Shown here: positions 1 to 64,000 of the stretch, piece after piece | Layout of the letters: each line of letters starts with the position of its first letter | How positions within the stretch are numbered: the first letter of the stretch is position 1 | Source of the DNA: Candidatus Omnitrophota bacterium | Lineage (GTDB): Bacteria > Omnitrophota > Gorgyraeia > Zapsychrales > Fredricksoniimonadaceae | Assembly (NCBI GenBank): GCA_015232565.1 | Contig: JADFZK010000003.1 | Coordinates: forward strand, 540-64,539 | DNA: 64,000 bases | Reading direction: 5' to 3' | Notes under the pieces: model-generated | Databases searched by the model: none | What the model saw: only the letters and a program-made list of their open reading frames with translations | Told to the model about the DNA's origin: nothing | Translations under genes and position numbers: made by a program

Positions 1-235
1 ATTAAAATGTTAAATTATAAAAGATACCGCCTCGAGGACTTGACAGCACAAAGATTCGAAGAATTTTCATTGGTGTGCACTTACTGAACGGAAGATGTTT
101 CTGATGACGCAGATAATCTCCTGACTTGATCCGCTCCCTGGAATCCTTCGATCTCGCCGACCATTGAATTGAACTGCAAGTATAATTTTCTGGCTTTTTA
201 GCCTGCATAATGTATACTTGATGTAGACATTTAGA

Positions 236-242
236 TGGAGGG
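236..242 (+). promoter_or_regulatory. Shine-Dalgarno-like GGAGGG 6 nt upstream of the ATG at 248; a TATAAT hexamer at 181-186 could be the -10 element
   Basis: Sequence read directly; no convincing -35 element at 17-nt spacing. Confidence 0.3.
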
Positions 243-247
243 CAGTT

Positions 248-487
248 ATGCAAACCAGTGTTGTGGATCTTCGTTATCGAATGAAGGATGTACTAAAGGC
301 CTTAACGCGCCGGGAAAGGGTGCAGATCCTTTATCATGGGCGGATCAAGGGCGAGATTATTCCGGCAGGCGAGCCGGCGGCAGTCCCGGTTACGGCCCAT
401 CCCTTCTGCGGGATGTATTGCGATGACGTTCGACCGGTCAACGCGGTAATGGCCGAACTGCGAAAAGGGCGCTATCGTGCTCTTTGA
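248..487 (+). CDS. Small antitoxin-like protein (79 aa) upstream of and overlapping a VapC gene; putative VapB-type partner
   Basis: ORF with RBS; its stop overlaps the start of the downstream PIN gene (ATGA-type overlap at 477-487), as is typical of type II TA operons. Confidence 0.5.
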   Translation: MQTSVVDLRYRMKDVLKALTRRERVQILYHGRIKGEIIPAGEPAAVPVTAHPFCGMYCDDVRPVNAVMAELRKGRYRAL

Positions 488-905
488 TACCGATGTCCTT
501 ATCTGGATTCAGCGCGGGAACCTCAAGGCGTCTCACGCGGTGGAACAGGCCGATGAACGCGTTATTTCTGCCCAGACATATATGGAATTACTGCAGGGAG
601 CGTCCAACAAACAGCAGCAACATTACATCAAATCATTTTTGACTGATTACAGCTTCAGCATTATGGCGTTCACGGAGAATATCGGCCATCGGGCGATGAT
701 CTATATCGAGCAGTTCTCCCTGTCTCACGGAATGACCTCTGGCGACGCCATCATTGCGGCCACAGCGGCTGAGAACGATCTCGTCCTTCTCTCCGGTAAC
801 AGTAAGCATTTCAACCAATTGTCAGACATAAAGTTTAAAGTCTTCCGCCCTTCGTATCGGCGGTGGCGAGTTCGGCGAAATGCAAACACAATACAGAATG
901 ATTAA
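477..905 (+). CDS. vapC: PIN-domain VapC-family toxin
   Basis: N-terminal MLFDTDVLIW, acidic residues, and C-terminal GDAIIAATA...LLSGNSKHF motif typical of VapC; the 3' extension to 905 may exceed the true protein. Confidence 0.7.
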   Translation: MLFDTDVLIWIQRGNLKASHAVEQADERVISAQTYMELLQGASNKQQQHYIKSFLTDYSFSIMAFTENIGHRAMIYIEQFSLSHGMTSGDAIIAATAAENDLVLLSGNSKHFNQLSDIKFKVFRPSYRRWRVRRNANTIQND

Positions 906-977
906 TGCGGCTCTATCGCAGCTATGTCTGGAATTCTCTATGCGGGAAAAGATAATCAATGATATAATTCATTCAAC

Positions 978-1353
978 ATGAAAAAGATCTACATTGAAAC
1001 AACAATTCCCAGTTTCTATTTTGAAACACGTTCCGATCCGGAAATGATCGCCATGCGGCGCTGGACAAGATACTGGTGGGATAATTATAGTCACCAATAT
1101 GAAATGGTAACAAGCGAAGCCGTATTTGAAGAGTTAAATCAAGGCGAGTTTTCCTTCAAAAAAGATGCCCAGGAACCCCAAAGGCGACGCCTTACATCTG
1201 GCACTGGCAACTCATCATAAATGCGATTTCTTATTAACATGGAATTGCAATCATTTGGCAAACCCCAATAAATTCATTCACCTAAACGCCGTCAATGCAC
1301 TTTTAGGCTATTTAACACCACAATTAACAACACCATTTGCGATGTCAGGATAA
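978..1353 (+). pseudogene. PIN-like nuclease-domain gene split by a frameshift (frames 978-1220 and 1165-1353)
   Basis: Two overlapping ORFs together give one PIN-like protein (…DALHLALATHHKCDFLLTWNCNHLAN…); the frame change is near 1165-1220. Confidence 0.4.
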
Positions 1354-1665
1354 GGCCATGAAAAATAATGCCACTATCTCAGCGATCAGAACAACAAGAA
1401 ATAATATTTCAGCGAAGTTTGAACACAATACAGAAAAATTAGTGCGGCACTACATGAAACTACAAGAGAAACAAGGGCATAAAATCCTTAAAGCTTCTGC
1501 CAGTTTCGCACACAACTAAACCTTTTACGGAACCTGCGCGCCCTCCTGACAGCCTGCCGTTTTGACCTATTTACTATGGCTTCCGTCGCACAATGGGGGC
1601 GTCCTGGTCTGTTTGCATACACAGAAATATACAGTCCTGGTTTCCTTGACTCGGCCACTGCGTTC

Positions 1666-2313
1666 CTACTTGATGGCCGTTTTGGACGACATTGAAACTC
1701 CGAGATCCTGGAACTCCACCGACAGCTTGCTAATGGCGTCTTTCAGCGGAACAGCGTGGCTGGTGGCCCGCGCCGCGACATCCTTGATAGCCGACAGGCC
1801 TCCGCTGGTAAGATCGACGGATAGAAACTTTTGCACGTCCCGCAGATCAGACATATACGGAATGAAAGCGGCCTTGGCTGCATCGTAACGTTGAGTGATA
1901 CGGTCAAACTGCGCGGCGACTTCGTTCTTTCGGGCTTCACTGCGATGCCGGATGTCCTCATTTTTGATCATAGCCATTTCTTTGTCCCAGTCCTTGAAAT
2001 ATGCCGCACCCTGCAGTTTCATTTGCTCATCTTTAACGGTAACATCCCTGGCCGTCAGGCCCAGCTCGTTAACGGCACTATTGAAAGCCTTAAACTGCTT
2101 GCGCAGGTCGAGGTTGGGATTCAAGACCAGATCGTTCAAAGTGGAAAGCGTTTCATCGATAAGAACATTACCTCTGGCGGTGATCTCGGCAGACCGGTTT
2201 AACGCCGTAGCAGTGCTGGCGGCTTTCTCATACCCGGTAGTGGCACAGCCAACGACAGACCCAACGGCCACAACGCTTACAAATAACCCGATAATCAGTC
2301 TTTTAGTTTTCAT
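1666..2313 (-). CDS. Lipoprotein of unknown function (signal peptide with lipobox VVGC)
   Basis: MKTKRLIIGLFVSVVAVGSVVGC N-terminus; clean ORF with stop at 1666; lies outside the giant open frame. Confidence 0.65.
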   Translation of the reverse strand: MKTKRLIIGLFVSVVAVGSVVGCATTGYEKAASTATALNRSAEITARGNVLIDETLSTLNDLVLNPNLDLRKQFKAFNSAVNELGLTARDVTVKDEQMKLQGAAYFKDWDKEMAMIKNEDIRHRSEARKNEVAAQFDRITQRYDAAKAAFIPYMSDLRDVQKFLSVDLTSGGLSAIKDVAARATSHAVPLKDAISKLSVEFQDLGVSMSSKTAIK

Positions 2314-2465
2314 AGGTTCCCTTTTGTTAAGTTTAACCAAAGATCAAGCCGTCCCTCGACCAGCTTTACTGATTGATCCTAAGAGATTATCCAGGAGGAA
2401 TCAATTGTACTCAGGTGTAATAGCTAAAAGCTCGCGGGTACTTATCTTCAACAAAAAGTGCGCCC

Positions 2466-2536
2466 TTCATTCCGGAAACGTTAAGTATTTAAAACAATTG
2501 TCCGACATTAAGTTTAAAGTCTACCACCCTGTGTGA
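2466..2536 (+). pseudogene. Remnant of a VapC C-terminus (NVKYLKQLSDIKFKVYHPV*)
   Basis: Near-identical to the C-terminus of the 477-905 VapC (NQLSDIKFKVFRP), with no upstream PIN body in frame. Confidence 0.4.
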
Positions 2537-2581
2537 TGGCTGATGGCGTTTTCGATAAGATACGAACATAATGTGAGCGAA

Positions 2582-2950
2582 TTAGTGCGGCACTACGTGG
2601 ACTCGCCCGGCCTTGAATTTAATGCGTAACGCAAAACGATTGTTTTCGTTAAGGCAGATCACATCTCCGCCACAGGCGCTGATGGATTGAATGATAGCGG
2701 CTATTTGCGCTCCTGTGGCCGATGTTAGTTTCTCGAGCCGCTTGTCAGGCAGAGCGTTTATCACAAGATCACAAACCGCGTTGTCGCCATCCCGGTACGC
2801 TTCAACAAATAACTCCAGTGAAGTGTTTCTTATGCACTCCTGGAACAGTTCGCCCAATATCGCTGAGAACAAGCTTTGCAAATAACTCACGTCTAACAAA
2901 GCCCCGCAATACTCCCGGCGGCACAACGCCGCCCCCCAATGAATACCCAC
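2582..2950 (-). CDS. Hypothetical protein (122 aa)
   Basis: Clean ORF with stop codon; no family recognised. Confidence 0.35.
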   Translation of the reverse strand: MGIHWGAALCRREYCGALLDVSYLQSLFSAILGELFQECIRNTSLELFVEAYRDGDNAVCDLVINALPDKRLEKLTSATGAQIAAIIQSISACGGDVICLNENNRFALRIKFKAGRVHVVPH

Positions 2951-3002
2951 CTTGACCTGCGCCTAATAACCTTGTATATTTGAAGTCAGGTGAATACCCA
3001 TA

Positions 3003-3107
3003 ACACAACATCTGCAAGCAACATAAGAACAGGGACCACTTTGACCGGCGACGCCCTTGCTCCTTACCAAGCCTCAAAAGGTCCTGCCGGCCAGAAAGGA
3101 TCGTGAT
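3003..3107 (+). pseudogene. Decayed copy of the DUF104-like antitoxin gene (intact paralog at 6247-6468), interrupted by an in-frame TAA
   Basis: Nucleotide similarity to 6247-6350 (…caacatctgcaagcaacataagaacagggacc… vs …caacttttgcaagccacatacgaacagggaca…). Confidence 0.35.
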
Positions 3108-3284
3108 ATGAAAAAATGCACCAATTCTCCCAGGAAAGAAGCCCTGGCTGCCATTAAAAGAATGCGTGAGCTTGCCCACCGGATCCCTTCCCGCTTCACA
3201 AGAATGACCAAAGAACAGATAATTCTTAAACTGCGCGAATCCCGTGAGAAGTTGTGGGAGGAACACATTGCGCATCATTCTTGA
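3108..3284 (+). CDS. Small antitoxin-like protein (paralog of 31270-31440 and 32077-32256)
   Basis: MKKCTNSPRKEALAAIKRMRELAHRIP…KEQIILKLRESREKLWEEH; conserved K(D/E)QIIAKLR.SREKLW motif shared with the two paralogs, each lying upstream of a PIN gene. Confidence 0.5.
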   Translation: MKKCTNSPRKEALAAIKRMRELAHRIPSRFTRMTKEQIILKLRESREKLWEEHIAHHS

Positions 3285-3679
3285 TACCAATGAATTCCTG
3301 TTCGCCCTAGGGAAAGAACGCCAAACGGCTTCTGAAAAAAGTCCTGGATATCCTTATCGGGAACGAGAAATATTCTCTTTTCATACCCAGGATCATTTTT
3401 CGCGAAGTCCGCAATAATCTGGCTCCCATCTCTTTCAGGGAGTTCATCAAAATCACCGCCATTGCTCGAGTTGATGAAGATATCGTGATCCCTTTCTCCC
3501 TGGCCCACAAATACACCGCGCTTGGACTCAAGAACGCCGATGCGGGGATTGCCGCATACGCCGAATACATCCAGGCAGATATCCTGGTCAGTGAAAACCG
3601 GCACTTCCTCAGCAGCCAAGCAAACCTGCCCTTCAAAGTTCTTACCGCCGAAAAAACATTAAGACTAATAAACAAATGA
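3265..3679 (+). pseudogene. PIN-domain toxin gene, frameshifted (paralog of 31418-31828)
   Basis: N-terminus LRIILDTNEFLFALGKE in one frame; C-terminus …GIAAYAEYIQADILVSENRHFLSSQANLPFKVLTAEKTLRLINK* in another; matches the intact paralog. Confidence 0.5.
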
Positions 3680-3712
3680 ATCTTTGAATTTGAGCCCGGG
3701 CAGGCTCTAAAG

Positions 3713-3955
3713 ATGAAAGGACTTGCCATGAATATCAAAATTGTTCTGGAAAAAGGTGACGACGGATATATCGTTGCGAGCGCCCCTGCACTGACGGGAT
3801 GTTTCAGCCAGGGAAAGACGCAAAAAGAAGCCGTGGCCAACATTAAAGAAGCCATTGAGCTGTATCTGAAGCCCAATTCAAAGACCATCCGCCCCGCACA
3901 CAACACGCACTCCTTGGCAAAGGCTTCGTTTTCTTCATCGGGGCTTTCGGGATAG
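3713..3955 (+). CDS. hicB: HicB-like (UPF0150) antitoxin
   Basis: MNIKIVLEKGDDGYIVASAPALTGCFSQGKTQKEAVANIKEAIELYL matches the HicB N-terminal domain; paralogs at 31832 and 49171. Confidence 0.5.
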   Translation: MKGLAMNIKIVLEKGDDGYIVASAPALTGCFSQGKTQKEAVANIKEAIELYLKPNSKTIRPAHNTHSLAKASFSSSGLSG

Positions 3956-6135
3956 GCCATGACTCGCGCTTCGTGAATAAGAGTCAGAAGAAGTTCTTGA
4001 CGGAGGGATTGATCGGAAAGCAGTAGCGCATCGAAATACAAAATGTCGTTACGGAACGTTGCCCAGATAAAACTAAAAGGACCGGAACGGATCTCGATCG
4101 TATCACGAATGTGGATCAAGGCCTTCACAACACACGAATCGCGCGATCCCACGCCAGCAACGGCTTCATCACAAACCCGACGGAAATGCTCATCCCGCAC
4201 AAACACCCCTGGCGCACACTTCGCCAGATCCACGCCAATATTCGCCTCACCAGCATCCTGGCCCTTCTTCGCCCGATGCGGGTCGCGCTGACCTGGCGCG
4301 TCAGCCTGGCGTGTAAGAGCTTTTCGTTTTGCGCGTACTTCCCTGGCGAACAAACGCCTCAGTTCATTAGCCGAGGTAATGCCCTGAGCTTGGGCGGCTT
4401 TTAGAACAATGCCGACTTCCTTTACATACCAGGCCTGCCACCAGGCCATGTGGCGGCATTCTTCAAGAGAAGACAGAAAGATCTTCAACTCATCAGTCAT
4501 GGTCGAGCCCGCACGGTATATATTCCCCTCTCGACACGCCCGATACGGCGCGAAGAATGCAAGACCATAATAAGCGAACATAGAACGGGTGTGATTCTCC
4601 AGCAATGTCTGATAAAAAGCCGGATCCGAAAAGTCATCCTCTAACAAATATCCTGTTACCAGCACAAATGGCAAGACGTGGTCGAATTCGTGAACATCCG
4701 GAGTAAAATGAATCGTGTATCGAAAAGTTTCGTACGCGATCTGCTCATGCGCCGCGCGTACGCGCGCAAACGCCTGGAACAGTTCCTGATCACCCGCAAG
4801 CGCCTCCAGCAAACCTTTGAGATCCTCCGGGTTCCAAAGATCTTTTTGACCAACGCTGATCAATCCCGGAAAATGCACACAAGGATAAACAGCCGCCAGC
4901 CTTGATCCAATTCCATTGTCGAAGGGATCCAGCCCCGCCTGATTCCAAATCGCCCATTCCAGCAAAAAGCCCAGCACGGAATAACAATCCTCATTACGAC
5001 CACCTTTTAACACCAGATCATAACCTTTATTGAAAAACGCCCGATGAAACCGAACAACCGACAACGGATCAAAACTGCTGTTCCATCTGATCAACGCCGG
5101 ATCTGCGAGCAAACCGCGGATCTGCTTCTTAAATTTCCGCTTCCAGGCAGAAACCGCTTGCAAGCCTTCCTCGGTGGCCGTCAACGCCGCTACATCAAGA
5201 TAAGCCGGCAAAGCGGAAGACGACGGCGATCTTACAAGCCTGGCCGGGATAGCAGAACTCGCCGGCACAACACTACCGCAGACATCGGATATTTCTTGAG
5301 CAAACGCACGCAAGGCTTGCGCGCGCCATTTCTCTACAATTGCTATTAACTGCTCTGGAGAACTAGTGAAGAAAGCTTCAGACAACTCGCTATGTGCCGC
5401 GGGCAATAATTCATCGGCCTTAAATATCGCAATGAGCTCCTCCAGACGCGCCCGCGACGCGCCTGATTGCGGCACTGCCCGCAAGAACTCCAGGTTACGG
5501 ACATTGATCTCTTTGCCGTACCTGATCTTCAACTGAAAACGTTCAAACGCTCCCAGGAAGATTGCCGGCACATCTTCAGCGGTAATAAGTTCGAGATCGC
5601 TTCTTTGTGAATAAACAGCCATCGCCCAGGCAACGGCATACGCGCCCCGGGCATAGGCAATAAACTCTTCACGCGAGCGGCCATCCATCCCGCCCGACTC
5701 CTCCAGGCCACGCCAGCTGATCAACAGCGTTGCCCACTCCTGATCCAGATGCCCGTTGGCATAAAATGGCCGAACAAAAACCTTGAGCAAAGTATCATTC
5801 GCGTTGCGCGCATGAAAGAACGCATCCGCTGCCGCCAACTTTTCTGCTTCGGACAATTGATCGACCTCATCAAAGACAGCCCGGATGTAATCAGGCGGAT
5901 CAGTAATGAACCAACGCACTACCTCAACAACATCGGGATATTTCCTGGCGAACACCTGGAACCACGCCGATTCCAGCAATGCCTTGCGCGGCGCCAGCCT
6001 GCTACTTTCCGAACCGGGCACCAGCATCATCGGCAATACAAAACATAGAACAACCACCAGCAAGACTGCCGTACCAGGAAAACTCTCCAACAGGCCTGAC
6101 TGGCCCTGGCCCCTTAAGGGGAGCCGGCAACCCAT
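3890..6135 (-). CDS. Membrane-anchored protein with C-terminal conserved ~125-aa module (copy A, about 3900-4290)
   Basis: ATG at 6135-6133 (MGCRLPLRGQ… then hydrophobic segment); C-terminal DPHRAKKGQDA…LIHEARVMAYPES.DEENEAFAKECV module; boundaries approximate because no stop exists. Confidence 0.45.
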
Positions 6136-6246
6136 TGTAAGCAGGGCCACAGGTAACAACAAAATTGCCCCTAACAGCCTTTGCAACGAACACCCGCCTT
6201 GACCTGCGCTTAATAACCGTGTATATTTGAAGCGAGGTAGATAATT

Positions 6247-6468
6247 ATGACGCAACTTTTGCAAGCCACATACGAACAGGGACAACTGAAACCGACGACT
6301 CCTTTGCTCCTTGCCGAGCATCAAAAGGTTCTGCTGGCCCTGATCCTTACTAACGACGACACTCCCGGGCTTTTTTTGTCCAAACTGGCTGAAAAATCGG
6401 AAAGTTATAAGTTTCTTGATAACCCCGCAGAGAACATTTACTCGATCTCCGATGGATATGACGTATAA
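6247..6468 (+). CDS. DUF104-like antitoxin
   Basis: MTQLLQATYEQGQLKPTTPLLLAEHQKV…; lies upstream of and overlaps the MazF-like gene. Confidence 0.5.
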   Translation: MTQLLQATYEQGQLKPTTPLLLAEHQKVLLALILTNDDTPGLFLSKLAEKSESYKFLDNPAENIYSISDGYDV

Positions 6469-6823
6469 CGCTCGCGCTCTGAACTGCCTTACCCGCGGCG
6501 ATATAATTCTGGTTCCCTTCCCTTTTACAGATCTCTCCTCAACAAAAGTGCGTCCTGCAGTTGTTCTTTCTATCAATGAACAAAACGATATTATTATTGC
6601 TTTTATCTCCTCAGTCACCGAACACATCACTCCTTGTGACCTTCTTTTGAATGCCGACAACAAAGATTTCCCGTTAACCGGATTAAAGAAGTCTTCCGTT
6701 TTTAAAATGAACAAACTTCTGACAATCTCTTCTGCGCTCATCTTAAGGCGCCTGGGATCCGCAAGTCCCGCTCTGCAAAACAAACTTGATACCCTTCTTA
6801 AAAAAGCCCTCAATCTAACCTGA
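6461..6823 (+). CDS. MazF/PemK-family toxin
   Basis: RGDIILVPFPFTDLSSTKVRPAVVLS motif. Confidence 0.6.
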   Translation, partial: TYNARALNCLTRGDIILVPFPFTDLSSTKVRPAVVLSINEQNDIIIAFISSVTEHITPCDLLLNADNKDFPLTGLKKSSVFKMNKLLTISSALILRRLGSASPALQNKLDTLLKKALNLT

Positions 6824-7049
6824 ACAAAACGAATGTTCCTGCTGGCAACAACGGGTTCGACTGCCATCGATAACAATACGCAAATACCAAGAACCATACC
6901 CAGCAATATCGCCACGCCAAACGGGCTCCCGGACAAGCAACCCATGGTAAACACGGCAAGCAATATCAGCGTGCAAGACCTGCCTATGTGTCCACCATCA
7001 TTACCACTTACAACACGCATCTTTTTATTTATGAGATAAAACAACCCGG

Positions 7050-8979
7050 AACAATGCAGTTTTACGGTAGCTACATCCCAGCCGGCATATGCATTGCGCA
7101 GAATTGAGATTATCCATTCTTTATCTTTGTGACTGTTCCATAACAAAGCTAAGGCGTTATCCTTAAGCAATCTTGGCAGATGCCAAGCCAGCCAGGATAA
7201 AACACGGCCTTTCTCGCCATCCCAGAACTGTTGATACCTTACCGGCGCATCCCCTTGTGACGTACACGAACCGATCTTGGGCATATTCCACAAAAAGCGG
7301 TCAAATTGTCGATCAAAAACCAAAGCGCCATCTACACTTGCAATATTGTTGTGCAAGCGGGCTTCAACAGCAATCCCCGCGATACGCGCCATTATCCTCA
7401 CGCTACTCACTTCAAAAGGATTGATCCCGAAAGTCCAGACCGGTCTGCCCGTCTTATGCGCCACCAGCCAGACCTCCAAGCCCAGGCCCGGCCCACCCAC
7501 CAGAACATCCTGGCCGGCACTTAAATTCAAGGCCTCGTCTTGCCATAGATACGGTAAATACACCTTGGCTTCCGGCAAAAGATAATAAACCGTTGGCAAT
7601 ATCGGCAACGTAAGCATAAGGGCATTTGGATCAACACAACAAATCTTCTCTAAAACGGACGACCCTGCGGTCAATTCTGGCGCTTGAAATGTTCTAAACT
7701 CGCAATATCCTGTGTCCCGAGAAATTTTGACAAATAGCCACATCCCCTCACCACTATTAAGCGCCAGCATGCGCCCGTAGAAACCATGTGCGGGCATTAA
7801 CCGGTATTCCTTAAGGACCTTGTTGTCCTGTGCCCATTGACTGCCAAAGGCCAGCCATTGCGCCCTTCTTTCATCTTCCCCGCCAGGAAGCGGCATAAAA
7901 TAATACGCGGCCAGGTCGATATAGCGATAATCAGACACAAATCCGTTAGGTAGATCACGCGCAACGTCAGCGGGAATAACCGGGAAAATAGCGATCATCC
8001 GGCCCTGATAAAATACAAGTTCGAACGTATCGGTCTTGCCCAGTTCCTGCGGAAGGATCGTTAGTCCCAAAGCCCGTCCCGGCTCTGGCGGCAACAATAA
8101 TGACACCGGAAGCTTGATCGTCCAAACGCGCAAACACGCCCCGCCCTCCACGGACAAAGCGCGATCGGCAGTAACATACTCACGCACTTTCGTGAGATCC
8201 GCTAAACCCAACACCTCCAGGATCTCCCGCACCGGTAAAGGCTGTTCTGCCAAACTTATAAGACCAGTTTGCCATTCCGGAACAACAGCAAGAGAATCCG
8301 GCGCCTTCCAGGGCAATGGCGTTACCTGGCCCATCAATAAACGCGACAGCATGAGCAGCCTTTGATAACCAAAAAGCTTGACAAAACAAAAACACTTTGA
8401 TAATTTATCAAATGACTTCGCCCCCCATGAAGCCAGCGCAGACCCAACGTCCAATTGACAACGCTTTGAAAGAATGCTAAATTCCGAATAAACAACGGGA
8501 GCCGCCATGAAATCCAACAGCGCCATCAATGCAGACTTTGTAACCCGGAACTTTGCTCGTTTGGCGCGTAAATATCCGCGCCGTTCGATTGTTGTTTCCA
8601 ACGGCAAGGTCTTTACCGGCAAGAACGCCGTTGCGCAAGCGCGGCTGACCTTCCCAAAGATCACGCCAATGTTACTCACCATTCCTCGCAAAGAACTATT
8701 CACCCACGGCTTTCTATTAAGATCAATCTGATCGGCCAGCGCGATATTTTTGACCGCTTCGATATCACCTTCAGCAAGCAACGCAACTCGCTTTTTATGA
8801 CTCCAGTCTAGGCAAATACAGGAACGAGCTTCTCGCGCGACACAACCGGCGTCCTGCCACACTTCAGCCAATCTTCCTGCAAAATTATAGTAAATAGCCA
8901 GCGAGAGAAGCGCGCAATTACCAACCATCACCCCCAATAAAATAACTGCACCAAACAGGCTGCCCGATAGACAGCCCAT
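7050..8979 (-). CDS. Membrane or lipoprotein-like protein with Rossmann/spermidine-synthase-like region (VLVGGPGLGLEVWLVAHKTG at about 7440-7500)
   Basis: ATG at 8979-8977 verified by translation (MGCLSGSLFGAVILLGV…); 3' end approximate; a 45-aa paralogous N-terminal fragment starts at ATG 6945. Confidence 0.4.
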
Positions 8980-9384
8980 GGTAAGCAAGGCCACGGGCAA
9001 AAGAGCAGCGACAGCCAAGCGGGAAATCCCGAGGTAAGAATTTCCCCGAACCAAAGCAACATTCTCGACCGTGCCCAGCACCGCATGGATCACGGCCACC
9101 CCGGCCTTACACAGCTCTTCATGCGTTGGCCTGACAAACGGACGATGAGCCTGCACCAGCGATTCTCCACTGGTGGTGAACAGCGCCCAAAGAGCGTGTT
9201 GCGGCATATTGGGATATTCATAGAAATCCCGCGTTCTTCCCAGGGCTGGATCGTAAAAACCAACAGCTATTTGCCGAGCATGCATAGCCAACACCAAAGA
9301 GAACCAGTCTGGATAATTGTCCAGTCTAAACACATTAGGACCAACTGCCTCGTCCGGCGAATTAAGCCTCCGTTGAGCTAACGC

Positions 9385-10722
9385 CCGCCCCGGGCACAAT
9401 ACGCACGCCTCGGCGAAGGCTTCGTTTTCTTCATCGGTGCTTTCGGGATAGGCCATGACCCGCGCTTCGTGGATAAGCGTCAGAAGAAGTTCTCGACGGA
9501 GGCTTGGGTCGGAGAGAAGCGCCGCGTCGCAATACAAAATTCCATTTCGGAAAGTTGCCCAGATAACATTAAATGGGCCGGAACGGATCTCGACCGTGTC
9601 ACGGATGCGGACCAGGGCCTCCGCAACATGCGAATCGCGCGATCCCACGCCAGCAATGTCTTCATTACAAGCCTGACGGAAATAATCATTCCGCACAAAC
9701 GCCGTCGGCGCACACCGCGCCAGATCCAGGCCAACATTCGTTTCGCTGGCATCCTGGCCTTTCTTGGCCCGGTGCGGATCCCGCGCTCCCTCATTATTTG
9801 TTATTCTACGACGATTCTCGACCAGGACCGGATTATCAAGCTCGTTGGCTATACTTTTGGCGATCTCACAGATCTGGGACAGGATCTGACTAATACGACT
9901 TGCCGTTACCCCCGCGCCTTCTCCTAATTCTCCCAGCTTCTTGCATTGCGGTCGACCATCATACTCGGCCAATAGATAATCCAGGACCAATTGCATTCCC
10001 TTATTATTGCCATACAGCCGTTTAATTCGGGCCCGCAGACCTTCGGTCACTCCCTTCACACCATCCACAACATCCTGCAAGAACAACTGGCGGGAACGAT
10101 CTTCCTGCATATCACTATCCCCGGCCGCCATCTCCCAAAACAAGGATTCATTAGGAGCTTCCGAATCATCACCCTGTACCGGCGCATCTACAGACACCGA
10201 ATGCAATAAACACCCCGCTTCCAGCGTCCCCGCGCGCTTCTTGGCAATTGCACCCCTGGGCAAATAAACGGTCCCGCTAAAACTTCGAAAGAAATCCACC
10301 AGAGCGCCTTCGGCCCGTCTTTTGGCAAAAGTGTCCAATGACGCATCGCTGGTAAAGTTATATCGCTTTACAGCCTCAATATATCCAGCTTGAACAATAT
10401 GCAACCACTCCTGAAGATCGGCCCCCGCAAATGATTTATTAAAATGCCTGTAAACGATCTTCATCAGATCCGGTTTCTTCAGTTCCAGAATAGCCACAAC
10501 CGCCTCTTCATCCCCCTCATTTATCAACACCGCCAATTGCACATCCGAAAGCGTTCCCAGATGAGCCTTCCAGTCTGTAAATGAATAACCTTTCTCCCTG
10601 AATAACTGCCGTGCTTCTGGCGCTAAAGCTGGAGGCACTGAAGTCTGGTCTTTTACTGCCGAACCCACATCAACTGCCGTTGGCTCTCCAACGGGAAGCG
10701 GCGCCAGGATCTCCTTCTCCAT
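9385..10722 (-). CDS. Sigma-70 family factor carrying C-terminal conserved module (copy B, about 9400-9790)
   Basis: ATG at 10722-10720 (MEKEILAPLPVGEP…) verified; region-2-like AVVAILELKKPDLMKIVYRHF…YIEAVKRYNF and region-4-like GVTASRISQILSQI, followed by the DPHRAKKGQDASETNV… module. Confidence 0.55.
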
Positions 10723-10724
10723 AA

Positions 10725-13200
10725 AAACCGCGCGCAAAGACTCGCCAAAGATCACCCAACCGTAACCATAACGATGCTCAGCTTTTACTATTTTACTTTT
10801 GGCGCATAATGAAAGAAACGAGCGCGAATAGCCCAGAACCTGCGCGGCCGTCAGACTGGAATAAACACCATTTGGCAGGATCTCGCTTCGCTGCCATTGC
10901 CGCGGCTGACGCACCTCGGCAAAGACTGCCGTAAGATCCGCTTTTCTCATCACATAAACCATCCGCCCTTCTTCACCCAGAACAGAAACAGTCCTGAACT
11001 CAAGTCCAAACTCAAAGATCGCCCGAAGACAACACCTCATTACATGCCTCGGCCAACGCCCGGGAAACTGGGCGATATTTTCATATACCGCATCACGCAA
11101 TAATACTTCTTCCGGCGTTAACTTCGCCAACAAGCGAACAGCCGGCCAATAATGAGAATTGTCTGGATCCAATGCCACACTGCCCAACTGCTGGCGCGCC
11201 TCTTCCCATCGACCAGTATCTAACGAAAGCACAGCCTGACGCCGTTGGAACTCCGCTATCGGGATCAACGTCGTAAATCCGGGATCCCGGACAAATATTC
11301 CCTGAGGAACATCATTCTCGATATCCGGCGCGCACAAAAAAGAATACGCAGCTGCGTCATACGCATAAACCACATAACCATGTGTTTTATCGACGACAGG
11401 TACAAAATACAGATCTTTCCCTCGCAATGCCATGGGCAAACCATTAACACGCAATGTCATGCCGGCGCAGGACAGGACATTAAATGTATGCGTTGTCCCT
11501 TTCTTCTGCCGATACGATATCCAGGGTTTAGGCTCAATATTGCGCCGATTTAAAGCCCATTCAAAAAAGGCTTTTTGCTGAAGATCAACCCGTTGAATGC
11601 CGGTTTTATCTACATGCACATACTGCCCAACCACGATCTCGGTGCCCATACCAGATTCATCCTGGCCATCCGCAAAATATTCAACCAAATCAGCCATCAC
11701 TTCGATCACCAGGCCGAATTCCTTGTCACGCCGCAAACACAACCATCCCGTTTTGGGAAACCAGGGTTCATTCATCAGAGAATACACACCGGGAGAAAGC
11801 GCAAAAGAGAGTTCCTTTGCCGCCGGATGCGCATGATCGTAAACCCCGGTTAAAACTGTCGCCAACGGTGCAAAGGCCCGCTGTTTATCCAAACAACGAA
11901 ACAAAAAAACCGGCACCACTGACGCCCATTCTCTTTCGCCAATCACATGATCCGGCGTAAACCTAGCCAACAGAATATCCAGAATGGCCAGATCTACCAA
12001 TACAAACCCTTTCCGTTCATAATACTTGTAGGTACTAACCGGTTTCACAGACCGCAAACGACCGTCATCAAGTAAAGGGCCTGATAACCTGTACATATTT
12101 ACTACCTGTCCATGATTAACATCCTCCTGAACGATCACCAGCACCCGGCCATCGGTCACTTGCTCATCATTGACAACTATCTGAACGGCCTGCCCCAATT
12201 GACGCCGGCCCAGATCAGTTTTAATCTGTGTTTTGTTAGCCGCTGATAAAGGAAACCCAATGACCGACGCCACACGACTCCCCTCCCGGTTATACACAGG
12301 CGATGCGACCCCGCGGCCTTTCAGCTTCAATTCAATGCCAGCTCGGGCATCCAGAATATCGAGCGCCCCGAGAAAGACAGGAACGACTCGCCCCAAATCC
12401 TCATAATATTTCAAGGAATATGCCGGAGCTGACCTAAAAGAAAGATAAACATTAATAACCACACCCTGATTAACATCATTCTCAACAACCAGCCTTACCG
12501 GCTCATCAACAGACAAGAACCCCCACGCCTGTGCGGCCGACCGAGGGCGTGGGATCTCGATAAAATCGTCTTCCCCTTCACCAAACCGCACCACAAATGG
12601 CCGCCGGCCATCCCCCCAGCGCACATTTACCGACATTCCCTTAAGGCACTCTTTTCCCAGTGCATACCTTACGATCTGCTCTGCCGGTGAACCGGAGACC
12701 AATGCCGTCCGGTCTTCCCTGATGTCTTTCTGACGTTGCACACCCCGGGCGAAGGGGCGACTTTTCTGGCGTCCAGTATTTTCGCTCACAAAACGCATGA
12801 TCTCACGGCCTTCAACAATATAATCGGTACCGCAAAACCTTTGTGCTTTCAGCCTTCCGCCACGGACATACAATTGGACTGAGGAGAGTGATACCCCAAG
12901 AAATAGATGGAAAACATGTGCGAGCTTATACCGCCGCTCCGGTATTATGTCTTCCAGCAACCAGTGACGCGGTTTCTCCACAGCCGCAATTACTTTAGGC
13001 AAGTCCGCAGCCTTAATGGCATATTTAGCAGACGAATCTAGTCGAGAATCCTTTACAACCCGATAAGAAATACCATACTCTTCCAAAACAAATACCGCAT
13101 CCTGATAACGCCGACTAATTTGACGACCCTGAGACATTTCCAACGGCAAGCCTTGTCTTAACCCATCCATAAGCATGATCTCCCCGTCCTGCAAAGGCAT
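10725..13200 (-). CDS. Large repeat-containing protein of unknown function (~820 aa)
   Basis: ATG at 13200-13198 verified (MPLQDGEIMLMDG…); internal repeats VVNDEQVTDGRVLVIVQEDVNHGQVVNMY / VVENDVNQGVVINVY. Confidence 0.4.
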
Positions 13201-13289
13201 AGGGTCCGGGACAACCGAGCCCTTCGCTGCATAAGAAAGATCGGCAACTGTCTGGCTTCCAGTTCCCTGACTATCAACATTCAAGGGCA

Positions 13290-16200
13290 CGCACTCTTCG
13301 GCGAAGGCTTCGTTTTCTTCATCGGTGCTTTCGGGATAGGCCATGACCCGCGCTTCGTGGATAAGCGTCAGAAGAAGTTCTCGACGGAGGCTTGGGTCGG
13401 AGAGAAGCGCCGCGTCGCAATACAAAATTCCATTTCGGAAAGTTGCCCAGATAACATTAAATGGGCCGGAACGGATCTCGACCGTGTCACGGATGCGGAC
13501 CAGGGCCTCCGCAACATGCGAATCGCGCGATCCCACGCCAGCAATGTCTTCATTACAAGCCTGACGGAAATAATCATTCCGCACAAACGCCGTCGGCGCA
13601 CACCGCGCCAGATCCAGGCCAACATTCGTTTCGTTGGCATCCTGGCCTTTCTTCGCCCGGTGCGGATCACCAGACAGGCTTACCCACTCCTGTAAGAACG
13701 CGGACGGGTCAATGCCCTCGGTGGAAAAGCCGAATTTTATGTCTGAAGCCCAGGCCGCTTTAAATGCCTCGGTCCAAATGCGCTGATGATCAGCCTTTTG
13801 GCCTGCGTCTAACCCGGCGACAGACTCTTGCCAAAGACGCTGAAACAACCTGGGCGCTGCAGCCCATTCTTCGGCATCGAAATTATCAACCGCTATTTGC
13901 GCGCCAGCCAGCGTAGGCAACACGCCTTCTTCCTCCTGGGCCACCAATAACGGCCAATATCCAAAAGTTTCTGAAAGCGGCCGGTTAAGGTCTTTAAGGT
14001 CTCGCTGTGCCCGACGAAGCAATCGCAATACTGATGGCACACGCAAAGCCACGCTGATCTGCGGTAGTCCTTGCGCCGCGGCTGCCAACTCGGGCGCCAG
14101 GGCGAAGATCGAATCCACCCCAACGACTTGGCCATATGCCAGCTTTACAGGCGGCTGTGCATTGGGTATAAATTTCCCGGTGCTCGGGTCTGACGTTTCT
14201 TTGGTATATTTCGACAACTTTACAAAATATCCATTCAACAATCCGGCCAGATCCTCACCGGCCAGATCCAAATGCAAAGCACCGGGATGATCGTAAAGCG
14301 TTTTACCATCCCGCACGGGCTTTTGTCCCCGCGATCTGAAATACATATCCACCGGAAACAGCACTAATGAATTTCTTAAGGCCTCTTTGATGTTTTGAAG
14401 AATTGTAGATTTTCCCGCGCCCGACGGAGCCGCCAAAAAGATCACTCCGCGCCGCGAGCCCAGGCGCTTCTTCCAGGCCTTAACCAGCTCCAGCACCTTA
14501 TGTTCACGCTTTCTGCGGTCCTTTTCAATAACCACAATCTGCTCAGCCCTGGCACTAGCTCCAGAAGGCCAAGTCGCCTTCGGGGACAATGGCGTCCCGG
14601 GCAACATGGTCAGGACACCGTTAACACTACCCAGGTCGTTTACTGAACTATCAAGATGATCGGCCTGAAGACCCGGAACCTTGAACGCAGAATGTTCTAT
14701 ATATCTGTAAATTTTCCCGAGTTTATGTATATGAACTAATACGGAAAGCGCATCGAGTTCATGCTGAAAAGCGTCCAGAGCCTCTTTGATAACGGCTGGA
14801 CCATCATTCGGCCAAAGCACAAAACAACTTTCGAGCGTAAAGATTGATGTGTTAAAAACATGATTGATAGCCCGAAGAATATGCCAAGGACCTTTTTGAA
14901 CTTTAACAAAATGTTTCAACTCCTCGATCCCGGCCTGGATCGCGTTGCTCGTCGCTGTAGAATATGGCTTACCCGCCAGCGCACTTATGCTCGCTAATAC
15001 CCGGCGACAATTAAGAATAAAGCTACTAACTGTCTGTTCTTTGTAAATGTTCCAGTTGTAATCGGCATGACATCGAACGGCAGCCTCGGGGCCGCTGGTA
15101 CGCGCCAGCCGGATCCATTCGAGGGCCTTGTTATAAAGCACCTCCCTTTCTTCCCGGGTTGAAGGCCTGAGGCAGACCACATCCCCTGCCAAAACTGCCA
15201 CCAGATCATGTTGATCTGCAAACCTCTGCGCCACCACACATTCCTCCCGCTCGGACGGAACCGCGTCGCGCCTGATCCCCAGCCATTGCTCGTTCTCCCA
15301 GCGCGCGGCTTCCAGAAACAACCCCCGCACAGCCCGGGCGCCCGACAATACAGCAGATTGCAACCGGGCAAACCACCTCTTATCCAGAGCCAATGGAGAA
15401 GATTTATCATTTAATCGTTCAACCCGCTCTAAAAGCGCCAAATGTTCAGACTTTTCCCGTTCGATATCCTCTGCTTTTCTAACACCAAATTTATCCTGAT
15501 GTCCGCGTTCCACCAGGCTCTGAATTTTCGCGTATGACAAATTAGGCACCGCCTGCCAAACACGCAGAACTTCCCTGGGAGGCGTAGTATCAAAAACACT
15601 GGCGTCATCCGGATTGATTGACGGCATTTGTCCGTTTAACAATAGCTGACGCGGCAAAATACGCGCATACCCCGATGACACCGGCGAAAGTATAGCCACA
15701 CTGGTAGGGTTTATTTCCAGAGAGATTTCATTTTGCGCAACCAAAACGGCGATCTGTCGAACATAACCCCTGGCAATGTCCACCTGATGTTCCGTCGCTC
15801 CCAACGCATATAAATGTTCCGGCGCGCAAGAAAACGCGGTCACATGTGCCAGACGGTCTGAACCAGTGACACATTCGCGCAGGATCCTGCCCAGGGCGTT
15901 TAGATAATCACGAACATATGTTTGCGGATCACCATACAAACCCTCACCCCAGGTTTCTCCAATATGACAAGTCATCCCCAATCCCGCTAAACGCACCAAA
16001 CGCGAGATGACAGAACCGATCCAGTTAAAATAATCCCGCTCAAAACCAATACTGCTGGCACCCGCCACAAAAGAACGCTGATCTACTGTTAACCCGTAAT
16101 AAAAACGCACGAACTCACACGCTTCGCGCACAGCCAATCGGCGCGCTTCGTAAGCCATTATCAGAAGCCCTATTAAAACGTCCTCATTTACTGATCCGCC

Positions 16201-17277
16201 ACGGGCTATTTGCCAGGTTCGCAGATCTTCCCAAAAGATGGCAAACTCACGAACCGACTGCTCCGGCGTAAGTCCCAACACCTTTATATCCATTTCGGCC
16301 GCCAGTCCAGACACCCGCTCGCACACAGCGGCCAAGGTAAGCCCTGTATACGGCGCCAGCAGACTTAAACGCTTTTCCTCGGGCAAGGACAATACCCGAA
16401 GTAAATGATCCTTGCGAAAGCCTTTAAGTAAAACGACCGACGTATGACCCCGCGTATCCTTCAATACACGCTGAGCCATACCCAGCATAAAAGGCGACAG
16501 GTCAAGATCGGTCACTTCGATATACCTTAACTCACACTGCCTCGCCATATGCATAATGCCTTCAAACGCCATGGCCGCACGCTGTTGCGGGTCACCGCCG
16601 CTGACGGCTCTGACGAACGCCACCGCGCGCTCGAACTCCTCGAAACGCGCTTTCTGCCGATCCCGCACGGTGACAAAAGCTTTTAAATTCTTCACCGCAA
16701 CGTCGAAGGCCGCACCCATACGATCGGCCGGAAAACCAACCAGCTCCGCAAAAGCCGCATCCGCCTCTGTTGGCAAAATAGCGTCCACAGGATCCGGATG
16801 ATGCATGTACCAGACAGGATCACAACTACGGCCATCAATAGCCCGGGAAGTCAGAACAAATCTACGACGAGCAACCGGATCATCAAGCAAGCGCGGCAAC
16901 AATTGCTCCGCATAAGCCAACCCGGAGACATGTTCATGAACGATAGCGTAAGGCAGCCTTGCCAAACAGGCTTCAACTGCCAACAACAAAGCAGGATCAT
17001 CTATCGCACGATCAAATAGCAATGCCAGGTCGACGAGAGAATATTGCGGCATCCCGCTCAAAACACCGGGTAAGCAAGCCAAATCGGGCTTTTCACCCTT
17101 ACCGTCGGGAGACTGGCAATACCAAAAAACCGGAGGAGCAGTGGTCCCTTTTTCCTGGGGTCTGGCGCTTAAAACCAGAGCCCCCTGTTTTCTACCGGGC
17201 ACCAACATGAAGGGCAATACAATGCATAAAACAGCCACCAGGACCGCTAGAACCACCGCCCCGAATATGCTTTTCAT
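13290..17277 (-). CDS. Multidomain protein: signal/TM, adenosine/AMP-deaminase-like domain, uridine-kinase-like P-loop domain, C-terminal conserved module (copy C, 13290-13680)
   Basis: ATG at 17277-17275 verified (MKSIFGAVVLAVLVAVL…); MTCHIGE and SINPDDASVF resemble adenosine-deaminase metal-site and C-terminal signatures; Walker A IFLAAPSGAGKSTIL at about 14410-14450 verified. Confidence 0.5.
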
Positions 17278-17289
17278 CTGCCCTGCCTG

Positions 17290-17928
17290 GCCCGGGCCAC
17301 TTTTGGAGGAAGAGCCTTTATCGGAAGGCACAAAGTCCTGTGAGATGATCTCAAGCTTGGGTTTGCCACCGGGGAAAGTGATGACCAGGGTTGTGCTGTA
17401 ATCACTGCCTTTCCATTTCTTCGGAAGCCCGTCCTGGATGCCCAAAGCCGCGGCAAACGCCGGCAAATAATCGTGGGTCCAGCACACCACCACGGTCTTC
17501 CCGGCCAGCGACCGGTCCGCCAGCAACGCCGCGGCGGTTAATTCCGGGCGTTCATCAGGAGACAACGTGCGCACTTCCTGGTTGAGAGCCAGCGCGGCCG
17601 GTGTTACGGTCTGCAAAGCCCGCACGCTCCGCCCGTGACGAGTGGGCGCAGAAGTAAAGAAAGCGGCTGGCGCGCCATTGGTACCCAGCACATCACCCGC
17701 AGTAAGCCATTTTACCAGCCAGGCGGCCCGCTGACGGCCGACGGCAGAAAGGTTCTCGTCGGACTTTTCCACCGGCTTCTCCGCATGACGAAACAGGATA
17801 ATCCGAGCCGGAAGCGTTTCAACACTGGCACGAGAAGCAAAAACGGAAGAAGAGGGAACTGTCGATTGATGATCGGAAGAAAGCGGAGAACGGCCGGAGA
17901 AACCACATTTTACGGCTGTTGCCAGCAT
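17290..17928 (-). CDS. Histidine-phosphatase (phosphoglycerate-mutase-like) family protein with signal/TM
   Basis: RIILFRHAEK (RHG/RHA catalytic motif); ATG at 17928-17926 verified. Confidence 0.5.
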
Positions 17929-18042
17929 TACGATAATAATAAACACACCGGCGAGTTGATGAATATGCTCCCTTAACACAAAAGCCGCTTCGCGCGTTAG
18001 CGCCGGCCCCGCCCTGATTCGGTCAGCCTCCAGGGACACCGG

Positions 18043-18149
18043 CCGGAGCTGGACCTTTCCGGCAGGATGCCGGGTCCAGCGGAGTGCCGGAGCTGGACCT
18101 TTCCGGCTGGATGCCGGGTCCAGCGGAGTGCCGGTCCCAGTCAGACCGG
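18043..18149. repeat. Tandem pair of a 44-nt hairpin-forming element (CCGGAGCTGGACCTTTCCGGCAGGATGCCGGGTCCAGCGGAGTG x2) plus a short CCGGTC…GACCGG palindrome; REP- or terminator-like
   Basis: Stem GCTGGACC/GGTCCAGC read directly; further copies at 45878-45940 and 51983-52045. Confidence 0.6.
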
Positions 18150-18169
18150 ACCGGCCCAGTCGGCCGGGT

Positions 18170-18987
18170 CGGTGCGGCTCAATATTATCCCGCTCCCAAA
18201 ACGGAGCCCTCAAGACGTCAATAAAGACCGCGTCCTCACGAGGATAAAACTTGTGCATCAGCACCCCCGACAAAAACAATCCCGCCAAATACGCGGCCAT
18301 ATCGTAATTATCGAAAACACCTTTAACACCGCTGAGGTCACTCAGATCAAATAACGGACTACCCGCCTGGGAATATTCAACCCAAACGATCATACTAAAG
18401 AAGAATAAAGTTACATAGCGGCCAAGCTTGGCAAAAGCGATCTCCAAAGGAAGTTCATCAACAACATTGGCGAGACCGGCTATTCTGGCCCGACCATTAC
18501 CAACAAACACATACAACCAGCGAATAAACGCATAACCCAGAAATATCACACATGTAATACCCGGCAAGAACAGAAAATCGTTCAGCCACCAATGGTCAAC
18601 ATTTGCCCAGAAGCCGGATAACGGCAGGTACCAGCCCCGGAAATGCTCCCGCAGGACCGCAAAAACCGCAATAACAGCGGCCAGCGTCAACTGCCGGTTT
18701 AAGGCCCACCCGGAAGGCCGCACAACTGAACGATACTTATTCCCGGATTCCTGAAAAGCCAGGCCCTCAAGGATCCCCGCCAATACAACCACGACCAACA
18801 CCGCTAACGGAAAATATAATGCCACATCGCCAAGGATTTGGATCATCCGGTCGAGCGAATCCAGATTTAAGCCGCTCCAAAAAGAACCCGGCATCAAAAA
18901 GCCCGCCCCGGCTAATTGAGCCCCCGCCGCTTTACCCAGCGGACGATCGGATCGGGCGGGATCGGACGAGTTGACGCTCCTCCGCAT
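18170..18987 (-). CDS. Polytopic membrane protein
   Basis: ATG at 18987-18985 verified (MRRSVNSSDPARSDRPLGKAAGAQLAG… then several hydrophobic helices). Confidence 0.45.
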
Positions 18988-19044
18988 AAATGCTATATTT
19001 ATAACGCTTGCACGCAAGAACGATATTAACTGGAGGATGACTAA

Positions 19045-19272
19045 ATGTCTTTTGACCGCATAACCGCCGACCCTTCCATATGCCACGGAAAACCTTGCAT
19101 CAAAGGGCACCGGATCATGGTGTACCAGATACTTGACATGATTGCGGACAATGTTTCTTTTGACGAGATCATTACCGATCACTTTCCCCAACTGACCCAG
19201 GAAGACCTTGTAGCCTGCGTTGAATACGCGGCTTATATAGTACGAAACGAGGAAGTTCACCTTGCCCGGTAA
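19045..19272 (+). CDS. DUF433-family protein (antitoxin-like)
   Basis: DPSICHGKPCIKGHRIMVYQILDMIADNVSFDEIITDHFPQLTQEDLVACVEYAA; proper TAA stop. Confidence 0.75.
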   Translation: MSFDRITADPSICHGKPCIKGHRIMVYQILDMIADNVSFDEIITDHFPQLTQEDLVACVEYAAYIVRNEEVHLAR

Positions 19273-19633
19273 TTGGCGCATACTTTGCGATGAATGCGTA
19301 AGTTTAACAACCATCCAGGCATTGCGCGGTGCAGGAGTCAATGTCACCACGATCCTGGAACTTGCGCTGGCCTCAGCCAAAGACGCAGTCGTATTCAAAC
19401 AGGCAATCCACGACCAGCGCATTCTGTTAACTGAAGACACCGATTTTGGCAACATAACGCTCTTCCCGCCCAGCCTCCACCACGGCATTATCCTGTTACG
19501 TTTCCGCCGCAAGTCAAAAGACGCACTCCATGCCGTCCTCCTGGCATTAATTTCCAACACGGATCCCGCTGACCTGAAAGGCACCCTGGCCATAGTTGAA
19601 GCAGATGGATACCGTCTCCGCCAGTGCAATTGA
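19262..19633 (+). CDS. DUF5615-family PIN-like protein (partner of DUF433)
   Basis: Overlaps the DUF433 stop; canonical DUF433/DUF5615 gene pair. Confidence 0.65.
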   Translation: MPGNWRILCDECVSLTTIQALRGAGVNVTTILELALASAKDAVVFKQAIHDQRILLTEDTDFGNITLFPPSLHHGIILLRFRRKSKDALHAVLLALISNTDPADLKGTLAIVEADGYRLRQCN

Positions 19634-19789
19634 AGCGCCTGGCCGCAAGTGCCAAACACCACTACTAAGACCGTTATCGGAAGATATAATGCCACATTGC
19701 CAAAGAATTGGATCAGCCAATCGAGCGAGTCCGAATTTAATCCGGTCAATAAAGAGCCCGGCATCAAAAAGCCTACCCCGGCTAATTGA

Positions 19790-21045
19790 GCCGCCCCCGC
19801 CGCTTCACTCAATGAACGATTAGCGCTGAACCTTTTCGGCTGGATGTCGGATTCAGCGGCGTGTCCGGGGCAATCAGAATGGTCGGCACTATGCCCTGTA
19901 CCCGTGGACCATTCAACGTAACCTTGCCGGAAATCCCACAGATCGGGCTCTTCCGGTATTGCTTCAATATGTTTATCCAATGCATCCGGTCGCGCACTTT
20001 CGCGGGCCGGCTGTTCTGCCGGAGCTGGCTCTGTCTGTTCTGATTCTGCCTGGTCCGGCTTTTTGGGCTCACGGCTTTTTTCTTCTTGCTCCTGCCTCTG
20101 TTTTAACTGCGCCTCACGGGCGATCTCGGCGTCCAAGTTAGCTTTAGTAAATTCTCCTGGCGGCCTCACAGTCAAACGCCGGACGTCAAGTGTCTGCCAA
20201 TACTTCTGGCGCAACAACATTCCCGCCATCCGTTCCACAAAGACCGGATCATTATTCATAGCCCCGAACTCTGAGGCCCGCGCCCGGCGGATCAGATCGG
20301 CCTCCTCTACAAAACCCCGCTCGGTCAATAACTTAAGTGCATGCTCGTACTTCCAGCAATTATCAGCATAAAATCTAACTCTCCCGCCCAACCTTTCAAA
20401 CTGATCCATCTGTTGCTCGAGTGTTAAATCTTGCAACGAAACACCCGGGTTATTTAAGGCAAAGGTCTCCTGAAAAGCAGGATGGGAGAACACTGTCTTA
20501 ATATCATCCGCAAAACTTTTATCCACCGCGGCGGTATCTTCCGCCGTCCACTGGCGGTCTTCAGCCTTTACGATCTCAAAACGCTCACCTTCGCGCACTT
20601 CACGAAACCGGAAAAAGTGATGCAACCCCAGAACGTGATCCCACGCCGGTTCATACACCGCATATCCACCGGGTGCCGGACCCGCCAGTGTCGGGCACTG
20701 GCCATTTTCATCGGGCGCACCGAGCCTGTACCTTTTAAGCGTGCAATATTGTTCAACAATACCAGTTATACTATCCTGCAAGAACCACAACGCTTCCTGC
20801 GGAGAAGCCGGTGCCCAACCACGATCCCCATCCAAAAGAGAAATAATACTGTCCAAATCTGTAGGGACATGCGCATCGATCAGGAAATTCTGATGGGCCG
20901 GCATTAAGAAAGCTCCCAACAGATCGAACGCTTTTGCTACTGGCGCCGCTGCCGCGGTCACTTTTGCTACAACAGCCGCGGGACCAGTAAACCCCAAAGC
21001 GCTGGCCACACTGGCACATAAACCCAGAAAGTGCCTCCGGCTCAT
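19790..21045 (-). CDS. Tat-signal protein of unknown function with E/Q/K-rich C-terminus
   Basis: ATG at 21045-21043 verified; MSRRHFLGLCASVASALGFTGPAAV twin-arginine signal. Confidence 0.45.
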
Positions 21046-21949
21046 CGAAGTGATATCACCGGGGCCCTGGGACGGAGGAACATCGCCCAGCGGATTATCG
21101 TGGCAGTCGGGATGGCGGCCTACGTTTACGACTTCTAAGCAATTCTCAATCTGTTTATATATATAACTTTCGGAAGCGTCTTGTAATTTAAGCTGTCGTG
21201 CCAGGGCCATCAAGGCTTTAAGGATGCTGGGCGCCGTTTTTACATTACTCATTTCGCCGGCAATAATACGCCCCATCAATCTGGCATCATTCGTATTAAA
21301 CTGCCAGTCAAGCGTAGCGTGTAACAAGGCCAAACCCGCCTCGAGCGCGATCCGGTGCGCCGATCCGATGTCCCCGCTGGCTAGAAAGACCTCGGCCCGT
21401 TTCAATTCCTGATGCAGAATAAACCGCAAGGTCGCGGCCGCCTGTTCATTACGCGCTAAAGTGCGATTCTCTTCCAGAAAGATAATATATGGATCTATCG
21501 GCCGGCTCAAATTTTGCGCTGGCTCGGGCCTGACCTTGCCTGTCCTCCTGAGCCAATGCCAGAAATCAAGATCGGCGCACAGAGCGTCAAATTCGTTGCT
21601 ATACAGCTCGTGACCCAACAACAAGGCCTGGATCTCGGCCGGCAGATCCAAAGCCGCCTGTGCGATCTCGATAGCGCCCGCCACATGACGCATATAGATC
21701 CTGGTCCGAAAACCATTTACCAACCGAACAGGAATTCGTTTATTGCGCATACGCTCGTTCAATTCAGCTTCATTGTAAAACTCCTGAACCATTGCCACCG
21801 CTGCCTGCAGATCCGGAAGATCCTCCCCTTCCAGAGCAAAAAAGCCATTCGTTATAGTCAACTCAAATTGGGCCAGAACTTGCGTGCGTTCAGTCGGGGA
21901 TAACCGACAGTCGCTCTGGCACGGATTGTTATGGTCTCCCGGCCCGGCG

Positions 21950-24050
21950 GAAGGCAACTTTTTGTAGTTTCTAAGGTCACGAAAAGCTTCGTAACAATTA
22001 ACCAGCATTACAAACACAAAGAAACCAAATATAGTCTTTATAAACCAGCCTTCAAAAATAACAAAGAAGGCCGCGTCCACCGCGGTGATCGCGAGCACTC
22101 CGATGAGATTGCAAGTTAACACCATTCGGCGGCTGAATCCGGCAACACCATCCTGGCTCGATTTGAGCACACCCCATATCCGTAAAAGTTTGCCACCGTC
22201 CAGCGGACACACCGGCACCAGGCTCAGGATCAAAATGATGACGTTAAACTTAACAATACCCAGGACGAAACCCGCCGAACACCCCAGCCACACCAACCCG
22301 GCCGCGGCCGCTATTGCAAGATTCACCAATGGCCCGGCGGCAAATATCACGAACGCTTTACCGGGCGCGTTCTTCTCCAGATCAGACAGTGTGTCACTAT
22401 GCGCAGGCGCGGCAAAAGAACACACCCCCAGCGTAACGCCATTACACCCGGCCCCCTGGCGCTTCATGGCGATCGCATGCCCCAATTCATGAGCCAGCAC
22501 CGAGGCCACAATAGTCCACGCCGCAACCCCGCCGCCGCCCAGCAAGATCATCAGGTACGTAGTCCAGTGAATATATACCGGGAACCCGAACAACCACGCC
22601 GTACCGGGGATGCGTAAAGCGCCTTTACTTACCAGCCATTGGCCAATATTCTCCAGGGAGCCGCCCAGGAAGACCTTGATGCCAAAAGGGTCGAATAAAG
22701 CGCTGTTGCCCGGCCCCAACTGGAATGGCGAGGGCCGGACAATTAAGTTCTTGTTTTCCAGGAACTCGCGTAGAACTTCGATCAGCTCTCTGGACACGGT
22801 TGGTTTAACCCGGCCTTGCAGAAGGCCCGGGTAATCAGGATACCGCAAAAGAAAAAGATCTTCCCAGTCGTACAATCCAGAAAACACCAATGCTGCCGGG
22901 ATTCTGTGTATCAAATCAGAAAGCTTGAGCTCACAGGAATCGCCAGAAACGCCAAGATCAGTTATGAATATTACGACCTGTTGATCATCGGCCAGCAAAA
23001 CATCTACCGCTTCCCGATAAGTTTCCACCAATCTGACCTGTACGCCATACTGACCACCCAAAGCATCCTCAAATACCCTTTTAAGTCCGATATATTTAGG
23101 CGCCTCGTCATCCAGCCAGAGAATAATGCGTTTGGCGGGCAATAACTCCGGAGAGGTATTCCCGGACGGCGCGTCCAGGCGGGCAACTTCTGACCCTTCC
23201 GACACCGGCTCTTTTCGGGCGGAGATGGCCCGGGTTTGCGCAAGGAGAGCCTTAAGCTCAGCCAGAAATGACTTATGGTAAAAGGGCTTATCAACAATAG
23301 CATTTAGAAAGCCCGGCGGGAAATCGGCCAGACTGACCGCATTTAACTCACCGTTAAGAAAGATTATCCGTACATGCGGGAATTCTGCCCCCAGGCTATA
23401 GGCAATCTCAAGCGCCCGGGCCAATGGCATATCGAGCACCGCCACATTGGGGCAAAAACAGCCGTCTTTCATTCCAGAGAAAGTAGCAAAGCCTTTTACC
23501 GCCAGATCCGCGCCGGCCTGAGCCTTGATCGCGGTAATTAAAGACCGTTCCTCCCGGGGATCCATCCCGATGATCGCCACTCTCTGAACATTACCGTTCT
23601 CCAAAGCCGCCTCCGGGCTCTCCGGCGGCTGAACCAATCCGGCTTGCGCCGCGGCGTTCCGAATACCTTCAAACATGACATATGGCTTAATATCCGTTTT
23701 ATCAAACCAGCGCATCCTCGTAACATCGCGGCCAACAATGTTAATTGAACTAGCTGAAGAATAAAGATAGGACGTAATAAAAAAGATCAACGGAATATTC
23801 CCTGCCATAACCCGGAAATCAACAACCGCTGTTTCATCACAATCCACACCCACGTCCAAACAAAGAACCTGAAACGCTCCTTTCTTCAATTCCGTAACGG
23901 CCTCCGCCAAGCTTGCAACAAAGACCACTTCAAATAATTCCGGAGCCATTACATCGGCAGCAATACGTTCGTACCCTTCACGAATTTCAAACTGGTCTTC
24001 CACCCACAAAACGCGCACCTTGCCCGCGCTCTGAACCAAGGGTAAGGCCG
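21950..24050 (-). CDS. Protein with three receiver (REC)-like domains followed by an M50 (site-2 protease-like) intramembrane metalloprotease domain
   Basis: VLAHELGHAIAM at about 22470-22500 verified; three CheY-like blocks (KVRVLWVEDQ…, RVAIIGMDP…, KRIILWLDDE…) between about 22900 and 24000. Confidence 0.45.
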
Positions 24051-24299
24051 GTTCGACTGGTTGATCGACAGGGGGTATATCCCGCTGGTGATCTTGCGCC
24101 AATAAAGCCTTTTCAATGGTATCCCAAAGCTGAAATGCCCATTTAGGCGCGGCTGCCGGGATATCGTAACCCAGGATCTCGCCGAATACGCCATTACTCC
24201 AATAGGTTACTGCCCGATCAGCAAGATAAATGCCGTCGGCAACTTCCCGCCAGGACAAATTCCGCAAGCCATCCGCCAGGACCGGGCCCGCGGCATATA

Positions 24300-25900
24300 G
24301 GAAAGACCGCCCGGCGTCTTTGGCAAGAGCGCCGGCATATTGCACATTATGCGCATTCACCGACCCGGACCCGATATCCACATAAACCGCGCAACAGGAA
24401 CCCAGGCCCTGGGCCCCGCCTTCCTGGATAAAGCCGGTCGCCGCATCCCTGGCCACCCGCATATATGGCCGCCGTCCGCCGTCCATATTGTCGCGCTCGA
24501 AAGCCCGGCGCCGTTCAACCGTTACCTCGGGCAAAAAAACCACTACCGGTAACCGCAGACCCGCGGCCGGTGTGGCGCCGCGCACCACCGGCGTAGCGGC
24601 CCAGGACGCATACTCCAACAAGCGGTCAGCTTTAACCACCGGTTCATGATCAAAATCGCCAATATCAAAACGGATCTGCAAAATATAAAACGTACCGCAT
24701 TTATCATTTTCGCGGTCGGCAATATAACACCACTCCACATCCAGTTCATGACCGGTAAGGCGGGCATAAACACGTCCCACCAGCGTTAAAAAGACCGCCT
24801 GGGCCCGCGACAATGGCGCCGGGCGGGTTACTCCGTCCTCATCCCATTGTTCCCCGTCGGCAACGATGTTCAGCATACGCTTCTCGTCCGTGCCGCGGCG
24901 TAACACTTTACCGTCGATGCCGATCTCATCCGGACATTCTTTGTAAGTAGGGCGATAATCAACCACCGGCAAACCATTCCGGTCTTCTAGCGAGATATAA
25001 TGTGCCACATTAGCTTGTGGGGATTTGACCGCCTGACTGGCATCACCATAAACCGCTTCGATCCGCGTATGACGATACCGACCGGTGGTCAACGTTCCGG
25101 AAACATCGGCCCGCAAGAAAGGCTGAACCACCAGCGCAATGCCCTCCTGCCCGGTGACCGGCCGGCCGCTGATACCCGCAACCGGGCCGATCAAGGGATC
25201 GCTGGAGCCGATCCACATTATTTCCAAAGCATCGGCAAAGATCATGGCCGCGGCGCGGGGCGCCAGATCCGGCCCGGGAACCCGCAAAGATAAAAAGACC
25301 CCGGCCAGGTTTTGGCGCTGATTATCTTCCCGCCGGCCGCTGGAACGCACGATAAGCTCGCCGTCAAAGCCTACATAGCGCTTGATCTCGACCTTCATAT
25401 AAGAAGCCAGATTATCCGAGAACTCCATTTGCGCTATCAGGTCGCGCAACTGCCGGACCGTGTCCTGGTTAACTCGCCCGTCCACCGAAGGGCTGAGCGC
25501 CAGAATAGTGTTCCCGGCATCGATCAAAACCTTGTTATGAGAAATAAACTCGCTCCACACATCCGGGATCCGAAAAGTCAGGCTGAGGGGCTGTTCCAGC
25601 CTAAACTGGCCCGCACTCAACCAAGGCAATGCTGCCGCGGCCAACATATTGCTTAGCGACTCACGCACTTCATAGATCAATTTCCTGGATATAACTATCC
25701 AGGCGCTTTTACCGCCCTCTTCCTTCACCAATTCCTCAAACCATTTATCTATCGGCTTAGGCAGCAGACTTTTCCAGAACGTCTCCCAGGATGGCAAGCA
25801 CATACCCAGCAAAAACGGCGGAAGGCTGTAGAAAGTATTATTAAGCGTACCCAGACCCGGCGGGAAAGCCGGCTCGCAGAGAAACGCAACTTTAAGAAGC
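24300..25900 (-). CDS. PEP-utilising-enzyme-like protein (PPDK_N-like nucleotide-binding domain plus possible mobile domain)
   Basis: GELIVRSSGRREDNQRQNLAGVF at about 25330-25380 verified; TM/leader GGFSLLRNWPLILIGLAVVGL upstream; may be contiguous with the REC-M50 unit. Confidence 0.4.
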
Positions 25901-28900
25901 AAATAGACCAGGCCAACGACAGCCAGCCCGATCAATATCAACGGCCAGTTACGCAGCAGCGAAAATCCGCCTTCGCCCCGCTCTGGCGCCAGCACCGGGT
26001 TGATCCCGGAATTTACCGCAGTGCCAGCCGCCAGTCTTTCAGCAGCCGCCCTGCACGCGCCGCGGCCAAGGACGCTATCCCGGCCAGCCTGATCGATCCG
26101 GCCCAGAGTCAGCACCACACTCACCAGCCAGCGCAGGAGCGCCTCCCTTTGCCCGTTCTTATCCTGCTCCACCCAGGCCAAAAGAGTACGGCTGTCCTGG
26201 GAACCAAATTTGCGGGCCCACCCGTAGAGCCAGTTGCGACACTGCGGCGAGCCGGCCATTGCCGCCGCGTGCGCTTTATTGCCATTATTGCACTCCATGG
26301 TTAACAGCCAAAAACAACACTGTAGATCAACCAGGCGCACATCAATATCCAGGTTCGGGAAGGCACTAAAATTCAGGCCGGAAGCCTCGAATGCATAACA
26401 CCAGTTATAAACCGATTGCCGGCCGGTGCCGAGCGCGCGCGTGGCCGTAACTATATTTCCATTATGCCGAGCCACCATTTTGACCGCCAGAATGTTGCGC
26501 AGGACGTCTTTGACAGAACCGGCAATATTGGCAAACGCCTGTTTCATTACCCCATGTGCCTGGTCCGGGAAATAGGCGCCATTAGAGACCACCGCCAGCT
26601 CCCAGCCCGGGTGTAAAGCATGCTGAGTATTACCAGGCGCAAGCAAAGCCTGCGCGGCGGCCGCAAGCTCGGGATCGATCACCACTTGCTCTGCCTGCGG
26701 TAGAAGTTTCACGCCATCCAGGGCCACCAGCACACCGGCCAGCCATTGCAAAACCGGCCAGCGCCGCTCGTTGGCGTTAACCCAGGCGGGCAGATCGATG
26801 TCGTAGCTCAGGCCTTCAGACTTGATCCAGCGCGCGATATATGAGCGACACGCACCCAGTTTGGCCGAGGCCCTCGCCGGCACTCCCCGGCTGGCGGCCT
26901 CGGCAAATACGCACAAGGCCTCTTCCACCTCTTCCCAGGTTATCAAGGCCGGCAAAGCCGGAAAATAAGACAGCTCCACCGACAAACCCCTGTCAACTCT
27001 AAGGCGCCGGTAAAATGAAGCCGCCGGAACGCTGATCCTTTGCCAAGCCCGCTGATGATCATCACCTTCCGCCGCTAATGCCTGACGAGCCAACACCGCA
27101 AAGACCGCCCGCTCGGGCACATGCATCAGCCGGTAATGCCGGTGAGGATCATCAACACTATCCGGAAGCCGGGCGCCGATCAGGTCGATGTCGGCAGCTT
27201 CATCCAACGCTTGCCAAAGAGGACGATAAAAATGCACCTCGGCTCTCGGAACATCCAGCCCGCACTCGGCATGCCAAAGTATCGCACCATCCGGAAGCAT
27301 CTTGACCTGCCGCACAAGGACTTCATAACCCAAGGATGGATCCGCTTCCACCAGGATCCTGCCCGCTTGTTGAAAGGGCAAAGCCACCTCTGTATCAGCG
27401 GCAAAAATAGCTAGCCCGTGCATATAACGCCGCGCCAGTTCTTTAGCCCGGCGCACTTCGTCCAGGTCGGGGCGCGTGCGGGCCGCGGCCCGCAACAGGC
27501 AGGTGCCGGCAATAAGGTCTTCGACTATAAATACCCGCAAATGCTCCAACAGCCAGACCAAAGCATTGGTCGAGAAGGTCTTTCCACAGATCCCGATACT
27601 GGCCGCCAGCCTGGCCGCCACTGCGGCGAGTTGAACACTGAGCCGGGCATTACTCGCCATATCATCCCGCCACACCCGGCCGTCTTGACCGACCGCCGCG
27701 TATACATGCGATGCCTCGCCATTAACCTGCAGACCAAAAGCCATAGCCTGTTGACCAGCTTCGCTTCGCCAATAATAACGATGCCGTATTCCTTGCTCCA
27801 CCTCCGGCATTTGCAAGAAGCCCTCTTTACAAGCGCGCAACATTTCAATGAAAGGCTCATCGACCTCCAGCCCCTTTACTTTACCTTGCTCGATATAGGC
27901 CAAAGCCTCTGAAAGAAACAAAGGATGCTGACGATAAAACCGGTAAACCGTATCCTGCCAGGCCTCCAACTCACGATCCACCCAACAGCACTTTAAATAA
28001 TGCGAACAAAACTCATGAAAGATTATTCCCAGTGCCAGACAATCAGGCAATCGTAATATGGTACTGCTCAAGATTATTCCACCGGGAAAAGCCTCTCCTG
28101 TCAATTCAACTGGCGAAATATCTAGGGTTGTTTGACTCTCCGAAATGTAACCACGATCTGCCAAAAGCCTCAGCCAACAGGCAAGGTTGGCAAGATCACT
28201 GTTAGACAGTCCTTCTTGCTCTATCACCTGCAAACGTATACGGCCGTTCATCACAACCTTAAAAGTCGCCCGCTTTGCGCGATCATTGGGAGTAAGCTCC
28301 GTAACCCGCATTGGCATACGCGCCCGGCCCACCACCCGTTCGCCATTCCTGCGCCAGGCCGCGTTAAGATCCCGGATCGGTTGCGCAAAGGGCGCTCTGA
28401 CCAGATTTTCCTGGGCACAATGCAACACAGCGTCGGGAATAAGCAGGTCAACCGGGAAAATAACGCTCCAGGTGAGGTTGGCCAGCACGCCGTCGGCCCA
28501 ACTGACCGGTTGATCGTTAATGCCAGATAACGACATGTTATAAGTCCGGCCAACGCGATCCAAATGCGCGCGCATTGCTTTAAGACTTGATGTCAACTCA
28601 CGATTAACATAGGCAGAATTTTGCGCTGCGGAAAATAATAACTGGCCCAGTTTTTCCCTGACCGCCCTTTGCTCCAGACTTAGCTCTCGCACCCGGTTTC
28701 TGGCCGCTTGCAAGCGTTCTTCATCCTCTGTACTTCCCGACTTCCTGCCAGGCCCGGAAGACGGCCGCTTTCCCGGAACAGGCTTGGGAAGATCAAGGCG
28801 GCTGGTAAAAAGCGTATTGCCATCTCCCAACCCTGCAACCACCCCGAGCCTGGCCATCAGAAAAGCAAAACCATTCAAACGCCAATACCACCATGCCCAA

Positions 28901-29640
28901 ACCGCGGCCAGCATTAAAGCGATAGCCCAATGCCCGCCTGTAACGCATAAAAGAACGAACCCGCCCGCCAGGGGATCGGACTGGCAAACCGCACGACCAG
29001 CGGAGGTTTCTTTCGGGCTCTCGACAGGTGTCAAGACCGCCAGATTATTTAAAGTATCGATCAGCCACAGCAGGTCCTTCTTCATTTCATCCGGTTGTTG
29101 GGCGATCCATCTGGCTAAAGACGGCTCGGCGTCGACATTAAACCGGTTGCGCCAAACTGATACGCGCTCCCGGCTCCAGCCCAACAGCTCCACCATTCTG
29201 CCAGTATCGCCGTCGGTCTCCTCCAATGCCAGCCGCAATAAACATTCCCTGACATTATCCCTGGTCCTTCCCGTAGGGAAAAAGGAAAACCCTGTCCCGT
29301 CGCCCAGCATTCTTTGGGCCAGCGTTAAATACTTACGGAAGGTGGTATCCGCCATATCCAGCATTTTATACGCCGACTTCTGCTCGCCTGATGAAAGCTT
29401 TACAGCCTTAAGGGCAATAACGGCACACACCATATCATCCACTGATACACGACTATCACCGGCCCCGCCGAGAGCCTTGATCCGGGCCGACGCTTTCAAC
29501 AAAGCTTGCCGAGCCTTCTTAAGGGTTCTATTAGCAATAACTACGCCCGGAGCCTGCCGCGCCGCTACCACCATAGCCCCTGGACTCGCAGAGTGCTGGC
29601 TGGCTTTAAATAATTCTTGCAACCCGGGGTCTTCGTTAAC
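25900..29640 (-). CDS. Large protein(s) downstream of sigma-70 number 1: anti-sigma-like single-TM segment, then a region with weak LanC-like motifs (NGAYFPDQAHG, SVYNWCYAFEASG)
   Basis: Translation of the open frame; hydrophobic GGFVLLCVTGGHWAIALMLAAVWAWWYW after the sigma C-terminus; LanC assignment tentative. Confidence 0.3.
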
Positions 29641-30669
29641 CAGGCCCGCCAGGATCGCTCTTAACTTGACTTTAGCTTTCTCGATCCCCTGCCGGGCCCA
29701 CTCACGAGTTTTGGGCGGCGAGGACATATCCGCAATTTCCTGCAGTATCATTCTCTGGCCGCCTTCCAGGCCGAAGTACAGCACCAGAAAACGCCGGTCA
29801 AGTTCCGACAGCATTTGCAAAGCCCGGGCGAACAAAGCGCCATCCACCAAAGGAACATCACGCTCCGGGGACGCCAGCAGTTCATACAGACAAGCCTTAT
29901 CATCGCCAACCGGGCTGTCTAAAGAACAAGCCCGCTGTAAAGCCATAAGACGGAGAAATTCAATTACCTCTTCCACACTATATTCATGGCCGGCCTCCTT
30001 GAGCCCCGCCGCTATCTTAGAAGCCGATATACCGGGCCGGTGCAGATCTATGTCCAGAGTCTGATCGACACGCTTTTTAAAACGCCGCAATTTTCTACCG
30101 GCAGCGGTCTTCACCCGAACTATGCCGATGGCGGCTTCCAAAGCACTATAGATGAATTTCTTTATCCAGTAAGCCGCGTAAGTCGAAAACTTGCCTTTTT
30201 CCGGATCGTATCTCGCCGCCGCTTTCAGTAAACCCAGATTACCATCGGCAACAAGTTCCATTAATGATAACCCGGCCATACCTTCGAAATCCCGCGCAAT
30301 CTTTATAACCAGCCTCAGGTTACCAAGCACCAGTTTCTCGATCGACTGGTGATCCTGTGGCCGGGCATCCAACGCGGGTTTGCTGGCCTTAATATCCCTG
30401 CCCAGACGCTCTTCCTCTTCCTTGGTAAGCAATTCGTTCCCCCCAATGATCCTCTGGCAATACCATGACAGGCCAGCCAAAGCCAGCGCAGTATCATCAT
30501 TACTGCGCCTGCGCTCTCGCGCATCCCTCACGGGAACACGAACAGCCAGGCCATCCTCAGGCTCCTCAGTCTCCCCAGACAATTCATCGACAATATCCCG
30601 CAACGCCTCCTCTAGTGCCTGCTCATCTTCCGCGGGCACGGCCGTAAGGTCAATCTTGCCAGCCCTCAT
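29640..30669 (-). CDS. Sigma-70 family factor (number 1), core regions 1.2 to 4; possible N-terminal extension up to about 31190
   Basis: LRLVIKIARDF…GLSLMELVADGNLGLLKAAARYDPEKGKFSTYAAYWIK (region 2) and LQEIADMSSPPKTREWARQGIEKAKVKLRA (region 4); ATG at 30669-30667 verified. Confidence 0.6.
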
Positions 30670-31269
30670 GCCCAGGATCTCACCGGCTGCCCGTTCGCGT
30701 CCTTTTAACAATTCTGCGATATTGACCTTGCCATCCGACCAGTCACTGTAATGCTCCTGGATCAGCATGTTTGTCTCGTACGAAGTAGGACAGGGGGTGC
30801 GTGATGTAAGAGCCGCAACGATCTCGTGAACCAGCACCAGCCGGTCGTTAACTCCGGAACGGATAAACACCTTCAATAGCCTGTCGCCTTCTTTTAACTG
30901 CCAGCAACCGGTATGCGGGAGGCTCCCGGCATTAAAAAAGCGCACCTCGACTTCCACCTGATCCATCAATTTCGCGATCCGGGCAAATAAAGCCCGATGC
31001 TCTCTTTCTCCGCGGCCATTCCTACCGTGCAAGAAGCTCCGCACAAGTTTAATTTCATAATCGCTGTTACTCCAAACAGTATGCCGCGGCTGCTTCTTGA
31101 TAGCGGCGGCGATATCCCGGTCGACCTGCTCCCGCGTAAGGCTGTCGTCCCCGTCGGCCGACAAGTCCGCGCGAGCACGCGGGGTATAAATCAATTCCCT
31201 CCTCGAAGCTTCGCCTGTTTGACAATGCCAGGCATGGATGTTATAGTTAAATGCGAAAGGAAGCAGAAG

Positions 31270-31440
31270 ATGATATCCAAAGCAGAACAAGCCCTTAAGC
31301 ATTTGCACAAAGCCCGCGAACTGGCTAAAACCCTCCCTAACCCGTTCAAAGGCCTTACCAAAGACCAGATAATTGCCAAACTTCGCGCTTCCCGCGAGAA
31401 GCTGTGGCGGGAGAAATATGCGGTTGGTGCTCGACACTAA
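31270..31440 (+). CDS. Small antitoxin-like protein (paralog of 3108-3284)
   Basis: MISKAEQALKHLHKARELAKTLPNPFKGLTKDQIIAKLRASREKLWREKY; overlaps the PIN gene start. Confidence 0.55.
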   Translation: MISKAEQALKHLHKARELAKTLPNPFKGLTKDQIIAKLRASREKLWREKYAVGARH

Positions 31441-31828
31441 TATCTTCATCTTCGCGTTCGGAGAAGAACCCCTTCCCTCTTGCGTTGCACTTATCGAATA
31501 CGTCGTACGCTCCGGCTGTACAATCCATATACCGCGCACCATAGTGAATGAAGTACGGGATAATTTAAGCCAACCCCTGTTCAAAGAATTCATTCTATTC
31601 ATCCACAAAACGGCCACATTGGATGAAGATCGAGTTGTCCCTTTTGAGATCGGCATGAAATTCGAAGCGCTAGGATTAAAACAAGATGATGCTCTGATCG
31701 GCGCATACGCAGAGTGGTCAAAAGCAGATGTGCTGGTTTCCGAGAACAGGCACTTTCTCTCCAGGCAAACTGACCTGCCATTTAAAGTTTTAAATGCCAA
31801 AGAATCACTAAAACTGCTTTCGCAATAA
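31418..31828 (+). CDS. PIN-domain toxin
   Basis: MRLVLDTNIFIF… …VLVSENRHFLSRQTDLPFKVL. Confidence 0.7.
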   Translation: MRLVLDTNIFIFAFGEEPLPSCVALIEYVVRSGCTIHIPRTIVNEVRDNLSQPLFKEFILFIHKTATLDEDRVVPFEIGMKFEALGLKQDDALIGAYAEWSKADVLVSENRHFLSRQTDLPFKVLNAKESLKLLSQ

Positions 31829-31831
31829 ACC

Positions 31832-32008
31832 ATGAATTCAAAAGATCTACTCATTATTGTTTCTGAAGATGCTGACGGGATCCTGGTAGCCAGCGTGCCT
31901 GCGTTGCGCGGATGCCATACCCAGGCCAAAACATTACCCAAGCTTTTGGAACGCATTAAAGAAGCCATCCAGCTTTGTTTAGATGCCGGACACCCCGCCC
32001 TGTCGTAA
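31832..32008 (+). CDS. hicB: HicB-like (UPF0150) antitoxin
   Basis: MNSKDLLIIVSEDADGILVASVPALRGCHTQAKTLPKLLERIKEAIQLCL. Confidence 0.55.
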   Translation: MNSKDLLIIVSEDADGILVASVPALRGCHTQAKTLPKLLERIKEAIQLCLDAGHPALS

Positions 32009-32076
32009 CCACCCAATAACGTTCTTGGTTGAAATGCCACCATACGGATGTTACACTTCCCTAGAGGTGACAACCT

Positions 32077-32256
32077 ATGCATCCAAAAGCCGTTAAAGCC
32101 CTTCAACATCTGCGCAAAGCCCAGGAACTGGCCAAAAAGTTTCCGAGCCCCTTCAAAGACATGACCGAAGACGAAGTTATTGCGAAATTGCGCCAAACAC
32201 GGGAAGAACTTTGGCAAGAAAAATACGCGGCTGGTTCTCAGCACAAATATCTTTAA
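32077..32256 (+). CDS. Small antitoxin-like protein (third paralog)
   Basis: MHPKAVKALQHLRKAQELAKKFPSPFKDMTEDEVIAKLRQTREELWQEKY. Confidence 0.5.
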   Translation: MHPKAVKALQHLRKAQELAKKFPSPFKDMTEDEVIAKLRQTREELWQEKYAAGSQHKYL

Positions 32257-35200
32257 CAATACCACAAGCCTGGCCGGTAGCACCATAACCGGCAGGAACG
32301 CAAGCCGGCTATCCTGCATCTCATTGCACGTTCCCATCCCCGGCGGAAATGCGGGCTCCAGAGAAAAGACATACCGCAAGACCACTGCCAAAAGAGCCAG
32401 CGCCGCACCCAGGAATAATATTAGCGGAAAGTTCCGCAAAAGAGCGAACCCGGCCACCCTGGAGGAGCCAGGGTCAGTCTGGCCGGGCGTTATTATCTGG
32501 AGCTCTACTATCCCCGGCGCTTTCTCAACTCCCTGCTTGAAAACGGGCGGCTTCACACTGCCGATCCTCGCAATGGTCTTCCCTTTGAGCTTTATTAAAA
32601 TATACGGCCTTAAAGCCCCACCCTGGAGCTCCTGTCCGTCGCAAACCACGCTGTACTTCCAGAACAGCCCACCCGGACACCCCGCCCGGAGCTCGCCAAT
32701 TATCATGAATTCACAGCCATAGCCCAAGCCCCGGCGCGTCCCATCCCTTAATTCGATCTGGTCGGCACCCTCCCTGACCTCGTCATTAACGACCTTTTGA
32801 GGAACCATGTCTTCTCCCCGCGCCACATCCTCAATGTAATCGGCCAGGGCAGTGCGCAATTTGCTAATCGCCCAAAAATGCCGAAACTTGAACCAGCACA
32901 CCGAAGATTTATTCCCCAGGGCCGTGAACAAAACCTCATCAATTAATTCCGCAATATTCACGTGCCCGGCCTCGGCGCTGGTATTAACTCCCAAAATATC
33001 CACCGGAATTTCCCAATGGCTTTCACTGGCATCGCGCGCCGCGTCGGCCATCATGATCCGGTAACCTCTGGCAATATCATTGCTGTCCCATTGGTGCGAA
33101 GTAGTATTTACCACCCCGGACACCACCGGCATGTCTTTAAACGCCGACCGATACCGCCAAAGCCAGCGGTCAAAGAACAACCCCATTCTTTTAATTGGAT
33201 GATCGATTTTGGTATACTTCATCGGTACCGGCGCCAAAGCGGCCCGCTCTAAACGCAGGGGCGACATTCTCGGAGTATTAACCTGCCAGTCGAACGCTAT
33301 CCGGGCACGTTGCTGATGGGACTCCATCTCCCTGGCTAAAGCGGCCCTTTGCTTGCGCGCCAGAGACTGAAAGTATTTACGCCGGGCTTGAGGAGTGAGC
33401 GAGCTTGGAACTTCATCCACCAATTTTGCCCGGGCAAAAAGCCGGCTGAACAAGGCCATGGTGCAGTACCAGAAAACGGCTAATCCTAATACTGCCATAC
33501 CCAGGCGCAGTAATATCCAGCGCACATCGCGCAGGAACCCGTCGGGCATGGCCTGCACAAAGACCGGACCGAGGCCGCCAAAAACATATTTCCCATAGAA
33601 CAGGATCCCGGCCAGGACGATTCCCAAGACCAGGATCAGAGATAAAGTGCGCAGGAGCGCGAAGGCGGAAGAATCACAGACGCTCCTTTTCTCTTCCGCA
33701 ACCTGCAGGCCGAATTCCTGGCCACGGGAAAGAAGATCCCGCACGGCCTCGGCTACCTCCGGCATTCGGAACAGGTATAACCGCACATAACCATGGTCAG
33801 CATCCTCAGACCAGCTATATCCCGTTCGCTGTTGAGAAGACTGGGACAGCAAATGCCGCAATTCTTCTACCAGCGTAGACAGTATCAAACCGCGCCAGCC
33901 AAGCCTGGCGCCGGGAGGCGCAAGCGTGACCGCATCCCAATTCAAGCCAATGGTATTGCCAGAAGATGCCAGGCCAAGCTCGGGCTGATCAGAATTAAGT
34001 TCTAACGTAAACACTTCACCGGCAAAGAAGCGCTCAAAATCTTTCGGAAAATCCTGCCGTAGCACATCTAGCGCGATCTCGAAATCATGCAAAAGGTCAT
34101 AGGTGCGGGCCGCGGCCATATTGACCCCCATCCGGCCTTCTTTAACCAAATGCCTGGTTAACCGCCGTGAGAGCGCAACCTGCTCCCGTTCATTCCAGTT
34201 AAAAGATATCCCCAAACTCAAAGGCGCGATCTTTCTTTTCCCGGGCGCCGCGAGAACGCGCACCGCCGAACGGCGCACCGGATCATTGCCTGGCAGGTTT
34301 TTCTGTAAAGCCACGAGCCGCGCCTGATACTGGCATTGCATTTCGTCCTTTAAGTAGCATATGACGCTTTCACCAATAAAAGAATCCCGGGCCACCAGCA
34401 ACACGCCCTGGTCGCGCAATCCCGTGCGATCCACACTACCCTCATTACGGCTTACCAGCACGAACCGCGCCGCAGGATAAACACCCGTAACCATATTGTG
34501 CACCACCGGCCAAACCGGAAGGCCATCGATCACGTCCTGAACTATTGTTATACAAGGCTCGGTCTCCAACACGACGCGCTTGAGTGCCTCGGCCGTTTCA
34601 ACAATACGGATATCAAAACAGCCGCCGCCCATACTAAACTTGATCAGGCTGGCCCACACCCGGGCTTGACGGGAACTCTCCAGCAATATGACCAGCACAT
34701 TGCGGCGTCCACTTGCCGGCGTCACCACCGGGGCCGAATGGTCCGTCAGCCAGCGCTCGCGCGCGGCCCGGATCAAGGCAACATCGTTTTTATCATTAAA
34801 ATGCACCGGATCGTCCGGCTCGAAACCGTGCCGGCGAATAGCATCAGCATCTTTTTTCGCATAATTATTTACGGCCGATGAAACTATCAACAGGCCATAC
34901 ACTCTCGCGCCGAACAACGACCGAGTTTCTTCCCATTGATCGATCCCGGTCCCGGAATAATCGGCGTAAATAAAATGCGCCACCCTCCCACGCAGTTTGC
35001 TCCGGGCCTGGCTGACACTTGAGGCCGCTATGATCTCATACAAGTTTCTATCGAACATTTTGTCCAGAATATTTGCCCAACGGTCATACTCATCCTGGAT
35101 AACTAACACCACAAAACGCTCGGGATCGTTTGTAGAGTTCGGCTCTTCCACGCTCGACGCCAGATCAGCCCGGTCCGATATATGATACGAATCCGCACCG

Positions 35201-35699
35201 CAACCAACCCGCAGGCCCTCCAGGAGGTCGCGCATAACAGCCTCGTCAGAGATCGCTTCATTAGCCGGGGCATAGAACGTTGCTGTTAACCCGTCGCTAA
35301 AATACGTTACCTCACCCTCCGACACCCATACTCCCGGCAACTCGGCATGCGGCTTGAATCGTAACCGGGCCAGAAGATCGGCCTGCAAGTTAAGGCCATT
35401 TGCATAATAGAACTCGCCGCACGCAAAACGACCGGCCGAATACTGGGGATTATGATAATTACGGGAACATTGCACGGGATCCACCAGAACAGTGCCCGGC
35501 AAAGGATCGGCCTGAATAAGACTGGAAGCGGCATCGTTCTGAACGCGGATATATGGCCCCAGCGTTTTCTCCAAAACAATAATCTGGCCCGCATAGCCCC
35601 GCGCAACCACCACCACCGGCCCCGTAACCCCTTCCGGCGGCGTAGCTCCCAGAGCAATGGGCGAACGCGCCAGAACGCGCCGCTCGGTTAGTGCGTCCG

Positions 35700-36360
35700 C
35701 CGGCCGGGTTAATTTATTGAAGAAATACCCGATATCGGGCCGAACCTGGACAATGATCAGCTCATCGCCTTCTAAGCCCCACTCTATATCCAAAGGCACT
35801 CCAAACAGCTCGGTAAGAATTCTGCCGGCTTTTTGCACTCGGCGAGCCTGCTCCGGAGTAAGAAGGGGCCGGTCTGTAAACGCCCCGGCCGAATCGAAAG
35901 TTTCCACGGTAGAGTCCGCACCCGGGCCGTCGAAGATAACATGCCACACCTTTGCCGAACCCTCCACCGCCTGCCGGGCATCGCCGGCTATCGCTTCCAG
36001 GCACATCTTGCCATAACGATGCGTCATCAAAGTGCCGGAGGCATTAAACTGGTGCTTGACCTGAATAAGGACCCCCAGGCCCTCCTGCGGCATAAGCAGG
36101 AACGGTATGCCCACAACCGGCCTGGCACCGTTCTGGCTCAGCCAGATCACGCGCACCGCCTGCACAAATACCTGGGCAACAGCGTCCACCACCTGGCTCA
36201 CCGACTGGCAGTCTACCGACACAAAACAACCGGTAAGATTGCGCACAAAATTATCACCCCACACTTCGCTGGACCGCACAATGAGCGGTAGGCTGGGGTT
36301 GAGCTCACAGCAGCTTAAAGAATATTCGATCGCTCCGGGATTGAATTCCATCCCCAGGAT
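35700..36360 (-). CDS. PPDK_N/PEP-synthase-like nucleotide-binding domain (segment of a larger protein with two TM helices near 37400-37500)
   Basis: LIVRSSEVWGDNF at about 36240-36275 verified; PLDIEWGLEGDELIIVQVRPD C-terminal signature. Confidence 0.45.
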
Positions 36361-38269
36361 CAGAACCTCCAGCCGGGCAAGCGTAGCCGCGGAAACCCGG
36401 CCATTGGCTTTACGATCCGCCTCGATCAGGCGATTGCCTTCCTCTACTATTCCCGTGTTTAACTCAATAAAACTCCGCCACAGGTCCCACTCGCCACGAT
36501 CCTGACGCAACATCGCCCGAAAATGATCATAAGCCGGAAAGCGTATTACCTTACTGCCGATCCGAAAACCGCCGGCTTCCTGCGCATCCTCCATAAGGAT
36601 ATCCCACGCACTCTTGGAACCATAATCCCAGCACAACTCCCTATGCCGCCGGTATATTGTCAACGCGGTTACCGCAAAAGCTTCGCTGTTTTCAGCAGTA
36701 GTATCCGGATTAACTTGATGGTGAGCCAGGGAAACCAGGGTCATCAATAGTTCAAGGCGATACTCCGGGCGGAATAAATCTTGAGCCAGATGCATCACTA
36801 GCTCACCAAGCGGATCTTTACGTAAAACACCGAACAGTTCCAGCATTTCTCCACGCCGGACCGCGAGCGATCCCAAAGCAAGCAAAGCTTCCGCTACCGG
36901 TCGATCTTTCATAAACAATACATGCGCCGCTTCAGCCAGGCATTCAGTTAAATATGTTTTGTCCGAGGCCACTAATTCAGTGTTCTTATCAGTAATAACC
37001 TGAATTCGCGCAATCTTCGCCTGCTGATCCCCGGGCAGGGAATTCTTTGGGCGCGTGCGATATGAACTTGAGCTGTTGTTTTCTGCCAGCGGTAAGGCCA
37101 TGGCTAAAGCATAGCCCGGGTTTATAAGGCCGCTGGATAACAAGCGCGGCAGATCGAATATAGCATGCAGAAAATTATTCCAGCGGTGCTTCCGCACAGC
37201 CTGGTCCTCAGGCAGATCAATAGTGTAAGTGAAGAGTGCTTTAAGGGCCGCGCGGTCGGCGGCAGGATGATCCTTTAGAATGCGTTCAATAACCTGTTCT
37301 TTTGTTACGCCGTCCTTTAACTGCCGGCGCATATCGGCTTCTTCGGGCGGCGGAGCCAGTCCGCAGGAAAGCAGCAGGGCCACACAAAAGCAAAACAACC
37401 CCAGGTACAGAAACGGCGCCACAATACAGGTCAGGCCAACCGACAGACACAACAAGAACCCGCCCGCGGCTACTGCCAGCCAAAGATATGATATCCCGAT
37501 CAAGATCTCATAAACTGTCCGTAAACCGCCAGACTTCATTCCAAGCGCGGAGCCAGCGGCCAGCGCATCCGGATTCTGCGGAGCGCTCTTTTCCTGCCAC
37601 AAGGCCCACCCCGACGTCCAATTATTTAACAACCATTTATTTTGCTCCAACCGGGATACTTCCTTCCCGATCTCCTGCAAACGATCCCCGTAACTCTGCA
37701 GTTCCAGCGCGCTACGGTCCGGATCCCAGGCTTTGAGGATCCTTTCGATCCAGTGCAATTCATGAGCCAGAAACCTCCGGGCCTGGAGCTTTTCCACTTC
37801 TTCACGAGGCAAGGACAGAATGTGCTTTTGCAACCACCGGTAGGGCGGATACAGCCTGGAGTTATACCGTGCATCCGGAAGCAAATGATCCACCCTGATA
37901 CCAAATCTTATTATTCTGCTGGCTACCCAGGCTTCGGAGAAACCCAGCCATTGCGCAGTTGACTCCAGCGTGGCCCCTTCGTGCACCGCCCGGTACAAGG
38001 CCAGACGAATCAGGATGTCCTGTAATTGCCGATACGTGGGCATATCCTCAGGCATTACATGCAAACCGTTCTGCACTCCCATACCGTTCTTGAGGCTCTC
38101 ACGATACTCCGGGTTGGTAAATCGGGTATTCAGTATTGTGCCGATGTTCCGTACGTCACAACCCAGCCGGGAGGCCATTTCCTTTTCATTGGGCCAGCAA
38201 CTGGAAACCAGCTCGAGCACCAATAAGCACCAGGCCTCGTCGAAAGTATACTGCACCGGAGTGCGCGCC

Positions 38270-38400
38270 GGCTGTGAATGCCTGGCGGCGGCAGACAAAC
38301 CCAGGGAATTCTCTATTCCCAGCAAACACTGAACCGGGGTCCGCACCGGCTTTAAATGACTGGCGGCGGCAGACAAGAGCAGAGCATTTTCTATTCCCAG
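38270..38400. repeat. Tandem ~60-bp repeat (x2) inside coding sequence
   Basis: …ctattcccagcaaacactgaaccggggtccgcaccggc… duplicated; encodes LLGIENALLLSAAASHLKPVRTPVQ / LLGIENSLGLSAAARHSQPARTPVQ. Confidence 0.5.
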
Positions 38401-38599
38401 CAAACAAGGATCATGCGCAGTGCCAATGACCACGCCCGCGGCTCGAAGGTCCTCCACGGTTAATCCGCCGCGTGCGATCAAACGGTCGAGCGCATACCGC
38501 TTCATATAATTCGCCTGACGGATCTCCTGAAGAGTAGCATTCACCCCCGGCGGCACCATTGCGATCATTACCTCCAGTAAGCTTAAAGCCTTTGCCCGC

Positions 38600-41286
38600 C
38601 TTTGCGCATTCGGCTGGCCATGGACCAGATAAACCCCGATCCGCTCCAGGTCGGCAGTAGCAACTCCCAGGTCATGAAGTTTCTTGCTAAAAGCCGTCGG
38701 GCCCAGACCCAGTTTTTGCGCCAGCCGAACCTGATTACAACGTTGGCCTCGGGGCACCTCCTGCACATAAGAAGTCAACACGCCAAGAAACACTTGTTTT
38801 CTGATCTCGCACAATTCAGCAGATTCCACCGACGCCTGTCCCAGGCGCACTTGCCGCCCTTTAGCGGCGGCAAACCTGGCTTCCAGGCGCGCGTGTTTCT
38901 GGCAGATCACGATTTCATCCCGCACGCTTGGATTGCTTCTATGGGTCTGTTCATGGCCTGCCACATACCCGGGCTTTCTCAAATATAGGAATGCCGGATG
39001 ATACAAAATTTTATTGAACAGAACATAGCTCTCGCGGTTCGGTAAGAACGCTCCTTCGGGGAAACCCGCGCCCGGCACCAGAGCCACCGGAACGCTTTCC
39101 CAGTCTGATTCATTAAAAACACTTGAAGGGCTGACCGCCGCCAGCCAGCGCCGGAAAGCATCCAGGATATCACTACGAATATAGGCATAATAGCTCGCCT
39201 CTTTAACCAGGCGCAGTTGGTTAAATACACGCACCGCTTCCGCGCATAACGCGGCGGTCAGAGTGCCCGCGGGTACCTGGGTGGTGTCCGTAACCGGCAA
39301 TTTTGCACTGCGACCGGGCGACCGGCGCCTAAAGAGCGACAGAACCGGGCCCAGGAGAATTAATGAACTTTGTTTTACGGGCACCGCCGGATCTTCGTTC
39401 TCCGCCGGAACCTCGTGCTTTAAGACCACCTGCGCATCAAATTCCTGGTCGAACCGGGCTTTCTGGGGCTGAGGAATGACAATGAAAACATAGGTCCCGA
39501 TAGCGCCGTTAGTAACAAAATACTGGCCCGGAGAATGCACCCGCGCCACCGATACTTCCAGCACCCGGCCATTACCCGCCGCCACAAAGGCACGTCCGCC
39601 GGACAGGAAAACCATATGACTACGTGCCGAGGCATCGGTAACCAAATAATCGGCAGCTTCCCCACCCGGCCAGTCGATACGGCAAACATGCACCACTTTA
39701 TCCCGGCTGATGCCGGGCACCCGGGCCATCACCCGTAAAGCCGCGATCTCCCGGCAATTCTTGATCTGAAACATAGACTCGTTAACGATCTGCTTATACG
39801 CCGCCCGGGAGCCGGTCAAATCAAAATATAATTGGCAGTGGTTCTGAACGATCGTACTGCTGTAAACCCGGGTCCGCAAGGCGCGCTCTTCCGCCGCTGG
39901 CCCGGACGACAGGATTCCCGGCATCCAACACCATATAGCCAACATCAGGGAAACAAAAGGCACCGCGATCAATAACAATACTTCGGGCAGGGCTTTTCCG
40001 GAAACTGAGGAACTGGCTTCAATGGAAGGAACAGCGCGCGTTAAAACTTTGTACCCAGGCGGCGCGGTAGCGGCATACTTTACGGCCTGCTTCAGTATCG
40101 CAGGATGTATGTCAAAATCCAAAGCCGAACCCTGGGCTTCTTTCTGACTTTTTAAGACCAGCAGGACCTGGGCCAGCCAGTAAAGGTTAAACCTTCTTTG
40201 CGGAATTGCCTTGGCCCAGGACTGCAGGTCAAAACCCACATCGGCGTGCACCCGGTTAGACCAGGAATTAATGGTCTGCGCTGCAATTCCCAGCACTATC
40301 GCAGCTTGTCTTTTGTTTTGCGCCTTGGTGGCCAGCGCCATATAGCGCAAACAATCCTGCACCTCTTTCCATACGATGCCCTCCGGAAGATCCGGGAATT
40401 CTTCATAAACCAGACGCCGGTCGATCGCGATCTCATTCCAATTTATCAAAGTTATACGCAATACACCTATAGCCTCGGCAGCCCCCGCCATACTGTCGGG
40501 ATAAACTTTTACAGCGCGGCTAAACATAACAGCCTTAATGGCCAATTCCAGCGGCGCGATCCGGTCATGGCCCGGCCCGGTATTAATAACGTCGGACAAC
40601 GGCTCCAGCACCGCGCCAAACCCGTTAAAAGGGCGCCTGCGGAAGATCGTGTGCGAAGCACTACGCGGATCTGCTCCGTACAAAGCTCGACCATAAACCA
40701 AAACACTCCCCTCGTTGGCAGGTTTCGGCACAAGAACCAACCCGCCCTGGGCTTGTATAAACTCTTTGTACGACCTCAGGCCGCGGATCTCCAGTATACG
40801 ATTGCCGCATCTTACCTGGGCTACCCCGTCGGCCCGCACCTCGTCGGTAAAAACATATGGCCCGGGAACACGCTTCCCCACACCTCGTACCCAGTCAATA
40901 AATTCCAGCTGTTCGAGGCTTAACGCATAACAACCCGCTCCCGGGATCTGCAATAACTCCCGTACCACCCGGGCCTGGCCTGCCAGATCAATATAGAACA
41001 CTCTAACATGAACGCCATACACCGGATGTTGCGCAAAAGAGACCAGATACCTGTTCGGCATCCAGGGCTGGCCATCCCGCTCTTCCACCGGATGGACCGC
41101 CACTGCCTGTTGCCACGCCAAAGAAGCTATTATCACAAAAGGCCGCTTCTTGTTTCTGATCGTCTTCCAGGTAATACCCACCGACAATGCTCCCTCGACC
41201 ACCGCAGTGCTTTCATTGTGCGCATAAGCTGCCAACGCCCGGCGTAACGCACTGTGATCAGGCGCCGAAGACCTCTGCTCAGACAT
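38600..41286 (-). CDS. Large hypothetical protein (~900 aa) with possible HTH segment near its C-terminus
   Basis: ATG at 41286-41284 verified (MSEQRSSAPDHSALRRALAAYAH…); QVRLAQKLGLGPTAFSKKLHDLG resembles an XRE-type HTH. Confidence 0.3.
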
Positions 41287-44200
41287 TCTTCGCACTGGAT
41301 TATTTGGCTCAACCACCGCGGGAACGATACCATTCTGCTCTGGAGTCCCTTGCACACGGTCTGGCGCAAGATCTTTATGTCCGGGGGGCACCTCTTCAGG
41401 TTTATCCGCCGATAAACCGTCAGGCCAGAATAATTTTAGCGGTGTAGCCAGGAAAGCCATCAGCTCCGGAAGCGTAAACCTGCAGCGCTGTGTATCCAAT
41501 ATCGCAAAAGCTCCCCGGCCATATAAGAATACATCCTTGTCATATTGGAAATGCAGTTGCTCGGTGTGTTTTTCCTCGGTAGTCGACGGGTCGGTCATCA
41601 GGAAGAATTTAAAGACCGAAGCATATTCTTTCGAATAACGCTCATATCCATGAGCCAGCGCTGCGGCTTGAGCGCGAGCCGCGGGTCCCTCGCGGTCATA
41701 ACCATAAAGCCTTAAATGTGCCCGGTAGTTCGCGAACCGCTGGACGGTTTCAACGTGCGCTATTATCCGCAACCGGGGCTCGACCACCAGCCAGGGCAAA
41801 CGGTAACATAAAATAAGACCCACCGCCGCCCCGCATAACCCATAAACCGCGCCGCCCATCAGCGCTCCCGCTATCCCGAAGGCCCACCAAAGCGGACGCG
41901 GCTTGAGTGCACGGATAAAATTGCGCTTATTAACATCCAGGATCGCCAGCGGTAAAGAGAGACCCAGGAATTGCATAAGTTCCTGCGCCCGGTCCCGCAC
42001 CAGATGCTGACGCCAGGCCCGGCTGACCTTCAATTGCTCCGCCGGACGCTTAAGCAAACTGTCGATCCGGGGATCTGGCGCCACGGGTACATTTCGGTTG
42101 GCAAGCTGCCCCAGAATGGCGCTCTCCCAGAACATGTCCAGACGGTAGAAACCGCCTTCCTCAACCACTCTTAAAGGCCGGCGGCCTAACGACCAATCGA
42201 TCACATTGATATTGAGTACCGAAGGCGGATTCAGCCCTTTACCGCGAAAATAATGTAAAGCCCGCTGAATACGCAAGTCCAAATAATATTTCCAGATATT
42301 ACCAGCCTCCCAATAAGAGTCCCTGGCAATCCCCATGAACGATTTGACCATCACCGGGTAAAACCCGCCCGGAATACCCAGACTGTTCACTACTGGAACA
42401 TTGATCAGAAAGTCTATCTCAACAGGGAGTTGGCCATCGAGCTGAAAACCGGGAACTTGCGCCAACCTTGCTGATCCACCATTAACTGGCAGAAAGCGGC
42501 GGTCACCACGGAAAATATTAACCCCAAAAGCCACGACCGCTGCCGGGACACGGTTCCCGGAATGCCGAACCAGCCAGTCGGCCGCCTGCAACTCGGCCAG
42601 GGCACCGCGCCGGTCATTCCGCTCCTCGGACCCCAGGCGCGCAACCAAATACTCGATCCCCGGAACTCGGTCTTCCCAAAACCTTTCCACCATTCGCAAC
42701 ACTTGCGGTTGCAAAGTCTTCAAAACAGGCAATATCCTTTCTCTATCAATAACAGTTATTTCAGCTCGATGATCTCCGTGCAAGGCATTGGAATTCCGGA
42801 TCAAATATTCCTCCGGGGTACAATCCCGCCCCCCGCTATTCGGCACTTTTGTAAATACGCCAAAACGCTGTGTAAGGCCGGCCAGACATGCGGCGTAGAC
42901 CGGATTCTTTTCGCCCAATGCCATACTAACGTCCAGCAAAGCACTAACCAGCCGGTGCTCCAAAGCAATATGCAAACCCCAGGCTGTTCCGTCCAAAGTC
43001 TTTACAAAATATCTTTCATAACTGATCGCAAACTGTACTGTAAGGCACAAAGCTTTCTTTAACCGGCCAGCAGTACTTTGCCTTTCATCAGCGGAAAGAC
43101 CCTCCCAGATCCGATACGCAGCCAGGCCGCGCAAAGCCGAGACGATAAAAAGCGAATGACTCTGCCGGAAATACTGATCTGTCAACTGCTGGTCGATCAG
43201 ACGGCCGGCAGTATCCCGATCGCCAAAAGATACCGCCCAACCTGTTCGCCCGGTGGGCACACACTCACGGCCGGCTTTAACCGCCTCGCTTAACTTCCTG
43301 GAAGGCGCCGCGATATCCGCCACAATATGCCGGCAAAGCATGAGCAGCCCCAGGCGCGGCTCTTTCCAGGACTGGAATAAAGGCCGGTCATTCTGCCGAA
43401 TACACCCGCCAGCCGAACGCGTTTGCGCCAGGCGGTCGATAAGCGGCCGGAAATATTCGCGCAGTTGTCTTTCATGTTCATTTATCGCCTGCTCCAAAGA
43501 CAGCGCTGTTAATGCCGTAAACCCGGCCTCGGCAATTGCTATCTCCTCATCCGACGGCTCCCGCCAGCGGATCATATCGCGGTCAAAGACCTGGTCGTGC
43601 AGCCGGGCCAGGTCCCGTGCCGAGAGCCCCTGGAACAACCAGGCAGTTTCGGTAACCGCCACGATACGCAACAGCCGCAGAAGCCTTTCTGTATTAAGCT
43701 CGAAAATAGCCAGTTTTAATTCCTCCCGCCAGATCGGCAACATTAACGGGAACGGATCGCCGGGGCTTTGCCCGGGAGTTGCACTATCCGTAAAATTTTC
43801 CCACCAGTCATGCCGCCCATATTCATATGCCCAGCAATTAGGGAACGAACCAGCTGGTGGATGACATTTATTATCTTCCGCAGGCTTAGCCAATGGCGCC
43901 GGCGTCGGAACAGTATTTGATTGATTTGACTTTGGTAAGTTAGCACCGGAGGCATCGCCCGCAGATGCACGCTCATTGCCTGACGCCAATGATATACAAC
44001 AACCCATACCGAGAAGAATGCCGGAATCCTGGCCATAACCCAGCAAGCAAGACCCCAACCAGGCAATGCCAAGAACAAAAGGAATCAGGGGCACAGAAGA
44101 AGCGGCTTGGGATACTAACTTTACGACGGCTTGCACAATGCCTTCAATTTTTGAACGCACAAAGTATTCCGGTCTATCCCGCGGTAAATGCATGCCCTGT

Positions 44201-45877
44201 CTTAAGTGGCCCTTGAATTCCGGGAGGCCTAAAGCCGCGGCAATAGTGGCGCTTCCGGGAATAGTCATCCCCACATTTAATGAACACAAGAATAGGGAGA
44301 CCGCATTTAATGCTTTAGGAGTGAACTTACTACTGCCATATTGAGCCACCACACGGCCATACTCGGTTTCGATCAAGTCGTCAAGACTTAAACCATCAAC
44401 TGTAGAAGATTGCTTCAATAATGTACTCGATTCAATGAACAAGAATCTCTTTATTGCAAGTATCGCCGCGCCGGCGTTCCCCAGTTGTAAATACCGGCGG
44501 GCAATACCCATCTGCCGTACAGACCTTTCATGAACATGATGCTGAGCCACCACATATTCAGCAAAATTATTCGGCAAAGCGAAACCCTTGAAATCATGTT
44601 CATCACCGGCGCCGATCTTGGCTCCCAATGCAAAATCTGCCGGATCGCTTACTGATGAATACCACAAGACCGATTGAACATACATCTGGTAACACACTTC
44701 CAGGAAACGCGGTATCAGCATTCTCTCCACTTCATTCAATTGCCCATCTTCCCCGAGGCCATCAAACAAACGATCCATCTTACGGTCAATTACACCAGGA
44801 GCATCCATGGCTCGCAGAATTACATTGCGCACAATGAACTTCTCCGCATCGGTAAAACCACATGCTTCCAATGCCGCATTCTCAACAATGCACTTCAGCA
44901 AACTGCGCAATTTCTTGGACTCAGTAGCTACCGCCATATTGAACAAAGCGGGATGCTCCAACATAAATTGTTTCCCAGCTGGCGAATGGATCAGGAACGC
45001 ATACAACTGATAATAATTCGCCGGCAGGAAATTAACGCCCCATCTGGCTTCTTCCGGATGCTCCAACAGATAGCGCGTACTGTCGGACAAAGATTCAACA
45101 CCGCCGGTAATTGCCGCACATACAGAGCTTAGCTCGTGATTGCCGTTCTCAACTTTAATCCGGGCGCTATCATACATTCGGTTAAACATGGCCGTGAATC
45201 TCTGAACATCGTCGAGAGAACTCAAAAGGACAAAAGGTATCCGATGATCGATCCGGCAGATCATAAGGGAAGCCCGGTACCAATCCGGCAGCTGTTCAAG
45301 ATGAAGGACCACAACATCCGGACGGAAACGCCGGATCTGGCGTTCCAGTTCATTATTGAATTCCAATATCAAAGCCTTAACAACCAGGCCTTTATCCTGG
45401 GCACGAAGAGTTCGCAGCAATTTATCGGTGGGAACGCCTCTCTGCGCCAGTACCAAAACCCTCCGCCGGGCCGGCACCCCCGGCGATGCCACCGACAGGC
45501 CAATGCCAAGAGCGCCGCAAAGCATACCGGCGTCATGGCCGTAACCTGTCAGATACCCCAGCAGGCACAATGTGCTGGCGATGGGCAAGAGCGCGTAAGT
45601 CAGCATCGCCGCGATGCGTGGCAACTTTTTGCCAGCACTCCGCTTCCAGGCATCCCATAATATTCCGCCCAAACCAATGACTGCCACGACATTACTGGGA
45701 TCCAGCAAATTTGACGATGGTGTTTGCACAGCAGGTTTTGATGATACGGGAAGGTCGTTAAGGGCGCGTAAAGATGAAGCATCCGGCAATACTGTTAAGG
45801 TAACATAATGCTCAACTGCGCCCTGGATCTGCTCAGCGATAGAACGATCCGCGGACACAGCGAGCTCGAACACCGTG

Positions 45878-45940
45878 CCGGAGCTGGACCTTTCCGGCAG
45901 GATGCCGGGTCCAGCGAAGTGCCGGTCCCAGTCAGACCGG
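45878..45940. repeat. Hairpin repeat element (same family as 18043-18149)
   Basis: ccggagctggacctttccggcaggatgccgggtccagcgaagtg plus ccggtcccagtcagaccgg. Confidence 0.6.
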
Positions 45941-45944
45941 CCGG

Positions 45945-47300
45945 TCATCTCCGGGGGAGCGCGGCGGCCGATGATCGCAAAGAGCCAGTCCAGATCCATT
46001 CGTGACACAGCATATTCCTGCCCGCGGAACGTGACCTCGGCGAAATACACCCCGCCGGCGCCTAAAGTAAAACTTAAGCGCGGCCAAGCCTCGCCCGTAA
46101 CAACCGCGATCCGCGCCAGGCCAAAAAGCTTCTGCTCCAAAGTTTGCGTGTCTACCGCGCACTGCCGTGCAAGTTCCAAAGCCTTCTGCCGCTCGGCTTC
46201 TTGCGCGGCGGGTGAATCCGGGAACAATTGCGCACAGAAATCTTTAGGCAACATCTCAAGGAGTTCTTTGTCCGACACGGTCTCACCGGACAAGCCGGCC
46301 TGATTCAATGATTCTGACAATCTATTGAGTTTGGCCCGTAATTGTATCAATTCTTCAGGCTTACTCCGAATATAGTACGGCGGCATTGACTGCCGCGATT
46401 CTACGTAATAAGCATGCGCATGCTCACCTTTAGCCGCAAATTTCCAATTGCGGATATTGCGCCAATAATCTAGCCACAACTCGTTTGCCGTGCTAATCGG
46501 CCCAGGTATTTCAACCATAGAACGCAAAATCTTCACGGGCATCCCTATTTTGGCATTCCCAACCACCTGCTTCCACCGGAGAATAGCCTCACATACCCCC
46601 GCCAGTCGTTCGGCCATCTTCTCGGCTTCTTCGGGCTTCCAACCCATCTCTCTTGTCAAGTCCTGGAACAAGACACTCCGTCGACGAACTTCCGCTTCAT
46701 AAATGCCCCATTCACGGCTATCAGGTATACGACCATTATCTTCTTTGAAGAAAGCTTCAAACGTGTTTCGTGTCATTAGTGAGCCAAAACTCTGAACATA
46801 TGGCATTCCGTAGTAGGGATCAGAAACCAGAACCCTAAATCTTTCGGAGAAACCACGATATTCAACTGAAGGTTCAAAGATCTCAACCAGTTTCCGGACC
46901 TTCGTAACATCAAAAACATCCAAACAAGAACCACCAATATTATTTTCGAATATTGTCTTATCGAACCGAGGCATATTGCACGCGATCAACGGCCTTGCAT
47001 CATAATTTTCTGCCGACGAACAATTCCCCATAACTGCGATTCGACCAATCCCGTACAAAGCATCGCAAACCTTCGGGGAAACAATAACTCCTATACGCGC
47101 CTTGAACGCGCCAAACAATGTTGCCGCGGCGGCCTCGACAGCCGCTGGTTGAGCCGCACTCATGGGCAATGCCGGAACGACCCCGACTGCGGCGGCGATC
47201 TGGCTGGATTGTTTAAGAAAGCTCCGGCGAGATATTCCGCGGTTCAGCCACTTGACCGCATTGGCCAGGGCCTGTATGAACACTTCACGAATATTTCGCT
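45945..47300 (-). CDS. Tat-signal protein, duplicated-module copy 1 (paralog at about 52050-53430)
   Basis: GISRRSFLKQSSQIAAAVGVVPALPMSAAQPAA signal at about 47215; C-terminus …GAGGVYFAEVTFRGQEY…; start uncertain. Confidence 0.4.
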
Positions 47301-47649
47301 CGGGACCCGGCACCTGGGCCTCGGATGAACCAGCCTCTCTATTGCGCGGAGCCAGAAGAGCCTGGATGGTACCACGCAATGAACGGCGCACGGGCTGCGA
47401 CCGGGGCAGTTCACGCCGGGCCGACACTGGTACAACAACCGCACCATTAGAAAGGCCCGCATCCACAACAGCGCTTTGCGAAGCTGTAACCACCATCTGC
47501 GCAGGCTTCAGTATACGCGCAAAGAATTCACGTCGATCTGCATTATGCGCAGGCACTGCCGCGGAACTTCTTAACGCGGCCGGGCGATGCAGTATTAGCA
47601 CTGAGAAGCCGTAGAGAATAGCGCCGGCTGTAATTAGCGCCGGACAGCC

Positions 47650-48990
47650 CAGCGCCGCGCCCACTGCCGCAATGAACGCTCCGGGACCGATATATGTTAC
47701 AGAGTCGCCGGCCGATTCTTCTTCCGAGCTATTACCAGTGCCCGTGGCAAATTCCCAGACGCCGGTATTATTGCGCCAGTCAGTCTCCATGCGCTCTATG
47801 GCTTCTTCTTTCAGGAGTTTAACACGCTGATATTCAGCCTCATTCCTGGCCTCTTCTTCATGATACCTCTCACAGAAATCTTTTTCCGCTTGTATTCTGG
47901 CTTCTTCCCTGCGCAATTGCTCAATATATGCATCTTGGTGCTTATTAAACCACGGATTTGAAACCAATAACCCAGGATCCATTCCACGAAGTATCTGATC
48001 AACCGCGACAACTCCAGGGTTATCAGGATGCTCACGCGAAAGCTCTCTGACCCTGCCATGACTCATGCCCTTTAGATGCAGATAGACCTTTCGTGCTTGA
48101 TGAGCCGCTACCATATATCGATATTTATCCCCTTCCTCCTCAAATGGCAGGTCAAAACCGAACCGGTCCTTAAGCCCAACCACTGCTTTGCCAAAATCAA
48201 TTCCTTCAAAAGTACGCATTGTTTGATAACTAAAACCGGTATATCTTGCTCCGGGAGAAACGGTTACAATTTCGGGGGTTTCAACCGCTATGGCCATGCG
48301 ATCGGCCAGTTCCCGGTTCGATTGGCCTATCCCCAACGTGAAAAAACCATCGACAATAGTCCGGAACTGTCTTACTGTCGGCACCTGGAAAGCAGGGTCG
48401 GCCAATTTTGCTTGAAGAGCCAAACGACAAATAGTGAAACAATCCTGTTCCACATTCACAACTCTCCCAAGGTCTATACCCTGTTGACAAGGTTTCACCA
48501 TGCCATCCAAATGAAATGTCACCGCTCCTAATACCTGTAATTTCTCCCACGAAAGATTCTTCAACCACGCCGGCGTGAACGATGCCCCTTGCACCATAAC
48601 CGACGGATTAGCCAACACGGCGCCAGTGAGCACGCTGGCGCTTCTCAGGAACCCCTTGCGCCCGGCGCGGAACTGAAGATCTGCCCACACTGCGCGCGCG
48701 AGTTCTTGTTCCGGCGTTATCATGGCCAAAGCTTCACGATTCAGCCCCATCTGACGAACCATCCGGTTGAGAGCGGCTTCACGGGACGCGTTTCCAAATA
48801 TCAGCTCGGCAATGTCCGCCGCAACACGGGCCACCGGATCGCTGAATAGATTACGGATCCGCCAAGCCAGGCCCGGCGCCTGTACCAAACGCTCCAATTC
48901 CGCAACCCCCGCCTTCATCCATCCCGCCACCAATTCATCAGGTGAAATATTTATGGAGCGTGATGCCGGGGCTACCGGTACATTAGCCAT
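47650..48990 (-). CDS. Hypothetical protein present in only one copy of the duplicated module
   Basis: ATG at 48990-48988 verified (MANVPVAPASRSINISPDELVAGW…). Confidence 0.35.
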
Positions 48991-49170
48991 GCCCATCAGC
49001 GCCGCAGGCACAATGGCGGCCAGGACCACCGGGATCCACACAGTCCAACCGCCTTCGGCAAATCCGCAAGTGAATATTACGATCAAAGCCAAAGAAACGC
49101 CCCGCAGGAGCCGGGCGTTGACAAGGCCCGTCAGGCGTGTTAGATTCAAACTAACCGGAAGGACAACATT

Positions 49171-49398
49171 ATGGTAAAACATTTCAAAGCGATCATTGAA
49201 CAGGAAGCCGATGGCGGCTACTCGGCACATGTTCCGATCTTCCCCGGCTGTGCGACCCAGGGTGAGACCCTCTCCGAATGCCTGGCTAATATTAAAGAAG
49301 CCGCCACTCTTTACGCCGAATCCCTTATCGAGGACGGTATCCCCCTGCCGTCCGTTGAACCCGAAGTTATGTTGCAGAACATCGAAGTAACCGTATAA
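49171..49398 (+). CDS. hicB: HicB-like antitoxin
   Basis: MVKHFKAIIEQEADGGYSAHVPIFPGCATQGETLSECLANIKEAATLYAESL. Confidence 0.65.
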   Translation: MVKHFKAIIEQEADGGYSAHVPIFPGCATQGETLSECLANIKEAATLYAESLIEDGIPLPSVEPEVMLQNIEVTV

Positions 49399-49401
49399 CA
49401 A

Positions 49402-49632
49402 ATGACCAAACTTCCGCAAATATCCGGCAAAGAACTTGTGCGCGCCCTGCAACGTTCGGGCTTTACGATACGTCGCCAGCGGGGCTCCCACGTTATCATG
49501 GTGCATGCCACTGACCTGGCCCGGCGCTGTGTTATTCCGGTTCACGGCAATACCGCCATTAAACCCGGAACCCTGCATTCCATCCTTGACGGCGCCGGCT
49601 TCACAACCGACGAATTGCTGGATATTATTTAA
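49402..49632 (+). CDS. hicA: HicA toxin
   Basis: SGKELVRALQRSGFTIRRQRGSHVIMVHATDLARRCVIPVHGNTAIKPGTLHSILDGAG matches the HicA/YcfA family. Confidence 0.7.
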   Translation: MTKLPQISGKELVRALQRSGFTIRRQRGSHVIMVHATDLARRCVIPVHGNTAIKPGTLHSILDGAGFTTDELLDII

Positions 49633-49989
49633 ATCCGCTGCGGAACTTCGTAACACTGCCGGGCGATACAGTATTAGCACTGAAAAGCCGTAGAGAATAG
49701 AGCCGGCAACGATAAGCGCCGGGCAGCCCAGCGCCGCGCCCACTGCCGCAATTAACGCTCCGGGGCAAAAATAACTCCTGGAAGACGCAGATTCATTATT
49801 TACCACTTCATTCATTTGAAAATTAACACCCCTTGAGCCCCTCTGCCTGCGCAATACTTCCTGCATGGCCCTGATCGCCGGGGACGAAACACTATAAACT
49901 CTGGAACTTTCGGCGCGCTGGACCGCAACGGCCGACAACAATGCCCGTAATAATTGCCGATGATGTTCCGCCCCGATAAAAGCCGCCTT

Positions 49990-50850
49990 CACCTGGGCCA
50001 CAATTACCTCCAGCGCCGCCGGATGAGTAAACAAACCAAAATGTCCGACTGCCACCCGGGTAACGCCCCCAATAGAAGCCTCACCACGACGCAAAGCACT
50101 GCGGAATACCGCTTCATCTGCCCTGGTAAAGTAGGTGCCACGCAAGAAAACAAACGGCCGCTGATGGATTTCCCGGGCCGGACCCACTGCCGATACCGAC
50201 GCAAAAACGTGCCGGAACTGCGCCAGGCCTGCCGGGCTGTCCTGGGCCAGGCGCGCCGGACTGAGAGGATCGAACACCGCCAGGGCCGCATCCTTGGCAT
50301 GGCCAATACCCAGCCAGCGTACTAACGCCTCCTGTATTCGTACGACCCGCGCCACAAAAGTATCCGACAACCCCAAAGCTTCCGCCGACCCGCCCCACAA
50401 GGGGCCCACCAAGACCAGGCGGGGCTTGTTTCCGGCACATAATTTTTCACCCCGGTTGGCGGCCAGTTCCACTGCCCGGGCCAGCACCAGATGCCCCAGG
50501 GAATACGCCACTATCACCAAATCACGCCGGGGATACTTTTTATGGAAATCACGAATTGCATTCAGCACAATAACCGCGGAACTATTTAATGGCGCAAAAT
50601 GGTCATACGGCACTACGATCATTTCGGCCAGGGGCAGCAACCGGGCCCTTAAGGGCTGCAGGTCGGTACAATCAGCATCCACGCCGGGTATCACCATTAC
50701 AGCCCTGGCAGTATTCGAACCAGGACGGTTCAGGAACGTCCGGGCTTTAAAAGCCGTCACCACTTCGCGCCATTGCCGGCGTATGCGCGGATTTAAGTTG
50801 TCCGGGAAGAACCGCCAGGAACAAGGCGACGCCCTAACCGCGACCACCAT
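49990..50850 (-). CDS. Alpha/beta-hydrolase (lipase/esterase-like) copy 1
   Basis: LVIVAYSLGHLVLARAV (G-x-S-x-G-like nucleophile elbow) at about 50485-50520 verified; ATG at 50850-50848. Confidence 0.5.
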
Positions 50851-51982
50851 GAAAGGCAGGAATAAAATGCGGCCGGCATTGCGTAAGGCCAGACCCAACG
50901 AGAACGGGCGACGCAGTATTAGCACTGTAAAGCTGGAGAGAATAGCACCTGCAACTATCAGCTCCGGGTAGGCCAGATGGTTTAATGCCGGCCCAACCGC
51001 AACCAACAATGCCCCCACGGTAATTAAAAGTAAGGCCGGAAGCACTACCGAAGCTTTATTGCCTTTCTTTTGATTCTCCTGGATCTTTCTGAAAAGATCC
51101 AAAGCCGGCGTATTGGAGCGCGGAGCTGTACGAGCCAGAAAGCTTTTTGTTTTATTCGGATCTATGCCGCCCAACTTGGCGTTTGCCGCTCCCGATCCAG
51201 GGCGAGCGTGGGTTATTTGGACTCGTACATCTACCAGACCGTTGTTCACCACTTTGGTTGCGGCTCCAGTCCGACGACTAACAGCCACGCCACTAACGAT
51301 CACTACCTCTCCGCCGGCGTTGGACATGCTATCGAATAGCACTTCACCATTAGCGATGGTCAGCTTGAAATCCAGACCATCAGGAACATAACCAATGTTG
51401 CCAGATTTAATAATGCTGGCACGTAGTTTTTGCACTCCCCTATACCAGGACCACAGCCGGGCAACTATTGCTATCAGCACACCTGCGGACACCAGAACGC
51501 CGGCGAAAGCCAGCAAGATCCTTAAATCACGCGGCGCATTATTTAACGAAAAGCCGCAGGTGAAGACCACGATCAATGCCAGCAGGCTCAATGTCCTGGC
51601 GAGAGGAAGTATCACGCAAGTCAGCACGGCCGCGATGCGTGGCAGTTGTGCACGAGCACGTTCCTGTGCTTGATGTAAGATTACAAAGATGCCCCCAATA
51701 GCGGCACCATTAACAATAGGCGAGACAGAAGAAATTTCCGGTTTCGTAGGGGCCGACCTTGCTCCAGTCCCCCGAAGGGGGATGTCGGCCCGGTGAAGAA
51801 GTGCTAGCGGCTCGATCCGCTTCTTATGGCGGGTCGACACAAGGTCGACCCCTACGCTCAGTTTTAATCTATTAAACACATACTGATCAGGCAATACTGT
51901 TAGGGTAACATGATGCTCAACCGCGCCCTGGATCTGCTCGGCGATTGAACGATCCGCGGACACAGCGAGCTCGAACACCGTG

Positions 51983-52045
51983 CCGGAGCTGGACCTTTCC
52001 GGCAGGATGCCGGGTCCAGCGAAGTGCCGGTCCCAGTCAGACCGG
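51983..52045. repeat. Hairpin repeat element (third locus)
   Basis: Same sequence as 45878-45940. Confidence 0.6.
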
Positions 52046-52049
52046 CCGG

Positions 52050-53430
52050 TCATCTCCGGGGGAGCGCGGCGGCCGATGATCGCAAAGAGCCAGTCCAGAT
52101 CCATTCGTGCTACAGAATATTCCTGCCCGCGGAACGTGACCTCGGCGAAATACACCCCGCCGGCGCCCAAGGTAAAACTTAAGCGCGGCCAAGCCTCGCC
52201 CGTAACAGCCGCGATCCGCGCCAGGCCGAAGAGCTTTTGCTCCAAAGTTTGCGCGTTTACCGCGCACTGCCGCGCCTGTTCGAGGTCTTTCTGCCGCTCG
52301 GCTTCTTGTGCAGCGGCCTGACCGGCTGGCGAATCCGGGAACAATTGAGCGCAGAAATCTTTAGGCAACATTTCAAGGAGTTCATTTTCCGACACGGTCT
52401 CACCGGACAGGCCAACCTCATGCAATGAGCCTGACAATTTATTAAGTTTAGCCCGTAATTGTATAAACTCCTCAGGCTTAATCCGATAGACGGGCAATCT
52501 TGGCTGTTGCAACAATTGGCCTTGACGCAACGCTTCTGCGCGCTGAACATGAATACACTCGTTCTGCGCCGCCCATCTCCATTCGCGCACACTTTCCCAA
52601 TAATCCAGCCACAACTTGTTTGCCGCGATGATCGGCCCGCGATCTTTAACCATTGAACGCATTATCTCCGCCGGCTTACCTATTTTCGCATTCCCGGTGA
52701 CCTGCTTCCACTGCAAGACAGACTGACAACCCATCTCCAGATTCCAGGCCATTTCCTTAGCCTCCTCGGGTTTCCAGCCCATCTCCCGTCCCAGGTTCTG
52801 AAGCAGAGCTTCCTGTCTACGACCTTCCGCCTCATAAACTTCCCATTCCCGGCTGTCTGGCGTACGACCATTATCTTCTTTGAAATATTTTTCAAACAAA
52901 TTTCGTGGCGGTATTTTACCAAAACCATCAACAAGAAGCGGCGTTCCATTGGGTTGATAAACCACACCACTTTCTCTTTTGGTTAAACTGCGATATCCTT
53001 CGGAAGGTTTAAAAATCGCAATCAGTTCCCAAACAGCTTCTACATCAAAGATATCCGAACAGACACCTCCAATGTTAACCTTAAACATGTCATTATCGAA
53101 TCGGGGCATATTACACGCAAATGTCGTCTTCCCCGGACTGTCAGACGACCGACAATTTAAACCATCAGCGGTTATAATGATCTCCCGTAAAACATCACTG
53201 ACTATCGGAGAAACAATAACGCCTATACGCGCCTTGAACGCGCCGAACAATGTTGCCGCAGCGGCCTCGACAGCCGCGGGTTGAGCCGCGCTCATGGGCA
53301 ATGCCGGCACTACCCCGACCGCGGCGGCGATCTGGCTGGATTGTTTAAGGAAGCTCCGGCGGGATATTCCGCGGTTCAGCCACTGGACCGCATTGGCCAG
53401 GGCCTGTATGAACACTTCACGAATATTTCG
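52050..53430 (-). CDS. Tat-signal protein, duplicated-module copy 2
   Basis: Nucleotide duplicate of 45945-47300 (blocks 51965-52320 and 53272-53800 match 45860-46300 and 47140-47600). Confidence 0.4.
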
Positions 53431-54114
53431 CTTGGGACCCGGCACCTGGGGTTCGGATGAACCAGGCTCTCTATTGCGCGGAGCCAGAATAGCCAGAATG
53501 GTACCACGCAATGAACGGCGCACGGGTTGCGACCGGGGGAATTCACGCCGGGCCGACACTGGTTCGACAAGCTCACCATTGGAAATGTCGGCTACGCCCA
53601 TGTCATTCTTTACAGCCGAAGCCCTGCCAGAACTTTGGGCCTGTACAGTGCCGATCCTGGACAGATCAGGCTCAACACTTTGCGAAGCTGTAACCACCCT
53701 CTGCGCAGGCTTCAGCATAAGCGCAAAAAATTCACCTCGATCTGCGTTATGCGCAGGCACTGCCGCAGAACTTCTTAACGCGGCCGGGCGATGCAGTATT
53801 AACACTAAAAAGCCGTAGAGAATAGCGCCGGCTGCAATTAGCGCCGGGTAACCCAGCGCCGCGCCTGCCGCCGCAATGAACGCTCCGGGGCAAATATAAC
53901 TCCTGGAAGACGCAGATTCATTATTCACCACTTCATTCATTTGAAAATCAACACCCCTTGAGCCCCTCTGCCTGCGCAATACTTCCTGCATGGCCCTGAT
54001 CGCCGGGGACGAAACACTATAAACTCTGGAACTTTCGGCGCGCTGGACCGCAACGGCCGACAACAATGCCCGTAATAATTGCCGATGATGTTCCGCACCG
54101 GTAAAAGCCGCTTT

Positions 54115-54975
54115 CACCTGGACCACTATTGCCTCCAGCGCCTCCGGATGAGTAAACAACCCGTAATGTCCAACATCCACCCGGGTAACCCCGCCAACAG
54201 AAGCCTCGCCACGGAGCAAAGCACTGCGGAATACCGCCTCATCAGCCCTGGTAAAGTATATGCCGCGCAAGAATGCAAAAGGCCGCTGATGGGTTTCCCG
54301 CTTCGGACCCACCGCCGATACCGACGCAAAAACATGCCGGAACCGCGCCAGGCCAGCCGGGCTGTCCTGCGCCAGGCGCGCCGGGCTTACCGGATCGAAC
54401 ACCGCCAGGGCGGCATCCTTGGCATGGCCAATACCCAGCCAGCGCACCAACAGCTCCTGTACCCGTACTACCCGCGCAACAAAAGGATCCGACAAACCCA
54501 AAGCTTCCGCCGACCCGCCCCACAAGGGGCCCACCAGAACCAGGCGGGGCTGGTTTCCGGCACATAATCTTTCCCCGCGCGCAGCGGCCAGTTCCACCGC
54601 CCGGGCCAGCACCAAATGCCCCAGGGAATACGCCACTATCACCAGGTCGCGCCGGGGATACTTTTTATGAAAATCACGGATAACCTTCAACACAACAGCC
54701 GCGGAAACAGTCAATGGCGCAAAATGGTCATACGGCACAACGATCATGTCGGCCGTGAACAGCAGCAATTCAGCCCTTAAAGGTTGCAGGTCAGTACAAT
54801 TAGCATCCACGCCGGGTATCACCATTACCGCCCGGGCAGTGCTGGAATCAGGACGGTCCAGGAACGTCTGGGCCCTAAAAGCCGTCACCACTTCGCGCGA
54901 TTGCCGGCGTATGCGTGGATTTAAATTGTCAGGGAAGAACCGCCAGGAACAAGGCGACGTCCTCACCGCCACCAC
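54115..54975 (-). CDS. Alpha/beta-hydrolase copy 2
   Basis: Duplicate of 49990-50850 (block 54079-54567 matches 49954-50440); …DLVIVAYSLGHLVLARAVELAAARGE…. Confidence 0.5.
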
Positions 54976-56899
54976 CATGAAAGGCAGGCACAATATGCGG
55001 CAAACATAACGCAGCACCCAAGCCAGCACTTCGCGCATCTTCGCCAAAGCCGCCAAAACAAAACCAAAGCTTTGCACGTTAATTATTACCACGGCTACCA
55101 GCAGGGCCGCCGCGCCGATCCAGAGCCATCCTGTCGGCAGGATGCCGGCTATGCCGCCGGCCAGGGCCGCACTGCCTGCAGCGGCCGTCGGTACTACCGC
55201 CGGCAAGGTAACCGGCGCCAAACATGCCCCGGCTATACCAATAAGCCGGCCAAAGCGCAGGCCTTTCCTGACCAGACCGGGTACGCGATCACCAGAAATC
55301 GCTGCCGCAAGCGCGTCTTCCATATATGTTCCGGAAGGGATAATAAGCGTTACCTTTTGGGTACCGCCTTCATTGCGCTCAACTTGCACTGCGATTTCGT
55401 GCCGGTCAAGTAGCTGGCCTTCTTCCCTGCGCACAGCAGGATCCCTATCATCCAGGATCACCGTAGCCCACGGCACGAGGTGGGCCCAGGGACAGCCGCT
55501 GGGAACGCGCACGATCCGGTCTTCAAGTACACCGGCCGGTGACGAAGAATTCAACACGTCAGGTACCGGCGCAGCCAATTCACGACGTAATAGTTCTTTA
55601 GCCAAAGCGGTATCCCTGGCATTTCCCTGACTCCAGGCATCCATGAACAATGCCTTTAATGACCTGCGCTGTACCGCCCCACCAGCCGCCCCGGCGAGCA
55701 TGGCCGGACGGATATCCACCGCCGGCAAGCGCTTACGCTGACCCAGCACCGCCTGCACCTGCGGCCACATAATAGCGGCCGCCTGCACCCAAAGCGCCCG
55801 GCGCTCGTCGGCTGAGGTGGAACGGAACAGGATCTCGTGATTCTCCATCAAATATTTATCGGTCAAGAGATAACAGAGCCACAGCCGCTTGTTGCCGGAG
55901 AGGCTTAAGTCGGACAGCGTTTCCGGACGCACAGCCACCCGGCGCAGGGTATCGCGCAAGTCAGGCAGGTGCAGCTCCGCGAAGAACGCGTACTGGGCAC
56001 GGAAAACAGCCGCCTCATCCAGCGGCGCCTGCCCCTGAAGCGGAGCGGCAAACTCGTTGAACAGACACGCAAAAGGCTCGTAGCCGGCCTCCGCCAGTTC
56101 CCGCCGGGCGTTGGCAAAAGAAAATGCCCCGCCCCTGGCCGCCCAGGACAGGAACTCCAGCTGGGAGCACAACTCTTCATGTTCACAAGCCATCACTTCG
56201 GACAGCAACAAGGCATATTGCCCCTGGCTCATACGGGCGGGAGAATCACTGATAAGATTCGGGCGCTCCTGCAGGAAAACAAAACCCGCCGCTTCCCGCA
56301 CTATCGTCGAGATCACTACCACAAAGGCCAGAGCCGAAGTATTATCCGCCGACCACATGGCGTCCAGCCTGGCGACAGCCGGCATATCAGCGCTGATCAT
56401 GATACGCCCGGTTAAAGGATCCCGGTACTTGGAAAGGTTAGTGCCGAACGGGCCGTCCGTTATAGCGCTTAGCCCGTTACTGCGGATATAAGCCGCATAT
56501 GTTTCCACCCCGGCCGCGCCCGGCCAGCCCAGCTCACGCAACCGCGCGGCCGTTTTATCTGCCAGGCTCAGTACCACCGCAGTTTCCCCGGCAGAGAGCC
56601 GCACCGCGGCTGGTTGTCTAACACCGGCCTTTTGGGCCTGCCGAAGGGCAAAATGGTGCCATCCCAGTGCGCCACCTGCGACGGCCAGACCGAACAGTGC
56701 CAGCCAGCCTCGACGAGAATACACTGCCGGACCGGCCTGCTTCGTGGACGAACGACCCGGTAAATTGCTTTCATTCAGCCTGTTCGCTTCGGCGAGCACA
56801 TCAGCGATCATCCGCTCTTTACTACGGACATTCGTCTCACCGGCGATCTGTAATAACTGCCCATAGAACCGGGAAAGACGGCCCATAAACACAGCATCA

Positions 56900-58050
56900 C
56901 GCCCGCCAGTCGATCCCGCAACACCGGCCCGATGCCGGCGAACCTGTTCCACATCACCATAAAAACAAAAATACAGGCAATGGACATCCCGGACCGTTAA
57001 ACCCCGCAGAAAGTCTTCCGCCGAAATATCCGTAATATCATCGTCCATCTTGCCGGTATCCAGCAAATAACCGATAGTTCCGTGATATTTCACATACGAA
57101 GCAAAACGCCCGGCTTCGAGCGCCGAATAGCCTAAGCGCCCAAGCTGATAACGAACGATCCGATAGCCATTAAGATTGTGCGTATCGGGTTCAAAGCGAA
57201 ACCGGGGATCCTTGCCAAAATCATGCAAAAATATTGTTTTCACAACATCCCGCCTGATCTCGGGCGGCAGAGCGTTAAAATTATCGTCACCACAAACTAC
57301 CTCGACCGCGCCCAGAGTATGATCCCCCACCGAATCCGCATGCGAACCCCACTGGGCCATATGGCGCACCACGCCCCAGCGCGGCAAAGCCGCGGCCAGA
57401 ACGCCCGTACTATCTGCGAGCCTAAGCTCAAAAAGAGAATTAAAACCTTCTTCGAATCTTCGCCGCAGGGCTGCATCTTCCTTACAAGGGATCCGCTCTC
57501 TATTAACGCAAGGCGCACCGGTACCGGCCTCACACTGCGTCAGCAGGTAGCGAGCGATCGCCAATGCCTCCAGCCATTGCGGCTCGGCGGTAAAACCCGA
57601 ATAATTCGTTCCCAGGAAATCTTGATGTTCGGCAAGCAAGCCTTGATCGGCAATCCAAGTAATGGTCAGGGCATTAATAACGGAGTCTGGTTCCAGCGGA
57701 TACATAAAATGCAACATTTCATGCGCCATCACAATTTCCAACTGCCTGGGAGGCGCACGCAAAGCAAAGTCGAAAGCCACCGCAATACGCTGGCTCCGGA
57801 TATCGGCTTCGGCCAGGATCTCTCCCTGGGCCGCAATAATGGCAATATTGGACGGATTCACCCGGCCGGCTTCGGCGCCAAACACCCGCCCAAGAGCTAT
57901 ATGCGCCGCACCTAATGCCTCACGGGCATGATCTGCGGCCATATTTACCTGCTCAGCACTCAACGCGGGTGCCGCCTGCCCTTGCGCCCGCCGCGCCGGA
58001 AAACGTTTTGACGGAGTTCCGGCCCAATCACTGATCGAACAAAGTGCATT
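56900..58050 (-). CDS. Region containing an HD-phosphohydrolase motif (TIFLHDFGKD, about 57200-57240) and an upstream HEXXH zinc-peptidase-like motif (VMAHEMLHF, about 57750)
   Basis: Motifs translated and anchored by hand; whether this is one gene or two is unknown. Confidence 0.35.
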
Positions 58051-59249
58051 CAAAGCAATATCCATTTTAGTCATCGGCGCCTGCTGAACACCCTGAAGAT
58101 AAATAGACAGCGAAGTATCCGGATTCTGCAATTGGGCAATAATGCCACCCATTGTATCTGGCGTTACCGGAATAAATACTTTGCCTGAAGAAGAGGTCTT
58201 TACCCATATACCAATATCGTCCCAATGATAGCAGCGTCTAAGAACTTGCCACAAATAGCCAGGTTGCCTGCAACTACCTGCCGTAATCAGCGCCTCCACA
58301 GGAACAATGAAGCCGGTATAGACCTCGCCGTAGCCAGGCTTATCTTCGGCTTCCTGCGCAAGTTTCCGTTCAAACTCTTCTGCCCCTGAATCCGCCCTCA
58401 TAGTGTTTAATCTGTCCCGTTCTTGAACAAACATCGCCATCTCTCCCACGGTAAGTTTCAGCCCTATGAGTAAAGCCATCTGCCGTTCTCTCTTTACATA
58501 TGTTCTCAGCAATTTCCACCGGGTAGCACTGTTATTCTCTGGATCAATCCCCAGCTCCTGCAACAATTCCCTGCGAACAGAAGGCCATTGTTCATGATGG
58601 TCTACAAAACCTCCGGCAATGGTCAAGTACCTGTTATATTTACTGCTTCTACGCAGTATCAACGGAATATGCCCCAGATTATCCACCGCCAAAACATCTA
58701 CCACCACCGTAACGAAGCCGCATAACAAGGCCACTATGATCGGCAAAGGTCCAACATAAACTTTCTCCCTGTCGCAATCCTCTTGCGTTAACGGTCTCAT
58801 CATAGGGGCATAACACATCTTTCCGTCTTCTCCAACTTTTCGTTCACAAAGAACCATGCAATCGTCGCCAAAATAATGACCCGCGGCCGGATCAAAGTTC
58901 TGTTCCAACTGGGCCATACAAGCCTCGATCTGCTCTGAAGATAAAGGCTGGAATTTTAGGTCGCCCCTGCCAAGCTCCTTTGATCCATCCTGACCCAGTT
59001 CCTGTAATATCTTCCTGACCTTGGGCAAATACAATGCCAGATTTTGATTTTTCGGCAGGGCCTTTGAGTTCTTTTTACGATAAACCACCACTACCGACAA
59101 GATCACCAAAGCAAAGATCACAATCGCCAGCGTCGGCCAGGTAAGCGTCGGCCAGACAGCCGCCCACAATTGGGGGTCAATACAATCTCCCCACGTCATA
59201 CTAACCGCGCTAATTTCCTGTTCAGCCAACAGAGTAACCGGCAAAAACT

Positions 59250-62200
59250 GGGCCACCTTTTCCATTAATGCAGGCCGACCCGCAGAAGCCTCTTCAACAA
59301 GCCTTACATTGCCAAACTCCGGATTATCGGTCACTTTCCATTCACTTTCACACCCGCGAATATCAACAATAAAATCCGCCGCCCACAAAGTGCGCTGTTT
59401 GTACCGGTTCCAGCTCGGGATCAACCCATGGGTAAGGAACCGTAATTCAAGGTCGGCAGTAGCAGGGTTCATACTACGCGTACGGATCTCAAAATGCGCG
59501 CGGGTCCGGTCAACATTATCCTCCAGGCTCAGCGTAAGATCGTAGTACGGTAGAAAATCTTCCCGCAAAGAGTACTTGCCATCCACCAGGACGATCATGC
59601 CTTTTGTCAGCTCCAAAGTAACATCTTCCCGGGCATGCTGGCCGCGAATGTACGCATCCTGTATAACCACCGTCCCTTGCTCTGCCCCCGAGAGGCCAAA
59701 TTCAGAAATGGCCTTTAAAACAGCACGGATAGCGGCATGATCCCAGAACACTTCCTCCTCGGCCAAAAACTCATCACCCGGGCGCACGAGCATAGTCAGG
59801 CTGGCGCCGATCAGGGCGGAATCATCCTCCGAAAGAGGGTCCCCAAGACTGGCCCTGGCCGCTGCATCCCGGAATAGTTTTGGCTTCAGGCAGAAATCCT
59901 GTCTGAAGATCGCAACTTTGTGGCCCCTGACACGCAAAATTTCGGCAACCCCGGACAGCAGGGTGGTCTTCCCCGAGCCCGACGCCCCGTCCAGAGCCAC
60001 CAGGGTTAACGTACCCGGCCCATTGTTTTCCGCGATCCCCGCGGCGATATCGGCGATCTTTTCTCCCACACCGCCCAGATTGCTTCGGAAAAGTTCCTCG
60101 TCCGCCATCTTAACCGGCCGGCCGGTAGCCGGATCGATGACCGGAAAACCATAAAGCCCGTTCCTTTTCGCCCACGCATGCACCGCAGCCGGAACTATGG
60201 CCGGGTCGCGGGTGTTCCGATAATAACGGGACGAATTGCCCAGGTCGATCTGCGGATGCTGTATCAGGACCATTTCCAGCTTATGCTCACAGCCCACCTG
60301 GCCGCGGATCTCTTCAGCAATACGCTCAAGCTCATCCGCAGTCAATGTGGCTCCATACTCTCCCCGTTGAACCCAGCCGATAACAATCTTGTGATTGCCC
60401 GCCATGCGGGGGCGATAATCTTTATAATCTGTGTAAAACTGCTTAATGTAATGCCGCACACGTATTTCACTCTCAATGCCCAGGCCATAAGTTACCTCCA
60501 GCGATTCTTGCTGGTTGCCATCCAGAAAAAACAACAGATCCTTGAAGCCTTCCCGGCCATGCCCAAGGTCGGTCATTTCGATCAACGGACTATAATCTTT
60601 AACCAATTGGGAGGTGATCCGGTGCCGCGCATCATATGGCGCCTCTTCCTTACTATCGACGATCTTGAATTTTATTTGCCGATCGATCCGGATCAATATC
60701 TTGTCCAGTTTCAACAGCATCAAAGCAAATAACGGCGGAATAATATGACCGTAATGCGGCGGATTGGCGGTAATGCTCCAGAAAAAGATCTTCTTTACCC
60801 GGCGTTCCGTCCCGCCGATGGAACACGGATTTGCCGGACCGTAAAATTTCGTCTTAACCTTGACCCAGGGATGAACAACACCGGAAAGGATCAGTTCCGG
60901 AATGCCTTGATGCACAGTTTGCAAAGCCGCATACACTTTGGATATCAGCGGCTCCGTTTTCTGATCAACCGCCGGATCATGTTCACGGATCGCATGGTCT
61001 ATTTTATCCCAGGCTGCGGTAAGGATCCGGACCTCATGTTTTATAAAAAGGCTGGTCTTCCAGCTTTCCTCAACCACCACTCCCGCACGCGCCAGGGCCT
61101 GGCCTTGAATAAATTTAAGATACTCGGCGAGTTCTTTCGGCATTAGCATCTGGATCAATTTCTGCGCCTGCGCTTCCTCAACCTGCGGCTCCTGATACTC
61201 CGGGAATTTCTTATGTTTCAGCTCGTGCAACAGGTTGTCCCGGACAAACCACCGGGCCATAGCGGCGGAATGCTTTAACAAGCCCGGCAATATATCCAGA
61301 AAAGCCAGATGGATATATAGCTCATTCTCCTCAACATCAATAGCGCAAAGCGCCCCGCCGGTCTTTCCCGCATCACCGGTAATAATGACTGTCAGGTCCA
61401 CCGGCAGAGTGTTGAACTCAAACTGGCCCAGTGCCGCGTTCTGCTCCGGGGTAAGCCGGCTTTCATACTTTCCCTCGGGATCAAGGACCACGCCCGTATC
61501 ATTGCCATCATATTCCGCCAGCAACTTCTTGCTTAAACGATAGGGCGACAACCGCAGGGGGGTCGAGCCCGCCTGCGTTTGTTCATGGGTAGTTACAGGA
61601 ACCAAGGCCAGCAAGCAGTTCAATTGGCCATAAACTTGCCTCAAAAGGTTATCCGGTAATACTGAAGTATTCAGCCGTCCTTCGATCTCGCGCCAACGCG
61701 CGATATCAAAATCATTCAAGGGCTTATTTTGAAGTGTCGGATCCACAAAACTCCTCACCAACAACACAATGCCATACCCCATACTTAAAACAGCGTCTTC
61801 AACACTGGCAGCACGCAAATACTGGTTTTGTAAAATAACATCTAACTCGGATAGCTGATTCTTATAAGCAGCCAGGTCTCCGGCTGTGCGCACATTGGCC
61901 GCCAGTTCAGCGATCAAGGTCACCGCCCGGTTAATCTTTTCAACCGCAATGTCACTAATACCGGTATCGACCCTCGCGATCCCAGCCAAGGCTGCTTTGG
62001 ATATCGGCCATGCCAGGCCTGACAAATCTGGCGCTGGCACATGCGCAGGCGCGACAACTTTCACGGCACTAGTCACAGGCGCAAGAGCGGCGGTCTGACG
62101 ACGCTCCTCCGACGAGACAAGCGGCATTTCCACTATCTCATATTGCTTGCCGGCCAGCACCACAATAACCTGCGACGCCAGATTTAATGCTTCATGAGTT

Positions 62201-64000
62201 ATTACAAACGAAACACTGGCAAAACGAATGGCAATGTTTTTATCGGTAAGCGTGATTTCCTGCGAAGCACCATTAGCGCCCTGGACTATGATCTTAACCC
62301 CCATGGCCAGAAGCTGTTCTTTAAGCAAACTGGCAACATCGGCCTGAAGCTTAGCGGCAATACATTGTTCGGAAAGAGTGATGCTGATAGCGTAATTCTT
62401 TACCTCAACGCTCCGCACAGCCTCCGGAGGAGCATTGGGGCTGTGGGCGGCCAGAATAGCCTTTACAATAGCCGCCGGTGACTGGCGAGAACAAAGATCC
62501 TCTGCTTCCTCGATCTCTTTTAACAATGCCGCGGCTTCTGCCATCTGCACCGGGCTGGTAGTTGCCGCCCCCACCAACTCCTCTTCTTTCCCTTTAACTT
62601 TTTTCATATTTCTGCTCAACAAGTCAGCGCGTTCCTTGATGCCGGGCAGTGCTTTTACCAGCGTATCCCGCTTGCCGGTCTCCCGCAACTGTGCTTTCAC
62701 CGTCACGTTATGCCGCATAAGATACCAGATCGTTGCGGCGATCAAGACCAGGCCAAGAACACCCAGGCCCGCCATTCCCCAGATCATCACGCTATGCGTC
62801 AATAATCCGTGTAAAATATAGGTATTGTAAACCAGCGGTGAGATCACCAAAGACACCACCGTGATAGCGACCATCATCCGGCGTACCACGCTCATCGTAT
62901 AATCCAGCGCCGGATTGCTAACCAGATCCCAAAGGCTCAAACGCCAGACCGCCGTCAGCAAGATCGCGGCCGCCGCCACATGCAACAACAAACCTCCCGG
63001 GATCAGCGCGGTCAGCAGGAATGGCACATAGAAAACCAGGAGGCCAGTCAGGGCAGTTGTGGCATACGCCACGGCGCGTTGATTAACAGAATAATTCGAA
63101 TGCCCCCGGTGGGTAGCTATCAGAAAGCTCACGCTAAAGATCGCGAAAATGGCCATAACCGCAAACCCGGCGAAGATACCGCCCGAGAATAACGAATGGC
63201 CTTTAACGGCAAAGGCTGTAAAGAAAAGCCCCAGCATAGCCGCCGCCGCTTTAATGTAGAATACACCCGACGAACAAGGCAGAAGGTCCTTACTGCCATA
63301 AGTATCAAATATCCGCCGGGTAGATTTATTCTTTTCAATAACACCTTGCAGCGCTTTATATATGTCTACTCTGAGGTCTTTTGTCAGTGCCGCTTCCGCA
63401 TCCGTCGGATCGATTTGCACGCGGATCGTATCCGCATTGATCTTTTCAACAAATTGATTTTTCCCGTCAGAAAGCACCTTAAAGATCATACCCAAATTTT
63501 GCCCGGCCGATTCCAGCTGTTGTCGCGAAATAATGCCCTTCTTTAGCACGTCCTTTTCATCTTTCGCTTCAATAATGTCCTTCACCACTTTATATAATTC
63601 GCTCCCCAGGGCTGTTGCTATTGCGTCCTTGCGCTTTGCTAACCTTGCATTCATATCATCTTTTGACAATCCAAGGCCACTGAGGATCGGCAGATCAGTG
63701 CGCACGCGGATCGTATCCGCATCGACCTCCTCACCAAAGTTTTTGGTCCCGTTGGTAAGCGCCTTAAAGACCACGTCCCAGTTCTGCCCGGCCGCTTCCA
63801 CATCGACTCGGGTAATAACCTTCTCCGCCACAAAAATATTACGGAAAGTCTCCAGGCCCGGACCCTTAAAGTTTGCCAGGAAGAATGAATTATAAAAATC
63901 AGCCAGCATAACCCCCAGGATGTTCACCGGGATCTGGAAGCCGGCAAAAACCAGGACGCGGTTAAAGAAGTCGCGAATATTAATGAAGTTGCCAACCGCC
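59250..64000 (-). CDS. Large multidomain membrane protein, 5' end beyond the window: N-terminal ~100-aa repeats, polytopic TM block, HEXXH motif (LLHELKH, about 61240), HxGH nucleotidyltransferase-like motif (ITANPPHYGH, about 60745), uridine-kinase-like P-loop (LDGASGSGKTTLL, about 59960)
   Basis: All three motifs verified by back-translation of the indicated lines; the frame is open to position 64000. Confidence 0.4.

Follow-up and report, generated by a model that had tools for sequence, protein, structure and literature searches.

Omnitrophota are known for mosaic giant genes of 10-147 kAA, and the available parts of two reports distinguish 'Archaeovorin'-type and 'multi-enzyme' giants and describe multi-Pfam mosaics including NUDIX, kinase, PPDK and peptidase modules (West-Roberts et al. 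2023, bioRxiv 10.1101/2023.11.21.568195; bioRxiv 10.64898/2026.06.07.730766). Antisense overlapping genes have been described in E. coli O157:H7, namely pop, antisense to ompA, and ano; these cases are single, short (186-603 nt), lineage-restricted, of uncertain function, and arose from overprinting (PMC7103648, PMC5960689). Here, we analyzed a 64,000-nt stretch of DNA (the window) from a Candidatus Omnitrophota bacterium, in which five plus-strand toxin-antitoxin (TA) islands lie antisense within a giant minus-strand frame. The features of the window make it very likely, in our judgment, that this frame is a genuine single giant gene of this bacterium with five nested, stop-avoiding TA cassettes on the opposite strand.

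As far as the available parts of the two reports describe them, the Omnitrophota giants share with this locus their phylum, an ORF of tens of kb, TM-like segments at approximately 1 per 400 aa (we counted 50 in the giant ORF, approximately 1 per 404 aa), a mosaic of unrelated Pfam families (NUDIX, kinase/PPDK, peptidase), sequence that mostly resists annotation, duplications within the gene, a lack of detectable similarity from one giant to another, and frameshift-type breaks in MAG assemblies. Unlike those giants, the available part of this one showed neither SecA-DEAD, C39 or dockerin domains nor type II secretion genes at its flanks, of which SecA-DEAD and the secretion genes are usual in published giants. 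Conversely, the whole sigma-70 module found here is not among the contents quoted for published giants in the parts available. The giant ORF and its sense modules and repeats are as follows.

3307..64000, minus strand: giant ORF, of which the window holds 20,230 codons; its 5' end lies past the right edge, and it stops with TAG at 3307-3309
10282..10476, minus strand: weak second sigma-70 region-2-like segment, below cutoffs
21883..22605, minus strand: Peptidase_M50 (site-2-protease family) module, 3.1e-13
24670..25482, minus strand: PPDK_N-like phosphotransferase module 2, paralogous to module 1
29647..30468, minus strand: sigma-70 module, whole RpoS/RpoD-type profile; Sigma70_r2 7.5e-12
35737..35883, minus strand: PPDK_N-like phosphotransferase module 1, core match
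58486..58707, minus strand: NUDIX hydrolase module, 4.9e-5, exceeding the gathering score
18040..18149: two overlapping copies of the D6 66-nt hairpin repeat, read in frame as a P/G/R-rich linker
19817-19882, 45875-45940 and 51980-52045: further D6 copies

We found no stop in the giant frame from 3310 to 63999 (60,693 nt counting the TAG), where it runs off the right edge; the remaining 52 stops of its frame all lie within 1-3306. The other five frames contain 546, 595, 899, 1167, and 928 stops, and their longest ORFs are 423-1452 nt. A preliminary description of this DNA had claimed a stop-free minus frame from 3307 to the window edge where hundreds of stops were expected, and both statements hold: the contrast is 0 stops versus 546-1167, and a random-codon stop rate of approximately 4.5%, calculated from base composition, predicts approximately 900 in the giant frame. 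The 20,206 aa given there is the identical ORF measured from the first in-window GTG.

Codon-position GC is approximately 0.60/0.44/0.57 throughout the giant ORF. The preliminary description had proposed this periodicity as a check, expecting antisense stretches to lack it; at 3-kb resolution it is steady, with dips in the two chunks with the largest TA islands. A codon-model scan scored approximately 6% of the frame, corresponding to the five TA islands, as antisense and the remainder as minus-sense coding, and all minus-strand coding in the region falls in one single frame. Internal paralogs within the giant frame have dN/dS values of 0.22-0.43, compared to 0.63-1.64 for shifted-frame controls; by this measure the frame is under purifying selection at the protein level. 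An exhaustive search with one 1,200-aa stretch recovered homologs of single domains and nothing beyond, so conservation of the giant protein as a whole is read from the internal paralogs only. These sequence comparisons indicate that the 60.7-kb frame is probably one gene. The contrary view, that it is not a biological unit and cannot be one gene, is not supported, given the dN/dS values, the single-frame coding, and the Omnitrophota source.

The frame was also said to join unrelated complete proteins. Its modules are indeed gene-sized and unrelated, but of the two sigma-70s claimed, one has a whole profile (it spans 16-275 of the 285 RpoS positions at E 1.3e-30, well short of the equivalog cutoff) while the second is weak. 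In length the M50 module is comparable to small M50 proteins that stand alone, and its matches span most of 200-400-aa M50 proteins. Further sense matches include HTH and P-loop modules. The hairpin repeats that the frame was reported to cross are those of the 66-nt family D6, whose well-preserved copies have fold z-scores of -3.1 to -3.7.

The TA islands are listed below with their stops in the giant frame and in the two sister frames.

2937..3092, plus strand: second copy (81%) of the promoter-bearing repeat of island 2, upstream of the antitoxin at 3108
3108..3952, plus strand: island 1, antitoxin 3108-3281 (outside the giant ORF), VapC-like 3311-3676 (without its first ~33 aa), HicB 3713-3952; in 3310-3952, 0 stops, sister frames 5 and 15
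6184..6820, plus strand: island 2, AF2212-like antitoxin 6247-6465, PemK/MazF toxin 6476-6820; 0 stops, sister frames 9 and 16
6184-6339: promoter-bearing 156-nt repeat of island 2, TTGACC-17-TATATT
18948..19657, plus strand: island 3, promoter-like site 18971-18999, DUF433 antitoxin 19045-19269, DUF5615 toxin 19262-19630; 0 stops, sister frames 10 and 7
31200..32400, plus strand: island 4, promoter-like site 31219-31247 (11/12), antitoxin 31270-31437, VapC/PIN_3 31421-31825, HicB-like 31832-32005, promoter-like site 32029-32057, second antitoxin 32077-32253, degenerate VapC remnant; in 30997-32256, 0 stops, sister frames 28 and 15
49118..49629, plus strand: island 5, promoter-like site 49118-49146, HicB 49171-49395, HicA 49402-49629; 0 stops, sister frames 15 and 4

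The presence of plus-strand TA genes inside the frame, as first reported, is confirmed by full-length Pfam matches to DUF433 (1.7e-22), DUF5615 (9.4e-22), HicA (1.5e-16), PemK/MazF (1.1e-11), HicB (1e-10 and 7.5e-8), and PIN_3 (1.6e-6), with further matches that are borderline (AF2212-like) or weak (HicB-like); one VapC-like copy and two antitoxins are supported by paralogy. The peptide RRKRNRIMPWWRLGG at aa 14830, quoted earlier as antisense junk, is what 'PPSLHHGIILLRFRR' in DUF5615 gives when read in reverse. All five islands have promoter-like sites, which are consensus matches only, at 21-126 nt ahead of their first gene.

Across all TA islands (1,184 codons), the giant frame contains 0 stops while the other two minus frames contain 67 and 57, and the intergenic and promoter portions of the islands are likewise free of giant-frame stops. 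Synonymous-codon resampling of the ten TA genes predicted 19.2 stops, with a joint P(0) of ~5e-11. Within the nested cassettes, TTA/CTA is used at 0 of 45 Leu codons and TCA at 0 of 20 Ser codons; CAx follows T in 0/30 cases (12/43 in non-nested homologs), and TAx follows T or C in 0/8 (3/15). Thus the claim that stops are selectively missing from one frame stands (0 versus 67 and 57, with approximately 19 expected by resampling), and the comparison proposed along with it, a search for stops in homologous TA loci of relatives, did find them: six of seven distinct non-nested VapC homologs carry 1-4 stops per toxin in the same register. Since the silent sites of the cassettes avoid giant-frame stops while the TA proteins are intact, stretches of 0.5-1.2 kb are constrained on both strands. 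Silent-site stop avoidance in nested TA genes is evidence, from evolution, for reading of giant genes of this kind from end to end.

Two of the islands are bounded by direct duplications of the surrounding sequence.

18788..18947: left flank of island 3, ~160 nt of giant-gene coding sequence (a TM-like, hydrophobic segment) present as a direct duplication
19658..19820: right flank of island 3, copy 82% identical to the left
47558..47685: left ~130-nt duplication flanking the 1,942-nt insertion
47695..49636: composite insertion of 1,942 nt, a ~480-aa minus-sense module plus TA island 5
49637..49764: right copy, 89% identical to the left
53678..55001, minus strand: paralogous 'empty site', continuous giant-gene sequence without the 1,942-nt insertion

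The ~130-nt duplication encodes a recurrent hydrophobic hairpin motif, CPGA.IAA.GAALG.PALI.AG.ILYGF.VLIL.RPA. Because the flanking duplications have diverged by 11-18%, the insertions are old.

Stop-free antisense nesting of DUF433/DUF5615 relatives recurs in four independent contigs from other samples, within unrelated host ORFs and always in the register seen here, register 2. The antisense frame is open over 2.4 kb (L001/L008), 0.9 kb (L002), 2.45 kb (L004), and 17.4 kb (L005, whose open frame has a PTA_PTB match at 1e-32); two of the four contigs, one of them open over 17.4 kb, belong to named Omnitrophota MAGs. Nested TA frames, 0.9 to 60.7 kb long, reach at least one contig end. Named TA relatives come from Omnitrophica/Omnitrophota, and the antitoxin at 3108-3281 is identical to NCBI MBF0386468.1, a Candidatus Omnitrophica MAG protein on a 129.7-kb contig. 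This ORF and the independently assembled contigs contradict the statement that TA operons are not crossed in antisense by genuine giant genes of bacteria. As for the absence of any known precedent, giant mosaic ORFs are known in Omnitrophota and the statement may hold for the nested-TA sub-feature only. The terms 'antisense', 'opposite strand' and 'stop codon' are absent from both giant-gene papers, so nested opposite-strand genes are apparently undiscussed there; we found no description of opposite-strand TA cassettes nested in giant genes in the literature searched, and nested, recoded antisense cassettes of this kind seem to be undescribed.

On the single-gene reading, the product is a mosaic, TM-like-rich protein with sigma-70, M50 protease, PPDK-like phosphotransferase, NUDIX and P-loop modules and much unannotatable sequence, and the giant gene grew through internal duplication. 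The TA cassettes would be translated in the giant frame as ~165-400-aa meaningless linker peptides; one of the two readings in the islands is probably a functionless peptide that needs only openness. Selection may demand that translation pass along the whole ORF without interruption, or at least without terminating; stops arising in cassettes would then be purged, and the cassettes able to survive would be limited to antisense ones in the register with the fewest stops. Cassettes that are stop-free by chance (for two of them, a probability of a few percent) would pass this filter and then be kept open. Recombination may move cassettes between giant genes, leaving the 130-160-nt host duplications, and the cassettes may persist as selfish addiction modules that incidentally guard the repeat-rich giant gene from deletion. 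The 3' end is a point against this model. The giant ORF terminates within island 1, so that antisense junk makes up the final 214 codons and nothing follows in frame.

2582..3329, minus strand: two other frames that may once have continued the giant ORF at its 3' end

This continuation is open from 3329 to 2802 and then from ~2960 to 2582, where its final part resembles a genuine protein; 2802-3290 lies antisense to the antitoxin 3108-3281, yet lacks stops for 162 codons. The terminal junk is compatible with selection for continuity on one condition, that the frame break at 3307 arose recently or reflects an error in assembly.

The preliminary description had suspected a synthetic or decoy sequence or an assembly or consensus artefact, and we considered whether assembly, polishing of the consensus, protein-guided assembly or deliberate design had stripped one frame of its stops. 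Stop depletion is perfect, an exact 44-mer of the window was not found in three DNA collections, and a search with the giant protein gave no self-hit. However, the flanking antitoxin has an exact counterpart in NCBI, in an Omnitrophica MAG, stop-free antisense TA genes also occur in independently assembled ENA, JGI, and NCBI MAG contigs with GC from 42 to 57%, and the TA proteins are untouched, with silent contexts alone differing. Erasing stops from a multi-gene region could not yield single-frame minus coding or dN/dS below 1. An artefact is therefore highly improbable, and the suspicion is largely refuted by the MAG match, the recurrence and the dN/dS values. Least credible is that TA genes are inherently antisense-stop-poor in this register and need no selection. 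Register 2 is the most permissive antisense register, non-nested homologs have as few as 1-4 stops per toxin with some locally open for 423-678 nt, and P(0) from resampling reaches 0.85 for a single gene (MazF); against this stand the ten-gene joint probability, the stop-free intergenic and promoter parts, and the open stretch of non-nested relatives, which halts at module borders while nested ones reach a contig end. Chance is refuted as the sole cause and partly explains why register-2 antisense cassettes pass the filter.

It is unlikely that the nested TA genes are dead relics that look intact owing to recent insertion, with selection acting on the giant frame only. The VapC-like gene at 3311-3676 is damaged at its N-terminus and a degenerate VapC remnant follows 32165, but ten TA ORFs are full-length with strong profile matches despite the divergence of the flanks. 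Nested DUF433/DUF5615 copies differ by ~20-50% in protein and retain their ORFs and overlapping start/stop geometry, and the promoter-like sites are conserved, with identical hexamers in two diverged copies. A tentative but possible alternative is a polyprotein-like or translationally coupled array, in which the frame stays open for ribosomes and transcription while the product is cut into separate proteins, such as a sigma factor, a protease and kinases, with loss of the linker peptides read antisense to the TA genes. In its favour, the modules have the size of genes and no relation to one another (one covers a whole sigma-70 profile, another is an M50 of stand-alone size), a protease module sits in the same chain, junk linkers are tolerated, and the giant-gene literature, in its available parts, treats cleavage as an open question and mentions peptidase domains. 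On the other side, we found no cleavage sites or evidence of processing, and M50 proteases cleave within the membrane and are not known to process polyproteins. Such processing refines the single-gene reading and does not replace it, since both require uninterrupted translation.

The nested cassettes can be set beside three other systems. As in pop and ano, two opposite-strand ORFs overlap fully at one locus; unlike them, the nested genes belong to well-known families, the overlap is up to 1.2 kb, and comparative data indicate constraint on both strands. Rickettsia palindromic elements (RPEs), ~100-150-nt non-coding palindromes, were reportedly described by Ogata et al. in 2000 as selfish repeats inserted in-frame in protein-coding genes. 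Here too selfish DNA survives in an ORF, adding residues without a stop or frameshift; the 66-nt D6 hairpin behaves in an RPE-like manner, and the TA cassettes resemble RPEs conceptually. In contrast to RPEs, the TA inserts are 0.5-1.2-kb operons with promoter-like sites and functional-looking proteins on the other strand. Chromosomal TA cassettes are said (Szekeres et al., 2007) to stabilise large dispensable regions such as Vibrio superintegron cassettes, and a stabilising role for the nested cassettes is, by analogy, our conjecture. In both settings, small type II TA operons, each with a promoter of its own, are dispersed along a long, repeat-rich, deletion-prone stretch. Integron cassettes, however, occupy the space between genes and have attC sites at their borders, whereas the TA cassettes here are embedded in a coding frame and have host duplications of 130-160 nt at theirs.

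Between 3310 and the right-hand edge of the window (20,230 codons), the minus-strand frame in register with position 63999 is free of TAA, TAG and TGA; it ends at a TAG at 3307-3309. We found that all 52 stops of this frame lie within 1-3306, and that the remaining five frames carry 546-1167 stops each, with no ORF longer than 1,452 nt. The preliminary description had reported this open frame from 3307 to the edge, and the report holds: zero stops are present where approximately 4.5% of codons, about 900 in total, would be stops by chance at 53% GC and the observed strand composition. The 20,206 amino acids given there are the same giant ORF counted from the first GTG in the window. Codon-position GC is approximately 0.60/0.44/0.57 in almost all 3-kb chunks of the giant ORF. 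The preliminary description had anticipated that antisense stretches would lack this periodicity; the values dip in two chunks, those holding the largest toxin-antitoxin (TA) islands (plus-strand TA gene clusters nested antisense in the giant frame), and are near-constant across the rest of the frame.

We asked how selection acts on this frame using paralogous segments from large internal duplications. dN/dS between these paralogs was 0.43, 0.22, 0.32 and 0.40 in the giant frame, compared to 0.63-1.64 for the identical alignments read in the two shifted frames. The coding potential of the minus strand lies entirely in a single frame, a pattern that could not be produced by erasing stops from an ordinary multi-gene region. 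On the plus strand, nine of ten long ORFs lacked a Pfam match and resembled antisense junk. An alternative genetic code was rejected, as stops of every kind are missing from the giant frame and standard stop codons close the TA genes at the lengths seen in their homologs. A hydropathy scan identified 50 transmembrane (TM)-like segments in the giant protein, one per 404 amino acids, by a crude predictor (Kyte-Doolittle hydropathy of at least 1.8 over 19 amino acids). At 38250-38405 the giant ORF also repeats a 78-nt unit (26 codons) in tandem and in frame, with 83% identity between the copies. Together, dN/dS below 1 and the purging of stops from non-functional linkers are indirect, sequence-level signs that the giant ORF may be transcribed on one mRNA and translated.

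Pfam and NCBIfam matches in the giant protein are few, genuine and mutually unrelated.

Modules of the giant protein (minus strand)
29647-30468, minus strand: sigma-70 module (RpoS model positions 16-275 of 285, 1.3e-30, far below equivalog cutoffs)
Minus strand: second sigma region 2, a weak match
21883-22605, minus strand: Peptidase_M50 module (3.1e-13)
Minus strand: two paralogous PPDK_N-like modules, profile match
Minus strand: NUDIX, HTH and a P-loop kinase-like segment, profile matches

S2P proteases in other bacteria free sigma factors from membrane-bound anti-sigma factors, and a functional link between the sigma-70 module and the M50/S2P-family module within one polypeptide is conceivable. 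An exhaustive HMMER search of 1,200 amino acids (13590-14789 of the protein) against 1.84 billion representatives matched stand-alone M50 peptidases of 200-400 amino acids, aligned over most of their length. The sole other match, to a 2,110-amino-acid protein (P0096), was weak (E 4.3e-7) and covered amino acids 14090-14266 (about 21200-21730), a stretch that carries no Pfam annotation. These matches argue for gene-sized units fused into otherwise orphan sequence, and the same search found no giant relatives for comparison. A protein search with a 1,500-amino-acid query from the giant protein gave no match, its word prefilter probably being saturated. Within the giant ORF, a GC-rich 66-nt hairpin repeat family, D6, occurs at 18040-18149, 19817-19882, 45875-45940 and 51980-52045. 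Translated in frame, D6 yields a P/G/R-rich linker, and it resembles Rickettsia palindromic elements. D6 has no Rfam family match and was not found in 24 related loci; no Rfam families or tRNAs were found in the window, and a short-range inverted-repeat search revealed no abundant REP-type hairpins, D6 being the only hairpin-like family.

The preliminary description had recognized plus-strand TA genes within the giant frame, and both Pfam and pairwise comparisons support them as real. In a four-frame codon-model comparison along the window, five islands, approximately 6% of the giant ORF, were strongly plus-strand coding, and four further flagged windows were short (180-210 nt) and weakly scoring.

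Toxin-antitoxin islands of the giant frame
Island 1, plus strand: antitoxin 3108-3281; VapC-like 3311-3676; HicB 3713-3952
Island 2, plus strand: AF2212-like 6247-6465; PemK/MazF 6476-6820
Island 3, plus strand: DUF433 19045-19269 (1.7e-22); DUF5615 19262-19630 (9.4e-22)
Island 4, first part, plus strand: antitoxin 31270-31437; VapC/PIN_3 31421-31825; HicB-like 31832-32005
Island 4, second part, plus strand: second antitoxin 32077-32253; VapC remnant
Island 5, plus strand: HicB 49171-49395; HicA 49402-49629 (1.5e-16)

The islands have the make-up of type II TA systems, with small antitoxin and toxin genes that are adjacent or overlapping (by 8 nt for DUF433/DUF5615 and 17 nt for antitoxin/VapC) and family-specific domains (VapBC, HicAB, MazEF-like, DUF433/DUF5615). 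Read in the giant frame, they give junk peptide; indeed, RRKRNRIMPWWRLGG, earlier quoted as antisense junk, is the reverse reading of PPSLHHGIILLRFRR in DUF5615. Sigma-70-type plus-strand sites lie 21-126 nt upstream of the first gene in all five islands, as consensus matches only (10-11 of 12 positions) whose counts per region are not above those of shuffles. An extended -10 TG was flagged at all three sites covered by the scan, and one site falls within a 156-nt repeat common to islands 1 and 2. Five nested TA proteins (3713-3952, 6247-6465, 19045-19269, 49171-49395 and 49402-49629) have no entry in a collection of 15 billion proteins. The antitoxin at 3108-3281, which adjoins the giant ORF and is not nested, is present there as MBF0386468.1 (HQL20_01270), an identical NCBI product from a Candidatus Omnitrophica MAG. 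At the DNA level, an exact 44-mer taken from the window had no match in collections of genome, metagenome and viral contigs. This difference suggests that gene callers skip genes nested in giant ORFs, an annotation blind spot in which genes inside a longer ORF are suppressed.

Across the 1,184 codons of the islands, no stops occur in the giant frame, compared to 67 and 57 in the other two minus frames. The antisense stop rate calibrated on the giant gene (2.5-4.0% per codon) predicts 29-48 stops in the islands. Synonymous resampling, in which ten TA protein sequences were held fixed and codons were drawn from host usage, predicts 19.2, and the product of the per-gene probabilities of zero stops is approximately 5e-11. 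Where TA genes share the register of the giant frame, none of 45 Leu codons is TTA or CTA (host, 16%) and none of 20 Ser codons is TCA (host, 11%). In TA genes offset by one base, CAx never follows a T-ending codon (0/30, compared to 12/43 in non-nested homologs) and TAx never follows a T- or C-ending codon (0/8, compared to 3/15). The stop depletion is specific and acts via silent sites of the TA genes. The probability of zero stops is approximately 0.04 for each of the MazF and HicBA pairs, and for some TA pairs a stop-free state by chance is not negligible.

The last 214 codons of the giant ORF are antisense to island 1, and its stop falls between the antitoxin and toxin of that island. Directly past the TAG, a second frame of the antisense reading runs open through the antitoxin and the promoter repeat (3329 to 2802); a third frame then stays open to 2582, where it resembles genuine protein. 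The VapC-like gene at 3311-3676 lacks approximately the first 33 residues of its paralog at 31421-31825, exactly at the break in the giant frame (3290-3330), and both could have been damaged by a single indel. Read most simply, island 1 was formerly internal, and one or two indels, either real or assembly errors like those described for other giant genes, now end the frame at 3307. The 3.3 kb beyond the 3' end of the giant ORF contain TA genes as well as a lipoprotein-like ORF that gave no NCBIfam match. Among these TA genes (227-1353) are an antitoxin-like ORF at 248-484, for which an exact protein look-up gave no match, a PIN gene at 450-902 (2.4e-10) and a second PIN-like gene that is split across two frames (963-1217 and 1138-1350) and thus probably frameshifted.

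Flanking duplications accompany two islands. A direct duplication of 160 nt of giant-gene coding sequence (82% identical), encoding a hydrophobic, TM-like segment, flanks island 3 on both sides. Island 5 lies, together with approximately 480 amino acids of a plausible sense-strand module, within a 1,942-nt insertion (47695-49636). On both sides of this insertion is a duplicated 128-nt stretch (89% identical), a hydrophobic hairpin motif that recurs four times. The paralogous copy at 53678-55001 runs uninterrupted and represents an empty site for this insertion. At the two filled sites the spacing (870 and 2,079 nt) is divisible by three. Duplications of this length point to recombination-based integration rather than classical transposition, and the divergence of the duplicated arms indicates that the insertions have had time to acquire stops, had these been tolerated. 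At four of the five islands D6 is not found at the cassette borders.

The expected stops do occur in homologous loci, where the preliminary description had proposed to look for them. Of seven distinct VapC homologs (59-65% identical) that lie in an ordinary context, on contigs from Omnitrophica and metagenomes, six have 1-4 stops in the same register, and the seventh is open only over its own module (600-678 nt). Among the relatives nearest to the DUF5615 toxin (46-56% identical) are TA genes nested antisense in frames that run without a stop to at least one contig end.

Contigs with nested relatives of the DUF5615 toxin
L001/L008: one sequence in two datasets, 2.4 kb, GC 42%, nested
L002: 0.9 kb, GC 57%, nested
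L004: Omnitrophota MAG, open over 1-2453, nested
L005: Omnitrophota MAG, 0 stops over 17,440 nt, compared to 416 and 377 in the other two frames of that strand

In all nested relatives, as in the window, the open frame has the same position relative to the toxin (register 2). In L005, the open frame codes for PTA_PTB (1e-32) and Peptidase_M54, both nested genes (DUF433 and DUF5615) are intact, and the other plus-strand ORFs resemble antisense junk. A second plus-strand pair in L001 (1260-1845), with DUF5678 (2.9e-11) and gag-type aspartyl-protease-like (1.2e-6) products, shares the stop-free antisense frame of the DUF433/DUF5615 pair, which indicates that nesting is not confined to classical TA families. 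Outside the TA module, the host ORFs of these relatives have no similarity to the protein of the window. Distant DUF5615 relatives (34-41%), including two in named Verrucomicrobiota MAGs, are not nested, nor is L003 (52%). The nested antisense arrangement is natural, recurrent and old, and its presence in stop-free frames on other contigs argues that it is not a property of the assembly of this window. For two embedded TA families, the nearest relatives among named organisms come from Omnitrophota/Omnitrophica MAGs.

On L004 (1-4159), two long minus frames are open, 1-2453 and 2434-4158, with an overlap of approximately 20 nt, and the contig looks like a giant ORF split by a frameshift, as at the 3' end in the window. 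On the ENA metagenome contigs L021 (2030-4524) and L022 (92-2438), a close VapBC homolog adjoins an RVT_1 reverse transcriptase and bAvd, in what looks like a diversity-generating retroelement; there the stop-free stretch in register 2 at the TA module is only local (678 nt). In an Omnitrophica MAG (L016, 10001-19021), a non-nested VapBC pair stands tail-to-tail with an opposite-strand gene of 2,847 amino acids, and read-through of a lost stop in such an arrangement could engulf a TA cassette.

As the most likely explanation, we propose a single giant Omnitrophota gene, selected for uninterrupted reading, that hosts selfish antisense TA cassettes. Only cassettes lying antisense in the most stop-poor register would survive, and each new stop would be purged after nesting, which would leave the silent-site signature described here. 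A polyprotein-type refinement, in which the product would be cleaved into modules and the linkers discarded, is compatible with this proposal. With confidence just short of evenly balanced, we suggest that specialised Omnitrophota TA lineages reside in giant genes, antisense and in one register, are kept stop-free by silent-site selection and move between unrelated giants. A further possible role of the cassettes is that of anti-deletion addiction modules for repeat-rich giant genes.

If this proposal is true, the nested cassettes would be the longest well-supported antisense loci under dual constraint in bacteria, unusually clean examples of long overlaps constrained on both strands, a debated topic in bacterial genomics. 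Since the host-frame reading of a cassette is a meaningless peptide, its strict openness would be a natural experiment indicating that giant ORFs are translated end to end: if stretches irrelevant to the protein have been kept stop-free for a long time in several lineages, a stop at any point of the ORF must do harm. For the authors who described giant genes, it is still a question whether a given one is read and serves as a single unit, and the cassettes would offer an evolutionary answer that needs no culturing. They further suggest a new niche for selfish elements and a possible stabilising mechanism for giant genes. Full-text literature searches, and searches for terms in two giant-gene papers, retrieved no description of nested antisense TA cassettes; such recoded cassettes appear to be undescribed.

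Integron gene cassettes carry an attC site at each end and have an integrase nearby. We rejected them as a model for the TA islands, which are bounded by duplicated host coding sequence and not by a shared imperfect palindrome, and no integrase was found in the window. The giant gene itself is a further example of known Omnitrophota giants. Published accounts define these as single uninterrupted ORFs of more than 10,000 amino acids, with a giant tier above 30,000, and the ORF here has at least 20,230 codons, being 5'-incomplete in the window. ORFs of up to 85,804 (10.1101/2023.11.21.568195) and 147,155 amino acids (10.64898/2026.06.07.730766) have been reported; the former study (West-Roberts 2023) counts 46 giant ORFs above 90 kb, and the latter, a 2026 preprint, 916 above 10,000 amino acids. 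The published accounts describe ORFs of at least 20 kb on single mRNAs, a 39,678-amino-acid product seen by proteomics, and one mRNA with translation for the giant gene of V. archaeovorus. They also describe type II/IV secretion-like genes upstream and pilZ genes downstream, essentially no sequence similarity between different giants, PPDK domains common in 'Archaeovorins', and a 'multi-enzyme' class that tiles dozens of unrelated Pfams (NUDIX, kinases, peptidases). The preliminary argument, by which a frame that fuses unrelated proteins could not be a single gene, fails at its premise in Omnitrophota, a phylum of mosaic giants. A divergent SecA DEAD helicase domain, a feature of most but not all Omnitrophota giants, was absent from the 20,230 amino acids scanned, the N-terminal part of the protein lying outside the window. 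The giant ORF shares with the Omnitrophota giants its phylum, a single uninterrupted ORF, numerous TM-like regions and a mosaic of divergent enzyme and regulatory domains in largely unannotated sequence, and it fits this kind of giant gene.

What the first reader, a model, noticed from the sequence alone, without database searches (positions are those of the whole stretch)
3900..13680. Conserved ~125-aa C-terminal module shared by three unrelated proteins, including a sigma-70 factor
The module DPHRAKKGQDA(N/S)ETNVGLDLARCAPTAFVRNDYFRQACNEDIAGVGSRDSHVAEALVRIRDTVEIRSGPFNVIWATFRNGILYCDAALLSDPSLRRELLLTLIHEARVMAYPESTDEENEAFAE.CV ends three proteins: an adenosine-deaminase/uridine-kinase-like enzyme (13290-13680), a sigma-70 factor (9400-9790) and a membrane protein (3900-4290). 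Copies B and C are almost identical at nucleotide level, which suggests recent gene conversion. Copy A has diverged. A common C-terminal module on a transcription factor and an enzyme suggests a shared docking, regulatory or degradation-tag function. I do not recognise the family.
Basis: seen in the sequence. Interest (0 to 1): 0.7.

Follow-up and report, generated by a model that had tools for sequence, protein, structure and literature searches.

The report
Repeated zincin-like domain in giant gene
The three look-alike "protein tails" are copies of an undescribed 127-residue protease-like domain that recurs inside one enormous, more than 20,000-codon gene of an Omnitrophota bacterium, and it may help cut such giant proteins into working pieces.

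Summary
The repeat is real. Three 381-nt in-frame copies lie on the minus strand at 13288-13668, 9400-9780 and 3904-4284. Copies B and C differ at 5 nt, all near the ends. Copy A is 85% identical in DNA and 76% in protein.

The copies do not end three proteins. All lie in one open frame, 3307 to beyond 64000 (at least 20,230 codons, no stop). A fourth, degenerate copy sits at 36661-36960.

The module has no Pfam, NCBIfam or PDB sequence match. A full HMMER search found 35 relatives. All loci I could place lie in multi-thousand-residue open frames of Candidatus Omnitrophota or PVC MAGs, with 1-4 copies per frame. Near-invariant motifs are DPHRAK, IRAGP, LYLD, TLIHEA and D..NE.FA.

My reading: a new, non-canonical zincin-like domain of Omnitrophota giant multi-enzyme proteins. 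The B/C near-identity comes from gene conversion. Its role is most plausibly proteolytic processing of the giant protein, which is inferred and not shown.

In passing: toxin-antitoxin genes are nested antisense inside the giant frame without interrupting it.

The parts
3307..64000 (-). Giant open reading frame, at least 20,230 codons. It has a stop at 3307-3309 and runs off the high end of the window. It contains every copy of the module.
   Evidence: no stop in this frame from 3310 to 64000, against 546-1167 stops in the other five frames; the coding signature (GC1>GC2, G1>G2) holds throughout except in four short regions; sparse, divergent Pfam hits (NUDIX, PRK/P-loop, PPDK_N x2, Sigma70_r2 x2, HTH, Peptidase_M50); 52 TM-like segments.
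13288..13668 (-). Module copy C (giant ORF aa 16754-16880), downstream of a uridine-kinase-like domain.
   Evidence: HMM E 1.5e-87. 5 nt different from copy B.
9385..9780 (-). Module copy B (aa 18050-18181, including the CVLCPGR extension shared with copy A), downstream of a sigma-70-like domain.
   Evidence: It is the first sequence of alignments A1-A3 and the sequence modelled.
3889..4284 (-). Module copy A (aa 19882-20013), the last recognisable domain of the giant ORF. It is 85% identical in nt and 76% in aa to copy B.
   Evidence: dS 0.37, dN 0.14, dN/dS 0.37.
36661..36960 (-). Fourth, degenerate copy (aa 8990-9089; about 30% identity over the HMM match). It keeps the hydrophobic core and the EAFA helix but has lost H5, D87, H106, E107, D118 and N121.
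   Evidence: (E 7e-6); independent BLAST hits of family members P0022 (1.3e-14) and P0027 (5.8e-13) to aa 8952-9122. Alignments.
13969..14445 (-). Uridine-kinase-like P-loop domain upstream of copy C.
   Evidence: PDB 3w8r uridine kinase, E 3.9e-7, query residues 936-1094. (Pfam PRK, E 0.005, below cut-off).
10282..10485 (-). Sigma-70 region-2-like segment upstream of copy B.
   Evidence: FliA, E 3e-4. (Sigma70_r2, 18.5 bits, below the 24-bit cut-off).
3713..3955 (+). HicB-like antitoxin gene nested antisense. Its 3' end overlaps the last codons of module copy A. The giant frame reads through it to the stop at 3307.
   Evidence: HicB_lk_antitox, 33.5 bits, above the 27-bit cut-off..

Best explanation
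Shown: the three stretches are paralogous copies of a roughly 127-residue domain family that no curated library covers. Its motifs are PxDPHRAKPG ... EIRAGPF.YI(W/Y)G ... ILYLD ... ELLLTLIHEA.V.AYP.S.D..NE.FA..C. All copies lie inside one ORF of at least 20,230 codons in a Candidatus Omnitrophota MAG. Every relative I could place also sits in a very long open frame of Omnitrophota or PVC MAGs. Those frames carry 1-4 copies, spaced 347-1,832 residues apart, after unrelated enzyme or regulator domains. Copies B and C were homogenised recently by intragenic gene conversion. Copy A and the relatives show purifying selection. Inferred: the domain has a minimal zincin fold of N-terminal helices, a three-stranded sheet, an 'active-site' helix carrying H106-E107, and a following helix carrying D118/N121/E122. 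It is probably a metal-dependent hydrolase with a non-canonical ligand set, because the second His of HExxH is missing. The conserved N-terminal DPHRAK strand may supply His5, or may lie in the cleft as a pseudo-substrate. The role I think most likely is proteolytic processing of the giant multi-enzyme protein itself, in cis or between neighbouring cassettes. That would release or activate protein-sized units. It is a hypothesis, not a result.
Confidence: 0.45

Rival explanations
1. Pseudo-enzyme or structural adaptor. The domain descends from a zincin but is catalytically dead. It would act as a repeated packing, spacer or protein-protein docking unit between enzyme cassettes of the giant protein.
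For: The second zinc-binding His of HExxH is missing in 29 of 30 members. Fold matches are only moderate. A fully degenerate copy is tolerated in the same ORF.
Against: About a dozen near-invariant charged or polar residues (D3, H5, R6, K8, D87, H106, E107, D118, N121, E122) persist at 30-55% overall identity. H5 and H106/E107 are lost together in the degenerate members. That is the pattern expected of an active site, not a scaffold.
Confidence: 0.27
2. Trans-acting effector peptidase. The domains are active peptidases displayed on the giant surface protein, and they digest prey or host envelope proteins rather than the giant protein itself.
For: Giant Omnitrophota proteins are proposed to degrade prey cell surfaces and contain peptidase and glycosidase domains (PMC10066038; bioRxiv 10.1101/2023.11.21.568195). 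The fold is zincin-like.
Against: The neighbours of the module here are cytoplasmic-type domains: uridine kinase and sigma-70. There is no signal or TM regularity around it. The conserved upstream linear motif DPHRAK is better explained by an intramolecular partner.
Confidence: 0.15
3. Mobile in-frame cassette. The 381-nt unit spreads within giant ORFs as a selfish, domain-sized insertion, which would explain the razor-sharp nucleotide boundaries and near-identical copies.
For: Homology boundaries are sharp, the length is a multiple of three, and identity between B and C is 99%. The same ORF shows many other internal duplications.
Against: No terminal repeats, inverted repeats or target duplications were listed at the module edges. 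Conversion between old paralogues gives the same sharp boundaries, because homology ends there. The family is conserved at protein level across distant genomes with GC 34-50%, and dN/dS is below 1.
Confidence: 0.06
4. One reading: three separate proteins share a C-terminal tag. Alternatively, the near-identity is an assembly artefact.
For: The module follows three unrelated domain contexts.
Against: No stop codon follows any copy. There is one continuous frame with a coding signature. The copies have distinct in-frame flanks and 5 distinguishing bases. Relatives show the same embedded arrangement in independent assemblies.
Confidence: 0.03

Closest known systems
Minigluzincins (selecase MJ1213, proabylysin, projannalysin; PDB 4qhf, 4jiu, 4jix)
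   Different: Minigluzincins have a canonical HExxH and are free-standing small archaeal or bacterial proteins. The module has HEAxV, an extra conserved N-terminal motif, and occurs as a repeated internal domain of giant ORFs. There is no detectable sequence similarity.
M35 aspzincins (peptidyl-Lys metalloendopeptidase 1g12, deuterolysin 1eb6, AsaP1 2x3a)
   Different: M35 has HExxH plus GTxDxxYG. Its members are secreted fungal or bacterial enzymes of about 170 residues. The module lacks the second His and the GTxD context.
Giant multi-enzyme ('Archaeovorin'-type) ORFs of Omnitrophota, e.g. the 39,678-aa ORF of Velamenicoccus archaeovorus LiM
   Same: An ORF far above 20 kb, dozens of TM segments, scattered highly divergent enzyme domains (NUDIX, kinases, peptidase), few annotated domains, and an Omnitrophota host (PMC10066038; bioRxiv 10.1101/2023.11.21.568195; bioRxiv 10.64898/2026.06.07.730766).
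   Different: None of these papers' texts, as searched, mention this domain, a polyprotein model based on embedded zincin-like domains, sigma-factor domains, or nested antisense toxin-antitoxin genes. No SecA_DEAD or C39 domain was seen in the part of the ORF inside the window.
Wss1/SprT-type and M48/M56 (BlaR1, BepA, ZMPSTE24) zincin domains
   Different: All have HExxH. They are DNA-protein-crosslink or membrane proteases in other contexts.

Membership tests
Zincin / gluzincin-aspzincin metallopeptidases | HExxH zinc-binding and catalytic motif on the active-site helix | tested here: not met
   H106, E107 and A108 are (near-)invariant, but position +4 is V/L/A/S/R. Only 1 of 30 sequences has HEASH.
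Zincin / gluzincin-aspzincin metallopeptidases | Third metal ligand (Glu or Asp) on the helix that follows the active-site helix | tested here: inconclusive
   near-invariant D118, N121 and E122 (D..NE.FA) lie on the next helix (H118-130).
Zincin / gluzincin-aspzincin metallopeptidases | Zincin fold: mixed beta-sheet plus active-site helix plus C-terminal helix | tested here: met
Zincin / gluzincin-aspzincin metallopeptidases | Zinc binding and peptidase activity | not testable with these tools
   Needs metal analysis and an activity or self-cleavage assay.
Any curated domain family (Pfam-A, NCBIfam) or solved structure by sequence | Significant profile match | tested here: not met
   Pfam: nothing above noise for 30 members; NCBIfam; PDB profile search, best E 0.28.
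Omnitrophota giant ORF (multi-enzyme / 'Archaeovorin' type) | A single ORF above 20 kb with many TM helices and scattered divergent enzyme domains, in an Omnitrophota genome | tested here: met
   at least 60.7 kb open; 52 TM-like segments; NUDIX, PRK, PPDK_N, M50, sigma-70; flanking gene is NCBI MBF0386464.1, Candidatus Omnitrophota MAG; module relatives in Omnitrophota MAGs.
Omnitrophota giant ORF (multi-enzyme / 'Archaeovorin' type) | SecA DEAD-like domain and N-terminal C39/S8 peptidase, reported for most full-length examples | tested here: inconclusive
   Not found in the 20,206 codons inside the window, but the N-terminal part of the ORF lies outside the window.
Inteins / bacterial intein-like (BIL) domains (considered because of size and in-frame modularity) | N-terminal Cys/Ser and C-terminal His-Asn plus a nucleophile | tested here: not met
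   The sequence starts D-P-H-R and ends ..E-x-C-V with no HN. The fold is alpha/beta zincin-like, not HINT.
Type II toxin-antitoxin genes (for the nested + strand ORFs) | Pfam match above the gathering score to toxin or antitoxin families, in adjacent pairs | tested here: met
   DUF433 79.4 bits with DUF5615 77.7 bits (overlapping pair 19045-19633), PemK 45.8, PIN_3 29.3 with HicB-like next to it, and HicB_lk 33.5.

The most novel reading that the evidence does not exclude
The module is a self-processing, non-canonical zincin peptidase. It would cut Omnitrophota giant ORF products at or near its own conserved PxDPHRAKPG motif. A 20,000-150,000-residue 'protein' would then really be a bacterial polyprotein: an operon translated as one chain and then diced into kinase, sigma-factor, methyltransferase and similar units. 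The strongly selected stop-free frame, kept open even across nested antisense toxin-antitoxin genes, would follow from that mode of expression.
Probability: 0.2. Interest if true: 0.85.

Novelty: new variant of a known kind. Interest (0 to 1): 0.6.

Why it matters
Giant ORFs of Omnitrophota are among the longest genes known, and most of their sequence is unannotated. Whether they work as single megaproteins or are cut into pieces is raised but left open in the literature. This module is a conserved, protease-like domain that recurs at protein-sized intervals and is restricted to these ORFs. It gives a concrete, mutable candidate (H106/E107/H5) and a candidate site motif (DPHRAK) to test that question by proteomics or heterologous expression. 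It also adds a zincin-like family that lacks the second His of HExxH. If it is active, that widens the known metal-site repertoire of the fold.

Tried and rejected
1. Word-indexed protein search with one copy found nothing. With the 30-sequence profile it found only 3 hits. The exhaustive HMMER search was needed.
2. Scans of genome, viral and metagenome contigs with the window-only alignment A1 found nothing, not even the window itself, so the source contig is not searchable in those collections. Alignment A2 was too diverse to give search patterns. Alignment A3 worked.
4. afdb50 was unavailable.
5. I tested whether other HExxH or HE-containing stretches of the giant ORF (aa 899, 2067, 8323, 10019, 11032, 11968, 14103, 19744) are distant copies. 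Local jackhmmer and hhalign gave no signal beyond random controls. This test is weak, because the templates were single sequences.
6. I tested whether modules sit next to TM segments, which would mark cassette borders. There is no regularity.
7. An apparent similarity of P0003 to the tail after copy A is only a low-quality extension through hydrophobic sequence.
8. I looked for terminators or promoters after the copies that might split the ORF into transcripts. Counts are near the shuffle expectation and nothing is positioned at module ends.
9. I looked for nested antisense genes in related loci. None is convincing.
10. Retrieval of the source contig through the PIN protein failed: it is not on record in the contig index.
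Full report
**1. The observation**

The repeat finder reports a three-copy family: 3905-4204 (85%), 9401-9700 (reference) and 13289-13588 (99%). In register on the minus strand, the unit is 127 codons long. Copy C lies at 13288-13668, B at 9400-9780 and A at 3904-4284. B and A share a further CVLCxGR.

Homology begins exactly at the codons for D-P-H and stops after ..E-x-C-V. The flanks are unrelated. B and C differ at 5 of 381 nt, at module positions 15, 35, 372, 374 and 381, so the inner 336 nt are identical. A differs from B/C with dS 0.36-0.38, dN 0.14 and dN/dS 0.37-0.39. The repeat is therefore real, far beyond chance, and under purifying selection.

**2.

No copy is followed by a stop codon. 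The minus-strand frame that holds all three is open from 3310 to the end of the window, at least 20,230 codons. The other five frames contain 546-1167 stops. The usual coding signature (GC1>GC2, G1>G2) runs through the whole frame except for four short regions.

The "three proteins" are therefore segments of one giant ORF.
- A uridine-kinase-like domain lies upstream of C (PDB 3w8r, E 3.9e-7).
- A sigma-70 region 2 lies upstream of B (FliA, E 3e-4; Pfam below cut-off).
- TM-rich sequence lies upstream of A.
- No adenosine-deaminase match was obtained.

An HMM of the three copies finds a fourth, divergent copy at aa 8990-9089 (window 36661-36960). Independent BLAST hits from family members P0022 and P0027 confirm it.

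**3. The family**

A single copy and a window-only alignment hit nothing in Pfam, in the word-indexed protein database, or in genome, viral and metagenome contigs. An exhaustive hmmsearch of 1.84 billion representative proteins found 35 proteins, 18 of them below 1e-10. Most are thousands of residues long or truncated by contig ends, and several hold 2-3 copies.

Contig look-ups and pattern scans place the relatives in Candidatus Omnitrophota MAGs and in 'uncultured Planctomycetales' TPA MAGs. In every locus with enough DNA, the module sits inside an open frame of 1,746-6,794 residues that often fills the whole fetched stretch. These frames carry 1-4 copies. With the window's own copies, the spacing between successive copies is 347-1,832 residues.

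The window itself is from such an organism. Its PIN protein (477-902) is identical to NCBI MBF0386464.1, annotated as a MAG of Candidatus Omnitrophica/Omnitrophota, on a 129,746-bp contig.

A 30-sequence alignment (A2) shows these near-invariant residues:
- D3, H5, R6, K8 (DPHRAK)
- D51
- R68, G70 (IRAGP)
- L84, D87 (LYLD)
- L100, T103, H106, E107, A108 (TLIHEA)
- D118, N121, E122, A125 (D..NE.FA)

No member matches Pfam, NCBIfam or PDB sequences.

**4. Fold**

- deuterolysin, 7.1
- M1 aminopeptidases, 6.3-6.7
- projannalysin, 6.5
- selecase, 6.2

Proabylysin (5.8), Wss1 (5.8) and BlaR1 (5.7) follow within the best eleven. Foldseek gives no significant hit, although its top entries are again zincins: BlaR1, BepA, PprI and ZMPSTE24.

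I conclude that the module has a minimal zincin-like fold. The support is moderate, not strong.

**5. Membership versus mechanism**

The defining HExxH motif is not met. His and Glu are kept, but the second His is V/L/A/S/R in 29 of 30 sequences. I therefore do not file the module as a zincin family member.

The set of conserved polar residues still looks like an active site. Both members that lost H106-E107 (window copy 4 and P0028) also lost His5, both by H to Y. Only about 4 of about 33 HE-keeping members lack His5. The sample is small, but this is what one shared site would give.

My best mechanistic reading is inferred. The module would be a metal-dependent hydrolase with a non-canonical ligand set: H106 plus D118/E122, perhaps with His5 from the N-terminal strand. 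Its most plausible substrate is the giant protein itself. The reasons are these:
- The module recurs at protein-sized intervals behind unrelated, cytoplasmic-type domains.
- It carries a conserved extended peptide motif at its own N-terminal border.
- Cleavage of these giants is raised only as a possibility in the literature.

Against this reading:
- There is no HExxH.
- Fold scores are only moderate.
- There is no regular relation to TM segments.
- There are no proteomic data.

**6. Near-identity of B and C**

The identical core, with differences only at the two ends, and unrelated flanks fit a conversion tract between older paralogues. Homology, and hence the tract, ends at the domain borders. 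An assembly collapse would not give two copies with different in-frame flanks. Reads would be needed for proof. The same ORF has many other internal duplications at 87-96% identity between 45.5 and 55 kb, so intragenic recombination is evidently active.

**7. Comparison with the literature**

Giant ORFs are a known hallmark of Omnitrophota. Published examples include:
- the 39,678-aa ORF with 42 TM helices in V. archaeovorus LiM (PMC10066038)
- ORFs of up to 85,804 aa, with an 'Archaeovorin' class holding NUDIX, methyltransferase, peptidase and glycosidase domains (bioRxiv 10.1101/2023.11.21.568195)
- a 'multi-enzyme metabolic cluster' class of up to 147,155 aa (bioRxiv 10.64898/2026.06.07.730766)

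The giant ORF as such is therefore already known. Text searches of these papers found no mention of this domain, of embedded zincin-like or metallopeptidase repeats, of a polyprotein, or of sigma-factor domains. The module family appears to be undescribed.

**8. Side observation: nested toxin-antitoxin genes**

The four places where the coding signature of the giant frame breaks down (about 32247-31350, 19737-19290, 6507-6060 and 3807-3307) each hold bona fide toxin-antitoxin genes on the opposite strand. All score above the Pfam gathering thresholds:
- HicB-like, 3713-3955
- PemK/MazF, 6416-6823
- DUF433 with DUF5615, 19045-19633
- PIN_3, 31373-31828, with a HicB-like gene next to it

The giant frame has no stop in the 1,136 codons of these regions. 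The other two minus frames have 112 stops in 2,268 codons. The same frame has 51 stops in the 1,102 codons just beyond the ORF end. Synonymous resampling of the eight plus-strand ORFs gives a joint probability of about 5e-9 for an open frame (the product is my arithmetic).

The frame is therefore kept open by selection even where the other strand codes. I did not see this in the related loci. It argues that the giant ORF is translated as one unit. It is unexplained otherwise.

**9. Verdict**

The three stretches are copies of a new, non-canonical zincin-like domain. It is confined, as far as these searches show, to giant ORFs of Omnitrophota and related PVC MAGs. One pair of copies was recently homogenised by gene conversion. 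The domain's function is unproven. Processing of the giant protein is the most attractive and most testable hypothesis.

Noticed in passing
window 3307-64000 (-): A single open frame of at least 20,230 codons runs off the high end of the window. It has 52 TM-like segments and sparse, highly divergent Pfam hits (NUDIX, PRK, PPDK_N x2, Sigma70_r2 x2, HTH_29, Peptidase_M50). It is typical of Omnitrophota giant genes.
   Followed up: yes
window 3713-3955, 6416-6823, 19045-19272, 19262-19633, 31373-31828, 31832-32008 (+): Toxin-antitoxin genes (HicB-like, PemK/MazF, DUF433+DUF5615, PIN+HicB-like) are nested antisense inside the giant ORF. The giant frame has 0 stops across 1,136 codons there, against about 56 expected from the other minus frames. 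The joint probability from synonymous resampling is about 5e-9. This was not found in related loci and is unexplained.
   Followed up: partly
window 18788-18930 and 19658-19800; 2937-3092 and 6184-6339: Direct repeats of 143 nt (83%) flank the nested DUF433/DUF5615 pair. A 156-nt repeat (81%) lies upstream of the MazF gene and again just beyond the giant ORF's end. Each copy holds the same promoter-like TTGACC-17-TATATT on the + strand (2952-2980, 6199-6227). This suggests the toxin-antitoxin cassettes arrived as repeat-bounded units.
   Followed up: no
window 18040-18149, 19817-19882, 45875-45940, 51980-52045: A 66-nt palindrome-containing repeat (GTGCCGGAGCTGGACCTTTCCGG...GGGTCCAGCGG) occurs five times in frame inside the giant ORF, twice in tandem offset by 44 nt. 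It may be a REP/MITE-like element tolerated in coding sequence.
   Followed up: no
window about 45500-55000 (-): Large segmental duplications lie within the giant ORF: repeat families D2-D5, D7, D9 and D14, 77-96% identity, offsets of about 4.1 and 6.1 kb. They duplicate a hydrolase-like segment and a Tat-signal-like segment.
   Followed up: no
giant ORF aa 3522, 5566, 14296 (window about 53364, 47232, 21042, minus strand): Twin-arginine-type signal-peptide-like sequences lie deep inside the ORF: ISRRSFLKQSSQIAAAVGVVPALPMSA (twice) and MSRRHFLGLCASVASALGF. They would only make sense at a free N-terminus, that is after cleavage or internal initiation.
   Followed up: no
giant ORF aa 901, 2069, 8325, 13813, 19746 (window about 61227, 57723, 38955, 22491, 4692): There are five HExxH motifs against 0.4 expected from shuffles. 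One belongs to the Peptidase_M50 domain. Three others (HELKH, HEMLH, HEQTH) sit after strand-like segments, as in small zincin domains. No detectable homology to the module family was found.
   Followed up: partly
window 38250-38405: A tandem 78-nt (26-codon) duplication at 83% identity lies inside the ORF (..CLLGIEN.L.LSAAA.H..P.RTPVQ..).
   Followed up: no
window 1-3306: Downstream of the giant ORF lies a small toxin-antitoxin and lipoprotein island. It holds the PIN/VapC gene at 477-905 (identical to NCBI MBF0386464.1), a DUF2959 lipoprotein at 1666-2340 (-), and a 70-nt repeat at 782-851 / 2461-2530.
   Followed up: partly

Follow-up and report, generated by a model that had tools for sequence, protein, structure and literature searches.

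Giant open reading frames (ORFs) of more than 20 kb were found in 77 of 116 genomes of the Velamenicoccia; they contain few annotated domains, are poorly conserved and encode many transmembrane (TM) helices (PMC10066038). A giant ORF of 39,678 aa is known from Velamenicoccus archaeovorus LiM. Described giant multi-enzyme ORFs include the Archaeovorin type, with NUDIX, methyltransferase, peptidase and pyruvate phosphate dikinase domains (West-Roberts et al. 2023; bioRxiv 10.1101/2023.11.21.568195), and the class of "multi-enzyme metabolic clusters", which are mostly sequence-unique (Nielsen & Lui 2026; bioRxiv 10.64898/2026.06.07.730766). The translation of giant ORFs and the role of their mostly unannotated sequence are questions raised in all three of these papers.

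The segment studied here, positions 13290-17277 of a 64,000-nucleotide stretch of Omnitrophota DNA (the window), is a module of an object of this kind, an Omnitrophota giant multi-enzyme ORF. The frame that contains it exceeds 20 kb and 10,000 aa as one ORF in an Omnitrophota genome, which corresponds to the size definition of such ORFs. In common with the described giants it has, besides its Omnitrophota source, more than 20,000 codons, dozens of TM-like helices (about 51 by Kyte-Doolittle hydropathy peaks), almost no relatives in protein searches, and sparse, divergent domains of the NUDIX, pyruvate-phosphate-dikinase N-terminal, peptidase and regulator-like types. Over its roughly 20,000 residues, the only Pfam families above the gathering score are NUDIX, PPDK_N, Sigma70_r2, HTH_29/HTH_28 and Peptidase_M50; a second Walker-A (P-loop) domain also occurs outside the segment. 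A SecA_DEAD-like domain together with a C39/S8 peptidase is the Archaeovorin hallmark in West-Roberts et al.; SecA_DEAD, C39/S8 peptidase, glycosyltransferase, HEAT and dockerin domains were all absent from the 20,230 visible codons, the N-terminal part of the ORF lying beyond the window. The main texts of the two giant-gene preprints (10.1101/2023.11.21.568195 and 10.64898/2026.06.07.730766) mention neither a deaminase or uridine kinase nor antisense toxin-antitoxin cassettes inside the ORF. The gene flanking the giant ORF is 100% identical to MBF0386466.1, annotated as "DUF2959 family protein [Candidatus Omnitrophica bacterium]" from a metagenome-assembled genome (MAG). The window contains no CRISPR or Rfam features.

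The characteristics of the giant frame were assessed by stop counts and composition. It is still open at the 5' edge of the window, position 64000, and contains no stop in 20,230 codons, compared to 546-1167 stops in each of the other five frames and about 620 predicted for this frame from its position-specific base composition. Its codon-position composition is coding-like across nearly its whole length, and a codon-usage model, trained on the same frame, favours it nearly everywhere. Twin-arginine-like signal motifs were also observed deep within the ORF. Twin-arginine signals normally function only at N-termini.

The segment has no gene of its own. It corresponds to residues 15,575-16,904 of the giant frame, its boundaries are arbitrary, and the frame runs through 13290 and its surroundings without a stop codon. 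The first-pass annotation had described one signal- or TM-anchored protein, a single fusion; as a discrete gene this does not hold, since the segment lies in a stop-free frame of at least 20,230 codons. At the other end, an ATG at 17277 on the minus strand, with a weak AGGG 6-9 nt upstream of it, directly precedes a strong hydrophobic helix; the density of promoter-like and terminator-like sites does not exceed that of shuffled sequence, and no signals of an independent gene were found at 17277. The next TM-like segment after this helix occurs only at residue 18323, so that the two enzyme domains described below lie within one soluble stretch of about 2,700 residues. The positions of all features are collected in Table 1.

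Table 1. Features of the window, with positions counted from its first nucleotide; residue numbers in motif names follow the numbering of the segment.
Feature	Position	Strand	Remarks
Giant reading frame	3307-64000	-	At least 20,230 codons; ends at TAG 3309-3307; encloses the whole deaminase-kinase segment
DUF2959 gene, flanking the giant ORF	1666-2340	-	Pfam E=8.9e-11
Hydrophobic helix VVLAVLVAVLCIVLPFMLV	17200-17256	-	Giant-frame residues 15582-15600; Kyte-Doolittle mean 3.27, maximum of the ORF
Adenosine/AMP-deaminase-like (beta/alpha)8 amidohydrolase domain	15478-17100	-	Segment residues 60-600; long helical insertions
Deaminase motif H114-x-H116	16921-16944	-	
Deaminase motif SIGFE	16039-16068	-	
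Deaminase motif H438-x-G-E441	15949-15972	-	
Deaminase motif RLAH478	15838-15858	-	
Deaminase motif EINPTS	15697-15720	-	
Deaminase motif D557-D558	15586-15621	-	
Linker between deaminase and kinase	14488-15477	-	330 residues
Uridine-kinase/PRK-family P-loop kinase domain	13942-14445	-	Segment residues 945-1112
Kinase Walker A, GAGKS	14404-14433	-	IFLAAPSGAGKSTIL
Kinase motif FPVD977MYF	14338-14358	-	
Kinase motif YDHP	14275-14298	-	
Kinase lid RRxxRD	13996-14025	-	
Repeated 127-residue module (...LIHEARVMAYPE...EENEAFAEEC)	13288-13668	-	Internal to the giant ORF
Module copy	9400-9780		99% amino-acid and 98.9% DNA identity to the 13288-13668 copy
Module copy	3904-4284		78% identity to the 13288-13668 copy
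Distant fourth module copy	36670-36945		
DUF433 antitoxin / DUF5615 toxin pair, intact	19045-19633	+	E=1.7e-22 and 7.7e-22; antisense within the giant frame
Toxin-antitoxin cassette	31225-32256	+	Small ORF, PIN_3 toxin (31418-31828), HicB-like antitoxin (31832-32008), second copy of the small ORF
HicB-like antitoxin / HicA toxin pair	49171-49632	+	E=7e-11 and 1.5e-16; antisense
AF2212-like antitoxin / PemK-MazF toxin pair	6247-6823	+	PemK E=5.9e-12; antisense
PIN-like remnant (apparently frameshifted) and HicB-like gene (3713-3955)	3300-3955	+	Antisense

The first of the two domains resembles adenosine deaminases (ADAs), as the first-pass annotation had proposed from the residues MTCHIGE...SINPDDASVF, which are indeed present on the minus strand at 15586-15975. 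A complete HMMER search against 1.84 billion proteins recovered 15 relatives (best E=4e-58). The residues H114/H116, H438/E441, H478 and D557/D558 are all found in the window copy, and every full-length relative in the alignment conserves them; the motifs align to LHCH, HAGE and SDDP of Plasmodium ADA. The family profile matches solved adenosine deaminases in the PDB (E=9.4e-12) and also detects RdrB (8FNW, E=7e-9) and Cad1, two structurally solved ATP deaminases from defence systems. PF00962 is matched by nine of the ten members of the deaminase alignment, with P0002, P0007, P0012 and P0013 exceeding its gathering score of 27 bits. The window's own copy has no PF00962 match at E<=1 and is below every Pfam threshold, and the NCBIfam adenosine deaminase model scores it at E=9e-4 and 18.4 bits against a cut-off of 510; the homology therefore rests on the intermediate sequences, the profile and the structure. 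The AF2 model of the domain (pLDDT 88.5, pTM 0.89) has ADA-family deaminases as all of its top 40 Foldseek matches in the PDB. The best of these are ADAL (8QCH, E=2.9e-7) and bacterial ADA, with TM-scores on the target of 0.71-0.75 (up to 0.75 for Pseudomonas ADA) and sequence identities to solved structures of 12-15%; Cad1 structures appear in the list at E about 5e-5. On profile and model evidence the domain is thus a real, divergent ADA-family (beta/alpha)8 fold with the full set of Zn-ligand and catalytic residues, and its activity is predicted. The absence of the fold or the loss of the catalytic residues, which had been named as counting against the deaminase call, was not observed.

Compared with the PF00962 family (ADAL/MAPDA N6-methyl-AMP deaminase, bacterial Add, Plasmodium ADA), the window domain has the fold and the HxH, HxGE, H and DD motifs in common, whereas its long helical insertions bring it to about 540 residues instead of about 340, it carries the conserved, family-specific basic motifs ARRRF and FRKD (LKGFRKD), and its host is a giant membrane protein. 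The named relatives come from two Omnitrophota and one Elusimicrobiota and are mostly proteins of several thousand residues; in GTDB representative genomes only two loci of the family occur, both in Omnitrophota MAGs. A LOG nucleotide-hydrolase domain (PF03641) follows the same deaminase-like domain in P0002, P0004, P0005 and P0007, the four proteins covered by the LOG scan, P0009 being known from its annotation only; the two named relatives P0007 and P0009 (MBZ0165200.1 and MBF0618773.1) come from Omnitrophota MAGs and both carry the annotation "LOG family protein". Together with P0002, P0004 and P0005 they belong to the same divergent deaminase subfamily as the window domain. The deaminase-LOG proteins have identical motifs and 31-35% identity to the window over the whole domain, and the host proteins are very long; P0004 is a stand-alone gene of 2,152 residues. 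The downstream partner is where they differ, LOG in these four relatives as opposed to a kinase in the window. A Udk-like domain is absent from all 15 relatives, so the deaminase-kinase pair is no conserved functional unit.

The kinase domain lies about 355 residues beyond the deaminase domain. The linker of 330 residues has no Pfam family at E<=1, and beyond the C-terminus of the deaminase there is no similarity to the LOG-containing relatives. The Walker A motif noted earlier is present, and its assignment to a uridine-kinase/PRK-type P-loop domain is supported by Thermus uridine kinase 3W8R (E=6.7e-8, 35 bits), in an alignment (query 86-244) that runs through GAGKS, PVDMY, YDHP and RRAQRD, and by NCBIfam NF004018 uridine kinase (E=5.2e-13, 48.9 bits against an equivalog cut-off of 180). 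TIGR00235 gives E=2.2e-10 and 40.5 bits against a cut-off of 220, and Pfam PRK (PF00485) gives 16.5-17.1 bits, under its gathering score of 22. For the deaminase and the kinase region alike, the resemblance goes well beyond what chance would produce. Relative to Udk (Thermus thermophilus 3W8R; TIGR00235/NF004018), the P-loop, the D-x-Y and YDHP motifs and the RRxxRD lid align over about 160 residues, with DS replacing EG after the fourth strand; Udk is a free protein of about 210 residues, whereas the window kinase is part of the giant ORF. Judged by sequence, the domain is a family-level relative of uridine kinase/PRK and no Udk equivalog; it is far under the equivalog cut-offs, and its substrate specificity may differ.

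The segment ends in a repeated 127-residue module. What had been called a shared C-terminal module is in fact shared, with further copies elsewhere in the window, but its position is not C-terminal, since it is internal to the ORF. The module has no homologue among 5.8 billion proteins. Its AF2 model (core pLDDT 65-90, overall 61.9) gave no significant fold match and no protease fold.

The abundance of toxin-antitoxin genes around the segment, which had led to its description as part of a toxin-antitoxin-rich island, is evident; the setting is not that of a defence gene with neighbours, since the cassettes lie antisense inside the giant ORF. The giant frame stays open across about 2.9 kb of these genes, an indirect sign that it may be translated as predicted. 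The pair at 19045-19633 is flanked by a direct repeat of about 160 bp of host sequence (18788-18947 and 19658-19820, 81.6% identity), and the cassette at 3300-3955 underlies the last 200 or so codons of the frame. The cassettes always occupy one of the two antisense phases that are least prone to stops. Opposite the five cassettes the giant frame contains no stops, compared to about 29 expected (P~2e-13), which argues for selection on the continuity of the frame. A bolder reading, which we put forward tentatively as a possible one, is that selection acts directly to keep translation of the frame uninterrupted: some 29 antisense stops would have been purged, ribosomes would read through its entire length of more than 60 kb, and the ORF would encode a polyprotein or be a transcription-translation coupling device; the addiction modules would find a safe harbour in the giant gene or help to stabilise it, and the deaminase and kinase would be one cargo enzyme pair of such a polyprotein.

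Taken for its enzymes, the segment is probably a two-enzyme deaminase-kinase module of a giant multi-pass-membrane, multi-enzyme ORF, membrane-tethered and engaged in nucleoside or nucleotide conversion. Both domains would act on nucleosides or nucleotides and would be held together at the cytoplasmic face of the membrane; this placement is proposed because the kinase needs ATP, and the charges flanking the hydrophobic helix are not decisive for topology. Hydrolysis by the deaminase, using Zn-activated water, would turn an adenine nucleoside or nucleotide into its inosine form, and the conserved Arg/Lys residues of the family (in ARRRF and FRKD) suggest a phosphorylated substrate, e.g., AMP or N6-methyl-AMP. 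The kinase would trap a nucleoside as its 5'-monophosphate. The wider context is also one of nucleotide metabolism, with LOG after the deaminase in four relatives and NUDIX and a second Walker-A domain in the ORF, alongside which the module may work. The module would likely serve a nanobacterium that depends on a host or lives as a predator, by converting or salvaging what is released when nucleic acids are broken down, although most Omnitrophota encode nucleotide biosynthesis (PMC10066038), which weakens any strict need for salvage.

The first-pass annotation had proposed instead a stand-alone, TM-anchored deaminase-NTPase fusion that depletes or modifies nucleotides as an anti-phage or toxin effector, in the manner of RADAR; Cad1 offers a further analogy. 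RADAR (RdrA ATPase and RdrB deaminase) and Cad1 (CARF-deaminase) possess an ADA-fold domain remotely homologous to that of the window, as the profile and Foldseek matches to RdrB and Cad1 indicate; the conserved basic residues could bind a triphosphate, and the locus is full of toxin-antitoxin cassettes. Yet the best structural neighbours are the housekeeping ADAL and ADA, the P-loop domain, at about 170 residues, is a small nucleoside kinase and not an AAA+ ATPase, and Pfam detects neither a CARF nor any other domain, sensor or otherwise, upstream of the deaminase. No PADLOC model matches the segment or its neighbours (no rdrB at E<=0.1 on the segment or either flank, and no rdrA), no stop codon bounds the slice, and the four LOG-bearing relatives belong to long Omnitrophota proteins; one ORF exceeding 60 kb is also unlike a compact operon. 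We consider a defence function improbable, and neither the RADAR analogy nor the effector call is supported. A predatory role is unlikely too, if slightly less so. Here the module would belong to the machinery that an epibiotic predator exposes on its surface or injects, and would change the nucleotide pool of the prey (e.g., adenine to inosine nucleotides) instead of feeding the predator's own metabolism. An action on prey cells has been proposed for giant Omnitrophota proteins, and peptides from the Velamenicoccus giant ORF become more abundant on attachment (PMC10066038; bioRxiv 10.1101/2023.11.21.568195); in the window, a membrane helix precedes the module, and the basic motifs are conserved. 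However, a kinase would find no ATP outside the cell, except after delivery of the module into the prey; the sequence beside the module has no detected domain for secretion or translocation, and there is no sign of export.

Two further explanations concern the frame rather than the enzymes. The stop-free frame might be a transcription-translation scaffold, with the segment made by internal initiation at ATG 17277 or by proteolytic release; we regard this with similar doubt. The ATG before a signal-anchor-like helix, the AGGG upstream and the twin-arginine-like motifs deep inside the ORF are in its favour, but without a stop at 13290 a ribosome starting at 17277 would read on to 3309, about 4,650 codons, promoter- and terminator-like sites are not enriched, and the repeated module at the supposed C-terminus lacks a protease fold. 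Post-translational cleavage of giant proteins has, for its part, been proposed (bioRxiv 10.1101/2023.11.21.568195). It is very improbable that the frame is decaying or mis-assembled and both domains are inactive remnants. The sequence is a MAG contig whose internal repeats (380-1,700 bp long, 80-99% identical) could in principle have led the assembly to alter the local order of modules; in several places the frame does no more than run antisense to toxin-antitoxin genes, and the relative P0006 has degenerate catalytic motifs. The lack of stops against some 620 expected cannot arise by decay or random mis-joining, however, and the window copy retains all its catalytic motifs in a frame that is coding-like over nearly its whole length.

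The attractive call of a novel defence effector is therefore corrected here as an artefact of slicing a giant ORF. The lack of giant-frame stops opposite the toxin-antitoxin genes provides an internal evolutionary test of frame continuity, which could be extended to other giant ORFs without proteomics. The locus reveals a divergent deaminase subfamily that recurs in long Omnitrophota proteins, here beside a nucleoside-kinase fold. The enzyme pair is open to in vitro assay and suggests that nucleotide conversion is among the activities of the giant proteins.

The segment that the first-pass annotation had treated as a gene of its own (17277-13290, minus strand) translates from 17277 to 13291 into 1,329 stop-free residues, starting MKSIFGAVVLAVLVAVLCIVLPFMLV, and all the sequence strings quoted in that annotation lie within this translation. 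The gene model itself did not hold: no stop codon delimits the segment, which corresponds to residues 15,575-16,904 of a much longer minus-strand frame that runs on past the window. The ORF listing gives a single minus-strand ORF of 20,206 residues (3307-63927), and the per-frame count shows no stop in any of the 20,230 codons between the window edge, where the first full codon lies, and a TAG at 3309-3307, compared with 546-1167 stops in each of the other five frames across the window. By chance, stops would be expected in about 3% of the codons of the giant frame (~620), as calculated from its own position-specific base composition. A codon-usage model trained on the giant frame itself scores this frame best of the six almost everywhere (a second run ignored stops), and its composition is coding-like, with a G-rich first and a G-poor second codon position. 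A weak AGGG is the sole motif upstream of the ATG at 17277, and promoter- and terminator-like sites show no excess over shuffled sequence. On the plus strand, the longest ORF (426 residues, 28784-30064) runs opposite the part of the giant frame that resembles sigma factors; Pfam matched nothing in it, and it is probably spurious, a shadow ORF.

The giant ORF has a constant strand bias (G>C and T>A on the coding strand), and both GC and AT skew are much weaker in the downstream region 1-3300. This region holds an intact PIN toxin gene (477-905, plus strand) and a DUF2959 gene (1666-2340, minus strand), the latter 100% identical to MBF0386466.1, a DUF2959 family protein of Candidatus Omnitrophica bacterium encoded on a contig of 129,746 bp. 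Synteny comparison with the nearest DUF2959-bearing species gave no homologue of the giant ORF.

A simple Kyte-Doolittle hydropathy scan, the only form of membrane prediction used, located 51 TM-like segments in the giant frame. One of these (giant residues 15582-15600) coincides with the start of the segment, and the next follows at 18323; since none lies between them, the deaminase, a 330-residue linker, the kinase, a repeated module and some 1,400 further residues (HTH_17, Sigma70_r2) are predicted to form one soluble stretch. Pfam matches above the gathering score are sparse over the whole frame (NUDIX, PPDK_N, Sigma70_r2, HTH_29/HTH_28 and Peptidase_M50), with weaker matches to a second PPDK_N, a second Sigma70_r2 and assorted P-loop families. 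Sigma-like and HTH domains inside a multi-pass membrane giant ORF are not what one would expect a surface or metabolic protein to carry. Twin-arginine signals are normally functional only at the N-terminus. Deep in the giant ORF there are nevertheless signal-like strings of this type (SRRHFLGL..., SRRSFLKQ...), and two near-identical motifs ('...GISRRSFLKQSSQIAAAVGVVPALPMSAAQPAAV...') occur in its duplicated segments; such internal motifs are a hint of processing, of starts within the ORF or of the fusion of once separate genes.

Giant ORFs of more than 20 kb occur in 77 of 116 Velamenicoccia genomes; they are rich in TM helices, poorly conserved and contain few domains with an annotation, and that of V. 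archaeovorus encodes 39,678 residues and 42 helices (PMC10066038). The Archaeovorin-type giants carry NUDIX, methyltransferase, peptidase and pyruvate phosphate dikinase domains, and their proteolytic processing has been raised as a possibility (bioRxiv 10.1101/2023.11.21.568195). A class of "multi-enzyme metabolic clusters", overwhelmingly sequence-unique, has also been defined (bioRxiv 10.64898/2026.06.07.730766). The window ORF fits the Omnitrophota giants on every tested feature except the SecA_DEAD/C39 hallmarks, which may lie in the N-terminal part beyond the window. Neither a deaminase nor a uridine kinase is mentioned in the main text of either preprint. The ORF belongs to a known kind, that of the giant multi-enzyme ORFs of Omnitrophota, and its deaminase-kinase pairing is newly described.

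The deaminase-like domain escapes direct detection. In a Pfam scan of the segment no deaminase family reached E<=1, the deaminase region had no relevant phmmer match among PDB sequences, and no relatives of the segment emerged from a word-seeded search of 5.8 billion proteins or from genome and metagenome contig scans. Because Pfam gave no deaminase match, homology was built through intermediates. When segment residues 60-600 were compared by full HMMER with 1.84 billion cluster representatives, 15 relatives emerged, the best at E=4.4e-58 with 33-35% identity over the entire domain. The motifs ILHEHxSG, GISSxGxE, SHxGExW, RLAHxT, NPTSQ and SxNxDDSS are kept across the alignment, and its distant members carry the canonical adenosine-deaminase strings ELHYHLDG, THAGE, RIGHAT and SSDDP. 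Pfam A_deaminase recognises nine of the ten sequences in the alignment (best 2.6e-15) and misses only the window copy, for which NCBIfam gives a weak direct match (E=9e-4). Of the 38 PDB sequences retrieved with the family profile, almost every one is an adenosine/AMP deaminase (top 6II7, E=9.4e-12), and HxH, HAGE and DD are aligned. The AlphaFold2 model built from the relatives' alignment (pLDDT 88.5, pTM 0.89) matched ADA-family deaminases throughout its best 40 Foldseek hits in the PDB (TM-score on the target up to 0.75), led by human ADAL (E=2.9e-7), then Plasmodium and enterobacterial ADA, MAPDA and, after these, Cad1. The proposed deaminase fold is therefore present, and by the aligned motifs its catalytic residues are intact. 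Compared with an ordinary ADA, the domain is ~200 residues longer, owing to helical insertions. From two conserved basic motifs, ARRRF and LKGFRKD, we infer that its substrate may be phosphorylated.

For the P-loop domain, all Pfam matches on the segment are sub-threshold (PRK, 16.5 bits against a gathering score of 22). The uridine-kinase likeness proposed for it was borne out by Thermus uridine kinase 3W8R (phmmer against PDB, E=6.7e-8), in an alignment spanning Walker A, the PVDxY Asp, the YDHP motif and the RRxxRD lid, and by NCBIfam NF004018 (uridine kinase, E=5.2e-13) and TIGR00235 (2.2e-10). The latter two score far under their equivalog cut-offs. The domain is a uridine-kinase-family fold for which Udk orthology is not demonstrable. 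A degenerate LOG domain in the linker found no support in Pfam or in comparison with the relatives. A histidine-phosphatase-like stretch just upstream of the segment (17275-17892) had no match in Pfam or PDB, and an HxGH nucleotidyltransferase-like stretch (60100-60822) had none in Pfam, its wider region giving a weak, unrelated P-loop match in PDB.

Most relatives of the deaminase-like domain are 2,000-7,800 residues long, and one is an ordinary stand-alone gene (2,152 residues). Those with names comprise MBZ0165200.1 and MBF0618773.1 (LOG family proteins of Candidatus Omnitrophica bacterium) and one Elusimicrobiota protein. Among GTDB species representatives only two loci of the family were found, both in Omnitrophota MAGs; at one of them the ORFs are 3,190 codons and no fewer than 3,725 codons long. 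The deaminase domain is the only part shared with the window ORF. It is followed by a LOG domain (PF03641) in four relatives, and a Udk-like domain is absent from all 15. In a 6,608-residue relative (P0006), the domain at residues 5013-5588 no longer keeps its catalytic motifs, which read SSYVGGIR, ERLVDVA and SINPGMSS, so that other giant proteins do contain inactive paralogues of the module.

The sequence shows two enzyme folds whose catalytic motifs are intact and which a preceding membrane helix tethers, within a giant ORF from a lineage that depends on hosts. The deaminase would convert adenine to hypoxanthine in a Zn-dependent reaction at the nucleoside or nucleotide level, the kinase would convert nucleosides to NMPs, and together the two steps would convert or salvage products of nucleic-acid breakdown; this reading agrees with the LOG partner of the relatives and with the NUDIX domain that the ORF carries elsewhere. 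The first-pass annotation, largely correct about the domains, had instead suggested a candidate defence or toxin effector, by analogy with anti-phage systems such as RADAR, which pairs a deaminase with an ATPase. The ATP deaminases of defence systems do belong to the same superfamily, but the segment has no match among the PADLOC defence-system profiles and no AAA+ or CARF partner, and the nearest folds are housekeeping deaminases, so that the case for defence is weak. That the segment belongs to a giant Omnitrophota ORF as one of its modules, and that its deaminase and kinase folds are real, is nearly certain, whereas its predicted role in nucleoside or nucleotide conversion or salvage has about an even chance of being right; the two combined we consider somewhat probable.

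The supposed shared C-terminal module proved to be an internal repeat of the giant ORF rather than a C-terminus. Protein searches found no homologues of it elsewhere. Its "HEARV" motif, a variant of HExxH without the second His, and the HExxH-like pattern that occurs about ten times along the giant ORF, in poor alignment, had raised the suspicion of a zincin-like self-cleaving protease; this is treated as unsupported, as the module lacks homologues, its AlphaFold2 model is of moderate confidence only, and no Foldseek match was better than E=0.9. Larger intragenic segmental duplications (1.2-1.7 kb), in which Pfam detected no family, are also present, and one of their boundaries (49637) is separated by 5 bp from the point where the HicBA cassette ends (49632). 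A 66-71-bp element present in three copies contains an internal 22-bp direct repeat, and the copy at 18084 is read in a different giant-ORF frame from the other two. The sequence comes from a MAG and has internal repeats (380-1,700 bp, 80-99% identical), and the order of modules between repeats calls for caution.

Coordinates of cassettes, repeats and other features associated with the giant frame
Feature	Position	Strand or type	Remark
PIN-like remnant + HicB-like	3300-3955	+	
AF2212-like + PemK	6247-6823	+	
DUF433 + DUF5615	19045-19633	+	
Small ORF, PIN_3, HicB-like, small ORF	31225-32256	+	
HicB-like + HicA	49171-49632	+	
Direct repeat around DUF433/DUF5615	18788-18947; 19658-19820		81.6% identity
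Repeated module	13288-13668; 9400-9780; 3904-4284	giant-frame repeat	end of segment; 99% identity; 78%
Distant copy of repeated module	giant residues 9019-9110	giant-frame repeat	
Segmental duplication	49637-50873; 53762-55001		89%
Segmental duplication	45781-47453; 51886-53585		80%
66-71-bp element, three copies	18084-18154; 45875-45944; 51980-52049		95.8% identical
Sigma-70 region 2 domains	~30140-30330; ~10280-10480	-	E=4.7e-12; E=1.7e-3
Twin-arginine-signal-like strings	20950-21042		giant residues ~14320-14350
Loose beta-strand ... helix-HExxH pattern	~61227, 57723, 38955, 28017, others		giant residues 925, 2093, 8349, 11995

The low-coding patches of the giant frame are the sites of plus-strand toxin-antitoxin cassettes. 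The five cassettes comprise eleven intact genes and one PIN-like remnant, and the antisense of the intact genes contains no stop in the giant frame. All lie in the two least stop-prone antisense phases; in a PIN gene outside the giant ORF, the corresponding frame is interrupted by 10 stops. In synonymous-codon shuffles, which draw on a conservative codon pool, the probability of finding no stop is 0.03-0.32 per gene, with a product of ~1e-10 by our own multiplication. From stop densities in ordinary ORFs of Omnitrophota loci, ~29 antisense stops are expected against none observed (Poisson P 2e-13). These shuffles and background ORFs were used in place of a control with natural homologues, as the DUF5615 relatives provided one distant locus only. 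On either side of the DUF433/DUF5615 cassette lies one copy of a ~160-bp direct repeat, made of host coding sequence that includes a TM helix; it resembles a long target duplication or a scar left by recombination. As a set, toxin-antitoxin cassettes that run antisense to a giant frame and leave it open are unusual. The lack of stops opposite them suggests that the continuity of the giant frame is itself under selection, as it would otherwise be hard to explain, and it bears on whether giant ORFs are translated end to end.

Follow-up and report, generated by a model that had tools for sequence, protein, structure and literature searches.

The window, i.e., the whole stretch of 64,000 nucleotides analyzed here, is taken up almost wholly by one giant gene, whose product is a multi-domain, multi-pass membrane protein and which is like the giant genes of Omnitrophota. 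Antisense within its open reading frame, on the plus strand, lie five predicted type II toxin-antitoxin (TA) cassettes: DUF433/DUF5615, HicBA, antitoxin/PIN/HicB, a MazEF-like cassette and one decayed copy. Two of them, the MazEF-like pair (6247-6823) and the decayed antitoxin/PIN/HicB cassette (3057-3955), are absent from an earlier sequence-only reading of this DNA. The giant gene and its cassettes are as follows.

3307..63927 as listed, minus strand: giant open reading frame, 20,206 aa listed; frame open to 64000, 5' end outside the window
3057..3955, plus strand: decayed cassette; antitoxin 3057-3284, frameshifted PIN 3244-3679, HicB 3713-3955
6199..6823, plus strand: MazEF-like cassette; predicted promoter 6199-6227, AF2212-like antitoxin 6247-6468, PemK/MazF toxin ORF 6416-6823
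18971..18999, plus strand: predicted DUF433/DUF5615 promoter, sigma-70-like, TTGACG-17-TATATT, TG extended; GGAGG 8 nt 5' of the ATG
19045..19272, plus strand: DUF433 antitoxin-like gene (Pfam E 1.7e-22), codon-aligned antisense to the giant frame
19262..19633, plus strand: DUF5615 (PIN-like) toxin gene (Pfam E 7.7e-22)
31219..32008, plus strand: first part of the four-gene cluster (31219..32256); predicted promoter 31219-31247, antitoxin 31270-31440, PIN 31418-31828, HicB-like 31832-32008
32029..32256, plus strand: second part of the same cluster; second predicted promoter 32029-32057, solo antitoxin 32077-32256
49118..49632, plus strand: HicBA cassette; predicted promoter 49118-49146, HicB 49171-49398, HicA 49402-49632

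What the sequence-only reading had taken for neighboring genes is a single ORF, more than 20,000 codons long. No stop codon occurs in this minus-strand frame from 3310 to 64000 (~20,230 codons), while the remaining five frames contain 546–1167, and in codon scoring the giant frame ranks top throughout, the TA cassettes excepted. Pfam matches along it are sparse (Sigma70_r2, Peptidase_M50, PPDK_N, NUDIX, and HTH), and a Kyte-Doolittle scan of the giant protein gave 45 hydrophobic segments. Giant multi-domain membrane proteins of Omnitrophota have been described as "archaeovorins" and as multi-enzyme giant proteins (bioRxiv 10.1101/2023.11.21.568195; 10.64898/2026.06.07.730766), and most described members of the archaeovorin type encode a divergent SecA-DEAD domain. 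The window shares with these proteins an ORF of great length (at least 20,206 codons, with more than 10,000 required for the archaeovorin type), a large number of transmembrane helices, and enzyme domains scattered along the frame (PPDK-like, NUDIX, kinases, peptidase); four of the five proteins that have its junk segments in common (see below) are annotated as Omnitrophota MAG proteins. It differs from them in that no sequence homology was found for its host modules, two pieces of the giant protein giving zero homologues in word-indexed searches, and in that Pfam gave no SecA-DEAD match in the ~20,000 aa within the window; as the gene extends 5' beyond the window, it may still be a member. 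Exact-protein searches with four genes of the window gave no match. Text searches of the same two papers gave no passage on opposite-strand nested genes, and their few mentions of toxins and TA were unrelated.

The nested genes are small, adjacent or overlapping pairs that match known antitoxin and toxin families, with Pfam E-values of 7e-11 for HicB and 1.5e-16 for HicA, 1.6e-6 for the PIN_3 match among the cassette toxins, and 5e-12 for PemK in the toxin ORF at 6416-6823. We take DUF433/DUF5615 to be a TA pair, in line with published predictions. In all four intact cassettes a scan found a sigma-70-like site that agrees with 9–11 of 12 consensus positions at a spacer of 17 nt (consensus matches only), 20–46 nt 5' of the antitoxin ATG, and each of these four has a Shine-Dalgarno sequence. 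The pairs are predicted, on these grounds, to be type II TA modules with their own promoter and ribosome-binding site. In the decayed cassette the giant frame terminates at 3307, which is the 3' end of the giant ORF; the antisense translations of this cassette and of the 31.5-kb cluster share 40% identity, and the cassette adjoins a copy of a 131-aa module at 3904-4296.

The giant frame is never broken by a cassette and is stop-free throughout them. Over 3,519 nt of cassette (1,173 codons) it has no stop, against 62 and 64 in the two other minus frames. The same holds for single units: the DUF433 gene has 0 stops in the giant frame, the two remaining antisense ones having 4 and 3, and the corresponding counts in the 1,072 nt of the four-gene cluster are 0 as compared to 24 and 14. 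By synonymous resampling, the probability that the DUF5615 gene lacks a giant-frame stop is 0.007, and the probabilities multiplied over 11 genes come to ~2e-11. TA-type genes located outside the giant ORF contain 2–10 stops in each antisense frame, and the most restrictive antisense phase is used by none of the nested genes. Antisense stops have probably been filtered out or purged by selection, which would act against premature termination and polarity. From the absence of stops in the giant frame we infer that the giant gene is translated straight through every cassette to give a junk loop. If so, antisense TA genes probably contribute 5–6% of the giant "protein" as junk, which has to be reckoned with when the domains and structures of giant proteins are analyzed. 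Rickettsia palindromic elements are in-frame selfish insertions, i.e., short non-coding palindromes that occupy permissive loops and become part of the host protein. The window is similar in that foreign DNA appears to be tolerated in ORFs by keeping frame, but its inserts are 0.5–1 kb operons predicted to be expressed from the opposite strand.

The repeats that flank the cassettes, numbered by instance (1, DUF433/DUF5615; 2, HicBA; 3, the four-gene cluster), are as follows.

18779..18947, minus strand: left direct repeat of instance 1, encoding the linker ...AQLAGAGFLMPGS...MIQILGDVALYFPLAVLVVVV in the giant frame
19651..19820, minus strand: right direct repeat of instance 1, a transmembrane linker copy that comes before the antisense cassette when the giant gene is read
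47558..47694, minus strand: linker repeat L1 of instance 2, encoding ...PGAFIAAVGAALGCPALITAGAILYGFSVLILH...
47695..49636, minus strand: insert of instance 2 relative to the paralogue, 1.94 kb, ~490-aa host module plus antisense hicBA cassette
49637..49773, minus strand: linker repeat R1 of instance 2, beginning 4 nt past the hicA stop codon
53762..53898, minus strand: empty-site linker of instance 2, single copy in the paralogous segment 51886-55001
32272..32451, minus strand: linker copy of instance 3, transmembrane, adjoining the four-gene cluster
25789..25968, minus strand: distal partner of the instance 3 linker, 6.3 kb farther downstream as the giant gene is read

The sequence-only reading had placed DUF433/DUF5615 between two copies of the 5' end of a gene and HicB/HicA between copies of a 120-bp segment, and had the antitoxin/PIN/HicB cluster abutting a duplicated 5' fragment. 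Pairwise alignment of these flanks gave similarity above chance in all three instances, the third being clear only as protein. In instance 1 the two copies (18779-18947 and 19651-19820) are ~82% identical over ~165–170 nt (blastn E 1e-38), with dS 0.27 and Ka/Ks 0.6, and the right copy begins 18 nt past the DUF5615 stop codon. This repeat has only two copies, and they bracket a cassette of 703 nt without any host module between. In instance 2 the repeats measure 128–137 nt at 89–91% identity and have four copies in the 47–54 kb region, the fourth, near 50897-50976, being more diverged. The linker at 53762-53898 matches L1 on its left side and R1 on its right side, and the insert is absent. Purifying selection acts on the linker copies of instance 2 as read in the giant frame (Ka/Ks 0.19–0.28). 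In instances 1 and 2 the second linker copy is located directly at the other side of the insert. In instance 3 the linker (32451-32272) and its partner (25968-25789) are clearly similar as proteins, with 50% identity over 60 aa (E 9e-11), and weakly so as DNA (local score 42, shuffle maximum 25). The MazEF-like cassette is preceded in the giant direction by a transmembrane segment (6975-6838) that is a copy of 9039-8887; a pairing of 6838-6975 with 6115-6195 as a MazEF flanking repeat scored 27 as DNA, below the shuffle maximum of 29, and counts as a possible remnant at most. Taken over all cassettes, a repeated host segment is found within 36 nt of the 3' end in five of five, for which chance would be ~1e-9 as a rough estimate, with 4–36 nt separating the toxin stop from the host repeat. 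Every cassette enters the giant protein right after a hydrophobic linker, and the entry linker, or the module end, recurs elsewhere in the same ORF. The repeats are not the 5' ends of neighboring genes, as had been claimed, but internal hydrophobic linkers within one uninterrupted minus-strand frame. They are old (dS ~0.3) and 82–91% identical, with few long identical runs, which speaks against recombination.

The arrangement is also found outside the window. The nearest homologues of the DUF5615 toxin are 50–56% identical, and two of the three have a stop-free antisense frame: one antisense frame contains 0 stops, compared to 59 and 49, over the whole 2,432 nt of L002, and 0 stops, compared to 12 and 14, over the 896 nt of L003, while L004, a non-nested relative, has 9–11 stops in all three frames. 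L002 and L003 are short contigs, so that a giant ORF is there only presumed. A hydrophobic segment was looked for and not found beside the L003 cassette, and a similarity between hydrophobic flanks at the protein level in L002 had no DNA support and was set aside. A further locus, L005, has intact DUF433/DUF5615 and HicBA cassettes on the antisense side of a frame that is open for at least 15.6 kb, and two different cassettes lie in it at equivalent sites between the same flanks; an apparent frameshift in this locus is a 100-N scaffold gap. The window and L005 have the junk segments alone in common. The antisense "junk" peptide also matches internal segments of five predicted proteins (6,753, 2,880, 6,200, 6,657, and 5,502 aa), four of which are Omnitrophota MAG proteins, all four partial, and one of the five was confirmed in DNA. 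The proteins P0004, P0006, and P0007 likewise contain further copies of the flank that lies upstream of their junk, and P0004 has five linker copies with junk after at least one. Where the linkers are periodic (four copies in the 47–54 kb region, five in P0004), flanking copies may be mere module boundaries. The pattern of open frame and stop depletion was seen in four independent assemblies. What these ORFs share is the cassettes, since their host modules otherwise show no relation, and related cassettes in the same antisense phase within unrelated host modules point to a candidate cassette lineage living in giant genes. Contig scans with DUF5615 and the 131-aa module profile gave no matches and hence no orthologous empty site from relatives, and a metagenome scan gave one distant giant ORF (L001, 14 kb) with eight antisense ORFs of at least 100 aa and no Pfam match among these, so that this stretch showed no nested TA. 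Literature searches on TA genes nested within giant genes, or antisense to them, gave no relevant paper.

The reading that we favor, at a probability of roughly 0.6 for the whole of it, is that a giant gene carries antisense TA cassettes which are stop-free in its frame, are read through, and are exchanged by recombination between linker repeats. Cassettes, alone or joined to host modules, would be inserted, exchanged or lost via homologous recombination between these repeats, possibly by Campbell-type integration or by unequal crossover that leaves one linker copy on each side, and no transposase would take part in their movement. We infer that recombination at linker repeats is the source of the flanking duplications. 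The homologous segment on both sides (18779-18947 / 19651-19820; 47558-47694 / 49637-49773) is what would be expected of either route, although the identity of the repeats is here just 82–91%, and neither a circular intermediate nor a donor was seen. The sequence-only reading had proposed that TA modules move as cassettes with target-site duplication or else insert by recombination at gene 5' ends. Their nature as discrete units is upheld by related cassettes in unrelated giant ORFs and by the empty site of the paralogue, and transposition is a poorer fit than recombination between host segments that occur in several copies; the location at 5' ends does not hold.

The strongest alternative, unlikely but with an appreciable chance, is that the flanking copies were not made by insertion at all: similar transmembrane linkers would separate the modules of the giant protein, and TA genes would survive only in the loop that follows a linker and hence be seen beside a repeated segment every time. 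The four linker copies of instance 2, the five in P0004 of which at least one is followed by junk, the purifying selection on linker copies, and the presence of 0.5–5 kb of ordinary host modules in the "insert" of instances 2 and 3 all favor it. It does not account as readily for instance 1, where just two copies surround the 703-nt cassette with no host module inside, or for the single linker in the paralogue as opposed to two in the cassette-bearing copy, and the adjacency within 36 nt in five of five cassettes still demands targeting or strong selection.

It is far less probable that the TA genes are ancestral and intergenic and were engulfed when the giant ORF formed by gene fusion via stop loss. 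The modules do resemble ordinary enzymes and regulators (sigma-70, PPDK_N, NUDIX, M50) and the cassettes are located at module boundaries; against this, related cassettes occur in giant ORFs without detectable similarity of host modules, equivalent sites in L005 are taken by two different cassettes, the site in the paralogue is empty, and the duplicated linkers are left unexplained.

Still more improbable are transposed or integron-type elements, with the repeats as target-site duplications or attachment sites. Direct repeats around discrete, promoter-bearing cassettes are reminiscent of the sedentary chromosomal integrons of Vibrio, in which TA cassettes penalize cassette loss and in which own promoters, a long repeat-rich array and flanking repeats of ~120–130 nt are likewise seen (PMC13108822). 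The window cassettes, unlike these, have no attC and no integrase, their flanking repeats are coding linkers that differ at each site, and the "array" is one opposite-strand coding frame that must stay open. The repeats lack attC-like hairpins (folding z -2.4 to +1.0, local stems only), and neither an IntI integrase nor attI was found in a non-exhaustive search of the window in which the large plus-strand ORFs were scanned without a Pfam match. Within the giant ORF codon scoring shows only TA genes besides the giant frame, so that no transposase or integrase is present in those 60 kb. An IS or transposon class was rejected, as it needs a transposase, terminal inverted repeats and an identical duplication of 2–15 bp. 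Terminal inverted repeats are absent, and the repeats are 130–170 nt long, 82–91% identical, unlike between sites, protein-coding and diverged (dS ~0.3), so that the classical target-site duplication proposed in the sequence-only reading finds no support. That the long open frame arose as an artefact, or does not form one translated unit, the absence of stops in cassettes being incidental, is scarcely credible: public gene tables do leave out the nested genes or the antisense frame, but there is no stop in more than 20,000 codons, 1,173 cassette codons included (where the two other antisense frames have 62 and 64), and four independent assemblies have the same pattern.

To our knowledge, fully nested opposite-strand operons with both strands constrained over 0.5–1 kb are very rare in bacteria. 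Here the nested TA arrangement recurs many times, with strong statistics, in giant genes of Omnitrophota, and it bears on how genes of 60–400 kb remain intact and acquire modules. It is tempting to speculate that the cassettes act as addiction modules that penalize deletions between the many internal repeats of the giant gene. One may go further and propose, tentatively and with the odds somewhat against it, a TA lineage specialized for the antisense strand of giant genes, which keeps one frame stop-free, docks after transmembrane linkers as a harmless loop, moves between linker repeats and between organisms, and holds repeat-rich genes together or forces the retention of modules. Such a gene-within-gene symbiosis would, if true, be of a new kind and invisible to current gene callers. 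In the public gene tables either the nested genes or the antisense frame is missing, i.e., the giant ORF or the TA genes are reported and never both, and nested defense or addiction genes are missing from protein databases because gene callers report one layer only.

The minus-strand frame of the giant ORF holds no stop codon from 3310 to the window end, versus 546–1167 in the other five frames, and in 300-nt windows its codon-usage score is the highest everywhere except in five stretches won by a plus-strand frame (approximately 3.3–4.0 kb, 6.2–7.0 kb, 19.2–19.8 kb, 31.3–32.2 kb, and 49.0–49.6 kb). The sequence-only reading had placed the repeats at the 5′ ends of neighbouring genes; all of them lie inside this one ORF, so that the supposed neighbours are pieces of a single giant gene and the toxin-antitoxin (TA) genes sit inside it on the opposite strand. 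Five cassettes are nested in this way, two beyond the three noticed previously. The 3 kb beyond the giant ORF are likewise TA-rich (plus strand, 248–1519).

3307–63927, minus strand: giant ORF, 20,206 aa in the ORF list
3057–3955, plus strand: decayed antitoxin/PIN/HicB set, PIN frameshifted
6247–6823, plus strand: AF2212-like antitoxin and PemK/MazF toxin
19045–19272, plus strand: DUF433 gene (Pfam E 1.7e-22), overlapping the DUF5615 gene
19262–19633, plus strand: DUF5615 gene (Pfam E 7.7e-22)
31418–31828, plus strand: PIN gene, accompanied by small antitoxin-like and HicB-like genes
49171–49398, plus strand: HicB
49402–49632, plus strand: HicA
248–487, plus strand: small upstream ORF, outside the giant ORF
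477–905, plus strand: PIN gene, outside the giant ORF
978–1353, plus strand: frameshifted PIN-like gene, outside the giant ORF
1337–1519, plus strand: small ORF, outside the giant ORF

Summed over the 3,519 nt of the five cassettes, there are no stops in the giant frame versus 62 and 64 in the remaining two minus frames, and all 11 nested genes are free of antisense stops in the giant frame only. The TA-type genes outside the giant ORF (248–1519) have 2–10 stops in every one of the three antisense frames. When synonymous codons were resampled by the genome's own usage and the stop-free probability was computed per gene, the product of these probabilities was about 2e-11. None of the nested genes occupies the phase in which a Phe codon before one beginning with A makes an antisense stop unavoidable. 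We infer selection that keeps translation of the giant gene unbroken across the cassettes, acting either as an insertion filter or by later purging. Read-through of the cassettes would put junk loops into the giant protein, amounting to about 6% of it.

A promoter scan of the four intact cassettes found in all four a sigma-70-like putative promoter (9–11 of 12 consensus positions matched, 17-nt spacer) located 20–46 nt 5′ of the antitoxin ATG, and each also has a Shine-Dalgarno sequence. The nested cassettes may plausibly have a stabilising, addiction-type role, like that of TA cassettes in the chromosomal integrons of Vibrio (PMC13108822). The decayed cassette coincides exactly with the final closure of the giant frame, at 3307 within the PIN set. 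Another minus frame (2802–3290) carries on with sequence homologous to what follows the MazEF-like cassette, which suggests that the 3′ end of the giant gene is a zone of recent frameshift or decay. Here 2937–3092 matches 6184–6339 at 81%, and in this copy the promoter of the MazEF cassette and its antitoxin's first codons are duplicated. An exact repeat on the 70-nt scale is found at 782–851 and 2461–2530.

The DUF5615 toxin has its three nearest homologues (50–56% identity) on the outside contigs L002, L003, and L004. One antisense frame is free of stops across the whole of L002 (2,432 nt, 42% GC, two TA pairs; 59 and 49 in the others) and in L003 (896 nt, 57.5% GC; 12 and 14 in the others); the L004 homologue lies in an ordinary context, with 9–11 stops in each of three antisense frames. 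With respect to the open frame, the genes have the same phases as in the window. In an exhaustive search the giant-frame translation of the DUF433/DUF5615 cassette (18949–19650, minus strand), here called the junk peptide, matched internal parts of five predicted proteins (6,753, 2,880, 6,200, 6,657, and 5,502 aa; E 1e-26 to 2e-7), four of them partial proteins from "Candidatus Omnitrophota" MAGs. One of these was followed to the DNA level: its contig L005 (GCA_015233765.1) carries intact DUF433/DUF5615 and HicBA, both antisense within an open frame of at least 15.6 kb that spans a scaffold gap. Since antisense-TA segments are the sole sequence shared between the window and L005, and likewise L002 and L003, the cassette is, on sequence comparison, the shared part, either mobile or slower-evolving. 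We regard the nesting of cassettes in a stop-free frame, and the fact that it recurs elsewhere, as well supported (probability about 0.9).

The L005 gap (8641–8740, 100 N, flanked by an exact 55-nt duplicate) divides the deposited giant ORF into a 2,880-aa "partial 5′-nucleotidase" and an uncalled 7-kb continuation (8479–15619), where the nested hicBA is the only gene call. In L002 the second nested pair (1260–1848, same stop-free antisense frame) encodes DUF5678 and a retropepsin-like protein with a weak gag-asp_proteas match, and may be an undescribed TA-like pair. P0007, a predicted giant protein of 6,657 aa from JGI, has two near-identical junk stretches (YSSIASLILLTVSFWVLPWLQHPL..GQWATIYPSSPFSSTIL; approximately aa 1040–1130 and 4280–4370) that look like the antisense peptide of the window's HicB at 3713–3955, each preceded by one copy of a linker that is itself repeated; HicB-type cassettes thus appear to be nested repeatedly there too.

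The giant ORF resembles in architecture the giant Omnitrophota proteins described in two papers (10.1101/2023.11.21.568195 and 10.64898/2026.06.07.730766). A text search of both gave no passage on opposite-strand genes in a giant ORF, and a wider literature search gave no description of such genes. The components are of known kinds (TA cassettes of type II, giant genes of the Omnitrophota type); their antisense nesting appears to be a new arrangement.

The direct repeat described around DUF433/DUF5615 was borne out by alignment (18779–18947 vs 19651–19820, about 82% over approximately 165 nt, blastn E 1e-38) and brackets the pair with just two copies and without a host module between. Around HicB/HicA, also confirmed, a 130-nt segment occurs at 47558–47694, 49637–49773, and 53762–53898, with a more diverged copy near 50897–50976. 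In the third instance the PIN gene is present and the repeat (32451–32272 vs 25968–25789) holds at the protein level (50% over 60 aa, E 9e-11), whereas its DNA-level signal is weak. In the giant reading direction every cassette is preceded by a hydrophobic (transmembrane) linker (19719–19627, 49770–49663, 32457–32212, and 6975–6838), and a host segment repeated elsewhere in the ORF starts no more than 36 nt from the 3′ end of every cassette. In P0004, P0006, and P0007, all predicted giant proteins, the flank upstream of the junk recurs within the same protein.

Campbell-type integration or unequal crossover between linker repeats would generate such flanking duplications, and homologous recombination of this kind is a tentative explanation to which we give slightly under even odds. 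Region 51886–55001 serves as an internal control for the HicBA instance: it is a paralogue of 45781–47694 plus 49637–50873 and has a single linker (53762–53898), whereas the cassette-bearing copy has two linkers around a 1,942-nt insert, consisting of a host module and antisense hicBA with a junction 4 nt past the hicA stop. As read from the alignment, differences between these flanking linkers are concentrated in one half, beside a 29-nt identical run, which would fit, without proving, a crossover inside the linker. L005 has two different cassettes between equivalent flanks, namely, upstream, a transmembrane linker that is similar in the two and, downstream, a common 64-nt segment (97% identity) beginning 86–88 nt from each antitoxin ATG. 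According to the main rival the linkers are mere periodic module boundaries and selection restricts cassettes to the loop behind them. In the giant frame the copies of the linker show purifying selection (Ka/Ks 0.19–0.28), and they were duplicated long ago (dS about 0.3). Searches of the window found neither a transposase nor terminal inverted repeats, and no attC-like folding of the repeats. As for topology, the AT-rich promoter region, when translated antisense, itself gives a hydrophobic stretch (19044–18985), with similar stretches read in the L002 and P0006 sequences, and it is tempting to speculate that an insert with one duplicated linker might add two helices and leave downstream topology unchanged. 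A large segmental duplication within the giant ORF (45541–47850 vs 51562–54051 and 49636–50898 vs 53761–55026) takes in two alpha/beta-hydrolase-like modules; its divergence is unequal on the two sides of the insert (about 80% vs about 89% DNA identity), suggesting separate histories or gene conversion.

In the giant protein Pfam finds sparse domains only (Sigma70_r2, Peptidase_M50, PPDK_N, NUDIX, and HTH), a hydropathy scan finds 45 hydrophobic segments, and its host modules had no match in any collection searched. A 131-aa module (DPHRAKKGQ...LIHEARVMAYPES.DEENEAFA) occurs three times on the minus strand (3904–4296, 9400–9792, and 13288–13680; 95% and 74% aa identity), with a 35–38% homologue in L001 (13.9 kb, 40.6% GC), where it likewise lies in a giant frame free of stops. 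Many similar "HE..H"-type motifs are dispersed along the protein, and these segments could be processing peptidase-like modules. Four copies of a palindromic 44-nt unit (arms GCTGGACC...GGTCCAGC), each with at most one mismatch (chance expectation, none), lie within the giant ORF and leave its frame unbroken: 18042–18129 (two tandem units), 45880–45919, and 51985–52024. The unit resembles a REP or MITE that the reading frame tolerates, and a degenerate copy (19819–19862) borders the right-hand repeat of the DUF433/DUF5615 cassette on its outer side.

Follow-up and report, generated by a model that had tools for sequence, protein, structure and literature searches.

A Conserved NadD-Like/Uridine-Kinase-Like Cassette Within a Probable Giant Multi-Enzyme Protein of an Omnitrophota Bacterium

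The 7 kb of DNA flagged in an earlier note is probably an internal stretch of a giant, membrane-anchored, multi-enzyme open reading frame (ORF) of the Omnitrophota type, and not a signalling or defence operon. The flagged motifs lie in one frame, only a nucleotidyltransferase (NT) and a kinase among them are conserved together, and no defence system was matched. This indicated that the region is an internal part of a giant protein. By sequence comparison, the fusion of an NT domain of the NadD/NMNAT fold with a kinase of the uridine-kinase/PRK family is a conserved two-domain cassette; apart from it, the flagged domains are a lineage-specific mosaic. For the earlier note the result is deflationary, because its domains are real and the signalling or defence pathway that it had proposed is not indicated. 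The window, as used here, is the whole analysed stretch of 64,000 nucleotides, and all features given with coordinates below are on the minus strand.

The Giant Open Reading Frame

The giant ORF occupied positions 3307..64000, from a stop codon at 3307–3309 to the right edge of the window, where it was still open. The stop-free frame extended over at least 60.6 kb; counting from the GTG at 63927, its first start codon, gave 20,206 codons, and counting from the edge gave at least 20,230. Because the frame upstream of this GTG remained open to base 63999 and no Shine-Dalgarno sequence was found before it, the giant gene probably starts beyond the window and exceeds it in length. All five motifs listed in the earlier note were found by sequence at their places in this one minus-strand frame. 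They are modules of a single ORF of more than 20,000 codons, and the separate nucleotide-enzyme cluster suggested there was not found. The motif counts, observed vs. expected, were 2 vs. 0.5 for H.GH, 1 vs. 0.4 for the strict P-loop, 5 vs. 0.4 for HEXXH and 15 vs. 18 for the dipeptide HD. Such bare counts are weak evidence, and domain-level tests were therefore taken as decisive.

A coding signature ran along the giant ORF, with G at codon position 1 of 0.30–0.47 and GC1 higher than GC2; the exception was the antisense toxin genes. These toxin genes were intact and did not interrupt the giant frame, which read through them as an apparent linker, and toxin–antitoxin genes were abundant in and around the ORF. 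That the toxin genes lie antisense and leave the frame unbroken is direct sequence evidence of selection on the full-length frame. Dozens of hydrophobic segments were spread along it, together with large internal duplications and other modules (PPDK_N twice, Peptidase_M50, and Sigma70_r2). Scans with Rfam and for tRNA genes were empty. No relatives of aa 1–2640 were found by word-indexed protein search, and a locus search with 1,600 aa of the window's own sequence gave no match in the genome, viral, and metagenome collections.

The internal duplications and the genes embedded on the opposite strand would fit an assembly chimera, or decayed genes left open by chance with no single gene behind them. 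This explanation is hardly credible: a stop-free frame of 60.6 kb cannot arise by chance, the composition by codon position resembles that of genes from end to end, relatives in independent assemblies show the same open giant frames, and peptides from such an ORF have been reported for Ca. Velamenicoccus archaeovorus.

The Nucleotidyltransferase and Kinase Domains

The NT domain (aa 1029–1266, 60130..60843) was identified by family profile, NCBIfam, and an AlphaFold2 (AF2) model searched with Foldseek. Its signature ITANPPHYGH starts at aa 1052 (60745–60774); in the profile alignment, the HYGH within it (aa 1058–1061, 60745–60756) fell on the corresponding motif of NadD. Near the other end, SSRYYR (aa 1232–1237, 60217–60234) aligned to ISSTKIR of NadD, the family consensus being SSTYYR. 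The domain is immediately preceded by a conserved helical extension of ~70 aa.

The window NT segment alone had no Pfam match and the single-sequence PDB search was likewise empty, so a family profile was required. With this profile (A1), 11 of 14 PDB matches were NadD structures (best E 2.3e-5), and both HxGH and ISSTxxR were aligned. The segment matched the NCBIfam NadD models at E 0.009–0.07, and its score for TIGR00482 (16.1 bits) did not reach the cut-off of 112. Six of 26 relatives matched PF01467 weakly. The AF2 model had a pLDDT of 89 and a pTM of 0.85, and the best 50 Foldseek matches in the PDB were all NadD/NMNAT (probability 1.00, target TM 0.62–0.76). The most conserved columns among relatives were the catalytic signatures G36, H37, S209, and R213, all four of them invariant. 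Most relatives have Asn at the position of the first His in HxGH, which points to a non-canonical NadD active site.

By profile and predicted fold, the HxGH segment is thus a NadD/NMNAT-like adenylyltransferase with putative NaMN/NMN activity, and the nucleotidyltransferase reading of the earlier note is borne out by both. It shares with NadD/NMNAT the Rossmann-like fold, the HxGH after strand 1 and the SSxxxR near the C-terminus. However, its identity is only 13–20%, it is ~55 residues longer with the added N-terminal helical extension, and within its giant protein a kinase is fused to it.

The kinase domain (aa 1291–1542, 59302..60057) was recognized by family profile, Pfam, and NCBIfam. Its P-loop motif LDGASGSGKTTLL begins at aa 1312 (59956–59994) and includes the Walker A sequence GASGSGKT (aa 1314–1321, 59965–59988). 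The kinase family profile (A2) matched PDB entry 1rz3 in two stretches (E 1.1e-12) and UCK2 over 145 residues (E 4.7e-7), in agreement with the uridine-kinase-like assignment made earlier. Pfam PRK (PF00485) was detected in 13 of 26 family members and exceeded the gathering score in the cassette kinase of one relative (L006); the window kinase itself stayed below that score of 22 (12.7–13.1 bits, E 0.086–0.11). Against NCBIfam, the window kinase matched nucleoside/nucleotide kinase at 2e-6 and udk at 8e-5. Catalytic signatures were again the most conserved columns among relatives (D24, G25, K31, D55, and R193). As judged from these alignments, the P-loop segment is a uridine-kinase/PRK-like kinase. 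Walker A and the conserved Asp after strand 2 are common to it and the uridine-cytidine kinase/PRK family (1rz3, UCK2); it differs in an insertion of ~60 aa after the P-loop region.

Conservation of the Cassette

A total of 124 relatives came from an exhaustive protein search, including 39 at E < 1e-30; a word-indexed protein search with the NT profile found two short proteins only. A genome locus search, queried with a six-sequence alignment, gave 21 loci. The kinase immediately followed the NT domain in 20 of them, and the contig of the remaining one ended inside the NT domain. Open frames crossed the locus DNA examined in 19 of the 21. Nearly all loci were in metagenome-assembled genomes (MAGs) of Omnitrophota, and 12 were named Omnitrophota or Omnitrophica outright. 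Many further giant ORFs of Omnitrophota, as well as a few proteins of ordinary size, carried the cassette at 34–40% identity.

Co-occurrence of the flagged families in other genomes, as raised in the earlier note, held for the NT–kinase pair; the Nudix, HEXXH, and HD segments were not colinear in the 21 related loci, and the relatives carried HAD, DUF218, PPDK, and sugar-metabolism domains as neighbours instead. A fixed order of HEXXH, NT, and kinase was also considered and rejected as a general rule, since only 3 of 55 relatives had an HExxH in the 170 aa that precede the NT domain.

This distribution bears on the coupled signalling or defence pathway proposed for the locus. NadD-like, Nudix, HD, and P-loop folds are common in defence systems, and the abundance of toxin–antitoxin genes would be in line with a coupled nucleotide-signalling or anti-phage system, e.g., one with infection-triggered effectors that consume NAD or nucleotides. 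We consider such a system very improbable. Matches to the PADLOC defence models were weak and confined to generic P-loop and HD hits (E 0.002–0.06), with no system-specific protein, the domains belong to one 60-kb ORF and form no operon, and the NT–kinase pair alone is kept together among neighbours that differ from those in the window. An internal part of a giant protein accounts better for a region of this kind.

Possible Function of the Cassette

The kinase may phosphorylate a ribonucleoside-like substrate, and the adjacent NT domain would then adenylylate the product. The leading candidate is a conversion of nicotinamide riboside or nicotinate riboside to the mononucleotide (NMN) and then to NAD, on the model of NadR. 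Among the relatives of the PRK family PF00485 is the nicotinamide riboside kinase Nrk1. In NadR, too, an adenylyltransferase precedes a P-loop kinase, and as proposed here for the cassette, two consecutive salvage steps are placed on one polypeptide. However, the NadR kinase belongs to a different P-loop family, to which no match was seen in the window; the NadR transferase is an NMNAT of archaeal type; and the HTH at the N-terminus of NadR has no counterpart in the cassette. The likeness is one of functional analogy, not membership. Against the NAD reading, the NAD pathway is already present in more than 75% of Omnitrophota genomes (PMC10066038).

The one standalone cassette (locus L009) sits between two PMT_2 GT-C glycosyltransferases, with a GNAT as another neighbour; no NAD genes were among its neighbours. 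This setting, together with the richness of Omnitrophota giants in glycosyltransferases and sugar enzymes, suggested another explanation, in which the substrate activated is not a pyridine but, for instance, a sugar, a polyol, or a cofactor precursor that serves the synthesis of envelope or surface glycans. Kinase and adenylyltransferase are paired in this manner in HldE for ADP-heptose, and in PanK with PPAT for CoA synthesis; PanK type I itself belongs to the PRK/Udk family, and the Asn in place of the first His of HxGH in most relatives is also in favour. On the other hand, the best profile and fold matches were to NadD/NMNAT and not to PPAT, glycerol-3-phosphate cytidylyltransferase, or HldE, and the best extended match of the kinase was uridine-cytidine kinase, a nucleoside kinase. 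We regard a non-pyridine substrate as rather unlikely, and a pyridine riboside remains our leading candidate. A conserved and foldable two-domain cassette that recurs among the giants is a concrete unit for cloning and assay, and it would offer a first biochemical foothold on those parts of the giants that would face the cytoplasm.

HEXXH, Nudix, and HD Modules

Both HEXXH motifs were confirmed by the family profile of a conserved metallopeptidase-like domain, the first copy weakly. The first (HELKH; aa 899–967, 61027..61233) begins with LLHELKH at aa 899 (61213–61233). In a local hmmsearch with the HEXXH-domain profile, it gave a weak and partial match to the family of the second, with i-E 1.5e-4 to 2.3e-4 over profile positions 83–145. 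The second (HEMLH, in MAHEMLHF at aa 2067, 57706–57729) lies in a conserved, minigluzincin-like domain of ~140 aa (aa 1985–2137, 57517..57975; profile A3). This domain was found in 17 copies in 12 long proteins, and HExxH was kept in 16 of the 17 copies. In the A3 alignment, H85, E86, and H89 were invariant, and the conserved E97 and H117 are candidate third zinc ligands. The A3 profile matched projannalysin MJ1213 (4qhf) at a borderline E of 3.8e-4 over 61 residues; matches to Pfam metallopeptidase families were single and weak.

These results suggested that both motifs lie in a recurring domain that resembles minigluzincin metallopeptidases, with a weak first copy and putative activity. Like the minimal M48/M56-like scaffolds projannalysin MJ1213 and proabylysin, the domain is small, and its strands lead into an invariant HExxH helix. 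Unlike the free-standing minigluzincins, it is embedded in giant proteins, often in several copies. It may be that the giant polypeptide is cut up by its HEXXH domains; the recurring minigluzincin-like domain is a testable candidate for such processing.

A divergent Nudix domain (aa 1741–1814, 58486..58707), which does not appear in the earlier note, scored above threshold for PF00293 (25.6 bits; gathering score, 21.1). Its Nudix box, GFVDHHE-QWPSVR-RELLQELGI (58546–58611), reads G-x5-E-x6-RELLQELGI; compared with the canonical GX5EX7REUXEEXGU, its loop lacks one residue and Q stands in place of the leading E of EE.

The HD motif FLHDFGKD (aa 2233, 57208–57231) is present in a probable HD phosphohydrolase-like region (aa 2200–2330, 56938..57330), where an H...HD...H...D pattern is visible. 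Its three profile matches were all sub-threshold: Pfam HD (PF01966) at E 0.027 and 15.2 bits against 22, GlnD HD at E 0.016, and Cas3 HD at E 0.048. Protein searches, including the word-indexed one, found no homologues of the region, and its single-sequence AF2 model (pLDDT 40) was unusable and was discarded. An HD domain is plausible here but weak. The domain searches that the earlier note had called for thus recovered NT, kinase, and HEXXH through family profiles and Nudix through Pfam, while the window NT and kinase sequences stayed below curated cut-offs and the HD region below threshold.

It could be argued from such divergence that the enzyme-like domains were captured, evolve fast, and are now largely inactive, their role in a giant surface or adhesion protein being that of structural filler or of binding modules. 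The scores below curated cut-offs, the Nudix box with its E-to-Q change and shortened loop, the poor conservation and long branches published for domains of such giants, and the reading through antisense toxin genes as apparent linker would all agree with this. We nevertheless find it unlikely, as conservation in both NT and kinase is highest at the catalytic signatures, HExxH persists in all but one of the 17 domain copies, and the cassette is intact in 20 of 21 loci.

For the preferred reading of a giant multi-enzyme protein, a more far-reaching form can be put forward. The giant ORF might be a membrane-tethered polyprotein, translated over its full length and afterwards cut by its own embedded minigluzincin-like proteases. 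One of its modules, released or tethered, might be an undescribed bifunctional NadD-like/Udk-like enzyme, with scavenged nucleosides as its starting material and NAD or some other adenylylated nucleotide as its product. Selection would keep the antisense toxin genes free of stops on the giant strand, with the giant gene and its embedded addiction modules stabilising or regulating each other. The scheme as a whole is speculative, and we consider it a long shot.

Comparison with Giant Proteins of Omnitrophota

The concentration of enzyme domains, which the earlier note had regarded as unusual, is a published hallmark of the multi-enzyme giant proteins of Omnitrophota (10.1101/2023.11.21.568195; 10.64898/2026.06.07.730766). 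These giants have many transmembrane helices, a content of Nudix, PPDK, peptidase, HD, and kinase domains, poor conservation and long domain branches, and a SecA-DEAD-like domain has been reported in most of them. Ca. Velamenicoccus archaeovorus LiM encodes a protein of 39,678 aa, and an 'Archaeovorin'-type and a multi-enzyme class of giants have been described. Such genes account for several per cent of genomes that are themselves very small. They are expressed during predation, and hardly any of their content is annotated.

The ORF in the window resembles these giants in its length of tens of kb, its many hydrophobic segments, and its mosaic of divergent enzyme domains with few confident annotations. 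It carries Nudix, PPDK_N, peptidases, kinases, and HD-type content, and the relatives of its cassette are almost only in giant frames of Omnitrophota MAGs; it is from these relatives of one cassette that the Omnitrophota assignment was drawn. In contrast, its sigma-70 region 2 and M50 protease modules are not highlighted in the published accounts compared here, which also make no mention of a NadD-like/Udk-like cassette. SecA-DEAD, C39, HEAT, and glycosyltransferase domains were not detected in the ~20,000 aa within the window, beyond which the ORF continues.

Membrane and Repeat Segments

The soluble enzyme-like modules appear to be strung between hydrophobic segments of the giant protein, and they may face the cytoplasm, tethered by pairs of membrane helices. 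A tandem repeat precedes the first hydrophobic block: copy 1 (aa 37–90, 63658..63819) and copy 2 (aa 132–183, 63379..63534) shared 44% identity over 54 aa when compared by BLASTP (E 2e-14). Copy 1 had no family match in domain profile searches. The repeat noted earlier is therefore real; its description as N-terminal is not established, as the frame is open upstream. Instead of the eight transmembrane segments claimed for the following region, a Kyte-Doolittle scan predicted ~6 membrane-spanning segments in a hydrophobic block at aa 222–400 (62728..63264).

The same type of scan detected a hydrophobic segment after the kinase (aa 1591–1619, 59071..59157) and a possible second one before the Nudix domain (aa 1726–1745, 58693–58752). 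A clean transmembrane helix at aa 1722–1752 was considered and dropped; because of its overlap with the first Nudix strands, this stretch may be transmembrane in its N-terminal part only. The segments at aa 1591–1619 and aa 1726–1745 could pair as a hairpin.

Organization of the Giant Reading Frame

One minus-strand frame of the window was free of stop codons from position 3307 to the right edge. Counted from that edge, this giant ORF has 20,230 codons; counted from its earliest possible start codon, a GTG at 63927, it has 20,206. Residues were numbered from this GTG, residue i beginning at nt 63927-3(i-1). The frame was still open upstream of the GTG, no Shine-Dalgarno sequence was found before it, and the beginning of the giant gene most likely lies outside the window. 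The codon-position composition was gene-like over the full length (G at position 1 = 0.30–0.47; GC1 > GC2) and failed in four 200-codon windows, all of which coincided with genes on the opposite strand. The flagged region (56,900–64,000) is part of this one frame and not a set of genes.

The five motifs listed there in the earlier note (HxGH, a P-loop, two HEXXH, and HD) were all found in place. As bare strings, H.GH was observed twice (expected 0.5), the strict P-loop once (0.4), HEXXH five times (0.4), and the HD dipeptide 15 times (18), and such strings mean little. The tandem repeat that it had described was real (aa 37–90 against aa 132–183; 44% identity, E = 2e-14). It had been called N-terminal; since the frame is open beyond a GTG without Shine-Dalgarno sequence and the gene likely starts outside the window, the repeat is probably internal. 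The supposed 8-TM region was a hydrophobic block (aa 222–400) of about six segments in a Kyte-Doolittle scan.

Internal duplications were observed at window positions ~47,700–55,000 (aa 2968–6129), where blocks of 400–800 aa shared 60–89% identity; the pairs were aa 2968–3389 with aa 4344–4764, and aa 3301–4122 with aa 5368–6129. Another module of ~130 aa with the end LIHEARVMAYPES occurred in three copies (aa 16754, 18050, and 19882), with identity up to 98%.

Relatives and Domain Profiles of the Flagged Region

The genome, viral, and metagenome collections contained no close match to the window, and neither did the word-indexed protein database. When aa 1001–2200 were compared exhaustively by phmmer with 1.84 billion cluster representatives, 124 relatives were recovered, 39 of them at E < 1e-30. 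The best matches spanned aa ~1003–1550 in one piece at 34–40% identity and came from long proteins, the largest being 7,852 aa; some small proteins carried one half only. Weaker groups covered aa ~1990–2130 (the HEMLH region), and a few matches covered the Nudix region.

When window segments were scanned directly against Pfam, NCBIfam, and PDB, the single match above a curated threshold was a Nudix domain. The remaining matches were sub-threshold, though they agreed with the motif calls: NadD models on the HxGH segment (E 0.009–0.07), nucleoside/nucleotide kinase (2e-6) and udk (8e-5) models on the P-loop segment, and HD models on the HD segment (0.016–0.048). The observation of the earlier note was largely right, and its domain calls held up better than would be expected from the raw profile scores.

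The Nucleotidyltransferase-Kinase Cassette

The region matched in one piece comprised a NadD/NMNAT-like nucleotidyltransferase (NT, aa 1029–1266) and a uridine-kinase/PRK-like kinase (aa 1291–1542), together called the cassette. In the alignment of 26 NT family members, G36 and H37 (the GH of HxGH) were invariant, as were S209, Y212, and R213 of an SSTYYR motif, which corresponds to ISSTxxR. The first His of the window's HxGH was Asn in most members (NPLNWGH against PPHYGH in the window). A conserved helical extension of ~70 residues directly preceded the NT core. The NT domain scored below the curated family cut-offs, and Pfam CTP_transf_like touched six of the 26 members. Against PDB, 11 of the 14 matches of the NT profile were NadD structures, the best being 8aih (E = 2.3e-5) with both motifs aligned. 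The AlphaFold2 model built with this alignment had a pLDDT of 89 and a pTM of 0.85, and each of its best 50 Foldseek matches in PDB was a NaMN/NMN adenylyltransferase (probability 1.00, 13–20% identity, target TM no higher than 0.76). On this modeled structure, the assignment to the NadD/NMNAT fold is firm.

In the kinase family, D24, G25, K31, D55, and R193 were invariant. Its profile matched 1rz3, a uridine-kinase-like structural-genomics protein, in two stretches (E = 1.1e-12), human uridine-cytidine kinase 2 over 145 residues, well past the P-loop (4.7e-7), and nicotinamide riboside kinase 1 over the P-loop only (2.4e-4). Pfam PRK (PF00485) matched 13 of 26 family members, and the cassette kinase of one related locus (L006) passed its gathering score. 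The uridine-kinase-like P-loop call was thus supported at the family level by the profile and by PRK in the relatives. The other kinase of the giant ORF (aa ~16,482–16,533) shared the P-loop alone with this family.

Six aligned NT members, searched against a set with one genome for each species, recovered 21 loci, of which 12 were labeled Omnitrophota/Omnitrophica; automatic labels assigned seven to Planctomycetales/Planctomycetia, one to Pseudobdellovibrionaceae, and one to Anaerolineae. Eighteen loci were one open frame over all DNA examined (up to 20.7 kb), and one further locus was open from 1 kb onward. The kinase directly followed the NT domain in every locus that reached far enough (20/21). 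The earlier note had called for a search for co-occurrence of its families in other genomes; the NT-kinase pair was the only one kept together in these loci. At phmmer sensitivity, no colinearity of the repeat, TM block, Nudix, HEMLH, or HD was found in them, save in L011, where HExxH copies lay upstream of the NT domain. A fixed HExxH upstream of NT was rejected as a general rule, since one occurred within 170 residues upstream in 3 of 55 relatives only. The surroundings of the cassette in relatives included HAD hydrolases, DUF218, a second PRK-like kinase, PPDK_N/PEP-utilizers, DUF4922, and Nudix.

In L009 (9635–11521), the cassette was a standalone, normal-sized protein of 628 aa, with two PMT_2 GT-C glycosyltransferases and a GNAT as its neighbors. 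This contig, labeled Anaerolineae, was GC-rich (62%), and the presence of the cassette there may reflect horizontal transfer or mis-binning.

Possible Function of the Cassette

The NadD-like and Udk-like folds and their fixed fusion were established here. Successive kinase and transferase steps are known from NadR, COASY, and HldE, which are built from other domain pairs, and the two cassette domains might likewise act one after the other on a single substrate. The favored route would convert nicotinamide or nicotinate riboside to NMN/NaMN and then to NAD/NaAD, because the transferase matches were all NadD/NMNAT and the kinase was closest to ribonucleoside kinases, the relatives of Nrk1. From sequence and model comparison, we regard this route as possible rather than probable. 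Against it stand the Asn in place of the active-site His in most relatives and the glycosyltransferase neighbors in L009, a neighborhood that hints at a link of the cassette to the cell envelope; moreover, NAD biosynthesis is already present in most Omnitrophota (PMC10066038). The main rival is that the cassette acts on a sugar or cofactor substrate. The coupled signaling or defense pathway proposed in the earlier note found no supporting evidence with PADLOC models on the window segments, and its domains are modules of one ORF.

Nudix, HEXXH, and HD Segments

The Nudix domain (aa 1741–1814; minus strand), absent from the earlier motif list, scored 25.6 bits against a Pfam threshold of 21.1. 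Its box read GFVDHHE-QWPSVR-RELLQELGI, with a loop one residue short and Gln in place of the first Glu of the EE pair, so the activity may be altered.

The HEMLH motif lay in a domain of ~140 residues (aa 1985–2137) that recurred in other long proteins, sometimes in two or three copies. H85, E86, and H89 were invariant in its alignment, and HExxH was kept in 16 of 17 domain copies. HELKH (aa 899–967) weakly matched the C-terminal half of this profile (i-E about 2e-4). Both HEXXH motifs mark a real family of small metallopeptidase-like domains. The profile matched the minigluzincin projannalysin MJ1213 (E = 3.8e-4), and weak, scattered Pfam metallopeptidase matches were concordant; the domain may be a minigluzincin, at borderline significance.

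The HD region, predicted to be all-helical, carried an H...HD...H...D pattern. Its profile matches were all sub-threshold, no homologues were detectable, and its structure model was unusable (pLDDT 40); the HD domain call is probable.

Hydrophobic segments at aa 1591–1619 and ~1726–1745 may pair as a hairpin, which would place the Nudix, HEXXH, and HD domains on the cassette's side of the membrane. The HEXXH domains are candidate processors of the giant polypeptide.

Comparison with Known Omnitrophota Giants

In V. archaeovorus, the product of the LiM ORF is 39,678 aa long; 42 TM helices are predicted in it, and few of its domains are annotated (PMC10066038). "Archaeovorin" giants have numerous TM regions and highly divergent Nudix, peptidase, methyltransferase, glycosyl-transferase, and pyruvate-phosphate-dikinase domains, and it was suggested that their embedded peptidases might cut them (West-Roberts et al., 10.1101/2023.11.21.568195). 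A 2026 preprint read the 46% of long proteins that are TM-only as inner-membrane-anchored cytoplasmic domains, and defined a class, the "multi-enzyme metabolic cluster," that contains kinase/phosphotransferase, Nudix, HIT, and HD domains (10.64898/2026.06.07.730766). The giant ORF is of this known Omnitrophota kind and fits the latter class. Elsewhere it also carried two PPDK_N-like modules followed by receiver-like stretches, a Peptidase_M50 site-2-protease module (~22,290–22,520, aa ~13,803–13,879; 44.2 bits), HTH domains, and sigma-70 region 2 (~30,100–30,330, aa ~11,200–11,263; 43.9 bits) with a weaker second copy (~10,280–10,480, aa ~17,818–17,882). Regulatory-type domains were unexpected within a membrane-tethered giant protein. 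Neither the Archaeovorin study nor the 2026 preprint mentions an adenylyltransferase/uridine-kinase pair, and both this NadD-like/Udk-like cassette and the minigluzincin-like domain that recurs in other long proteins seem to be undescribed so far.

Antisense Toxin Genes and the Downstream Flank

Toxin genes lay inside the giant ORF on the plus strand, and the giant frame was open through all of them. PIN_3 (31418–31825; 29.8 bits, past its gathering score), DUF5615 (19241–19630; 77 bits), and PemK/MazF (6437–6820; 46 bits) were near full-length Pfam matches, and a PIN-like copy (3311–3676) lay at the 3′ end of the ORF. In residues of the giant ORF, antisense-toxin stretches fell at aa ~10,560–10,900, ~14,770–14,900, and ~19,040–19,160. 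The coding signature of the giant frame collapsed exactly over these genes, and all four shared one frame relative to it. Under synonymous resampling, the probabilities of no stop on the giant strand were 0.064, 0.007, 0.39, and 0.13, respectively, and jointly about 2e-5.

A second Omnitrophota giant ORF (L005, MAG JBDRIY010000058.1), itself one open plus-strand frame, contained a DUF5615-like ORF on the minus strand (6167–6544; E = 8e-10 against the window's copy). This indicated that the antisense arrangement is not unique to the window. Direct repeats of ~160 nt with 83% identity (18788–18947 and 19658–19820) bracketed the window's DUF5615 gene and encoded duplicated segments at aa 14720–14750 and 15010–15040. 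Their spacing of 870 nt was exactly 290 codons, so that an insertion or duplication leaves the giant frame intact.

The flank downstream of the giant ORF (248–1353, plus; 1666–2340, minus) was rich in toxin-antitoxin genes, with a VapB-like/PIN pair (PIN 42 bits), a small two-ORF module, and a DUF2959 lipoprotein gene (42.8 bits).
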